Assembly (NCBI GenBank): GCA_016183535.1
Contig: JACPEK010000006.1
Location: 1 to 36,014 of the forward strand
From: Candidatus Brennerbacteria bacterium
GTDB lineage: Bacteria > Patescibacteriota > Minisyncoccia > UBA6257 > GWB1-50-10
Direction of reading: 5' to 3'
DNA: 36,014 bases
This document shows, one piece after another, positions 1 to 36,014 of this stretch (within the stretch, counting starts at the first letter, position 1; each line of letters opens with the position of its first letter). Under the pieces are notes generated by a model that was not told where the DNA came from, searched no databases, and was given only the letters and a program-made list of their open reading frames with translations. The translations under genes were made by a program, and so were the position numbers.

Positions 1-1086
1 AAAGTCGGTAATTTTCTCCACGAAAGCGATTTTTTGGGAAAGCAAACTCTGTTTTTTGGCGGCGTATTCCTCTGTGGATAAAGCGTCGGCTAAATAGATG
101 TCGAGGAGTTTTTGAAGTTTTGTCTCAACTTGTGATAACTTCTCTTTTAAAACGCTAACCTCGCTTTGTGCGTCCTCTCGCGCTTTATCCTGCTCGTTAT
201 CCAACGCCGCTAAAACTTTTTCGGTGTCTTGGCTCGACAAAGAAACTTTTTGAAGATAGGAAGTGATTTGTTCTGTTAAAGATTCTTCGCGAAGATAATG
301 CTTTTCTTGGCAAGGGCCTTTCTTGCGAGTGCAGCGATAATAGTTATGGCCCTTTTGTCTTTCGGCGGTAATTGAACAACCGCATGAAGCGCATTTGAGA
401 AGTCCAAGAAAAGCAAAATTATTTTTGTGAGATTCCTGTACTTTCCCTCGTTTACTCATCACTTCTTGGCAGGTATCAAAAAGTTTCTTTGGAATTAACG
501 GCTCGTGCTTTCCCTCAAAAATTTCCCCTTTCCACTTCATCAAACCTAAGTAGAAAATATTTTGTAGATTTTTTTGAATGTTTGCAATAACTAATGGTTT
601 ACCAAGATTACCGACCAAACCATTTTCTTTGCACCAATTTGCGAGAGAGTGAAGCGTGTAGTTTCCGGTGGCGTACATTTCAAATATTTTGCGGACTTTC
701 GGAGCTTTCTGGCTATCAATATCAATTCCTCGCGTTTTAGCGTTGTTTAGATAGCCCACCGGAGCCCAGCCGGGCCATACACCATTTCGTATCTTTTGTC
801 GCAAACCTCTTTTCACATTCTCTCGCAAATTATCTACAAAATATTTACTTTGGCCGAATGCGATATTGAGCATAAATAGTCCTTGTGGTGTTGGTTCAAA
901 CCAGAAAGTCGGGAATTTGAGGGAACGAATCAAGCCGCGATCCACAAAATGAATTATCCTGCCTCCGTCCACGGAATTACGCGCGAGACGGTCAGGATGC
1001 CACGCAAGTATTCCGTCTGCTTTCCCAATCTCAAGAAATGACAGCATTTCCGCGAACTTCGTTCGCCCGGGCTCTTTTGCGTTCAT
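1..1086 (-). pseudogene. Large serine recombinase (resolvase + recombinase + Zn-ribbon + coiled coil), N-terminally truncated, runs off the left edge
   Basis: Not in the ORF track. Manual translation from ATG 1086: MNAKEPGRTKFAEML...GILAWHPDRLARNSVDGG...GWAPVGYLN...LKCASCG...YYRCTRKKGPC...LLSQKIAFVEKITDF, open to position 1. Lacks the N-terminal YxRxS catalytic motif. Confidence 0.85.
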
Positions 1087-1127
1087 ATTGTTGTTTGATT
1101 AAGGATTAAAAATTTTCTTCCCCCAAA

Positions 1128-1314
1128 ATGCGAAATCGTGAATTCGTTTTTACCCCCAAAATTGAATACAAACAAGTCGCCGAGCGAAGCGAGGCGAACC
1201 AAAACCGCTTGATTTTTCCTTTCTGGTGCAGTATTCTTGAATTAGTCCGAACGCATTTTGGCGAAAAAATTTCCCCGCGAAAAAATTCAGAATTTGCGGC
1301 GAAGCCGCACCGAT
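1128..1314 (+). mobile_element. attP-like site: recombinase 3' tail + TGGTGCA core + distal arm
   Basis: 1175-1230 matches 28103-28158 at 55/56 nt; 1224-1314 is the exact reverse complement of 2306-2396; reads ...NRLIFPFWC|SILELVRTHF. Confidence 0.7.
1224..1314 (+). repeat. 91-bp perfect inverted repeat, left copy
   Basis: Base-by-base reverse complement of 2306-2396. Confidence 0.95.
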
Positions 1315-1451
1315 CAAAACCGCCAAAGAGCCCGGAAAAACAATCGGCTCGAACCATGTTTTAGGAGAAAGCAGAAAAGAAAAAATTTTAATCCTTGAAT
1401 TCATAATATTTAGGTCACAAAACAGCAGGAATGCTGATTTTTTGTTTGGGC

Positions 1452-1480
1452 TTGACATACAGCCCGTAATATGCTATTCT
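1452..1480 (+). promoter_or_regulatory. sigma70 promoter for the 1574 gene
   Basis: TTGACA-17 nt-TATTCT with extended TG; AGGAGG at 1563-1568 before ATG 1574. Confidence 0.7.
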
Positions 1481-1573
1481 TAACAGCATCGGAATCATGG
1501 TAAAAACCTTGTAAATCCGGTAACCCCGCCACGAGGGCATCGTGGTAACCCAGTACATTGACAGGAGGCCAAG

Positions 1574-1876
1574 ATGGCAAAGCTCAACATGGCGGTTTCG
1601 CACCGCCTCGCGCAGGACGAAGCACTCAAGCGCGTCAAGACGCTCCTCGGCGAGGTGAAAAGCCAGTTCGCTGACAAGATCACCGATCTGCGCGAGGAGT
1701 GGAACGGCAACACGGGAAAGTTCAGTTTCTCGGCGATGGGATTCTCCGTCTCCGGGACCCTGACCGTGAACCCGTCGGGGGTGGAACTCTCCGGAAATCT
1801 CCCTTTCGCGGCGTCGTTCTTCAAGGGGAAGATCGAATCCACGATTCGGGAGCGAGCGGAAACTCTGCTCGCCTGA
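1574..1876 (+). CDS. Polyhydroxyalkanoic acid system family protein (PHA_gran_rgn-like)
   Basis: 100 aa, VSHRLAQDEALKRVK...EWNGN...SGTLTV...LPFAASFFKGKIE pattern; promoter, SD and terminator present. Confidence 0.75.
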   Translation: MAKLNMAVSHRLAQDEALKRVKTLLGEVKSQFADKITDLREEWNGNTGKFSFSAMGFSVSGTLTVNPSGVELSGNLPFAASFFKGKIESTIRERAETLLA

Positions 1877-1897
1877 CGAGTCCTCGTCCTGTTCATC

Positions 1898-1930
1898 GAA
1901 GGGGTCCAGCGTTCGCGTTGGCCCCTTTTC
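1898..1930 (+). terminator. Probable intrinsic terminator
   Basis: GAAGGGGTCCAGC...GTTGGCCCCTTTTC hairpin followed by a T-rich tract. Confidence 0.55.
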
Positions 1931-1968
1931 ATTTGTAATAACATTGAATTTGTGATAATATTTTTCAT

Positions 1969-2262
1969 ATGGAACCTAAGGAAAAATTTGAAATTTCGGA
2001 AATGGAAAAGTTTTTGGAAAAGCATGAACTTCGTCATATTCATTCCGATGTTTTTGAAAGAATCATAACTTTGGTAATTGCCGCTTTAGGTTTAATCGCC
2101 GCCCTCGCGTGGGACGAAGCTCTAAGGCATATTTTTGAAAACCTATTCGGTGGCAAAGGAACTTTGTTGGAAGAAATTTCATATGCGGTAGTGATAACAA
2201 CTCTTGCGGCGTTTATTTCGGTGCATTTGGGAAAACTTTTTTCCAAACGCAAGCGGGAATAA
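1969..2262 (+). CDS. Small two-TM membrane protein (DUF5654-like)
   Basis: LVIAALGLIAALAWDEAL...YAVVIT motif; AT-rich relative to the core genes. Confidence 0.7.
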   Translation: MEPKEKFEISEMEKFLEKHELRHIHSDVFERIITLVIAALGLIAALAWDEALRHIFENLFGGKGTLLEEISYAVVITTLAAFISVHLGKLFSKRKRE

Positions 2263-2305
2263 TCCAAATTTCTTAAATGCCGCCAAAGAAAAATTGGAAA
2301 TTGTT

Positions 2306-2396
2306 ATCGGTGCGGCTTCGCCGCAAATTCTGAATTTTTTCGCGGGGAAATTTTTTCGCCAAAATGCGTTCGGACTAATTCAAGAATACTGCACCA
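2306..2396 (-). repeat. 91-bp perfect inverted repeat, right copy (attR-like island boundary ending in TGCACCA)
   Basis: Reverse complement of 1224-1314; its TGCACCA end is followed directly by a terminator hairpin and core genes. Confidence 0.95.
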
Positions 2397-2400
2397 AAAT

Positions 2401-2424
2401 AAAAACACCCAATCGGGTGTTTTT
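2401..2424. terminator. Bidirectional intrinsic terminator
   Basis: AAAAACACCC-AATC-GGGTGTTTTT. Confidence 0.8.
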
Positions 2425-2776
2425 ATTTATCGTCTTCCTCGCGCTCCTCGGAGATCTTCACCTCTTCCTCAAGCGACGCGAGACCTTTTCCGTTGCCATT
2501 TCCATTTGTGCCATTCTGTTTCAATTTTCTCATTTTCTCGCCGAGGGTGTTATCAAACTTCATAAGAAACACGCGGAGCGTCCGGACTACACGCTCGAAA
2601 AATACCACGAGTTCTTCGTCCGCACGCTCGAGATAGTGCATCACCCATTCTGGTAACATATGGCGTGGTCCCGGCGTAGGATCCGTCTCGTCGAGGCGCG
2701 GAAGGGTGCGCGCCACAAGGTAGAGGAGGGCGCCTCCGCTCACCACAAGTACCATCTGGAGAATAAACTCGGCCAT
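2423..2776 (-). CDS. Hypothetical protein with N-terminal TM helix
   Basis: 117-aa ORF co-oriented downstream of tsf, hydrophobic N-terminus. Confidence 0.75.
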   Translation of the reverse strand: MAEFILQMVLVVSGGALLYLVARTLPRLDETDPTPGPRHMLPEWVMHYLERADEELVVFFERVVRTLRVFLMKFDNTLGEKMRKLKQNGTNGNGNGKGLASLEEEVKISEEREEDDK

Positions 2777-2802
2777 TTTGATTAGGAGTTAGGCTTTAGG
2801 CG

Positions 2803-3243
2803 CTAGAGAGAAAATCTCGAAAAGCGGGCGACTTGAATGTTCTCCCCCACCTTTGCCGCCACGCCCTTCACGAGCTGATCCACGGTCTTCGCGGAGTCCT
2901 TCATATATTCCTGGGCAAGAAGCGTCTCGGGCGAGTCGGGATCCATCGCCGCAATCTGCATAGAAAGTTCCTTCGCGAGATTTCTGAAATCATCCGTGCG
3001 GGCCACGAAATCCGTCTCACATCGAAGCTCGAGAAGCACTCCCACGCGATCCATGTGGACATACGAATAGATGAGCCCCGCACCGGTCGCGCGCTCCCCC
3101 TGCTTTGCCGCTTTTGCGAGACCGCGTTCGGCAATCAGTCGCTTCGCCTTTTCGTAATCACCGCCGGCGTCCGCAAGCGCGCGTTTACAATCCATCACGC
3201 CGGCACCGGTTTCCTCGCGAAGTTTTATGATACCGTCCTGCAT
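2803..3243 (-). CDS. tsf: Elongation factor Ts (short form)
   Basis: IKLREETGAGVMDCKRAL, ELRCETDFVA, GENIQVARF; start moved to ATG 3243 just after the rpsB stop. Confidence 0.95.
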   Translation of the reverse strand: MQDGIIKLREETGAGVMDCKRALADAGGDYEKAKRLIAERGLAKAAKQGERATGAGLIYSYVHMDRVGVLLELRCETDFVARTDDFRNLAKELSMQIAAMDPDSPETLLAQEYMKDSAKTVDQLVKGVAAKVGENIQVARFSRFSL

Positions 3244-3248
3244 ACGCC

Positions 3249-3986
3249 TTATGTGGCGGAAACGCCCGTCGGTACCTCCTTTTCTATTCGTTCCGCAACG
3301 GGCGCGAGCGCACGTGTGAGTTCCCCCATCACCCACTCGATACTCGATTTCGCGTGGTCGTTGGCAAAAATCGGACACTCTACCACGCCAGGATCATCGT
3401 CAGTGTCAATAATGCTAACCACCGGAATCTTCATTTTTTTTGCCTCGGCGACAGCGGTCCCGTGCACACGTGCGTCCACCACAAAGAGAAGATCGGGACG
3501 CTTTGTGAAATCTTCCAACCCGCGAAACGTCCGCGCCATTTTCCCCACCTCCACCTCGCGCTTGAGTTGCTCCTTTTTGGTATAGCGAGAGAATTCTTTC
3601 GCCGCGTGTTTTTCCTTCATATCGAGAAAGTGTTTCACACGCCCCGCGATGACGGAAAAATTTGTAAGCGTGCCGCCGAGCCAACGACCGGTGACAAAAG
3701 GAAATGAGAATCGTTCCGCAAAAGATTCGACGGCCGCGCGAGCCGAGGGGACAGTGCCTACCATGAGAATCATACCGCGTTTTTCGAGTATGCCCGCCAT
3801 AATCTCAATAGCTTTCGCCAAACCCGCGATCGTCGCCTCGGGATCGATGAGTTCGATTTCGTTCTTAGTTGCCCCAATATACGGGCGCATTTTCGGATGC
3901 GTTTTGGACTTTGTATGGCCAAAAAGCACCCCTAGTTTCGCCATCTCGAGGATTTTTTCTTCGTGCGTCGCGGCGGTGTCAGTCAT
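3249..3986 (-). CDS. rpsB: 30S ribosomal protein S2
   Basis: GVLFGH...HPKMRPYI, RWLGGTLTNF, IIDTDDDP, ANDHA. Confidence 0.97.
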   Translation of the reverse strand: MTDTAATHEEKILEMAKLGVLFGHTKSKTHPKMRPYIGATKNEIELIDPEATIAGLAKAIEIMAGILEKRGMILMVGTVPSARAAVESFAERFSFPFVTGRWLGGTLTNFSVIAGRVKHFLDMKEKHAAKEFSRYTKKEQLKREVEVGKMARTFRGLEDFTKRPDLLFVVDARVHGTAVAEAKKMKIPVVSIIDTDDDPGVVECPIFANDHAKSSIEWVMGELTRALAPVAERIEKEVPTGVSAT

Positions 3987-4014
3987 AAAAAATCGCTACG
4001 CAAGTAGCGGTAGA

Positions 4015-4043
4015 AGTATAAGAGAAACGATCACGCTTGGCAA
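4015..4043 (-). promoter_or_regulatory. sigma70 promoter of rpsB-tsf
   Basis: TTGCCA-17 nt-TATACT on the minus strand. Confidence 0.65.
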
Positions 4044-4065
4044 GTCATCTCACGCCTTAGCGAAA

Positions 4066-4707
4066 TTATGAGCGCCTTCCGTGTTTCGTCCTCCACTGCG
4101 AGATTTTTTTGTGGTCGCCACTTAAAAGAACTGGCGGCACCGACCATTTTAAAAACTTCGGTGGGCGAGTGTAGACCGGATACGAACCTTTCCGCTCTTC
4201 GAGCGACTCGCGTTTTCCCAACACTCCCGGGATATGGCGCGCAACCGCCTCGATGACCGCGAGCGCGGGGAGTTCGCCGCCTGCAAGCACGAAGTCACCC
4301 ATCGAGAGCTCCTCGTCCGCGAGGTGTTCCGCAACCCGCTCATCCACCCCCTCATAACGCCCCGCGATAAGGATAAGGCGATCATAGCGGGCGAGCCGTC
4401 GCGCGGTCTTTTGATTGAACGTTTTGCCGCGCGTGGAGAAAAGAATCACCCGAGTTTTGAGTTTTAAGTTTTGAGTTTTGGGTTTCTGAAGAGCGCGGTA
4501 AATCGGCTCCACCCGCATCACCATGCCGGGACCTCCGCCGAACGGCGTATCGTCTATTTTGTTATGCCGCATGCGCGAGAAAGCGCGCACATCAACTGCT
4601 TCCACGACAAGAAGTTTTTTCTTCGCGGCGCGGCCAAGCAGGGCCGCTTTCGCGTAATGTTCGACAAGTTGGGGAAAGGCGGTAAGAACGGAAAAGATCT
4701 TCATCAC
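4066..4707 (-). CDS. trmD: tRNA (guanine-N1)-methyltransferase
   Basis: DDTPFGGGPGMVM, GRYEGVDERV, SMGDFVLAGGE, YTRP, LLSGDH. Confidence 0.97.
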   Translation of the reverse strand: MMKIFSVLTAFPQLVEHYAKAALLGRAAKKKLLVVEAVDVRAFSRMRHNKIDDTPFGGGPGMVMRVEPIYRALQKPKTQNLKLKTRVILFSTRGKTFNQKTARRLARYDRLILIAGRYEGVDERVAEHLADEELSMGDFVLAGGELPALAVIEAVARHIPGVLGKRESLEERKGSYPVYTRPPKFLKWSVPPVLLSGDHKKISQWRTKHGRRS

Positions 4708-5018
4708 GCCTCGCTTGTTGTTTCTCCCGCAACAAAACGAGATGAGCGCACGCTCCCTTCCGGTTCCTCAATTTTCAAATTCACACGGGCGTTTTCTTTT
4801 ACGCCGACGATGCGCAGGAGGGAACGGATGGTCTTCGCGGTCGAACCCTGGCGACCCACTACCTGCCCCATGTCATGCGGATTCACCCTCAAGGTCAGCA
4901 ACACGCCACGGTCATCCACCTTTCTTTCCACCTTTACGTCTTCAGGATGATCCACGATGGACTTCACGAGAAACTCGAGAAATTCTCGGTCTTTTCGATT
5001 TACATCATTCATTGTCAT
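4704..5018 (-). CDS. khpA: KH-domain RNA-binding protein
   Basis: DMGQVVGRQGSTAKTIR; lies between rpsP and trmD. Confidence 0.9.
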   Translation of the reverse strand: MTMNDVNRKDREFLEFLVKSIVDHPEDVKVERKVDDRGVLLTLRVNPHDMGQVVGRQGSTAKTIRSLLRIVGVKENARVNLKIEEPEGSVRSSRFVAGETTSEA

Positions 5019-5043
5019 CTCGGCGGTGTCTTGGGTGGCCTTG

Positions 5044-5427
5044 TTACTGCGATGATGTCGTTTCCGGTTTGTTCTCTTCAGCGGGTTTCGCGATCGGCGC
5101 GGATACAGCCACCGACGCTTCTACTTTTTTATCCGTGGCGGCTTCAGTGGAAACGGACTGCTTAGACTTCCCATGCAAGGGAATTTTCTTTCCTCTCACC
5201 ACACCCGTTTTCACGAGCAGATTCCACGCGGTGGGGGTTGGTTGAGCGCCGACCGAAAGCCAATACGACGCGCGCACCGTGTCTACGCTACGCGTATTGG
5301 TTCGCGGGTTCACCCATCCGAGATCCTCGACGAATCTCCCTTGCACTTTCGAACGCTTCTCCGCCACCACCACGCGAAACGACGCCTGGTGCTTCTTGCC
5401 AATTCGTTTCAGTTTAATAGCCAACAT
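5044..5427 (-). CDS. rpsP: 30S ribosomal protein S16
   Basis: MLAIKLKRIGKKHQASFRVVV...WLSVGAQPT. Confidence 0.97.
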   Translation of the reverse strand: MLAIKLKRIGKKHQASFRVVVAEKRSKVQGRFVEDLGWVNPRTNTRSVDTVRASYWLSVGAQPTPTAWNLLVKTGVVRGKKIPLHGKSKQSVSTEAATDKKVEASVAVSAPIAKPAEENKPETTSSQ

Positions 5428-5535
5428 GTAAGTAATTTGTAACCGGTAATTAATAATTAGTCAACTCTTCCATTCTTGGAAGTAATAAACATCACCTCAC
5501 AACATTCTCACATTCTATAGAATGTTGTGAGGTGT

Positions 5536-7695
5536 TCATCGCTCCAGCTTGAGCGAGAGCACCTTCGATATTCCGTCGTCTTCCATGGTAATACCATAGA
5601 GCGCGTCCGCGGCTTCCATGGTGGCACGATTGTGTGTCACGATAATGAACTGCGTTTTTTTCGCGAATTCCTTGACGAGCTCGGCAAACCGCGCCGCATT
5701 CACCTCGTCCAAGGGAGCGTCTATTTCATCCAAAACCAGAAAGGGCGGCGGCGACACCGCGATCAAGGCGAAGAGCGCGGCTAATGATACTAACGATTTC
5801 TCGCCGCCCGAAAGCATTTCCAAACTCGTGATTTTCTTCTTGGGGAGCGAAAGTTCTATTTCTACGCCCGCCGAGAGTTCGGGGTCTTCTTGCGACTCTT
5901 CCAAGACCGCTTCTCTCTCACCTCCCATAGGCGCGCCTTCCTCTTCTTCCTTCTTTGGCGCGGGTGGCTTCGTGAGCTTCAGGTACGCCTTACCGCCGCC
6001 GAACATAAGACGAAAATATGTATGGAACGAATCGTTCACCTCGCGGAACGCTTTTTTGAAATCGTTGTGTATCTTCTGATCCAAGTCGCGGATGAGTTTT
6101 TCGAGATCTCTCGTCGCCTTCGTCACGTCCTCATGTTCGCGCGAGAGGAAAGCGTAGCGGGTTTCCGCCTCGTCCGCCTCCTTTACAAGCGCCTGGTCTA
6201 TCTCCCCTATCGCCGCGAGTTCACCCCGCAAGCGGAGCGTTTTCCGTTCCGCGTCCTCGCCCGGCGCCTCCTTCGGCGCGGGAAGTTTTACAAGCTCGCC
6301 TCCGTCGCGTCCGGTCGCCGCCCATGCGTGCTGAAGCTCTTCCATCTGGAGCGAAAATCTTTCGCGCGCGAATGCTTTCTCTTCAAGCGCGCGCTCGAGC
6401 GCGCGGAGCTCGTTCTTTTTCATCTCGAGAATTTCTACCTGCGCGCGAAATGTCTCGGTCGCCGTGCGCTCAGCTTCGATAAACCTTTCCTCGTCCGCCT
6501 CGAGGGTTACGAAATCATTTTCAAGCGCCGCAAGTTCCTCACGAAGCGGGGTGAGGCGCGCGCTACGAGGCAAATCCTTCTTTTCTTTGTTTTCTAAAGT
6601 CTCTTCGATGCGCACGATCATTTCCTTCAACGCTTTTCGTATCGCCGGTAGGTCCTCGAGCGCGAGCATGCGCTTCGCGTCCTCCGCCGCCCGCGAAAGG
6701 AGCACACCGAGCTCGGCGGCGCTCTTTTCGCTTCGCGCCTCCTGTTTTGCTAAAAGTTCTTCCTCCACCTCGAACCGCGCGAGGTCGCGCTCGAGCGCGC
6801 GTCGGCGTTCGCCCACCGTCCGTTTTTTTTCCCGAAGCGCCTGGCGAGCCGCTTCGCTCAAGGAGTCCGCGGTAAACGAGCGGCGTTTATCTTCAAGTAT
6901 TCGTATCTCTTCCTCTTTCGCTTTTCGTTCCGCCGCGAATTTCGCGTGGGGCACTTCCGCTTCCGCGCTCGCGCGCGCGAGCGTGTGAAACCGTGCGCCG
7001 AAATACACGTCTTCGAGCGCTTTAAGCGTTCCTTCTATCTCGCTTCGGCGCTCGAAGCGGGACTTTTGTTTCCGGAGAAAGCGTACGTGCGGGGCAAGCT
7101 CTTCAAGCATCGCTTGTACCCTTTCCATATTCACGAGACTCGCCGCGAGCTGACGCTCCGCTTGCTCTTTTTTCAGCCGATACTCGCGGAGCCCGAGAAT
7201 CTCTTCAATCATCGCGCGCCGCTCACGAGGAGTCGAACGGACAAAGAGGTCGCCCTGCCCTTGCCCCACCATTGTGAGTCCGCGACTCCCGAGACGCGCG
7301 CGCGCGAGCATCGGAATCAAATCTTTAAGGCGCACCTCATCGCTGTTCATATAAAACGAGGAAGCTCCCGACCGATCCGTTTTCCGCTCAATAACCACCT
7401 CCGGCGCATCCACTGGAAAAAGGCGCGGATGATTCTTAAAAACAAGCGAAACGCGGGCGAAACCGGCCGCAGAGCGCTTCGGCGTACCGGCGAAAATCAA
7501 ATTTTCGAGCGCGCCTCCGCGGAGCTCGGAGGCGACTCGCTCCCCCAATACCCAGCGGAGCGCATCAATAACGTTCGACTTCCCGGATCCGTTCGGCCCT
7601 ACGATCGCCGTTACGCGAGAAGGAAATTCGAATACCGTCTTCGGCGCGAACGATTTAAAACCTTGAAGCTCGATGCGCTCGAGGAAATGATCCAT
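5536..7695 (-). CDS. smc: Short SMC-family ATPase (719 aa)
   Basis: GFKSF, Walker A GPNGSGKSN, Q-loop, coiled coils, LSGGEK, VLDEIDAPLD, THN. Confidence 0.88.
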   Translation of the reverse strand: MDHFLERIELQGFKSFAPKTVFEFPSRVTAIVGPNGSGKSNVIDALRWVLGERVASELRGGALENLIFAGTPKRSAAGFARVSLVFKNHPRLFPVDAPEVVIERKTDRSGASSFYMNSDEVRLKDLIPMLARARLGSRGLTMVGQGQGDLFVRSTPRERRAMIEEILGLREYRLKKEQAERQLAASLVNMERVQAMLEELAPHVRFLRKQKSRFERRSEIEGTLKALEDVYFGARFHTLARASAEAEVPHAKFAAERKAKEEEIRILEDKRRSFTADSLSEAARQALREKKRTVGERRRALERDLARFEVEEELLAKQEARSEKSAAELGVLLSRAAEDAKRMLALEDLPAIRKALKEMIVRIEETLENKEKKDLPRSARLTPLREELAALENDFVTLEADEERFIEAERTATETFRAQVEILEMKKNELRALERALEEKAFARERFSLQMEELQHAWAATGRDGGELVKLPAPKEAPGEDAERKTLRLRGELAAIGEIDQALVKEADEAETRYAFLSREHEDVTKATRDLEKLIRDLDQKIHNDFKKAFREVNDSFHTYFRLMFGGGKAYLKLTKPPAPKKEEEEGAPMGGEREAVLEESQEDPELSAGVEIELSLPKKKITSLEMLSGGEKSLVSLAALFALIAVSPPPFLVLDEIDAPLDEVNAARFAELVKEFAKKTQFIIVTHNRATMEAADALYGITMEDDGISKVLSLKLER

Positions 7696-8405
7696 TATGA
7701 AAAATGCGCCAGTGCGCGCTCGGCCGCCGCTGTCTCCGCTTCTTGTTTCGAGGGTCCCTTCCCTTCCGCTAACTTCTCATCTCCCGCGAACACTCCGACT
7801 TCGAATTCTTTCGCGTGGTCGGGACCGGACTCCGAAAGAACGCGATAGGTCGGCGTAATCTTTCGCCGTTCCTGGAGCGTTTCTTGGAGCGCGCTCTTTG
7901 GATCTTTGTAGAGCTTGTTCACCATCACCTCTTCAAGGCGAGACGCCACGAGCGCATTCACCGTCTTTCGGGCCGTTTCATATCCCCGATCAAGATACAC
8001 CGCGCCGATGAGCGCCTCGAAAGCGTTCGCAAGGATCACCTCGCGCGCGCGACCCGCGGCGCCGGATTGAGGCCCGAGCGACGCAAGCGCTTCGCCCTTC
8101 GAGAGGTGCAGAAAATCTCCGAGGCGGATGTCTTCCGCCACCGCCGCGAGCATCTGGTAGTTCACCAGAGCCGCGCGGATGCCGGTGAGACGCCCCTCGT
8201 CGTCGTGCGGAAATTTCTCAAAAAGAAATTCCGTGATCGCGAGTTCGAGCACCGCATCACCGAGAAACTCGAGACGTTCATTATGCGAACGCTTCCAGGA
8301 GGGATGCTCGTTCAGATAAGAACGGTGAGTAAGCGCTTCTTCGAGAAACGCAACGTTCTTGAATAACACGCCGATCGCTTCTTCCAAATGTTCCCGCTTG
8401 GTCAT
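7695..8405 (-). CDS. rnc: Ribonuclease III
   Basis: HNERLEFLGDAVL, EALIGAVYLD, dsRBD GPDHAKEF. Confidence 0.97.
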   Translation of the reverse strand: MTKREHLEEAIGVLFKNVAFLEEALTHRSYLNEHPSWKRSHNERLEFLGDAVLELAITEFLFEKFPHDDEGRLTGIRAALVNYQMLAAVAEDIRLGDFLHLSKGEALASLGPQSGAAGRAREVILANAFEALIGAVYLDRGYETARKTVNALVASRLEEVMVNKLYKDPKSALQETLQERRKITPTYRVLSESGPDHAKEFEVGVFAGDEKLAEGKGPSKQEAETAAAERALAHFS

Positions 8406-8410
8406 ACCGA

Positions 8411-8878
8411 TTATGCGAGGGTTTTCGAGTCGGCCGACGAAGAAAACCCTTCCCTCCCCGCCTCCGCTTGCTCGCGAAACACGGTTCCGAGCACGCCGTT
8501 TACAAACCGCGGTGAGCTTGCGCCGCCATAACTCTTCGCAAGCTCGATTGCCTCATTGATAGCGACTTTCGGAGGCACTTCTTTGTGGTCGGCATAGAGG
8601 AGTTCAAAAAGGCCGATGCGAAGCACGTTCCGGTCGATGACGGCGATTTGGTCCACTGGCCATTCGGGCGCGGTGCGCGCGATCGTTCCATCTATTTCTT
8701 TGAGATGCTCGATGATGCCCTTCACGATCCGCCACGCGAAATCAGGCTCGTCGATGCCTGGCCCGAACTCCACAAGGTTTCGCTCTATGATGCCGACCAA
8801 ATCCGTCTCGCGCTTGTAAAAATCCCATTCATAGAGGGATTGAAGCACGATGGTGCGGATGAGGTGACGAGTAGCCAC
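8411..8878 (-). CDS. nusB: Transcription antitermination factor NusB
   Basis: [26 protein letters not shown]. Confidence 0.96.
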
Positions 8879-8964
8879 AGAGTGTAAAAATCCTAAATGC
8901 TAAACTCCCAATGCGAAACGAATTCTTAATGTCAAAATTCCAATTGCCCGAAACGTCTTAAATT

Positions 8965-9147
8965 TTAAAATTTCGAGTTTCGAGTCTCTGATTTGCGTCG
9001 CACATATGCTCCGCACTGCGGACAAGCGCGATGACCAAAAGTAGGCCCTTTACACGAGGGACATACCAGGATCGCGCGCTTCTTCATCGCGAGTTGCGAG
9101 CGTCGCCGCCCGACTTTCGATTTTGAATGATGGCTTAGTCGCGTCAT
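8965..9147 (-). CDS. rpmF: 50S ribosomal protein L32
   Basis: SKSKVGRRRS, CPSC...HRACPQCGAY. Confidence 0.9.
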   Translation of the reverse strand: MTRLSHHSKSKVGRRRSQLAMKKRAILVCPSCKGPTFGHRACPQCGAYVRRKSETRNSKF

Positions 9148-9785
9148 ATGGTTCTTACTTTAAGAAAATTTTTGAGAAAGGTCAAACGGTGTACGGCGGA
9201 CGGGCCATGCCGCGCGAGCGCACGGCGATGAAGGTCGGTGCCATAACCTTTATGCGCCGCGAAGCCGTAGGCGGGGTAGCGCGCATGGAGCCGCGCCATC
9301 GCGCGATCACGCGTTACCTTTGCCACGATGGACGCGAGTTGTATCTCGGAAACTTTCTCGTCCCCCCGCACTATCGTAAGAGTCACACGCGGCGTCAATC
9401 CGTCATGCGGACTAATAAAAAGCCCCCCGTCCAGAAGAACGGCGAGCGACGAAGGCGTGAGTTCGGCGGTCGCGACCAAACGTTCATAGGCGCGCGTGGC
9501 GGCAAGGTTCGCCGCGTTCGTGATGTTCACGCGATCCACGGTGCGTGGCAAGACCCGCGCGGTCGCGAATACCACATTTCCCGCACGCGCATGTTCCCGT
9601 ACCGTTTCGAACCAACATTCCCGCGCGCGAAGCGTAAGGCGCTTGGAATCACGGAGGGGGGCACGCGGCGCTTCTTTGAAAAACCGCTTCCGATCCAAAA
9701 AAGCGAACGCCGCCACCGTCACCGAACCGCACAAGGCCCCGCGCCCCACTTCATCCACGCCGATCACCAAGTGTTTTTTCTCCAT
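9144..9785 (-). CDS. rnhB: Ribonuclease HII
   Basis: GVDEVGRG, DSKRL, ASIVAKVTRD, HKGYGT, HRLTF; start moved to ATG 9785. Confidence 0.95.
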   Translation of the reverse strand: MEKKHLVIGVDEVGRGALCGSVTVAAFAFLDRKRFFKEAPRAPLRDSKRLTLRARECWFETVREHARAGNVVFATARVLPRTVDRVNITNAANLAATRAYERLVATAELTPSSLAVLLDGGLFISPHDGLTPRVTLTIVRGDEKVSEIQLASIVAKVTRDRAMARLHARYPAYGFAAHKGYGTDLHRRALARHGPSAVHRLTFLKNFLKVRTI

Positions 9786-9945
9786 CGCTTTACATTCTAC
9801 CGCAGACGGTTTGATTTCGTGAGTTGTCCACCTTGCCGCGTGGCGTGGCAACTTTTTAAAATGTCCTTGCTTTATGAAATTCGTCCACCCCACACCCCCT
9901 CTCGCTCCGCTCGAATAATACGCGGACAAGTCCTCATATTTAACT

Positions 9946-12900
9946 ATGTCAAAATTCACTCACCTTCACGTACACAGCCACTATTCGTTGCTCGACGGAC
10001 TCACAAAAATTGACGACCTCGTCGCGCGCGCCAAAGAGCTCGGCATGCACGCGATCGCCCTGACCGACCACGGTAATCTCTACGGCGCCGTGGAATTTTT
10101 CAAAGCGGCGCGCGCGGCGGGGGTGAAGCCCATCCTCGGCGTTGAAGTATATGTTGCGCCCCACGGTCGGCTCTCCAAACGCCCGAGGATGGACGAAACG
10201 CGTTATCACCTTACACTCCTCGCAAAAAACGAAACGGGCTGGAAAAATTTGATCGCGCTCGTCACGCAGTCATACCTCGAGGGGTTCTACTACAAACCGC
10301 GCGTGGACCGCGAACTCCTCGCCGCGCGCGCGGCGGGACTCGTATGTCTCTCGGGGTGCGTATCAAGCGAACTCGCGCGGCATCTTTCCGCAAAACGATT
10401 CGTCGACGCGGAGGAAACCGCCGCGTGGCATAAAAAAGTTTTCGGCGACGATTACTATCTTGAAATACAGCCGCACGATCCGTCGCTTTGGGAATCCACC
10501 GCCGCGCTTGGAAAAAAACTTGTGATTCCGCTCGTCGCCACTGCGGACGCCCACTACCTCACAAAAGACGACAAAACGGCGCACGAAATTCTCCTCGCGG
10601 TACAAACCAACGCAAAACTCGACGACGAGGATCGGTTGTCTTTGAAGGACTACGACGTTTCACTTACGAGTCCGGAAAAAATGGCGGAGATATTCCGCGA
10701 CTATCCCGCAGCGGTGACAAACACGCTCCGAATCGCCGACGCCTGCACGGTCGAACTCGAGTTAGGCAAGACAAAGCTTCCCAAGTTTCCGTTCCCGCCA
10801 GAATTTACTTCGTCGTTCGATTACCTCAAAGCGTTGGTCGAGGAGCGGCTCTCCCGCCGTTATGCCGAAATCGGTCCCGAGATCCGCGATCGCATTGAAA
10901 TGGAGCTCGCAGTCATTGAAAAGACGGGTTTTGCGGATTACTTTCTGATTGTCGCAGATTTTGTGAACTGGGCGAAAACCCATGGCATTGTGGTGGGTCC
11001 TGGCCGAGGCTCGGCCGCCGGAAGCATCATTTCCTACATAGTGGGAATCACGAACGTCGAGCCCTTGCGATACCGTCTCCTCTTCGAGCGGTTTCTGAAC
11101 CCAGACCGCATCCAGGTACCCGACATTGATATTGACTTCACCGACACCCGCCGCGACGAGGTGGTGGCATACGTGCGCGAAAAGTATGGAGCCGACAAGG
11201 TGGCGCAGATCATCACATTCGGAACTATGATGGCCCGGGCGGCGATCCGCGACACGGCCCGGGCGATGGGTCTCCCCTACGGCACGGGCGACCGGCTCGC
11301 AAAACTCATTCCGTTCAACGCCACGATCGGGGAAGCGCTTGAGATCGTCCCCGAACTCAAGACCGCATATGCCGAAGAAACCGAGACGAAGCGGCTCCTT
11401 GACGCCGCGGTGAAGCTTGAGGGCGTCGCGCGGCATGCCTCGGTGCATGCCTGCGGGGTCGTGATTTCGTCCGAAGCGCTCACAAACTTTGTACCCCTCC
11501 AAAGGGCGCCGCAGGGAGAGAATACCGTCATCACGCAGTTCGAGATGCATTCGATTGAAGACTTGGGACTCCTGAAGATGGATTTTTTGGGGCTTAAAAA
11601 CCTTACTATCATCGAGCGTACGCTCCGCCTGGTAAAAGAACTCCACGGCGAGGAGGTGAACCTCGACATGATTCCCCTGGATGACACACGAACATTCGAA
11701 GTATTGCGCAGGGGTGAGACTACCGGCATCTTCCAGCTTGAGGGCTCCGGCATGACACGGTACTTGAAAGACCTCAAACCCACCGAGCTTGAAGACGTGA
11801 TCGCGATGATCGCACTCTACCGTCCTGGACCGATGGAACTTATCCCGCACTTCATCCATCGCAAACACGGCAGGGAACAAATCACCTATCTCCATCCGCG
11901 CCTCGAACCGATTTTGAAAAATACCTACGGCGTCGGAGTTTACCAGGAGCAAATGATGCAGATCGCGCGCGACCTCGCGGGTTTCACGCTCGCGGAGGCC
12001 GATACGCTTCGCAAGGCGATCGGAAAAAAAATCAAGTCACTCCTCGACGAACAGAAGGAAAAACTCGTGAATGGAATGATCGCAAACGGCATTGACCCGA
12101 AAACCGCTCACGCGATCTGGGAGCTCTTCCCGCCTTTCGCGCGCTACGGCTTTAACCGCAGTCACGCCGCGTGTTATGCCGTGGTCAGCTATCAAACCGC
12201 TTACCTTAAAGCTCACTATCCCGTGGAGTTCATGGTCGCGCTCCTCGACACCTCTTCCGGCGACCTCGATCGCATCACCTTCCTCGTCGGCGAGGCAAAA
12301 CGGCTTCAGATCCCCGTGCTTCCCCCGGATGTAAACATGAGCGCGCAGAATTTTACCGTTGACGAAGAAGCGAGAGGAATCCGTTTCGGTCTCCTCGCAA
12401 TCAAAAATCTCGGAGCCAACATCGTAGCGGCCGTAATTGACGAGCGCACGCGCGGCGGCCCGTACGAATCGCTCTCGCAGTTCCTCACGCGCGTCCAACA
12501 CCGCGACATGAATAAAAAGTCGCTTGAGTCGCTTATCAAGTCCGGCGCGTTTGATTCTTTAGGTATGGAACGCGGACAGGCTCTTGATAACATCGAGGAT
12601 TTGGTGCGCTTCAACCAAACCGCAAAGCGGCTTGCGTCGTCGAACCAATCGTCGCTCTTCGGTTCCACCGCAAGTTTCGCCTCGTTCCGCATGAGACCAG
12701 GAAAGTCGGCCGACAAGGGGCTTATGCTCACGTGGGAAAAAGAGCTCCTCGGTCTCTATCTCACCGACCATCCATGGAACGCCTACCTCGCGAAGCTCGG
12801 GAGCGCGGTGAAGCCTATCAAGGAGACGGTGCAGGCTCATCCGGAAGATCGGAGTAGAAACCGCGAGAGGAACGGAAACGGCGCGCGTTTGCGCCTCGCT

Positions 12901-13131
12901 GGCATCATTGCGGGCGTACAGAGGATCACCACGAAGAAAGGTCAGCCGATGCTTTTCGTAACACTCGAGGATTTGTCGGACAATCTCGAGGTCATGGTCT
13001 TCGCGGACACCTTGGCGAAACATCCCCTTATATGGCAGGAGAATCGGGCCGTGCTATTGACCGGCCGCCTTTCGTGGCGCGACGGCGAACCGAAGCTTAT
13101 CTGCGACGAGGTAAAGGAGTTGCAGGCATAA
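9946..13131 (+). CDS. dnaE: DNA polymerase III alpha subunit
   Basis: HLHVHSHYSLLDG, GPGRGSAAGS, PDIDIDF, YGFNRSHA, C-terminal OB fold; no intein visible. Confidence 0.98.
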   Translation: MSKFTHLHVHSHYSLLDGLTKIDDLVARAKELGMHAIALTDHGNLYGAVEFFKAARAAGVKPILGVEVYVAPHGRLSKRPRMDETRYHLTLLAKNETGWKNLIALVTQSYLEGFYYKPRVDRELLAARAAGLVCLSGCVSSELARHLSAKRFVDAEETAAWHKKVFGDDYYLEIQPHDPSLWESTAALGKKLVIPLVATADAHYLTKDDKTAHEILLAVQTNAKLDDEDRLSLKDYDVSLTSPEKMAEIFRDYPAAVTNTLRIADACTVELELGKTKLPKFPFPPEFTSSFDYLKALVEERLSRRYAEIGPEIRDRIEMELAVIEKTGFADYFLIVADFVNWAKTHGIVVGPGRGSAAGSIISYIVGITNVEPLRYRLLFERFLNPDRIQVPDIDIDFTDTRRDEVVAYVREKYGADKVAQIITFGTMMARAAIRDTARAMGLPYGTGDRLAKLIPFNATIGEALEIVPELKTAYAEETETKRLLDAAVKLEGVARHASVHACGVVISSEALTNFVPLQRAPQGENTVITQFEMHSIEDLGLLKMDFLGLKNLTIIERTLRLVKELHGEEVNLDMIPLDDTRTFEVLRRGETTGIFQLEGSGMTRYLKDLKPTELEDVIAMIALYRPGPMELIPHFIHRKHGREQITYLHPRLEPILKNTYGVGVYQEQMMQIARDLAGFTLAEADTLRKAIGKKIKSLLDEQKEKLVNGMIANGIDPKTAHAIWELFPPFARYGFNRSHAACYAVVSYQTAYLKAHYPVEFMVALLDTSSGDLDRITFLVGEAKRLQIPVLPPDVNMSAQNFTVDEEARGIRFGLLAIKNLGANIVAAVIDERTRGGPYESLSQFLTRVQHRDMNKKSLESLIKSGAFDSLGMERGQALDNIEDLVRFNQTAKRLASSNQSSLFGSTASFASFRMRPGKSADKGLMLTWEKELLGLYLTDHPWNAYLAKLGSAVKPIKETVQAHPEDRSRNRERNGNGARLRLAGIIAGVQRITTKKGQPMLFVTLEDLSDNLEVMVFADTLAKHPLIWQENRAVLLTGRLSWRDGEPKLICDEVKELQA

Positions 13132-13174
13132 AAAGCCTTAAAAAATTTAACGAGGGCGCCTTTCAATAAAGCAG

Positions 13175-13201
13175 AAAGCGCTCATCATTTATGAGCGCTT
13201 T
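13175..13201. terminator. Hairpin/terminator between convergent genes
   Basis: AAAGCGCTCAT-CATTT-ATGAGCGCTTT. Confidence 0.6.
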
Positions 13202-13544
13202 GGTTTTGCCGGCGACGCACCAGCGTGGTAAGAAATTTTTTCGCGGCGGGTATGTTCCCGCTCGAGAGGAGCCGTCCAAGTGTCCGCTCTTTCGTCCCGC
13301 GCCCGTTCGCTTCCATGAAGGGGGCAAGCGCCTCAAGAATGAGCGACGTGGCAATCTTCGGATTTTTCGCCAGCTTCGGAAAGTGTTCAACCGAAACGGC
13401 CCGATAAATTCCATTCAACACTCCCTCTATTTTTTCGCATTTCCGGCGGAACTCCCTCCTGAAACGCAAAACGCTTACGATGTTCCACGCCATAACGACC
13501 AGAAGAAAGACCGTTAAGACAAAGACCGCAATGCGCATTTCCAT
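13185..13544 (-). CDS. Hypothetical protein, N-terminal TM helix
   Basis: GGAGG SD upstream of ATG 13544; MEMRIAVFVLTVFLLVVMAW... Confidence 0.65.
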   Translation of the reverse strand: MEMRIAVFVLTVFLLVVMAWNIVSVLRFRREFRRKCEKIEGVLNGIYRAVSVEHFPKLAKNPKIATSLILEALAPFMEANGRGTKERTLGRLLSSGNIPAAKKFLTTLVRRRQNQSAHK

Positions 13545-13661
13545 TACCAGCCTCCATTGTTTATGTGTTATGAAAGTACCTTTTCTATTGAATAACACAA
13601 ATTCCGGCGGCGCGTCAATCTAAATGTGCGTTTGCCCGCACGATCGGATATAATGAAACCA

Positions 13662-15461
13662 ATGCGCAACGAAAAAAATAAAATCGACAACGTCCGGCAT
13701 TCCCTCGCGCACCTCTTGGCGTGCGCCGTTCTCCAAAAATATCCAAAAGCGAAGCTCGGAATAGGACCAACGATTGAGCATGGTTTTTACTACGACATCT
13801 TGTTCACAAATACGCACGAATCGGGCCACAAATTGGCACGAATCACTGATGCTGATTTCCCGGAGCTTGAAAAAACGATGCGGAAGCTTATTGCGCAGAA
13901 ACTCCCTTTTTCCGGCAGGAAAGTGACGCTCGCGGAAGCGAAAAAAATATTTAAGGACCAGCCGTTCAAACTCGATCTCATCAAAGCATTTACGAGTCCG
14001 CCAGCTGGCGGAAAGAAACAACCATTGACGGTCTACAAAACCGGAGAAGTATTTCTCGATTTATGCAGAGGAGGACATGTAAAAAATACTTCCGAGATTG
14101 ACCCCGACGCTTTCACACTTACCCATCTCGCGGGCGCGTACTGGCGCGGGAGCGAGAAGAATCCCCAACTTACCCGCATTTACGGCCTCGCGTTCAACAC
14201 GAAGAAAGAGCTTGATACGCATCTCGCGATGCTCGACGAGGCGAAAAAGCGCGACCACCGAAAGCTTGGTGTGGAGCTTGAACTCTTCACTTTCGACGAG
14301 CGTGTGGGGAAGGGACTCCCGCTTTGGCTCCCGAAAGGAACCGCGGTAAAAAACGAGATTGAACGTCTCGCAATGGAGAAAGAGGAGCAATACGGTTATG
14401 TTCGCGTCTCAACGCCGCACCTCGCGAAGCAATCCCTCTACGAAACCTCGGGCCACCTTCCTTACTACGCGGACGGCATGTACCCACCTATGAAAATGGA
14501 CGATGGCGCATACTACCTGAAGGCAATGAACTGTCCCCACCATCACGTGATCTACGCAAGCCGCTCTCGGAGCTACCGTGACCTTCCGCTCCGCCTCGCG
14601 GAATACGGCACCGTGTACCGGAATGAGCTTTCGGGTACCTTGGCGGGGCTTCTGCGGGTTCGGATGCTCTCGATGAACGACGCGCATATTTATTGCCGCA
14701 AAGACCAGATCGAGGAAGAATTCAAGCGCGTACTCGCGCTCAACCTCGAGTATTTTAAACTCTTCGGCCTCAAAAACTATTCGTTCCGCCTTTCCCTCGG
14801 CGATCCGAAAAACAAAGAAAAATTTGTGAACGAGCCGGCGAACTGGAAATATGCCGAAGGCGTGCTCCGCAAGATTCTCAAAGCGTCCGGCGTGAAGTTC
14901 GCGGAAACAAGGGGTGAGGCCGCGTTCTACGGGCCTAAAGTGGATGTGCAATTCACTTCGGTGATCGGCCGCGAGGAAACGATGTCCACTATCCAGCTCG
15001 ACTTCGCGGCGAAGAAACGCTTCAACCTCGCGTATCAAGACAAGGGCGGCAAAGAAAATCACGAGGTTTTTGTGATCCATCGCGCACCACTCTCGACTCA
15101 CGAACGCTTCATGGCGTTCCTCTTGGAGCACTATGCGGGTGATTTTCCCGTATGGCTCGCACCTGTGCAAGTAAAAGTGCTCCCCGTCGCCAACGCGCAC
15201 ACGGCGTATGCGGAAAAAGTGTTCGCGGCGCTCATAGAACGGCGCATCCGCGCGGAACTGTCCCCTGCCAATGAAACGCTCGGTAGGCGCATCCGCGCCG
15301 CGGAGCTCCAGAAAATTCCCTATCTTCTCGTCGTGGGAGAAAAAGAGCAGTCCGCACAATCAGTGAACGTGAGAAAACGACACGAGAAAGAAACAAAAAA
15401 CGTATCGCTGGAGCGGTTTACTAAAACGCTCGCCGAAACAATAGCGGCGAGGAAAGAGTAG
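13662..15461 (+). CDS. thrS: Threonine--tRNA ligase (no TGS domain)
   Basis: RHSLAHLLA, DLCRGGH, KAMNCPHH, GLLRVR, FYGPKVD, IHRAPL; start placed 7 nt after TATAAT. Confidence 0.97.
   Translation: MRNEKNKIDNVRHSLAHLLACAVLQKYPKAKLGIGPTIEHGFYYDILFTNTHESGHKLARITDADFPELEKTMRKLIAQKLPFSGRKVTLAEAKKIFKDQPFKLDLIKAFTSPPAGGKKQPLTVYKTGEVFLDLCRGGHVKNTSEIDPDAFTLTHLAGAYWRGSEKNPQLTRIYGLAFNTKKELDTHLAMLDEAKKRDHRKLGVELELFTFDERVGKGLPLWLPKGTAVKNEIERLAMEKEEQYGYVRVSTPHLAKQSLYETSGHLPYYADGMYPPMKMDDGAYYLKAMNCPHHHVIYASRSRSYRDLPLRLAEYGTVYRNELSGTLAGLLRVRMLSMNDAHIYCRKDQIEEEFKRVLALNLEYFKLFGLKNYSFRLSLGDPKNKEKFVNEPANWKYAEGVLRKILKASGVKFAETRGEAAFYGPKVDVQFTSVIGREETMSTIQLDFAAKKRFNLAYQDKGGKENHEVFVIHRAPLSTHERFMAFLLEHYAGDFPVWLAPVQVKVLPVANAHTAYAEKVFAALIERRIRAELSPANETLGRRIRAAELQKIPYLLVVGEKEQSAQSVNVRKRHEKETKNVSLERFTKTLAETIAARKE
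13997..14012. repeat. 16-bp palindrome TCCGCCAGCTGGCGGA, copy inside thrS
   Basis: Identical copies at 27791-27806 and 30253-30268. Confidence 0.9.
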
Positions 15462-15536
15462 CCCGCAGAAGACCGAAAAGAAGATAACAAAAACTCCGGC
15501 GACGTAACGCCTCCGGAGCGCGAATGGATCCGCGAG

Positions 15537-15677
15537 TCAAACTTCTTGAAGATCGGTTCCGCCGTTTCCTGCGGCGACAAATATCCGTTCCCTCCGTTTC
15601 GCGGTGCGGAAGGAGAGGCCCACAACGACGATAGCGACCGCCGCGGCGGCAATCGTAAGTGCAATCCACGTTTTCAT
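15537..15677 (-). CDS. Small single-TM protein (46 aa), below the ORF-track cutoff
   Basis: MKTWIALTIAAAAVAIVVVGLSFRTAKRRERIFVAAGNGGTDLQEV*; GGAGG just upstream; fills the thrS-miaA gap; hairpin downstream at ~15493-15517. Confidence 0.6.
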   Translation of the reverse strand: MKTWIALTIAAAAVAIVVVGLSFRTAKRRERIFVAAGNGGTDLQEV

Positions 15678-15715
15678 TTTTCCCTCCACGAAAACTGATG
15701 CTAGTATCAAAGAAA

Positions 15716-16606
15716 ATGGTTATCGAGTCAAATCGCCGTCTGCCCGCCCTCATTGCCATCGTGGGCGCAACGGGAACCGGGAAAAGTGCGCTCGCTGTCG
15801 CGCTCGCAAAACAATTCGGCGGCGAGATAATATCGGCCGATTCACGCCAAGTCTACCGCGATCTCAACATAGGCACGGGAAAGCTCACTAAGCACGAGAT
15901 GCGCGGCCTTCCCCATCATCTTCTCGATGTGACGTCGCTCCGCCGCACCTATACGGCACAGCAATACCAGCGCACCGCGCAACGAGTGATCAAAAAGGTT
16001 TGGCGACGGGGCAAACTTCCCATTCTCTGCGGCGGCACGGGACTTTACGTGAACGCCGTTCTGAACGGTACGGTGTTCCCCGAAGTACCGCCAAACCGCA
16101 CCCTACGGAGCGAACTTAAAAAAAAGAAAATCGAGGAGCTTTTTACACTTCTCAAAAAAAAGGACCCGCGGCGCGCAAGAGAGATTGATCGTCATAATCC
16201 GCGCCGACTTATTCGGGCGCTTGAAATCGTCGAAGCGCAGGGAAAGGTGCCGGCGGCGCGCGCAAAACCCATCGAAGCCCGCACGCTCATCATCGGTCTC
16301 GCACTTCCCACTGAAACGCTCGAGCGGCGCACCCGCGCGCGCATTCAGTCATGGCTCCGTCGCGGATTACTCCGAGAAACCGTGGACGTGCCACAACGAC
16401 ACATCTCCGAACTCGGCCTCGTCTATCGATGGGCTCTGCGTTTCGCCCGGAATGAGATTCCACGGGCGGCGTTCATTGAGGGTCTCACTCATAATCTGCT
16501 GGCATACGCAAAACGTCAGCAACGCTGGTTCGAGCGCGATCCCCGCGTCATATGGGTCGCACACAAAAGAGAAGCGTTACTGCTCGCCAAGCGCTTCCTC
16601 AAGTAG
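15716..16606 (+). CDS. miaA: tRNA dimethylallyltransferase
   Basis: GATGTGKS, ISADSRQVY, GGTGLY, YAKRQQRWF. Confidence 0.96.
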   Translation: MVIESNRRLPALIAIVGATGTGKSALAVALAKQFGGEIISADSRQVYRDLNIGTGKLTKHEMRGLPHHLLDVTSLRRTYTAQQYQRTAQRVIKKVWRRGKLPILCGGTGLYVNAVLNGTVFPEVPPNRTLRSELKKKKIEELFTLLKKKDPRRAREIDRHNPRRLIRALEIVEAQGKVPAARAKPIEARTLIIGLALPTETLERRTRARIQSWLRRGLLRETVDVPQRHISELGLVYRWALRFARNEIPRAAFIEGLTHNLLAYAKRQQRWFERDPRVIWVAHKREALLLAKRFLK

Positions 16607-18022
16607 CGAGCGGAGCGCGTCGGGACTCGCCTGCCCGCCGGTCTTCGCCATACCACACCCCACGAGAAACTGGAGGGCGTTTTCTTTTCCTTTCCGATAA
16701 TCTTCCGTCGCCTTTGGATTCGCGGCCACCACTTCTTCCACCACGCCTTTGAGCTCGGCCGCGTCAGCAATAAGCCGCTTGCCGCTCTTCACTATAAGTG
16801 TCTCCGGATCCTCGCCCGTTTCAAGCATCTCGGCGAGAAAATTTTTTGCGAGGCGGCTTGAGAGTTTTTTCTCGTCCGCAAACGCCACGAGATGCGCAAA
16901 ATGCTCGGGCGTCATTTTCAAATCGGCAAATTCCAGTTTTTTTTCTCTCAAAAGCCCCTGGAGGTCGCTCGTGAAATAATTGGTGAGTCGTTGATAGTTG
17001 GTAGCGGGTAGTTTTTCTTTCAACTCGCTTGCGGCCGCTTCGAAAAAATCGGCGTAGGGCGGCTCGTCGGCAAAAAACTCCGCCGTTTCGGGAAGGAGCC
17101 CAAATTCGATCTCGAATCGGCGCCGTTTTGCTTCGGGAAGTTCCGGAAGCTCTCGCTGGAGAGTTTCAAGATCCCACTTCGTAAGGTCCAAGGGCGGAAT
17201 GTCCGGCTCCGGAAAATATCGGTAATCATGCGCGGATTCCTTCGAGCGCTGGCTCTCGGTCTCGCCCGTCTTATCGTTCCATCCGCGCGTCTCTTGCGTC
17301 ACGCTCTTTCCCGCTTCGAGTAGTTTTTCCTGCCGCGCGAGTTCGTAGGCAATCGCGCCCGCGACGGCGCGGAATGAGTTCAGATTTTTCACCTCCACCT
17401 TTGTACCAAATCCTTCTCCCTCTTTCGCAATGGAAATGTTCACCTCGACCCGCATCTGGCCTTTCTCCATGTCCGCGTCCGAAGCGCCGAGGTAACGAAG
17501 GATGCGCTGAAGTTCCCGCGCAAACGCAACCGCTTCGTCGCCATTCTTCACGTCCGGTTCCGTGACAAGCTCCATAAGCGGCGCACCCGCCCGATTAAAA
17601 TCAACCCACGTGCTCGTTGGCCGTCCTGAATTTATCGAAAAACCATCATCGTGCAAGAGCCGCGCGGTATCTTCTTCAAGATGGATGCGGGTAATCCGGA
17701 TACCGTTCAATGCCCCTCCCGTAACAAGCGGCGCTTCGTATTGAGAGATTTGGTACCCCTTCGGAAGATCGGGATAGAAATAGCTCTTACGGTCGAAATG
17801 CGAGGTTTTCGAGAGTGTCCCGCCGAGCGCGAGCCCCACTTTGAGCACCTTCTTGACCGCCTCTTCATTCGGAACTGAAAGTGTGCCGGGATGGCCGAGA
17901 CAGATGGGACAGGTGCTCCTGTTTGGTTCCTTCTTGTCCGGATCGTTCGGACACGCGCAGAACATTTTCGTTCGGGTTTTTAACTCGGCATGAATTTCCA
18001 AACCGATAGTGGGGAGGTACAT
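16577..18022 (-). CDS. gatB: Asp/Glu-tRNA amidotransferase subunit B
   Basis: IGLEIHAEL, FDRKSYFYPDLPKGYQISQY, YRYFPEPD; start moved to ATG 18022. Confidence 0.97.
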   Translation of the reverse strand: MYLPTIGLEIHAELKTRTKMFCACPNDPDKKEPNRSTCPICLGHPGTLSVPNEEAVKKVLKVGLALGGTLSKTSHFDRKSYFYPDLPKGYQISQYEAPLVTGGALNGIRITRIHLEEDTARLLHDDGFSINSGRPTSTWVDFNRAGAPLMELVTEPDVKNGDEAVAFARELQRILRYLGASDADMEKGQMRVEVNISIAKEGEGFGTKVEVKNLNSFRAVAGAIAYELARQEKLLEAGKSVTQETRGWNDKTGETESQRSKESAHDYRYFPEPDIPPLDLTKWDLETLQRELPELPEAKRRRFEIEFGLLPETAEFFADEPPYADFFEAAASELKEKLPATNYQRLTNYFTSDLQGLLREKKLEFADLKMTPEHFAHLVAFADEKKLSSRLAKNFLAEMLETGEDPETLIVKSGKRLIADAAELKGVVEEVVAANPKATEDYRKGKENALQFLVGCGMAKTGGQASPDALRSLLEEALGEQ

Positions 18023-18081
18023 TGTTCTCATGATACCAACTAAAAAGCTCCTCGACGAGGAGCTTTGCGTGAGCCGAGCAA

Positions 18082-18176
18082 GTCCGGCGTGCTTGCAAAG
18101 AGGGGTAAAAACTTGACCGCCTGCCTGCCGGCAGGTCGCCTTCCCCGGAGACACCCCGATGAGAGGTATGCCGGAC
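18082..18176 (+). ncRNA. Candidate rod-shaped structured RNA (6S-like?)
   Basis: Nested stems GTCCGGCGTGCT/GGTATGCCGGAC, GGGGT/ACCCC and GACC/GGTC around an asymmetric bubble; G-U pairs favour the + strand. Confidence 0.35.
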
Positions 18177-18179
18177 GAG

Positions 18180-18605
18180 CTATTCCACCACCTCTATGCC
18201 CATGTTGCGGGCAGTCCCCTCCACCATGCGCATCGCGGCGTTCATGTCTTCAGTGTTGAAGTCCACCATTTTCCGTTCTGCGATTTTCCGCACGTCCTCC
18301 TTTGTTACCTTCCCCACTTTTGACTTCCCCGCCACACCGGAACCTTTTTCAATCCCCGCCGCTTTTTTGAGAAGCGCCGAGGCGGGCGGTGTTTTAAGTT
18401 TAAAGGTGAAAGAGCGGTCGTCGTAAATTGTGATCTCCGCCGGCACGATATCGCCCGTCATTTCCTTCGTGGCATCGTTGAACTGTTTACAAAACTCCGC
18501 GATGTTCACGCCATGAGGACCAAGCGCGGTTCCCACGGGAGGCGCGGGGTTCGCGGCGCCCGCGGGGAGCTGGAGCTTCAATACTGTTTTGACGGGTTTG
18601 GCCAT
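18180..18605 (-). CDS. rplK: 50S ribosomal protein L11
   Basis: [28 protein letters not shown]. Confidence 0.98.
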
Positions 18606-18690
18606 GATACTTAGTTGATTAGTTACGCTTCGCTTTAGTTGAACAGTTTGAACAGAATATAGGAAACTAATGAACTGATCAACTGTTTAA

Positions 18691-19278
18691 CTAGATCTTC
18701 TGCACCTGCAACGAGTCAAGCTCCAATAAGGTGTCGCGACCGAAGACCGGCACCAGTACCTTCACCTTCCCATGTCCCTCGTCCACCTCCGAAACTTTCC
18801 CCTCCTGATCCTTGAAGGGGCCGTCCGCGATGCGTACGAGATCATTCACTTTCAGATCAACTTTGAACTTTGTCTCGCGCTCCCCCATTCGTCCCAAAAG
18901 TTCCGCAATTTCTTCATCCGAGAGCGGGGCGGGAACCGCAGGGTCGGTGCCCACAAAGCCGGTCACGCGCGGGGTATTGCGCACCACCGCCCAAGAGTCG
19001 TGATCTAAAATCATCTCGACGAGCACATAGCCCGGATATATTTTTTCTTCAATGGTGTACCGCTTCCCGCTCCGCACCTTGATTTTTACCTCTTTCGGCA
19101 CCACCACGCTGAATATTTTATCCGTCATCATGAGAGACTCCACGCGCTGGTTCAGATAGCGCGCCACCGCGTCTTCATACCCGGAGTAGGTATGGATGGC
19201 ATACCAGCGCCGCGGATTTTTAGGGGCGGCGCCCACAGGTTCCGAAGGAATGTTTTTTTTTGCTACTCGATGATCCAT
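18691..19278 (-). CDS. nusG: Transcription termination/antitermination factor NusG
   Basis: WYAIHTYSGYE, YPGYVLVEM, VRNTPRVTGFVG, KOW DGPF. Confidence 0.97.
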   Translation of the reverse strand: MDHRVAKKNIPSEPVGAAPKNPRRWYAIHTYSGYEDAVARYLNQRVESLMMTDKIFSVVVPKEVKIKVRSGKRYTIEEKIYPGYVLVEMILDHDSWAVVRNTPRVTGFVGTDPAVPAPLSDEEIAELLGRMGERETKFKVDLKVNDLVRIADGPFKDQEGKVSEVDEGHGKVKVLVPVFGRDTLLELDSLQVQKI

Positions 19279-19445
19279 TGGAGGAGATTTAGAAATCCAT
19301 AATCAAGAAGTCCAAGAAACGCGGCAAAAGCGACCGAAAAGGCGATAACGAAAAGCGTATAGCGTTTCGTTTCTTCCCTACTTGGCCAGTTCACGCGCTT
19401 GAGCTCCTGCTTCGATTCCTGAAGAAAGTTGGCGATGTGACTCAT
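19263..19445 (-). CDS. secE: Preprotein translocase subunit SecE
   Basis: ELKRVNWPSREET + TM; upstream of nusG. Confidence 0.93.
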   Translation of the reverse strand: MSHIANFLQESKQELKRVNWPSREETKRYTLFVIAFSVAFAAFLGLLDYGFLNLLQWIIE

Positions 19446-19535
19446 GGTGCGAATGTTCACGAATGGGACATGAATTTTATGAATATACCTTCACGCTCAT
19501 TCGAAAATTCATTTGTGATATTAGTGTTTTTTTCA

Positions 19536-21452
19536 CTAGACGTCAAGATTCTTGACCGCCGCGGCGTGCGCTTGAATGAAATTTTTCCTCGGCTCTACCT
19601 CCTCGCCCATGAGGATATTGAAAAGGCGGTTTGCCTCAACCGCATCCCTGACTTCGATCCGTTTCAGGGCGCGCACGGCCGGATCGAGCGTCGTTTCCCA
19701 GAGCTGGCCGGGGTTCATCTCGCCCAATCCTTTGTAACGTTGAACTCCCGCTCCTTCACCTATCGCGGCGAGCACGCGGTCACGTTCTTTATCGCTCCAC
19801 GCATAGCGCACCTCTTTCCCGCGCGCGATCCGAAAAAGCGGAGGGGCGGCGATGTAGAGATGTTCTTCCTCCACGATCTTCGGAAAATAGCGATAAAACA
19901 GCGTGAGGAGAAGCGTACGGATGTGCGCACCATCCACATCGGCGTCCGTCATAATGATAATTTTCCCGTACCGCAGTTTCGAAAGGTCGAAATTGTCGGC
20001 AATCGCGGTACCCAAAGCAACGACCAACGCCCGAATTTCCTTGTTTACAAGCATCTTATCGATGCGGGCTTTTTCCACGTTTAGAATCTTCCCGCGGAGC
20101 GGGAGAATCGCCTGAAAACGGCGGTCGCGCCCCTGCTTTGCCGAGCCGCCGGCGGAGTCTCCTTCGACAATGAAGAGTTCCGATTCGTCGGCGTTCCGGG
20201 AACTGCAATCCGCGAGCTTCCCCGGGAGCGTGAGGCCCTCAAGCGCGCCCTTCCTTAGCACGGTGTCCTTTGCCGCTTTCGCCGCTCTCCGCGCCTTCGC
20301 CGCAAGGAGATTTTTTTCTATGATGCCTCGCGCATCGCCCGCCGCGCGCTCCAAAAATTCCTTGAGCGCTTCCGAAACCGCCGTGTCAACGGCCGCGCGC
20401 GCTTCCGTATTCCCGAGCCGCGCTTTTGTTTGCCCCTCGAACTGCGGCTCGCGGATTTTTATCGACACTGCGGCCACCAAGCCTTCCCGCACATCGTCAC
20501 CGGTAAGATTGTCGTCCGCGTCTTTCACATAACCTTCTTTCCGAGCGTAATCGTTCAACGTGCGCGTGAGCGCCGTCCGGAATCCGGTAAGGTGCATGCC
20601 GCCGTCCGGCGTGTAGATATTGTTCGCGAATGAAAGCTCTTCATTCTCGACGTCATCCACATACACGAAAGCCACCTCGACGTCTATCTTCTCCACCTCT
20701 TTATGAACATAGAACGGATCTTTTTGGATAACCCGCTCGCCCTCGACAAGATAATGAATGAATGATTGAAGCCCGCCCTCGAAATAAAAACCATGCGACA
20801 CGGGAGCGCCATCGCGCGTATCCGCGAGCAGTATGCGCACGCCTTTCGTGAGATACGCCTGCTGACGCATATGATCCACGATGCGTTTCCAATCGTATTT
20901 GATCTCGGAAAATATCGCGGGATCGGCGTCGAACACAACCTTCGTGCCGTTCCGATCGCACTTCCCGATCTTCTTGACCGCCGCCTTCGGCTTGCCCCGC
21001 TCGTACTCTTGGACATACCTTACTCCGTCGCGGCACACCTCGACGCGAAGCCACGAAGAGAGCGCATTCACCACGGAAACCCCCACGCCGTGAAGTCCGC
21101 CCGACACCTTATACGACTCGCCGCCGAATTTTCCTCCGGCGTGAAGGGTGGTCAAAACCGTCTCGAGCGCGGACTTCTTCGTCTGCGCATGGGTGTCCAC
21201 CGGAATGCCCCGCCCGTCATCCGTCACCGCCACGCGCCCTTGCGGCAGAAACTCGATCACGATGTTCTTTGCGTGTCCAGCCATCGCTTCGTCGATAGAG
21301 TTGTCGACCACCTCCCATACAAGGTGGTGAAGACCATCCACTCCCGTCGAACCGATATACATCCCCGGCCGCTTTCGTACCGGCTCGAGTCCCTCGAGCA
21401 CGTAGATATCTTTCGCGTCGTAGGATGATGAAGATTTCTCTTGTTTCGCCAT
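19536..21452 (-). CDS. gyrB: DNA gyrase subunit B
   Basis: [55 protein letters not shown]. Confidence 0.96.
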
Positions 21453-21556
21453 TTTTCGATAAAAATACCCCGTTCTAAGGGCCTTGGTTATGACTTCATA
21501 CTATCAAAAAACTGCGCAAAAATCCAGCGCGAGAAAGACCAAAACACCTCTTGAAA

Positions 21557-22195
21557 TCAACGGAATTTCCTCTTCAAAAGCGCGAAGATCACCAAAACGA
21601 CCGCAAAGATGCCAAGCGCCATCACTATGAAATTCGAAAGCGACGAAAATTGAGCCGCATATTGGGCGTAAGCTCCCCCTACCGACCACCCTAAAAATCC
21701 CATAAGAATCGCCCGCGCAACGCCGCCAAAAAACGTGATGATAATGAACCTTTTCACGGGATACCGCACGATCCCGCAAACCGCAGAGATAAGAAAATTT
21801 GGCGTAATGGGCACCGCGCGAAGCACAAAAATAATTACTTCGTCCGCGCCGCCCCGCGTGAACCGTGCTTCGGCTTGTTCCAACTTTCCCCACGTGAGGC
21901 CGAAAATCTTCCCCCACCGCACAATTGCGGATTTCCCGCCGAGAAAGGCGACGGAATAGACAAAAAGCGAACCCAGGGTAAGTCCCGCGCTCGCCGGAAG
22001 TATCACCTTGAGAAATGCGGGAAGCGCGATCGCGGCGAAATTTTCCCCCTGCGGAATAAGAAAAAAACCCGCCGCCATCAGGGCAAGCGACGACGGCACC
22101 GGCGCCACAATCTCCTCAATGAGCGAGAGGAAGAACACGCCGAGCACCCCGTACTGTTCGACGAGTGGCGCGATTGTTTGAATGAGGGAATCCAT
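21557..22195 (-). CDS. DedA/VTT-domain membrane protein
   Basis: IEEIVAPVPSS, AGLTLGSLFVY, LRAVP; multiple TMs. Confidence 0.85.
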   Translation of the reverse strand: MDSLIQTIAPLVEQYGVLGVFFLSLIEEIVAPVPSSLALMAAGFFLIPQGENFAAIALPAFLKVILPASAGLTLGSLFVYSVAFLGGKSAIVRWGKIFGLTWGKLEQAEARFTRGGADEVIIFVLRAVPITPNFLISAVCGIVRYPVKRFIIITFFGGVARAILMGFLGWSVGGAYAQYAAQFSSLSNFIVMALGIFAVVLVIFALLKRKFR

Positions 22196-22196
22196 T

Positions 22197-22390
22197 TGGT
22201 AGCCCCAAGGAGAGATCGGCTTCGACTCAATTATGCGCCGTCGCGCATAATCGGTCTAGTCACCACCTCGCGCCCCTCGTTGCTACTCGGGACAGGCTCC
22301 GGTGTTCGATTCTCCTTCGCGAGCCAAATAGTTGGCTCGCTTGAGGCAAAAAATCAAAAAGGCGGGGCAAGCCCGCCGCTTTGATTTTTG
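22197..22390. mobile_element. Non-coding hairpin-rich insertion at the tRNA-Glu 3' end, bounded by a 15-bp direct repeat
   Basis: GTAGCCCCAAGGAGA at 22199-22213 and 22390-22404; three internal hairpins. Confidence 0.65.
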
Positions 22391-22462
22391 TAGCCCCAAG
22401 GAGAATCGAACTCCTGTTTGTACCGTGAGAGGGTACCGTCCTAGCCACTAGACGATGGGGCC
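22391..22462 (-). tRNA. tRNA-Glu(CTC)
   Basis: GGCCCCA/TGGGGCT acceptor, GTACC-CT-CTC-AC-GGTAC anticodon arm, AGGAG-TTCGATT-CTCCT T arm; followed by CAA rather than CCA. Confidence 0.95.
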
Positions 22463-22699
22463 AATCAGTCTTTCAATCGCTTCACGCTTCTTCCACGATT
22501 TCACCCGTAATTCTCTTCGGCGCGCTTCTTGTCTTGTAGGAAACGATTCTGTATATACTACCTTCCAAGGTCGGTGTACCTTCGTTGACTTTACCTCACC
22601 GCGATTGTGCTTCGCAAGCCGTTTCTTGATACCTTCCGTTGAACCAACGTAGTAACGTTGATTCTTGAGCGACTCCAAGATATAAAACGTGTGTTCCGT
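22448..22699 (-). CDS. Stand-alone GIY-YIG nuclease (start codon uncertain, possibly defective)
   Basis: TFYILESLKNQRYYVGST...RLAKHNRG...ST...RPW..VY.E....R.EA..RE..VKSWK; frame open up to TGA 22703-22705 with no in-frame ATG; stop lies inside the tRNA D arm. Confidence 0.8.
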   Translation of the reverse strand, partial: TEHTFYILESLKNQRYYVGSTEGIKKRLAKHNRGEVKSTKVHRPWKVVYTESFPTRQEARRRELRVKSWKKREAIERLIGPIV

Positions 22700-22705
22700 A
22701 GATCA

Positions 22706-22838
22706 TCCCGATTTGCTACCACATCGAGGACTCGCGACTCTGTCGGAGCTAGTCCCGATTTCTTCTCCGCTACTGCGGAGCTAAGAAATCGAGGATCCTC
22801 GATTTCTCAACCACGATTCATCGTGGGAGAAATCGGGA
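22706..22838. repeat. Three REP-like palindromes TCCCGAT...ATCG(A)GGA
   Basis: 22706-22730, 22753-22795 and 22796-22838 (the last two form an inverted pair of 43-bp hairpins). Confidence 0.8.
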
Positions 22839-22865
22839 ACGATGGCGCCGTACCTGACTACCAAG

Positions 22866-24191
22866 TTACTCCAATTCTCCGTCATCGTACAATCCCTTCT
22901 CATGGAACCACTGCGGTTCCTGCCGCACGAGAAGTTCCTCGGCGCGCATAGGCTCCCGCATAAACCGCTTCACCACCCGCTCGAGGCGCACCCCTTGCGA
23001 AGCTTTGAAAAGCACAACGTCCCCTTCCTTGAGCGCGTCATCGAGATAGTGCGCGGCGTCGGCGAGGGTAAGAAATGAATGAATTTTCCCTTTCGACATA
23101 CCGCCCGCGAGCGCGGCTTCCGCCGCGAATTTCGCGCGATGACCCACCGTTACCAACACATCGGCGACTTTCGCCGCCTGCGTTCCGATTTCCTCGTGCG
23201 CCGGAACCGTAAACTTTCCCAATTCGAGCATATCTCCCACAACCGCGATTTTTCGGGATCCGCCAAGTTCCTTCAAAGTATCGAGCGCGTCTTTTGTCGC
23301 GAGCGGAGAGGCATTATAGGTCGAATCAACGAGTAACGTACCGCGAATGCCGGGGATCGCCCGTAAACGACCCGGCGGCGTCACGCACGATTCGAGTCCC
23401 GCCGCGATTTCGGCGAGATTCATCCGGAACGCGATGCCCACCGCGGCGGCGGCGCCCGCCGCATACGCCGCGGCAGCCCCGAGCGCGTTTGCCATACGTA
23501 CCGGCACGACGGCGCCGCCGTAGGAAAGTTTGAAGCGAAGTTCCGCATTCCCGTTTTCAAGCACGTTCCGCAAAACCATAAGTTTTACACCCGCTTCTTC
23601 TCCGAACCCAAATGTAATCACTCTCCCCTTCACGAGATTCGCCGCACTTGCCACCTTCGGATCGTCGGCATTCAACACCGCAAATCCATCTTCCGTGACC
23701 GCTTTCACCAGTTTTGTCTTTTCCCGAAACAGCATTTCCGGCCCCGCGAAAAATTCTACGTGCACCGGTATGTCTCCCATCGCGGTCACTACCGCAACAT
23801 CGGGCGCGGCGATCCGAACCAGACGATCCATGTCGCCGGGCCGATCAATGGCGTACTCCAACACCAGCACTTCCGGATATTCCGGGTCGCGCACAATGAG
23901 CCGATAGCACGCAGTGAGAATAACTTCGCACCAGAAGCGCACTCCACCGCTCCGCTCCGTGCCGCTTATGATAGTAAGCGGCACGCCAAGCTCGTTATTA
24001 AAACTCTTTGCGGCGGCGCGCACCCGATACCTTCGCGCGAGCACCGCGCCGATCGCCTCCTTCGCGGACGTCTTGCCAACGTTACCGGTCACTGCCACTA
24101 CGCCCGGCGTATACCGCAGGATGGTGAGGCGCGCGAGGAGCCTCAATTTCCACATGAGAAGCTTGAGAAGCAATAATTTCATTCCACTCAT
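22866..24191 (-). CDS. murF: UDP-N-acetylmuramoyl-tripeptide--D-alanyl-D-alanine ligase
   Basis: VTGNVGKTSAKE, SFNNELGVP, DSTYNASP, GDMLELG, FKASQG. Confidence 0.92.
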   Translation of the reverse strand: MSGMKLLLLKLLMWKLRLLARLTILRYTPGVVAVTGNVGKTSAKEAIGAVLARRYRVRAAAKSFNNELGVPLTIISGTERSGGVRFWCEVILTACYRLIVRDPEYPEVLVLEYAIDRPGDMDRLVRIAAPDVAVVTAMGDIPVHVEFFAGPEMLFREKTKLVKAVTEDGFAVLNADDPKVASAANLVKGRVITFGFGEEAGVKLMVLRNVLENGNAELRFKLSYGGAVVPVRMANALGAAAAYAAGAAAAVGIAFRMNLAEIAAGLESCVTPPGRLRAIPGIRGTLLVDSTYNASPLATKDALDTLKELGGSRKIAVVGDMLELGKFTVPAHEEIGTQAAKVADVLVTVGHRAKFAAEAALAGGMSKGKIHSFLTLADAAHYLDDALKEGDVVLFKASQGVRLERVVKRFMREPMRAEELLVRQEPQWFHEKGLYDDGELE

Positions 24192-24252
24192 AGTTCGCCC
24201 TTAACTTTACCCACCCAACTACAACAAGTAAACGAGGTGCGCGGTGCGCGGC

Positions 24253-25845
24253 TTATTCACGGGACAGGTTATCCGGCGGAACACGATAGTACGTCAAAAG
24301 AAACTCCGCGAGGCTTCGAAATGCCGGCACGACCGTAATCCCGGCAAGCTCTCCCACTTTGGGACGGTCGAGTTTCACCAGTACGACGAAACGCGGATCA
24401 GACACCGGCGCCGTACCGACAAACGTATGAATAAGTTCATCGGAATAGCCGCCGTTTTCGAAATCCGGAATGAACGCAGTGCCGGTTTTTCCGGCCACCC
24501 GATAACCCGCGATCACCGCCACCTTGTTCACGTTGACCGTCGATTCCATCATACGGAGCACCGCCGCCGCCGCTTCTTTCGAAACCGCCCGCCCTGCCCT
24601 ACGCGACGGAGCGTCCTTAAGAATCGAGGGGGTGAGCCGCACGCCTCCGTTCGCGAGGGTCGCATAGGCGTTCACAAGCTGGAGCGGCGTTACCGCCGTT
24701 CCCTGGCCGAACGAGGCGGTGGCAAGTTCGATGGATTTCGTGTCGGGCTTGGTGAGATTTTTCAGACTGCCCGCAACTTCCTCCGGCGCGCCGATTCCCG
24801 TTACCGCGCCGAATCCGAATTTTTCCAGATAGTCCACATACCGCTCGCGGCCGAGACGCTCCGCCGCAAACACGCTACCAGTGTTGATGGAACGCTCAAT
24901 CACGTTCGTCATCGTTACCGTACCGTACACTCTGTTATCAAAATTATGAATCGTTCTTCGGTCGCGCGTGACCGACCCCTTATCCATATAGGTCGTCTCC
25001 GGCGTAACGGCGCCCGCGTCGAGCGCCGAGGCCATCGTAATCGCTTTCATCACCGATCCGGGCTCGTAGACGTACGAGAACGCGGGATTTAAAAACCTTG
25101 CGATGGGCGCCACGCGATACTCGTTCGGGTCGAAATCCGGCTTCGACACCACCGCGAGGAGTGCGCCGGTTTTCGGATCCTCCACTATGACGGTGCCTCC
25201 CGTCGCGCCGTATTCGCCGATGAGACGCGCGAGCGCGCCTTCCGCTTCCGTCTGCACAAAGGGGTCAATCGAGAGGTGGCGATCTTCGCCTTCCGCGAGC
25301 GCATCCTCAAAATATTTTTCGGCTCCGTAGAGCCCCCGTGGAACGTTCGTGTCCGCATTCAATCCCACAAAACCCATAAGATGGGAAGCGAACGATCCGC
25401 GCGGATAGGAACGATACTGCTTTGTGCCGGTATAAATTCCTTCTGGCGCTTCCCGGAGAGCGGCGACCAGTTCCGATGATATTTTCTCTGCAAGAAGCTT
25501 AAAAAGATTCTTCTTCTCCGAGAATGTTTTTTCGAGCGAATCCGCCGAGACGCCGAGGAGCGGCGCGAGAAATCCCGCGGCTTCCTTCGCGTCCTCAATC
25601 TCTTTCGGCACCGCGTACACCACCGATTCGTTACGGTTCACTGCGATCGGAACCGCCGTGTCGTTCCGGTCGGTAAAAAAAATACTTCCGCGGCGAAGCG
25701 AGAGTTGTTGCAAAGCTTCCGCGCGCGCGGAGGCGCGCGCGGAGTGTTCCTCCCCATGGAGAATCTGGAGTTGGTAGAGGTTGAACCCTACAAGTACAAA
25801 AAGAAGCGCAAAACCGAAATTCAATAAGAAGAAACGGAGCGCCAT
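24253..25845 (-). CDS. ftsI: Class B penicillin-binding protein (FtsI-like)
   Basis: YEPGSVMK (SxxK), SIN (SxN), GKTGTA; in the mraZ-rsmH cluster. Confidence 0.85.
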   Translation of the reverse strand: MALRFFLLNFGFALLFVLVGFNLYQLQILHGEEHSARASARAEALQQLSLRRGSIFFTDRNDTAVPIAVNRNESVVYAVPKEIEDAKEAAGFLAPLLGVSADSLEKTFSEKKNLFKLLAEKISSELVAALREAPEGIYTGTKQYRSYPRGSFASHLMGFVGLNADTNVPRGLYGAEKYFEDALAEGEDRHLSIDPFVQTEAEGALARLIGEYGATGGTVIVEDPKTGALLAVVSKPDFDPNEYRVAPIARFLNPAFSYVYEPGSVMKAITMASALDAGAVTPETTYMDKGSVTRDRRTIHNFDNRVYGTVTMTNVIERSINTGSVFAAERLGRERYVDYLEKFGFGAVTGIGAPEEVAGSLKNLTKPDTKSIELATASFGQGTAVTPLQLVNAYATLANGGVRLTPSILKDAPSRRAGRAVSKEAAAAVLRMMESTVNVNKVAVIAGYRVAGKTGTAFIPDFENGGYSDELIHTFVGTAPVSDPRFVVLVKLDRPKVGELAGITVVPAFRSLAEFLLTYYRVPPDNLSRE

Positions 25846-26132
25846 GGGGAGAAAGTGAGGTATTCCGGATTCCGTTCTACGACGAGTCCGCGCTCCGCCG
25901 CGAGCGATTTGAGCTTCGAAGAATCCAGTTTCTTATAGAGCGCGTTTTTGAGATCCGCATTCGCTTCGCGCGCGCGCTCCACTGCTTTCTTTAATTCTCC
26001 CACTTCATAGCGCTCGGCCGCGAGCGCGTTGTACTCGAGTATATAAAATCCGCCGCCCACAATAAGGAGCGCGAAGAGCGAAACGAGAAAATATCTCAAT
26101 GTGAAATGTTGGTGAGGTTTGATGATAGTCAT
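25821..26132 (-). CDS. FtsL-like bitopic coiled-coil protein
   Basis: TM + coiled coil + AAERGLV tail; position between rsmH and the PBP. Confidence 0.6.
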   Translation of the reverse strand: MTIIKPHQHFTLRYFLVSLFALLIVGGGFYILEYNALAAERYEVGELKKAVERAREANADLKNALYKKLDSSKLKSLAAERGLVVERNPEYLTFSPWRSVSSY

Positions 26133-26169
26133 GAAATTCGGCGAGGAGAAAGTGGTTGGTAGTGAGTAG

Positions 26170-27042
26170 TCAAAGCATTTGCAAGGCTCTTAATTTTGCG
26201 GAGCGACTACGGGGATTTGCGAGTATTTCGGCGCGGGAAGGTTTTACCACATGCTTCGTGAGTAGCTTGGCCCTGCCGGACTTCGCGAGTGTTTTGAATC
26301 CTTCTTTTACAAACCGGTCTTCGAGGGAATGAAATGTGATGACGACCACTCGTCCGCCCGAGCGCACAATTTCCGGAAGGCGCGCAATGGTCGTCCGAAC
26401 ATTTTCAAGTTCATGGTTCACCGCGATGCGGAGCGCCATAAAGACTTTTGTCGCGGGGTGGATCTTTCCTTTTCTCGTGCCCCCCGCGCGCGCCACCACC
26501 TCCGCAAGCGCGCCGCTCGTGCGGATCGGCTGTTTCCTACGCGCCAAGACGATAGCGTGCGCGTACTTTGCGGCGTTCGGCTCCTCGCCGTGTTCACGGA
26601 AGATACGCGAAAGTTCGGCAACCGACGCGCCGGCAACCAATTTTGCGGCGGTGATGCCGCACCGCGTGTCATACCGCATGTCGAGCAACTCGTCGCGTTG
26701 AAAAGAAAATCCTCTCCCGCCCGCCTCAAGCTGGTCGGATGAAAGCCCAAGATCAAGGAGGAGTCCATCCGTCTTCGGCAATTTCTGCCGTTCGAGAATT
26801 GCGGGAAGCGCGGCGTACGAATCGTGCACAAAAATGGCGTTCGCGGAGTTCGCGAGCGCACGCTTCGCGCGCGCGAGCGCGTCCGCATCCGCATCCACTC
26901 CGAGTAGTCGCCCGCGCGGGCCGATCCTCCGGAGTATTTCCTTCGCGTGTCCGCCGCCGCCGAGGGTACCGTCAATCACAAAGTCGCCCTCATGGAGATT
27001 CAACGCCGCAATCGTTTCCTCTAAAAGAACGGGAGCATGCAT
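26170..27042 (-). CDS. rsmH: 16S rRNA m4C1402 methyltransferase
   Basis: HAPVLLEE, DGTLGGGGH, DLGLSS, LDMR, HPATKVFMALRIAVN, FHSLEDR, NPRSRSAKLR. Confidence 0.97.
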   Translation of the reverse strand: MHAPVLLEETIAALNLHEGDFVIDGTLGGGGHAKEILRRIGPRGRLLGVDADADALARAKRALANSANAIFVHDSYAALPAILERQKLPKTDGLLLDLGLSSDQLEAGGRGFSFQRDELLDMRYDTRCGITAAKLVAGASVAELSRIFREHGEEPNAAKYAHAIVLARRKQPIRTSGALAEVVARAGGTRKGKIHPATKVFMALRIAVNHELENVRTTIARLPEIVRSGGRVVVITFHSLEDRFVKEGFKTLAKSGRAKLLTKHVVKPSRAEILANPRSRSAKLRALQML

Positions 27043-27051
27043 GTACGACCT

Positions 27052-27483
27052 TTATATGCCGAGCGCTCCCAGTTGCTCGGCGATTTCGTCGGAAGCGGAT
27101 TCCGTCCGCGATTTGTATCTCTTCCACGTCCCTTCATCCCATACCTCCAAACGGTTCATCACTCCCGCCACCACGGCGAGTTTGGAAAGTCCGGCATACT
27201 CGCGAAGGTAATCGGGAATGAGGATGCGTCCCTGCCCGTCGAGTTCGACGTCCGAGGCGCCCGCCAGCATGAGACGCGCGAAGGCCCGTGAGTTTGCCTG
27301 CGCGAGTGGCAAGGCGATGAGTTTCTCCGCAAGCTTCTCCCACTCTTTCATGCCGAAAACAAAAAGGCAGTGATCGAGACCGCGCGTGATGATGGCGCCT
27401 TCCTTAAGTTGGACGCGGAACTTCGCGGGAAGCGCAATACGCCCCTTCGGGTCTATCGAATGTTTGTATTCGCCGAGGAGCAT
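27052..27483 (-). CDS. mraZ: Transcriptional regulator MraZ
   Basis: IDPKGRIALPAKFR, LDGQGRILIP, RLEVW. Confidence 0.97.
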   Translation of the reverse strand: MLLGEYKHSIDPKGRIALPAKFRVQLKEGAIITRGLDHCLFVFGMKEWEKLAEKLIALPLAQANSRAFARLMLAGASDVELDGQGRILIPDYLREYAGLSKLAVVAGVMNRLEVWDEGTWKRYKSRTESASDEIAEQLGALGI

Positions 27484-27495
27484 AATGTTTTATAG

Positions 27496-27561
27496 TTATC
27501 CCCAGATTGAGGCCTTATCCACACGGTTATCCACAATTCCCCACTTCTTGCCACTATTCTA
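27496..27561 (-). promoter_or_regulatory. mraZ control region: MraZ boxes plus DnaA boxes
   Basis: GTGG repeats at 10-nt spacing (CCAC at 27531, 27541, 27551); TTATCCACA at 27515 and 27527, TTATCCCCA at 27496; TG-n-TAGAAT -10 at 27556-27561. Confidence 0.75.
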
Positions 27562-27715
27562 GCACACTTCCCTCCCCGTCAACACAAACAAACACCCTGT
27601 CAGTTCATGGGCTGGCGGGGTAAAAGTTCTTTATTTTACTATCGTTCTAAAATTTTCAGTGGCGAGTTATCAACATATTGTTCACCCGGCGTACATAAGA
27701 AGAAAGAAGTTAGTT

Positions 27716-28158
27716 TTGTGCGGTATTCTTGAATTGGTCCAAATCGCTTTCGCTCTTCGATAAGCTCGTGGCGAGGAAAGCCCCCGTGAATCCGCCAGCT
27801 GGCGGACGGAAAGGTGGCGCCTGCCCGCCGAAGCCTCGACGCGGGCCGAGAGCCGCGCCGCTGACAATTTCCATTCTCATGTCCCAAAAGGTCGCGCTAA
27901 ACGAAAAAATCACCGACTTTGAGACAAAAGGGTTGTCTTGGCTCGAACCGGCTCGTGAGTTCGTAAAATCCTTAAATCAAGCCGCGAATCTGGTTCAAAC
28001 AGATAATCTTTCCGAATTGCCAACATTTCTGAAAAACATAGGCTCGAACCATATCTTGCAGAATCGCCAATTCGTTTTCACCCCCAAAATCCAATACAGA
28101 TTAGTCGCCGAGCGGAGCGAGGCGAACCAAAACCGCTTGATTTTTCCTTTCTGGTGCA
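27716..28158 (+). mobile_element. Remnant serine-recombinase element integrated at tRNA-Val
   Basis: Degenerate distal arm TGTGCGGTATTCTTGAATTGGTCC at ~27717; recombinase C-terminal frame LMSQKVALNEKITDF...IGSNHIL...IFPFWC (~27876-28157) running into the tRNA 3' end. Confidence 0.75.
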
Positions 28159-28226
28159 CCCTGCAGGGATCGAACCTGCTACCTCTCCGATGTGAACGGA
28201 GCGTTCTACCAATGAACTAAGGGTGC
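28152..28226 (-). tRNA. tRNA-Val(CAC)
   Basis: GCACCCT/AGGGTGC acceptor, CTCCG-TT-CAC-AT-CGGAG anticodon arm, GCAGG-TTCGATC-CCTGC T arm, encoded CCA. Confidence 0.96.
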
Positions 28227-28241
28227 GCACATTGAGTAAAA

Positions 28242-28277
28242 CAAAACGACATCGCTTTTTCAAGCGATGTCGTTTTG
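28242..28277 (-). terminator. Hairpin after rplL
   Basis: CAAAACGACATCGCTT-TTTC-AAGCGATGTCGTTTTG. Confidence 0.7.
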
Positions 28278-28290
28278 ACATGCGCGCGAG

Positions 28291-28656
28291 CTACTGCAAT
28301 TCAACAGTAGCCCCCGCTTCCTCAAGCTTCTTCTTTAATTCTTCCGCCTCCTCCTTTTTCAAGCCCTCCTTTACCGGTTTTGGCGCGCCATCCACAACGT
28401 CCTTCGCTTCTTTCAAACCAAGGCCCGTTGCCTCTTTCACAGCTTTAATGACGTTGATCTTCAGGTCGCCCGCGGCTTTAAGCACCACCGTCCAGGCGGT
28501 CTTCTCTTCCGCCGCCGCGGCACCCGCACCGGCCCCCGCAACTGCCATCGCCGCCGCCGAGACGCCGAACTTTTCTTCAAGCGCTTTCACGAGTTCCGCG
28601 AGCTCGAGCACACTCAACTTCTCAACTTTCTCGATGATGTCGTTGTATTTTTCCAT
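28291..28656 (-). CDS. rplL: 50S ribosomal protein L7/L12
   Basis: [34 protein letters not shown]. Confidence 0.98.
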
Positions 28657-28660
28657 ATAT

Positions 28661-29152
28661 TTAATTTATTTTCTTCGCCCTTTCGTTCAACACGGTCATA
28701 AACTGGCGGATGGGAACCGTAAGCATGCCGACAAGCTGACCCAGGAGAATCTCCCGCGGAGGAAGCGCGCCATAACGTGTCACATCCACGCCCTCGAAAA
28801 ACTTTTTTTCTTTGAGGTCAAAGCCGCCCAAAATTTTGAACGACTCCTTTCCTTTCGAGAACTTGTAGGTCACACCCGCGGTTTCGACAAGATCCTTCGA
28901 CGAGAACACGACCCCAAGCTGGCCCGCAAGGGACTTCGGATCAAACTCGATCCCCTGTTCCTTAAGCATCAGCTTAAAGAGTCGTTTTTTGACCACCGCG
29001 AACGCCGCTCCCATAGCGCGGAGTGTTTTACGGAACGAATTCAATTCCGCGGTCGGCACGCCGGTGAAATCTGCGAGGACGAGTGTTTCGCTCGCCTTTA
29101 TTCCCTTCACACCACTCTCTATTGCTTCCTTCTTTTGTGCTTTTGTTTTCAT
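28661..29152 (-). CDS. rplJ: 50S ribosomal protein L10
   Basis: ADFTG...VVKKRL...[12 protein letters not shown]; upstream of rplL. Confidence 0.96.
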
Positions 29153-29162
29153 TTATAGGACA

Positions 29163-29257
29163 AATAAAAACGTCTGCGACCTTTACCGCAGACGACTGCC
29201 TAATTTTTAGGCTTCCTCGGCGGGATTTACTGGTGTTCCAAACCCACTGTCTACGGA
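29163..29257 (-). promoter_or_regulatory. L10 leader RNA
   Basis: CCGTAGACAGTGGG...TAAATCCCGCCGAGG kink-turn motif, then hairpin CGTCTGCG/CGCAGACG-TTTTT; TTGACT/TACTAT promoter at 29265-29292. Confidence 0.85.
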
Positions 29258-29319
29258 CAACTAGATAGTAACAGGAAGGTAGAGAAAGTCAATTTTATAA
29301 AGAAGCTGCGTATGCGACA

Positions 29320-29985
29320 TTAGCCTAAGATGGATTGTTGGCCTATTATCAAACTTTTTATATCACTTTCTATAAGAATTCTTGAGGGAGCGTCTGTCCT
29401 ATCAACCATTGCTACTGTAGGCTTTATATCTTTTCTAGGGTTTGTTGGATGCGGGATAGAGAAACCCACATATTCAACTTTCTTCCCGCGACTCCTAACC
29501 CAATCAATTGCTGGAATCAAGTCGGTATCGGAACTCACAATAAGGGCAGTATCATACTGATCATCTACGGCCCCAACAATTAAGTCGGTAGCTAACTTCA
29601 CATCAATACCTTTTTCTCTGTACTTCTCAAAGGTAAAACTACTCACTCCCTTCTGTAAAAGATTCTCCCAGTCTACGACCCGATCGTCCACTTGGATTTT
29701 TTCGATTTTTTTCTTATGAATACTCGTCTTTATTTCCCATCTTCCACCACGAAGCCTAGTGAAAAGGGACGTTTGTCTTGATACTGCCGCTTTTGATTTA
29801 AGGTCTCCTTCTCTTTCTGGAACAGTACCAATGTAGAAACGCTTCCCGAGAGAGATTATATCTCTTCCATTTGCAAGCATTAAAACAAACTTTTCATAAT
29901 CAAAATTTGCATCCTGAATTCCAAGCGGTTTTAACGCAAGAAGGTAGAAATTCGCTCCATCAATATGTATAGAAACTTTATTCAC
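29320..29985 (-). CDS. NYN-domain (LabA/DUF88, PIN-like) protein
   Basis: IHIDGANF, EKGIDVKLATDL, IVSSDTDLIPAI...GKKVEYVGF; GTG 29985 after TATAAT preferred over the track start; AT-rich. Confidence 0.88.
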   Translation of the reverse strand: MNKVSIHIDGANFYLLALKPLGIQDANFDYEKFVLMLANGRDIISLGKRFYIGTVPEREGDLKSKAAVSRQTSLFTRLRGGRWEIKTSIHKKKIEKIQVDDRVVDWENLLQKGVSSFTFEKYREKGIDVKLATDLIVGAVDDQYDTALIVSSDTDLIPAIDWVRSRGKKVEYVGFSIPHPTNPRKDIKPTVAMVDRTDAPSRILIESDIKSLIIGQQSILG

Positions 29986-30005
29986 TAAAGAATTATATCC
30001 CAAAA

Positions 30006-30039
30006 CTAAAACCCGCACACTCCTTGCGGAGGCGCGGGC
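30006..30039 (-). terminator. Intrinsic terminator upstream of the NYN gene
   Basis: Minus strand GCCCGCGCCTCC-GCAA-GGAGTGTGCGGGT-TTTAGTTTT. Confidence 0.65.
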
Positions 30040-30151
30040 GATTTCCACTTACAATGTATAGTCAAATCGAGTATAAAGTCAAACTGTTGATAACTAGACC
30101 AAAAAAGAGGTCGAAAGGACTAGCTTTTTAGGTTTTTGAAAAAGATTGGTT

Positions 30152-31252
30152 TTATAATTCTCCCTCTAACTCTTCGAGTAATTTCTTTGCCTTTGCGGAG
30201 AGCTTCTTCGGCGTTTTTACCTTGAGCGTGAGGTAGAGGTCGCCGTGATCCGTCCGCCAGCTGGCGGATCCGAAACGCGGCATGCCTTTCCCCGCGACCT
30301 TCAGGGGCGCGTGGATATCGTATCCCGCCGGCACCTCTACCGTGATACGTGCGCCGTCCACACCCGCGATTTCAAACGACTTCCCGAGCGCGAGGTCGGT
30401 GAGTTTAATCTCGTGTGACCCGAAAAGGTCGGCGCGTTTCCGCTCGAACTTCACGTGCGGCTTCACCCGCACCATCACATAGAGGTCGCCCGGCATGGCG
30501 CCCTGCTCGCCCGCTTCGCCCATGCCGGATACTTTTATAATCTGGCCGTCTTCCACCCCCGCCGCGATATTAATAGTCACCTCGCGCGTGCCGGTCGTGC
30601 GCCCCGATCCGCCGCAAAGCTTACACTCTTCGTTCGGTATCTCGCCCCGCCCTTTACAGGAAGGACACGCGCGCACTTGCGTAAAATTTCCGAAAAACGT
30701 GCGGCGCGCCTCGCGCACCTCTCCTTTTCCCTTGCAGGTATCGCACTTCGCCACCCCCTTCGCCTTGTCGTATCCGGCACCTTTGCATCTCGCGCACGGG
30801 ACCGCGGTGATGACGCGAACGGCCCGCGTGACGCCGCGGAACGCTTCCTCGAGCGTAAGCTCCGCCACCACTTCGACGTCCGATCCTCTCCGATACGTCT
30901 CGCGCCGGCCGAAACCGCCGAACTGCTCGAAAATACCTTCAAACATCTCTCCTAAATCGCCGAAATCTTCCATGTTCACATGAAATCCCTGCGGATTGAA
31001 TCCGCCGAAGGGGTTTCCGCCTCCGCCCGCCGAAGAACCGCCGTCGAAGACTTGGCCAAAACGATCGTACTGCGTCCGCTTCTCTTTATTCCCCAGTACC
31101 TGGTAGGCCTCGTTCACTTCCTTGAACTTTGCCTCGTTCCCTCCCGATTTATCGGGGTGATGCTGGTGCGCGAGGCGGCGGTACGCTTTCTTAATCTCTT
31201 CTTCAGAAGCGGTCTTTGTGACCCCTAAAATTTTGTAGTAATCCTTTGGCAT
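30152..31252 (-). CDS. dnaJ: Chaperone DnaJ
   Basis: J domain HPD, G/F region, four CxxCxGxG repeats. Confidence 0.96.
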
Positions 31253-31313
31253 GGGAATCACGAATATTCACGATAGAGAACCACGGTGGCCCTCTTCGTG
31301 TGTATGAGTGTCT

Positions 31314-32369
31314 TCATGAAAGAAGAACAAACTCTCTCGTCTGGGTCGCGACGCCGACGCGCGCAAATCCCAGCGCCATGAGAAATTTGAAAACGAGATA
31401 CGCGATCAAGGCGATAAGCCAGTGGAAAAGCGAGAAGAATCCCTTGAGCGAGAAGAAAACGAGCACAAAAGCTCCCACGGAGAATGCCGCGTACTGCGAG
31501 GGAGAGAGCGACGAGATACGGCGTTCGAGAATGCGATACGCCGCATCGCGCACCGTTTCCTGCGGATCGAGGGGCCCCACGGCGGGTTCGATGGAGCGTC
31601 GGAGGCGTTCCGTCGCTTGCGCGACGAGCGCATCCCGCACCGGCACCGGAAGATCTCGGAACACAACCTCCGGCGATCCTTCTGTCGTCGCAATATTTTC
31701 AAGCGTGGCGCCGCGTCCCTTCTCCAGCTCCGCGCGCACCACATCTTCAAAAAGCGTCCCCACGCTCTGCCCCGCGGAAAAACGAGGGGCATAGAGTCTC
31801 ACGAGCGGTTCGGAAGAGGAAAGAAACTGGCTTACAAATTTTTTTCCCATCGTTTCACCGATCGTTCCCCACGAAACATACGTGAGGTAGGTGACGACCG
31901 TCATGAAAAGAAGCGCGCCGGTTATCGCCTTTGGAATCACCGCATGCGCGATGTCGAAAAACCGCACCGATATGCCGGTCGCCGCATGCCGCAATCCCCG
32001 CACCGATCCCGTAGCCGCGAAAAGGAAAAAGAGGAGGGCGGCGACAAGGAGCGGGACTGAAGGGGAAGGGAACAACCGCTCCGTGAAAAACGCGAGAGGC
32101 GCAAGGATTTCCGCCAGCACCAAACCACGCAGGAGCAGAGACGACTTTACGAAAAACGCTTGGAGGGTAAGCGTGGCGATGAACAGCGTGCCGGCTCCCG
32201 CCGCCACAAGGAGAAGTTCCGGAGTCGCGGCGGCAAGATACGCAGTGAGAGACTTCACCGCAAGAAGATTCGCGCCGATCGCCGCCGCGGCAAACCCCGC
32301 GATTTTGAGCGGCTTCGTATCGCGCTCCTCGTCTTTCGATTGACTCACCACATTCACGCTGTTCTGCAT
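31314..32369 (-). CDS. Hypothetical multi-pass membrane protein
   Basis: 351 aa, several TM segments, in operon between dnaK and dnaJ. Confidence 0.75.
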   Translation of the reverse strand: MQNSVNVVSQSKDEERDTKPLKIAGFAAAAIGANLLAVKSLTAYLAAATPELLLVAAGAGTLFIATLTLQAFFVKSSLLLRGLVLAEILAPLAFFTERLFPSPSVPLLVAALLFFLFAATGSVRGLRHAATGISVRFFDIAHAVIPKAITGALLFMTVVTYLTYVSWGTIGETMGKKFVSQFLSSSEPLVRLYAPRFSAGQSVGTLFEDVVRAELEKGRGATLENIATTEGSPEVVFRDLPVPVRDALVAQATERLRRSIEPAVGPLDPQETVRDAAYRILERRISSLSPSQYAAFSVGAFVLVFFSLKGFFSLFHWLIALIAYLVFKFLMALGFARVGVATQTREFVLLS

Positions 32370-32384
32370 ACCATCAAAATATAA

Positions 32385-34301
32385 CTAACCTTTTTCAGGT
32401 TCTCCGGCGGCCTCGCCGGTTGGCGAATCGGGAGGCGTTTCCTCTCCGCCGACCGTTCCTTCGCTTCCGCTTTGCGGAGGAGAAGGATTTTTATAGAGCG
32501 CCTCGCCGATCTTCTGAAGTTCCACGGAAAGTTCTTGTGTTTTCACCTTGATCGCGTCCATATCCTCGCCGTCCTTCACTCCTTTCAACGCTTCCATTTT
32601 TTCGGTGACTGACTTTTTCAAATCATCCGTCACTCTGTCGCCACCGTCTTTGAGTGATTTCTCCGCCACATAGAGAAGTGACTCTGCCTGGTTTCGCGCG
32701 TCGATGAGCACGCGTTTCTTTGCGTCTTCCGTGGCGTGGAGTTCCGCTTCCTTCTTCAAACGCTCCACTTCATCTTTCGACAGCGCGGTCGAGGCTTCTA
32801 TCTTTACCGACTGCGCTTTTCCGGTCGCTTTGTCCTTCGCGCTCACCGTCAAAATGCCGTTCGCGTCGATATCGAAAGCCACCTCAATCTGCGGCATGCC
32901 GCGCGGCGCGGGCGGGAGACCGTCTAAAATGAAACGCGCCAAGGTTTTGTTGTCCGCCGTCATCGGCCGCTCCCCCTGACTTATGTGGATCTCGACCGAT
33001 GTTTGATTGTCCGCCGCAGTCGAGAATACCTGTGTTTTGGCGGTCGGCACGGTCGTGTTCTTCTCTATCATCGCCGTCGCGACGCCACCCAAGGTTTCAA
33101 TCGCGAGCGTGAGCGGAGTCACGTCGAGGAGAAGAATGTCCTTCACATCGCCCTGGAGAATGCCGGCCTGTACCGCCGCGCCCACCGCGACCACCTCGTC
33201 GGGATTGATGCCTTGGTGCGGTTCCTTCCCGAATAATTTCTTCACCTCTTCTTTAATGAGCGGCATGCGCGTCTGGCCGCCCACGAGAATGACCTCATTG
33301 ATATCCGAGAGTTTGAGCCCCGCGCCCTTCGGAGACGCCGCAGTTACCGCATCCTTCACGAGCGCGATTGAGCGCTCGATCTCCGGACGCACCAAGTCCT
33401 CAAGTTTTGCCCGCGTTATCTTCATCACAAAATGTTTGGGGCCGTCGACGCCGGACGTGATGTACGGAAGGTTGATTTCCGTTTCCACGGCGGTCGAGAG
33501 TTCATGTTTCGCCCGCTCGGCCGCTTCCTTGAGGCGCTGGAGCGCCAAGGCATCCTTCGCAAGATCCACTCCTTCCTGCTTCCTGTATTCCGCCACGAGG
33601 TACTCGATGATTTTTTTGTCAAAATCGTCACCGCCCAAGTGCGTGTCGCCCCCCGTCGCTTTCACCTCCACCGTATTGTCGCCGACCTCGAGGACCGAGA
33701 TGTCGAACGTGCCGCCTCCGAAGTCATAGACCACAATCTTCTCGCTCTTCTGTTTGTCGAGGCCGTACGCCAAGGCCGCCGCGGTCGGCTCGTTGATGAT
33801 GCGGCGCACCTTAAATCCCGCGATTTCTCCTGCGTTTTTCGTCGCCTGCCGCTCGCTGTCGTCGAAGTACGCCGGCACGGTGATGACGGCTTCTTCTATC
33901 TTTTCCCCCAGTTTCGCCTCCGCGTCGGCTTTCAATTTTTGGAGCACCATCGCCGAGATTTCCTCGGGTTGGTACCCACGGTCACCCATCATGATCTCCA
34001 CGCCGTGCGAGGACGACTCCTTGATTGCGAACGGAAGCCACGCGGCGTCCCGTCCAACCTCCTGGTCTTTCCACGGGCGGCCAATCAAACGTTTTATCGA
34101 AAAAATTGTGTGCTTCGGATTTACCACCGCCTGCCGCTTCGCAGTCGTCCCCACAAGACGTTCGCCCGATTTTGAGAGCGCGACCACCGAAGGAGTGGTG
34201 CGATTCCCCTCATGGTTTTCGAGGACGCGGGGCGCGCCGCCCTCCATCACCGCCATCGCGGAATTCGTTGTTCCCAAATCTATTCCCAATATTTTTGCCA
34301 T
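32385..34301 (-). CDS. dnaK: Chaperone DnaK
   Basis: [38 protein letters not shown]. Confidence 0.98.
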
Positions 34302-34323
34302 AGGTATGGTGAGTTGTTAGTTG

Positions 34324-34821
34324 TTAGTTTTTTATTTGCCCTTTGCTTAATTTCACACGCGCCGGCCTTACTATCTTACCATGGAGGAGGTAACCGGCGC
34401 CGACCTCCTCGGCGACCGCGCCCGGCGGCACACCCGCTTCGATCTCCCCCACCGCTTCGTGTCGCGAGGGATCGAACGCGTCGCCCGACTTTACCTGCAC
34501 CCGCTCCATGCCGTGGCGTCGCAAAATTTCTTCGAGTTGGGCGCGGATGAGTTCCATGCCTTTCCGTGCGTGATCCTTCTCGTCTACCGTCGCGAGACCG
34601 AGATCAAAGCTGTCGAGCACATAGAGGAGATCCGCGAGAAGTGCCTCGTTCGCAAATTTCGCGAGCGTCTCGGCGCGCGCAGCCTCGTCCTTTTTGTAGT
34701 TCAGAAAATCCGCCTTCGCGCGTTTCCATCCGTCAAGATATTCGTCGCGTGTTTTTTCGCAGGTGGCGAGCGCGGCTTCAAGCTCTTCCGGCGTCCACAT
34801 TGGTTTTGTGCGTTCTTCCAT
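34324..34821 (-). CDS. grpE: Nucleotide exchange factor GrpE
   Basis: RAKADFLNYKK, FDPSRHEAV, GY.LHGKIVRPARV. Confidence 0.96.
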   Translation of the reverse strand: MEERTKPMWTPEELEAALATCEKTRDEYLDGWKRAKADFLNYKKDEAARAETLAKFANEALLADLLYVLDSFDLGLATVDEKDHARKGMELIRAQLEEILRRHGMERVQVKSGDAFDPSRHEAVGEIEAGVPPGAVAEEVGAGYLLHGKIVRPARVKLSKGQIKN

Positions 34822-34830
34822 AAGCGAGTG

Positions 34831-35517
34831 TTATTTCTCGAAAGCGCGGAAAAGAGCAAGCGACTTTTCGTAGTTCATACGGAGCGGGCCCACCGCGAGC
34901 ACGAAGCATGAATTTCGCGCCCGTGGAGAAGACAGACGTCCGATCACCACCGAAAGCAGTTTGGTTTCCGTGAGGGGCGTCTCCCCTATGAATACTTTCG
35001 GCCATTCCTCGTCCGCCGCCCACGCGTCAAGCCGCGAAGCGAGCCGCTCTTCCAAATGTTCAATATCGCGTATCACGTTCAAAAGCTCTCCCCGCTCATC
35101 CGTTTCGAGCTCTTCAACAAGATTGGCGAGACCGCACTCGCGGAAAGTTTTGCGATGCGGATCATAGGCGGCCCCCATGACGTTCAGTGATTCCGCGATT
35201 TCTTTCGGGAGCGTCTCCTGCTCGTGAACAGGGTCGCCGCTTTTCTGTCTCCGGAGCAATGGGCGAAGTTTTCCATTGTTCTCGATGCTTTCCACGTAGG
35301 TCGCATATGCTTTCCTCGTCGGGAAACGCCCGCCGGAAAGCCGGAGTTGGTAAAAATAACCCTCATCGGCAAGCGCCTGGAGTTCCCAGCGAATCATCGC
35401 GGGTTTGATGCCAAAATCGTACCGATCGTAGAGGTACTCCGAGGTGATAGGACGTCCCTCACGGATGTAATCCCGGACGGCGGTATTTAAAATCGTCCGC
35501 GTGCGCTCGCTCAACAT
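34831..35517 (-). CDS. hrcA: Heat-inducible repressor HrcA (short)
   Basis: IL...VRDYIREGRPITS, PAMIR, SGGRFPT, GPLRMNY; CIRCE directly upstream. Confidence 0.9.
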   Translation of the reverse strand: MLSERTRTILNTAVRDYIREGRPITSEYLYDRYDFGIKPAMIRWELQALADEGYFYQLRLSGGRFPTRKAYATYVESIENNGKLRPLLRRQKSGDPVHEQETLPKEIAESLNVMGAAYDPHRKTFRECGLANLVEELETDERGELLNVIRDIEHLEERLASRLDAWAADEEWPKVFIGETPLTETKLLSVVIGRLSSPRARNSCFVLAVGPLRMNYEKSLALFRAFEK

Positions 35518-35533
35518 TAAGGAAAGGATAGTA

Positions 35534-35560
35534 TTAGCACTCGACAGTGTCAAGTGCCAA
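35534..35560. promoter_or_regulatory. CIRCE operator overlapping the hrcA promoter
   Basis: TTAGCACTC-N9-AAGTGCCAA; minus-strand TTGACA-17 nt-TATCCT overlaps it. Confidence 0.9.
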
Positions 35561-35628
35561 CCCCATACCTTTGTGCAACTCTTGCGTACTCGGTCGCATA
35601 GGGCGACTCGTCGCACAAAGATGCGGGG
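35561..35628. repeat. Long imperfect hairpin
   Basis: CCCCATACCTTTGTGC...GCACAAAGATGCGGGG with inner GTCGC/GCGAC stem. Confidence 0.55.
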
Positions 35629-35648
35629 CCAATTTTATCCGCGCGCTT

Positions 35649-36014
35649 TCAAGGACAAGTGACGGAAGAGGTGGTGATGGCGCCGGCGTTCGAGACGCCG
35701 AGGCGATAACAAGTGCTGTTCGGAGATTTCAGGATAATTCCGTAGGTCGAGGTGGCAAAGCCGATATCGCCGCCCGTTGCGAATATTTTCGTCGTTGAGA
35801 GCGCCGAAGGATTTCCCCCCACCCCGAGCTGGCCGGAAGCGCCGACCGTCACGTCTCCTGAAAAATAGGCATCGCGCCACAAAAGTGACGCGCTCCCGAT
35901 GTCGAGGTTGCCGCTCGCGTTCGGAACGATACCGGAATCGAACGTGGCGGCGGAAATGCGGGCGACGGCGCCTCTCCACGTGCGCGATGTTTTCGCGCGG
36001 GTGGCCGTCGTTTG
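35649..36014 (-). CDS. C-terminus of a Gly/Ser/Thr-rich surface or fibre-like protein (5' end outside the window)
   Basis: Open from the edge: ...IVPNASGNLDIGSASLLWRDAYFS...GIILKSPNSTCYRLGVSNAGAITTSSVTCP*. Confidence 0.7.
   Translation of the reverse strand, partial: QTTATRAKTSRTWRGAVARISAATFDSGIVPNASGNLDIGSASLLWRDAYFSGDVTVGASGQLGVGGNPSALSTTKIFATGGDIGFATSTYGIILKSPNSTCYRLGVSNAGAITTSSVTCP

What the first reader, a model, noticed from the sequence alone, without database searches (positions are those of the whole stretch)
1128..28226. tRNA-targeting large serine recombinase with the att site inside its own 3' coding end (C-terminus swaps on integration)
Seen: the same recombinase tail (...VAERSEANQNRLIFPFWC; 55/56 nt identical at 1175-1230 and 28103-28158) diverges exactly after TGGTGCA, the antisense of the tRNA acceptor end plus CCA. 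At 1231 it continues into a non-tRNA arm (SILELVRTHF...). At 28159 it continues antisense through tRNA-Val (TLQGSNLLPLRCERSVLPMN*). The distal arm also occurs alone at 2306-2396 and, degenerate, at ~27717. Inference: the window holds attP-, attL- and attR-like states of one system with a core of only about 7 bp, and integration rewrites the recombinase C-terminus, a possible built-in directionality or stability switch. tRNA targeting and intragenic att sites are better known for tyrosine integrases (e.g. SSV1-type) than for serine recombinases.
Basis: partly seen in the sequence, partly recalled or inferred. Interest (0 to 1): 0.8.

Follow-up and report, generated by a model that had tools for sequence, protein, structure and literature searches.

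The report
Two tRNA-targeting serine-recombinase mini-elements
The window holds not one 27-kb island but two separate copies (one disabled, one almost erased) of a tiny mobile element of ultra-small groundwater bacteria, whose serine recombinase carries its attachment site in its own last codons and inserts at the very end of tRNA genes.

Summary
The 1-1086 recombinase lies on the minus strand. It is cut by the contig start and has lost codons 2-47, which include the catalytic serine. The "tail" at 1129-1230 is not its 3' end. It is a conserved inverted spare copy of the gene's last ~33 codons, joined through TGGTGCA to arm X, giving an attP-like site about 40 nt upstream of the gene. An inverted arm X at 2294-2397 ends this ~3-kb element. 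A second, decayed element lies at tRNA-Val (27710-28158). The 25 kb between them is core chromosome (dnaE, gyrB, thrS, ftsI, mraZ).

In 22 of 25 complete homologous loci the ORF runs antisense into a tRNA 3' end. Two congeners show a clean empty site for a sister copy. The arm-X motif YGRAC sits 5 bp further out than the tRNA T-arm, matching the attP/attB rule of large serine integrases.

The C-terminus does change on integration, but a function for this is unsupported: other arms carry the same DNA motif in another reading frame.

This scan had already noted the family on other parts of this genome. Five literature searches found no published description.

The parts
1..1086 (-). Element A: large serine recombinase gene. 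It is cut by the contig start at its 3' side and carries an in-frame deletion of codons 2-47, which include the catalytic serine.
   Evidence: Pfam Resolvase profile positions 46-145 only, plus Recombinase and Zn_ribbon_recom. Full-length paralogues start with about 47 more residues. DNA alignment.
1087..1128 (-). Recombinase upstream region (promoter / 5' UTR piece 'p').
   Evidence: Homologous to the stretch directly upstream of the ATG of the C3 paralogue (1087-1457 vs C3:60132-59764, 85.6%).
1129..1223 (+). T': inverted spare copy of the last ~32 codons of a recombinase gene (P arm of the spare attP).
   Evidence: In sister loci T' is identical to that locus's own 3' end up to the core.
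1224..1230 (+). Core TGGTGCA of the spare attP (antisense of tRNA ...GCACCA).
1231..1326 (+). Arm X, inner copy (P' arm), with YGRAC starting at +18 from the core.
   Evidence: (I1).
1315..1364 (+). Short recombinase-derived pieces inside the cargo module: u (1315-1336, like codons ~46-53) and b (1337-1364, 28 nt identical to C3:61468-61495).
   Evidence: table 5c (a 17-letter joint between 2305 and 1315 in other copies); u read by eye.
1574..1876 (+). Cargo gene 1, PHA_gran_rgn family (54% G+C).
   Evidence: PF09650, E 1.4e-15.
1969..2262 (+). Cargo gene 2, DUF5654 small membrane protein.
   Evidence: PF18898, E 1.6e-16.
2277..2305 (+). Piece r: 29 nt identical to codons ~31-40 of two full-length paralogues. 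The window's own gene has lost this part.
   Evidence: C1:105261-105289, C3:60224-60252, 100%.
2294..2390 (-). Arm X, outer inverted copy.
   Evidence: I1; 91 nt, 100%.
2391..2397 (-). Core at the outer end (attL-type junction). Host DNA and a terminator-like hairpin follow from 2398.
   Evidence: G+C rises from 2400; homology with congeners starts at 2427-2434.
27710..27743 (+). Element B relic: degenerate core plus the first 26 nt of arm X (attL relic). The YGRAC motif is lost.
   Evidence: D9, I3. Host homology with G002 ends near 27687-27690.
27744..27879 (.). G+C-rich filler inside the relic, with a copy of a dispersed palindrome (27788-27812).
   Evidence: (D5, I7).
27880..28151 (+). Element B relic: last ~93 codons of a recombinase gene.
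   Evidence: (27876-28187 matches residues 394-497, 68%).
28152..28226 (-). tRNA-Val(cac). Its last 7 bases (28152-28158) are the core of the attR-type junction.

Best explanation
The window contains two independent insertions of one family of minimal (~2.7-3 kb) integrative elements of Patescibacteria.

A complete element has this order: host, core, arm X, 0.6-1.1 kb cargo, inverted arm X, core, inverted copy T' of the gene's last 33-45 codons, ~40 nt, the recombinase gene, its own tail T, core, antisense tRNA.

Inferred mechanism. The large serine recombinase recombines an attP made of T (its own last codons, the P arm), a 4-7 bp core and arm X (the P' arm) with the 3' end of a tRNA gene. 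The tRNA's acceptor end and T-arm serve as the B' arm. The crossover falls in the last acceptor bases, the discriminator or CCA, so the tRNA stays whole and the codons after the core are replaced by tRNA antisense.

Element A (1-2397) is a dead copy: it has no catalytic serine and its tRNA end lies beyond the contig start. Element B (27710-28158) is a 0.45-kb relic at tRNA-Val. The DNA between them is chromosome.

Shown: the anatomy, its recurrence, one empty site and the att-arm geometry. Inferred: the recombination itself, its direction, and any role of the spare attP.
For: Own genome:
- Eight matches to the recombinase.
- Tails read antisense into tRNA-Leu(gag), Leu(caa), Arg(tct), Tyr and Val.
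- T' equals T up to the core in the C3 and C5 copies.
- The same layout as in the window occurs at C3 and C5.

Relatives:
- 24 of 61 genomes have a match at E<=1e-30.
- Of 30 loci, 5 are cut by an end. 22 of the other 25 overlap a convergent tRNA 3' end, across 9 tRNA types.
- 16 of 30 loci have the T/T' inverted repeat (85-138 nt, mostly 98-100%; 82-92% in 3 loci).

Empty site: in G002 and G001 tRNA-Arg(tct) is followed directly by the flank that in G000 lies 2,681 nt away, with a 5-nt overlap.

att geometry:
- YGRAC starts at +14 in the tRNA arm and +19 in arm X in 13 of 15 tRNA-linked loci (15/19 and 14/20 in the other two). The window gives 13 and 18.
- This equals the 5-bp inward shift of the zinc-ribbon motif in attB versus attP reported for LI integrase (PMC3783163, passages).

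Protein:
- Resolvase, Recombinase and Zn_ribbon_recom domains.
- The nearest solved structures are SPbeta and A118 integrases.
- Long helical hairpin at residues 331-411, pLDDT ~90.

Host nature of 2.4-27.7 kb.

Abundance:
- At least 7,778 database proteins at E<=1e-50.
- Conserved arms reach summed contig depths of 300-8,000, against 8-27 for this copy's cargo and flank, in four groundwater runs.
Against: - No junction of an excised circle, and no empty site for either window copy, was seen. The runs available are contigs only.
- Element A's tRNA end is missing.
- The only candidate for that end, the C3 end (tRNA-Tyr plus tail), overlaps the window start by 118 nt at only 86% identity.
- Congeners have tRNA-Tyr in the opposite orientation next to the flanking gene.
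- G002's tRNA-Val is followed by a 138-aa membrane-protein gene absent here, so it is not a clean empty site.
- Three of 25 complete loci have no tRNA at the ORF end (L012, L026, L027).
- The model does not explain why the spare attP exists.
Confidence: 0.8

Rival explanations
1. One reading: a single ~27-kb island bounded by the two tails, with the recombinase at its edge.
For: The 102-nt direct repeat at 1129-1230 and 28057-28158.
Against: The interval has host G+C (52-61%, against 40-44% in the element) and encodes SMC, DnaE, ThrRS, GyrB, a PBP, RsmH and MraZ. It is syntenic with congeners at both edges. The recombinase lies outside the repeats and on the other strand. Each repeat belongs to its own small element, as in sister loci.
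Confidence: 0.02
2. State-dependent C-terminus as a built-in directionality or stability switch. The enzyme made from the attP state, with an arm-X-encoded tail, would behave differently from the enzyme whose tail is tRNA antisense, replacing a separate directionality factor in a 2.7-kb element.
For: - After the core, arm X encodes a motif (x, hydrophobic, hydrophobic, x, x, hydrophobic, R, T, x, F/Y) in most of the 16 loci read, down to 43% recombinase identity.
- Column entropy follows the order codon position 2 < 1 < 3 (0.63, 0.96, 1.15) over 30 nt in 11 loci.
- No directionality-factor gene fits in the element.
- Natural ORFs with this tail exist (L064, L067, L069).
- The tRNA-reading isomer dominates in genomes (22 of 25 loci).
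Against: - The R-T codons coincide with the invariant DNA motif YGRAC.
- The entropy order is one of six possible, so it is weak evidence.
- A second arm type carries the same DNA motif one base out of frame and gives an unrelated peptide (L012/L063; about 12 of 120 database homologues by regex plus eye).
- Beyond ~10 residues the tails differ in frame and length.
- The 15 residues before the core are poorly conserved.
Confidence: 0.12
3. The nested inverted repeats make the element a DNA-inversion system as well. In the circular form there would be two inverted attP sites. Integration through either one, or inversion between T and T', gives two isomers.
For: - Within a locus the repeats are mostly 98-100% identical, while loci differ by 15-30%.
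- Mirror isomers exist. In L067, on a 10.6-kb contig, the gene reads T-core-X and T' abuts a tRNA-like arm with B-type spacing.
- L064 also reads into arm X. L069 is a 2,702-nt contig that begins with T' and ends with arm X, the size of a circle.
Against: - Contigs running through 100-nt perfect inverted repeats can be mis-oriented by assemblers.
- No read-level evidence exists.
- The T'-side arm in L067 is not called a tRNA by Aragorn or Rfam.
Confidence: 0.3
4. The spare attP is an operator. Recombinase bound ~40 nt upstream of its own ATG, between the divergent recombinase and cargo promoters, would autoregulate both, as resolvase does at res.
For: The position is fixed directly upstream of the ATG in all 16 loci with the repeat. 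A copy of the upstream piece p also precedes the cargo (in the window, by eye). After integration the spare is the only complete attP left in the element.
Against: An operator needs ~50 bp, not 100-138 nt of perfect identity plus a ~100-nt arm. No expression data exist. The analogy with Tn3/gamma-delta res is recalled, not tested.
Confidence: 0.2

Closest known systems
Large serine integrases of phages and elements (A118/LI, SPbeta SprA/YokA, phiC31, Bxb1)
   Same: Same domain set (Resolvase, Recombinase, zinc ribbon with a long helical insertion). They are the nearest solved structures. attP and attB share only a short core. The same outer motif lies 5 bp closer to the centre in the host arm than in the element arm.
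   Different: Only distant in sequence (E 8e-7 to 5e-6). The target is the last bases of many different tRNA genes. The P arm is the enzyme's own last codons. The element is ~2.7 kb, has no visible directionality factor and keeps an inverted spare attP.
SSV1-type (type I) archaeal tyrosine integrases, with attP inside the int gene (recalled, no call)
   Same: The attachment site lies inside the integrase gene, the target is a tRNA gene, and integration changes the gene product.
   Different: They are tyrosine recombinases. Integration splits that gene into two distant parts. Here only the residues after the core, which are not conserved as protein, are exchanged, and the catalytic and DNA-binding domains stay intact.
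tRNA-gene genomic islands with tyrosine integrases (Islander, PMC4383910; abstract seen in the listing)
   Same: Site-specific insertion at a tRNA gene with the gene restored by element sequence.
   Different: That abstract attributes such islands to tyrosine integrases and describes a displaced tRNA fragment. Here the shared block is 4-7 bp at the extreme 3' end and no tRNA fragment is displaced.
Tycheposons of Prochlorococcus (bioRxiv 10.1101/2020.12.28.424599; passages read)
   Same: Small cargo-carrying elements at tRNA genes in streamlined genomes. 27 of 937 carry a large serine recombinase instead of a tyrosine one.
   Different: Many tycheposons carry replication genes. The passages read do not describe an attP within the recombinase gene or a spare inverted site. 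Supplementary tables were not available.
Yeast 2-micron plasmid and invertible segments of Hin/Gin type (recalled, no call)
   Same: Two inverted copies of the recombination site divide the element into two segments, and both orientations are found.
   Different: Different recombinase classes. Here the sites are also integration sites, and inversion itself is not shown.

Membership tests
Large serine recombinase (integrase) family | N-terminal resolvase-type catalytic domain with the nucleophilic serine | tested here: not met
   Not met for the window's own gene: Pfam Resolvase positions 46-145 only, and codons 2-47 are deleted. Met in the full-length paralogues on C3 and C5 (profile 2-145).
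Large serine recombinase (integrase) family | Recombinase domain (PF07508) followed by a zinc-ribbon domain (PF13408) | tested here: met
   (E 2.1e-14 and 2.2e-8). All 120 listed homologues carry the three domains.
Large serine recombinase (integrase) family | Coiled-coil motif inserted in the zinc-ribbon domain | tested here: inconclusive
   AlphaFold2 on a natural homologue (L067 ORF) gives two long helices, 331-378 and 384-411, with pLDDT ~90, after zinc-ribbon strands 284-298. The whole model is poor (mean pLDDT 60, pTM 0.34).
Large serine recombinase (integrase) family | attP x attB with only a short common core, giving hybrid attL and attR | tested here: met
   Empty sites in G002 and G001 for the C5 copy: a 2,681-nt insert with a 5-nt overlap. 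The cores shared by the three junctions are 4-7 nt. Recombination itself was not observed.
Large serine recombinase (integrase) family | Outer (zinc-ribbon) DNA motif 5 bp closer to the centre in attB than in attP half-sites (PMC3783163) | tested here: met
   Right-hand arms only: +14 against +19 in 13 of 15 loci; the window gives 13 against 18. Left-hand arms (T and the host side) show no shared motif.
Large serine recombinase (integrase) family | Excision needs a recombination directionality factor | not testable with these tools
   No candidate gene is visible in the element. The cargo is variable.
SSV1-type integrase arrangement (attP inside int) | Tyrosine recombinase whose gene is split by integration | tested here: not met
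   This is a serine recombinase. Only the post-core tail is exchanged.
Small serine DNA invertases (Hin/Gin) | ~190-aa resolvase/invertase with a C-terminal HTH acting on inverted sites with an enhancer | tested here: not met
   The protein is ~500 aa with Recombinase and zinc-ribbon domains. Inverted repeats are present, but inversion is not shown.

The most novel reading that the evidence does not exclude
A 2.7-kb element may control the direction of serine-integrase recombination without a separate factor. It would do so either through the enzyme's own state-dependent C-terminus or through the choice between two inverted attP copies. It would also read the universal tRNA T-arm as its outer DNA motif, so that changing a few acceptor-proximal contacts retargets it to any tRNA gene.
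Probability: 0.15. Interest if true: 0.85.

Novelty: new variant of a known kind. Interest (0 to 1): 0.62.

Why it matters
Large serine integrases are valued genome-engineering tools, yet tRNA genes are scarcely reported as their targets and their direction normally depends on a second protein.

This family is very abundant: at least 7,778 database clusters, and its conserved arms are far deeper than their host in groundwater metagenomes. It is minimal, with one enzyme and one cargo slot. Five literature searches found no description of it.

It offers three things:
- a natural series of integrases aimed at many different tRNA ends;
- a clear, testable half-site rule (a T-arm mimic shifted by 5 bp);
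- an unexplained spare attP.

It also matters for genomics of ultra-small bacteria. Four of the 12 contig ends of this assembly fall inside these elements, and gene callers report recombinases with arbitrary tRNA-antisense tails.

Tried and rejected
I rely.

2. Contigs of four runs laid on 1-3000. No joint shows excision or inversion of this copy. A contig joining 1446 to 2278 (X1, X2; side 27, letters between not known) may be another element's cargo. The joint 2305>1315 with 17 letters between is simply the uninterrupted 5' coding region of other copies.

3. Empty site for tRNA-Val in G002: the tRNA is followed there by a different gene.

4. Empty site for the C3 copy: the left flank has no match in the congeners and the right flank is rearranged.

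5. Joining the C3 end to the window start: 86% over 118 nt, so they are not the same gene copy. The C6 start belongs to the tRNA-Leu(caa) element instead.

6. Small-ORF idea, that T' plus arm X is a mini-gene: an ATG at the first T' codon occurs in only 3 of 17 sites examined (window, L011, L014), and also by eye in L067. Rejected as a general feature.

7. Rfam finds nothing inside either element. Arm X is not called a tRNA.

8. AlphaFold2 of a natural attP-state ORF: the tail helix 489-497 has pLDDT ~50 and its flanks <40, so there is no docking signal.

9. Viral contigs: 2 partial hits at contig ends, uninformative.

10. One search was an empty script. One search was a coordinate slip, corrected.

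Full report
OBSERVATION

- 1129-1230 and 28057-28158 form a 102-nt direct repeat at 89% identity (D1). blastn gives 97 nt at 90.7%, E 1.4e-33.
- Both copies end at TGGTGCA and diverge directly after it.
- At 28152-28226 the + strand is the antisense of tRNA-Val(cac).
- The arm that follows 1230 recurs at 2294-2399 and, degenerate, at 27718-27743 (I1, D9, I3).

Three points differ from the description.
- The 1-1086 ORF is on the minus strand with its ATG at 1086. The "tail" at 1129-1230 therefore lies upstream of that gene on the opposite strand.
- The 2294-2399 copy is inverted.
- The window begins at base 1 of its contig, so the recombinase gene is cut at its 3' side.

ANATOMY OF ELEMENT A (1-2397)

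The recombinase has Recombinase and zinc-ribbon domains but only positions 46-145 of the Resolvase profile. Full-length paralogues in the same genome carry about 47 more N-terminal residues, including the serine-bearing motif. The DNA alignment shows the ATG joined in frame to codon 48. This copy cannot be catalytically active.

Going right from the ATG, the order is:
- about 40 nt of upstream region;
- T' (1129-1223), a sense copy on the + strand of the last ~32 codons of such a gene;
- the core (1224-1230);
- arm X (1231-1326);
- two short recombinase-derived pieces;
- two cargo genes, PHA_gran_rgn and DUF5654;
- a 29-nt piece identical to codons ~31-40 of two paralogues;
- the inverted arm X and core (2294-2397).

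From about 2400 the G+C rises from 40-44% to 52-61%. Homology with two congeners begins at 2427-2434.

THE SAME ARCHITECTURE ELSEWHERE

The genome (605 kb, 6 contigs) has eight matches to this protein. Each copy whose 3' end is present reads antisense into a tRNA 3' end: Leu(gag), Leu(caa), Arg(tct), Tyr and, as a relic, Val.

In the C3 and C5 copies the upstream inverted copy T' is identical to that gene's own tail T up to the core. After the core, T continues into the tRNA and T' into arm X. The whole stretch 1087-1457 of the window aligns with the corresponding stretch upstream of the C3 gene.

Among 60 relatives plus this genome, 24 of 61 genomes have a match at E<=1e-30. Of the 30 loci fetched:
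- 5 are cut by an end;
- in 22 of the other 25 the ORF end overlaps the 3' end of a convergent tRNA, across nine tRNA types, down to 24% protein identity;
- the exceptions are L012, L026 and L027.

The T/T' inverted repeat (85-138 nt, mostly 98-100%; 82-92% in 3 loci) flanks the gene in 16 of the 30 loci. These are the closer relatives, at 43% identity or more. The arm-X pair encloses 0.6-1.1 kb of differing cargo in the closest group.

A clean empty site exists for the C5 copy. In both same-genus genomes tRNA-Arg(tct) is followed at once by the flank that in this genome lies 2,681 nt further on, with 5 nt of overlap.

The family is very large. At least 7,778 clusters reach E<=1e-50 among the 8,000 candidates scored. 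Where sources name them, they are recombinases of Patescibacteria lineages. In four groundwater runs the conserved arms reach summed contig depths of about 300-8,000, against 8-27 for this copy's cargo and flank. These are sums over organisms, not copy numbers.

HOW IT MOST LIKELY WORKS

The three junction types fit attL (host-core-X), attP (T-core-X) and attR (T-core-tRNA antisense) of a large serine integrase with a 4-7 bp common core.

The motif YGRAC is invariant in arm X and is also the antisense of the tRNA T-loop/stem.
- It starts at +19 after the junction in arm X and +14 in the tRNA arm in 13 of 15 tRNA-linked loci.
- The other two loci give 15/19 and 14/20.
- The window gives 18 and 13.

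Rutherford et al. (PMC3783163, passages read) report that the zinc-ribbon motif of LI integrase occupies half-site positions 16-24 in attP and 11-19 in attB, a 5-bp inward shift. That shift is what distinguishes the two sites. The element's P' arm thus looks like a T-arm mimic placed in the attP register. This would also explain how one family uses many tRNAs.

The left arms (T, and the host DNA downstream of the tRNA) share no such motif. That recombination occurs, and in which direction, is inferred, not shown.

DOES INTEGRATION REWRITE THE C-TERMINUS, AND DOES THAT MATTER?

Physically it does. After the core the ORF continues for 2-60 codons of tRNA antisense in the common arrangement, and into arm X in the attP arrangement.

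Points in favour of a function:
- Arm X encodes a recurrent ten-residue pattern ending R-T-x-F/Y in most of the 16 loci read.
- Column entropy over the first 30 nt is lowest at codon position 2 and highest at position 3, in 11 loci.

Points against:
- The R-T codons are the YGRAC motif itself.
- The entropy order has a one-in-six chance.
- The residues just before the core are poorly conserved.
- A second arm type carries the same DNA motif displaced by one base, so it is read in another frame as an unrelated peptide (L012/L063).

Among the 120 best database homologues my regular expressions gave these classes:

| Class | Count |
|---|---|
| tRNA-type tail | 74 |
| Stops within 4 residues of the core | 17 |
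| X-type tail | 3 |
| Second arm type | 8 |
| No recognisable core motif | 11 |
| Other | 7 |

By eye, one of the 8 second-type tails is really a tRNA tail. Six of the 7 "other" tails and none of the 11 without a motif read into a non-tRNA arm. About 15 of 120 therefore read into a non-tRNA arm.

AlphaFold2 of a natural attP-state ORF gives the tail a short helix at pLDDT about 50 with disordered flanks. I conclude that the DNA site, not the peptide, is what is conserved. A switch role remains possible but unsupported.

THE SPARE attP AND THE TWO ISOMERS

The internal inverted T'-core-X site is the part the simple model does not need. If the element excises as a circle, it would carry two inverted attP sites separating a recombinase segment from a cargo segment. 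Integration through either site would give mirror isomers.

A pattern search for a recombinase 3' end continuous with arm X found 7 metagenome and 2 genome contigs.
- L067, on a 10.6-kb contig, has the full gene reading T-core-X-cargo-X*. Its T' abuts a tRNA-like arm with the B-type spacing, though neither Aragorn nor Rfam calls a tRNA there.
- L064 shows the same gene-to-arm continuity.
- L069 is a 2,702-nt contig that starts with T' and ends with arm X, the size expected of a circle.
- L068 and L071 are defective copies with a longer T' and a 5'-truncated gene, like the window's copy.
- L063 has cargo modules on both sides of the gene and no tRNA within 14 kb.

Because perfect 100-nt inverted repeats can mislead assemblers, these isomers need read-level confirmation.

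The function of the spare site is open. It could be a second integration site, an inversion partner, or an operator at the recombinase promoter.

ELEMENT B AND THE DNA BETWEEN

At tRNA-Val the last ~93 codons of a recombinase gene (27880-28151) run into the tRNA. 0.4 kb upstream lies a degenerate core with 26 nt of arm X, which has lost YGRAC. G+C-rich filler lies between them. Homology of the left flank with the congener G002 ends near 27687-27690. This is a decayed second insertion.

The interval 2400-27700 encodes an SMC-like protein, DnaE, ThrRS, GyrB, a penicillin-binding protein, RsmH and MraZ.

UNRESOLVED

- In both congeners the gene next to element A's outer end lies beside tRNA-Tyr. 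In this genome tRNA-Tyr sits at the end of contig C3 with a recombinase tail.
- That tail overlaps the window's first 118 nt at only 86% identity.
- tRNA-Tyr is inverted relative to tRNA-Thr compared with the congeners.
- A tandem pair of elements, a rearrangement or an assembly break could explain this. I could not decide between them.

COMPARISON AND NOVELTY

By domains, core length and half-site geometry this is a large serine integrase system. Its nearest solved relatives are distant.

It differs in targeting the extreme 3' end of many tRNA genes, in using its own last codons as the P arm, in its minimal size, and in the spare inverted attP.

Literature searches:
- (listings only) found no description.
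- served the att-site rule.
- The tycheposon preprint (passages) reports large serine recombinases in 27 of 937 tRNA-associated elements.
- The Islander abstract attributes tRNA islands to tyrosine integrases.

Earlier notes of this scan describe the same family on other contigs of this genome. My reproduce their main points independently.

VERDICT

The island and the switch readings are not supported. The thing itself is a new variant of a known kind.

Noticed in passing
window 27500-27545 (between mraZ at 27052-27483 and element B): Two close DnaA-box-like nonamers, and further near-matches, are seen by eye in the sequence. The cumulative GC skew shows no turn here.
   Followed up: no
window 13994-14018, 27788-27812, 30250-30274: A dispersed ~20-nt G+C-rich palindrome occurs in three places (D5, I7, I10). 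One copy sits inside the decayed element.
   Followed up: no
window 29156-29274 (-): Ribosomal protein L10 leader (Rfam RF00557, 47.3 bits, just above its gathering score of 44).
   Followed up: no
L055:2484-3311 (G000 C3, between tRNA-Thr(tgt) and tRNA-Tyr): A 275-aa LAGLIDADG_3 homing-endonuclease-like ORF lies in a spacer that is 176 nt in a congener. tRNA-Tyr is inverted relative to tRNA-Thr compared with G001 and G002.
   Followed up: partly
G000 contig ends: C1 start, C1 end, C3 end, C6 start: Four of the 12 contig ends fall inside copies of this element family, so the elements are what fragments this assembly. The C4, C5 and C6 ends carry parts of other serine recombinases (the C6 end by eye).
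   Followed up: partly
L040:2968-3040 (G002) vs window 28152-28226: The congener's tRNA-Val(cac) gene does not encode CCA, while this genome's copy, which bears the element relic, does. By my count from the listing, about 21 of the 38 tRNA genes here end in CCA.
   Followed up: partly
L063 (G040:C4:34000-48000), 5363-8225: A relative of the element carries a second cargo module downstream of the recombinase. It is bounded by 267-nt perfect inverted arms and holds a TrmB-family regulator gene. No tRNA lies within 14 kb.
   Followed up: partly
L067:8775-8870 and 9240-9330: tRNA-like halves interrupted by similar ~40-nt G+C-rich insertions flank a normal tRNA-Lys. Neither is called by Aragorn or Rfam.
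   Followed up: no

Follow-up and report, generated by a model that had tools for sequence, protein, structure and literature searches.

Some integrative elements insert at tRNA genes and make the gene whole again with a copy of one end, usually the 3' end, and SegB of phage T4, a nuclease of the GIY-YIG class, has an extra DNA-binding part. SegB is described as a free-standing, site-specific GIY-YIG endonuclease that is associated with a tRNA gene cluster and homes between co-infecting phages (PMC2330249). Hairpins are linked to a GIY-YIG enzyme in the Ssn family (CDD cd10448), which includes SsnA of Neisseria meningitidis with its NTS/SRM hairpins; SsnA binds an oriented hairpin, and cuts beside it, only as single-stranded DNA (PMC11893778). 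That paper likens its system to IS200/IS605 and REP/BIME, and the analogy of a GIY-YIG enzyme with REP-associated transposases is already in print in its Discussion. The word "tRNA" does not occur in its main text, and a passage of its supplement treats SLX1-like bacterial proteins as a sparsely characterised sister clade (PMC11893778).

The locus considered here lies in the window, a stretch of 36,014 nucleotides from a 0.6-Mb genome (designated G000) whose relatives are Patescibacteria. Past murF sits what is probably an inserted cassette: hairpin doublets together with a GIY-YIG gene of a single domain and a new 5' end for tRNA-Glu. The system works like Ssn/NTS and looks like REPIN/RAYT, but on the features compared here it falls outside both families. 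As in Ssn, the window protein is a small, single-domain GIY-YIG protein with a Y6/Y17/E63-64 catalytic set, and its gene adjoins oriented hairpin repeats that are also found elsewhere in the genome. However, the SRM motif, searched for with our own reading of the published pattern, was absent within ~500 bp of the window locus and present at only 1 of 138 homologous loci. As a proxy for the SsnA clade, three GIY-YIG proteins with NTS flanks, all from viral contigs, stood in for the Neisseria protein; they formed a clade of their own (support, 99 to 100) and were 30 to 35% identical to the window protein. Furthermore, the predicted structure of the window protein (pLDDT 94.5, one domain) had UPF0213 and Slx1 as its best folds (matches to 1zg2 and Slx1).

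The resemblance to REPIN/RAYT, as described in PMC3116915 and PMC3733652, lies in inverted short-hairpin doublets as the apparent moving unit, scattered without a gene, and in a candidate enzyme gene beside some copies. The window enzyme is a GIY-YIG hydrolase rather than an HUH Y1 transposase, however, and window-type doublets split tRNA genes, can hold a gene or a whole tRNA in their loops and have a low copy number, ~1 to 28 pattern matches per genome. No RAYT-type Y1 transposase (PF01797) was found in G000; Y1 genes were found in three of the five genomes searched. With SegB, too, a GIY-YIG gene with patchy inheritance is tied to tRNA genes (PMC2330249), and the window gene, like genes of Seg-type homing endonucleases, is present or absent at one site among relatives. 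In contrast to SegB, the window protein consists of 83 aa with only the catalytic domain and no separate DNA-binding domain, and its gene is chromosomal, overlaps the tRNA and is accompanied by hairpins. The cassette resembles tRNA-integrating elements in that the insert is bracketed by a partial copy of the tRNA and leaves a whole tRNA behind, but it measures ~390 bp, lacks an integrase and duplicates the 5' end. A tRNA-splitting, tRNA-replacing nuclease-hairpin form was not found in the open-access literature searched, and term searches of PMC12455944 and 10.64898/2026.09.22.753630 gave nothing relevant to it.

Structure and occupancy of the murF–tRNA-Glu site

The first-pass annotation had described a GIY-YIG frame whose end uses the first 15 nt of tRNA-Glu, a second copy of the tRNA 5' end split by an 86-bp inverted hairpin pair and, hence, a nuclease gene between direct repeats of the tRNA 5' end. 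All of these features were confirmed. The frame ends in ...LIGPIV*, and its TAG (22450–22448) is nt 13 to 15 of the intact tRNA. The upstream copy consists of GGCGCCATCGT and CTAG, with a gap of exactly 86 bp; the rough probability of finding by chance an 11-mer with at most one mismatch within 200 nt, followed by CTAG at a fixed position, is ~6e-6. The 86 bp comprise two 43-bp hairpins, head to head, with a DNA fold of -31.6 kcal/mol; both are bulged (TCCCGAT...ATCG-A-GGA), and there are no duplicated bases at the insertion point. A third palindrome, reported to abut the gene start, is indeed present, but it is one half (22730–22706) of a second, shorter doublet. The probable remnant TGATCT corresponds to TGGCTA in the intact tRNA and TGGTCA in the tRNA of G002, a genome of the same genus. 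With both doublets taken out, ~20 nt resembling a tRNA 5' end remain, and the identical split position of the tRNA copy was also found in three other genomes. When positions 22000 to 23100 were searched with the curated RNA models of Rfam 15, only the tRNA reached threshold, and neither the hairpins nor the element 3' of the tRNA had a match.

Table 1. Features of the murF–tRNA-Glu site, in window coordinates and in order along the minus strand
Feature	Position	Strand	Basis or remark
murF (host gene, upstream flank)	22866..24191	-	Pfam Mur_ligase_M/C
tRNA-Glu 5' end remnant, nt 1-11, one mismatch	22839..22849	-	tRNA start position in empty G002 site
Hairpin doublet 1 (86 bp), interrupting the remnant after nt 11	22753..22838	-	
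Remnant nt 12-15 (CTAG)	22749..22752	-	
Hairpin doublet 2, 43 bp, short, degenerate; halves 22748-22731 and 22730-22706	22706..22748	-	
Probable remnant nt 16-21 (TGATCT)	22700..22705	-	assigned by eye
Single-domain GIY-YIG nuclease gene, 83 codons	22448..22699	-	PF01541
Intact tRNA-Glu(CTC)	22390..22462	-	ARAGORN; Rfam RF00005, 59.8 bits
Terminator-like hairpin 3' of tRNA-Glu	22349..22389	-	
Separate non-coding element 3' of tRNA-Glu, outside nuclease unit	22199..22345	-	
dedA/VTT-family gene, downstream flank	21557..22195	-	

The window protein matched PF01541 with 65.1 bits (cut-off, 22.6) over residues 4 to 73 of 84, whereas an NCBIfam search gave nothing above cut-off. Residues Y6, Y17, G19, R27, H31, E63 and K67 are all intact, and the catalytic Tyr, Tyr, Gly, Arg, His and Glu are each kept in 116 to 119 of 119 aligned homologues. 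The gene has no in-frame ATG, GTG or TTG ahead of the first catalytic tyrosine; an ACG (22699–22697) occupies the position at which nine relatives have ATG. Six close database relatives (74 to 81% identical, one of them the same protein as that of locus L001) all start with ATG and end in LIGPIV or LIGSIV, and ATG starts were likewise present in the copies of G061 and G005 and in two more distant database hits. An assembly error as the source of the ACG was rejected, as contigs from two sequencing runs, possibly the source samples, were identical to the window over 22221 to 23100. Because ACG replaces the ATG, and the next start, a TTG at 22678, would drop the first catalytic tyrosine, the reading frame suggests that the window copy is probably silent or weakly expressed. 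The locus is a real representative, probably in decay, of a nuclease-hairpin system that is widespread and associated with tRNAs.

In G002, the nearest relative, the site is empty: tRNA-Glu begins 12 bp past murF, and the dedA ATG comes straight after the tRNA. The window 5' remnant begins 16 bp past the murF stop, where the G002 tRNA begins, and therefore marks the original start of the tRNA gene. The dedA ATG directly follows a second tRNA 3'-end copy in the window and the single tRNA in G002. A MurF match was found in 91 of 96 family genomes searched, of which 85 were assessable at the site and 6 were not. A tRNA-Glu was called within 1.4 kb downstream of murF in 83 of the 91, and two further genomes were scored by eye (one with tRNA-Glu overlapping murF, one with tRNA-Glu cut by the contig end). 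Only 5 of the 85 assessable genomes had a GIY-YIG gene after murF, so that the gene is not conserved at this locus; vertical conservation had been named as an observation that would tell against a mobile unit. With the empty G002 site, this low occupancy and the tRNA enrichment described below, the original proposal that a nuclease and palindromes had been inserted as a unit at a tRNA 5' end was supported.

Four of the occupied genomes (G000, G005, G061 and G101) have the same doublet at the same position, and their nucleases form one clade (support, 81 and 94 in two quick trees). In a quick MurF tree, these genomes fall in four lineages, each beside genomes without the nuclease gene. The fifth, G067, has a nuclease of another clade and another palindrome at the same site. 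Identity among the four was 56 to 74% for the nuclease and 50 to 60% for MurF, and GC3 in three of the four genomes was 0.44 to 0.49 for the nuclease versus 0.66 to 0.82 for murF. Four-fold sites were 31 to 54% identical, near saturation, which indicates that any transfer is old; recent horizontal transfer was not supported. The distribution reflects either long-past movement, with purifying selection at work, or an early presence followed by many losses; insertion is favoured, although the gene may also have been inherited and repeatedly lost via the direct repeat. Two other murF–tRNA-Glu sites hold possible relics: a doublet inside a 3' duplicate of the tRNA (L253, G099) and a 5' duplicate without a nuclease gene (L241, G090).

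Nuclease homologues, hairpins and split tRNA genes

A survey of small GIY-YIG genes for overlap with tRNA 5' ends and for flanking palindromes had been suggested with the initial description. Collection by protein similarity alone yielded 155 loci with 138 distinct proteins, and 113 loci had 200 bp on both sides. An ARAGORN tRNA call lay within 200 bp in 87 of these 113, a count that includes the window and some hairpin-plugged pseudo-tRNAs, compared with ~4% expected by chance for a 250-bp gene placed in the window's genome. The tRNA was just downstream in 45 of the 113 loci and just upstream in 39, and the stop codon was inside the tRNA in 20. An upstream copy of the first 10 nt of the tRNA (at most one mismatch) was present at 30 of the 45 loci with a downstream tRNA. 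Both tRNA proximity and tRNA duplication were therefore enriched around the homologues, and a lack of such enrichment had been named as an outcome that would refute the proposal. Nuclease subclades tend to have a tRNA type in common.

The window genome contains two more small GIY-YIG genes, one of them broken beside an assembly gap. The other (G000 C5:106947-107171, minus strand) separates smpB from tmRNA, and a GC-rich palindrome immediately precedes tmRNA. In G001 (L521, C13:3100-3400), a gene of another GIY-YIG clade is flanked on one side by a 5' remnant that has a palindrome plugged into it and on the other by an intact tRNA-Ala(TGC); the same locus has a nested form in G000 and a plain tRNA in G002.

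The hairpin pattern TCCCGAT-N(8-38)-ATCGAGGA was found in 33 of the 96 genomes, and the reversed control gave no hits. At least three extra pairs beyond the pattern were present in 48 of 63 distinct matches examined, and T-A, C-G, G-C and A-T pairs all occurred, which indicates that the shape of the hairpin is conserved while its sequence varies. About 11 of the matches are attributable to chance. In the typical fold, a bulged A follows the first 3 bp; then come ~9 bp, a bulge of 2 nt in the 3' arm, 5 to 7 bp and a small loop. Copies are often head to head. Inverted doublets forming hairpins were also dispersed without a gene, in both orientations and away from tRNAs; only 14 of 61 hairpin rows, which include duplicates and many copies from genome G064, were within 400 bp of a tRNA. 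A looser pattern had 10 hits in the window genome, and 6 of them lay no more than 400 bp from a tRNA, a zone that makes up 4.8% of the genome (0 of 18 in shuffles); these six are at Glu, Val, Ala and Thr genes.

Three further tRNA genes of the window genome are split by gene-free doublets. At L511 (C3:94236-94378) and L512 (C2:45600-45754), the loop of the second hairpin holds an intact tRNA-Thr(TGT) and an intact tRNA-Ala(TGC), respectively; each is enclosed by an older copy that is split in the anticodon loop and yields a valid tRNA when the doublet is removed. The nested Thr gene is not identical in sequence to the native Thr gene that G001 and G002 have kept. At L513 (C5:42776-42859), the doublet splits the 5' end of the native tRNA-Val, and an intact tRNA-Val(TAC), distinct from the native one, comes after it. 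In the same-genus genomes G001 and G002, the corresponding native Thr and Val genes are unsplit, as is the Ala gene in G002. In all 10 remnants, chosen for having a doublet, removal of the doublet left tRNA-like sequence with no duplicated bases, and in three of four nested cases it left a whole ARAGORN-called tRNA; these three are all split between anticodon positions 35 and 36. An intact tRNA of the same amino acid was beside or inside every split copy examined.

The window-type hairpin flanks 14 of the 146 GIY-YIG loci on the tree, and 10 of the 14 are in two subclades, one of which includes the window. For the 12 rows with the window-type label alone, the tree required 4 changes versus 11.4 when labels were shuffled (0 of 500 shuffles), and for six palindrome labels jointly it required 19 versus 42.1, with the reservation that the labels were set after the data had been seen, the trees were quick and based on 85 to 86 columns, and kin have labels in common. 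Thus, the correlation of palindrome families with GIY-YIG clades that had been raised as a check was found, the palindrome family following the clade. Other nuclease clades have palindromes of their own. In a neighbouring subclade, the first hairpin of five loci (L005, L093, L122, L509 and L510) encloses the nuclease gene in its loop, and the start and end of the gene fall within the hairpin arms or next to them; at four of the five, the second hairpin holds a tRNA-Ala. This position of the gene within a hairpin loop is the strongest link between hairpin and enzyme, and it is a physical one. At L475, L477, L494 and L497, genes of a GIY-YIG subclade are bracketed by CCCGTTAGAGA / TCTCTAACGGG inverted repeats that include the gene end; L475 has no tRNA nearby.

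No close member of the window's nuclease subclade was detected in most of the hairpin-bearing genomes. A clear exception to the pairing of hairpin and enzyme is G064 (88% complete), which has 28 pattern matches, many of them nearly identical and most of them away from tRNAs. The single GIY-YIG gene detected in this genome is of another subclade and has its own repeats, for which reasons it was dropped as the partner of the G064 doublets. About 14 near-identical doublets in this genome (L454-L467), many of them right after TAG or TAA and with a TRAGTA-like flank on the opposite side, look like a young REPIN-type expansion away from tRNAs.

The nuclease had also been put forward as the driver of palindromes in thrS, dnaJ, dnaK and gatB, which was not supported. 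Compared with G002, thrS and dnaJ have short in-frame inserts containing TCCGCCAGCTGGCGGA (13997 and 30253), a family other than the hairpin of the window locus. TCCGCCAGCTGGCGGA is a perfect palindrome at 13997, 27791 and 30253, and its family has 23 hits in the genome versus 3.6 in shuffles. This family flanks 18 of the 146 GIY-YIG loci, all other than the window locus, so that a related enzyme may still be involved. The only hairpin in dnaK is short, unrelated and in the tail of the gene. The gatB palindromes (18044-18066 and 18120) are upstream of the probable start, and the first has a TCCTCG/CGAGGA core in common with the doublet junction.

The non-coding element 3' of tRNA-Glu consists of a small hairpin, a reverse complement of the T-arm (22315-22301), inner hairpins and a tRNA 3'-end copy (22218-22199), with CCGGAG and GAGGCGGTG as conserved motifs. 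Further copies are located at G000 C5:129407-129300 and at L533, L534, L536, L540 and L542. Among 10 pattern hits, the element follows seven tRNA genes, with a nuclease gene near only one, and in relatives it is found 3' of Gly, Lys, Trp and Glu tRNAs that have no nuclease gene; it is therefore independent of the cassette. No gene linked to the element was found. The 3' duplication was rejected as part of the nuclease unit, as it occurs without the nuclease and the G005 cassette is without it.

Candidate mechanism and alternatives

It appears somewhat likely that the locus is a selfish cassette, in which the nuclease would nick single-stranded DNA beside its own hairpin, host recombination would paste the cassette, and the carried piece of tRNA would both aim the insertion and repair the target. 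By analogy with SsnA, the nuclease may recognise the bulged hairpin in single-stranded DNA, and we infer that after the predicted nick hairpin-bounded pieces would be pasted into tRNA genes by host recombination. GIY-YIG enzymes hydrolyse DNA and are not known to rejoin it, so insertion would need host repair; the homology that the tRNA copy in the cassette has to the resident tRNA could guide that repair. The cassette would be tolerated because a whole tRNA is restored, and the stop codon of the nuclease within the restored tRNA would tie gene and tRNA together. Gene-free doublets may be non-autonomous passengers, like REPINs.

The main rival is that the doublets are REPIN-like and are moved by another enzyme, e.g., a Y1 HUH transposase, with the GIY-YIG gene being a separate tRNA-homing endonuclease like T4 SegB; the doublets would then collect in dead tRNA copies because insertion there is harmless. 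Insertion of doublets without target duplication also fits an HUH transposase, and the G064 expansion occurs in a genome with a Y1_Tnp gene in which no nuclease of the window subclade was found. The many doublet copies away from tRNAs and the tendency of nuclease clades to track tRNA type also agree with two separate systems. We nevertheless consider this explanation unlikely. All five Y1_Tnp loci were without a window-type hairpin within ~1.5 kb, Y1_Tnp was not found in G000 or G041, both of which have doublets, and the explanation is difficult to reconcile with gene ends built into the hairpin arms in the neighbouring subclade and with other nuclease clades that have their own palindromes. 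Less probable still is that the hairpins act as RNA, the doublets being removed or recognised in pre-tRNA and the split copies being intron-like and functional. The three nested cases that rejoin to valid tRNAs at the same split position agree with such an arrangement, but the window remnant of only ~20 nt cannot give a tRNA, doublets are found in both orientations and outside tRNAs, the split copies examined are accompanied by intact tRNAs of the same amino acid, and SsnA does not bind RNA (PMC11893778). The RNA explanation is accordingly regarded as very improbable.

An old arrangement that serves the host by tuning how single-stranded DNA is taken up or recombined, the role of SsnA in Neisseria, could have been present early in the family and been lost often via the repeated tRNA ends. 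It draws on the SsnA precedent, on purifying selection with saturated silent sites, on the clean loss that the direct repeat permits and on the 5' remnant without a nuclease gene in G090. Many independent losses among ~80 genomes would be required, however, and a host function does not readily account for the different nuclease clade at the same site in G067 or for a copy number of 0 to 13 per genome among 41 genomes. We therefore judge it quite improbable, though not as remote as the RNA explanation.

The selfish cassette may also belong to a more general form of minimal mobile DNA, a possibility that we entertain only tentatively. An 83-residue nuclease, with neither transposase nor integrase, would read a hairpin shape and a short fixed foot and move cargo into tRNA genes, and each nuclease clade would have its own hairpin. 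The hairpin-bounded cargo would then comprise the nuclease's own gene and whole replacement tRNA genes.

Implications for small GIY-YIG proteins and tRNA genes

To our knowledge, small bacterial Slx1-like GIY-YIG proteins are abundant but without an assigned role. For one Slx1-like clade, the locus offers a bulged hairpin of conserved shape as a candidate substrate and tRNA genes as a target, along with matched empty sites. The 83-aa protein and one oligonucleotide suffice to test the candidate substrate, and, if the proposed activity is real, the clade could become a source of many very small, hairpin-addressed single-strand nucleases. What this locus contributes is a matched empty site, a site-level count of occupancy, a match of clade to hairpin, and the gene-in-loop forms, which connect the pattern of nucleases at tRNAs with that of nested tRNAs.

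If the proposed mechanism is correct, HUH transposases are not the only class of enzyme through which palindromic repeats can spread. Two patterns seen apart in these bacteria, nuclease genes at tRNAs and tRNAs nested in split ones, would then be one system that keeps replacing essential tRNA genes. The cassette would also account for those split and duplicated tRNA genes that are overlooked or wrongly called by annotation tools. Bacteria with reduced genomes would, in that case, turn over their tRNA genes through selfish cassettes.
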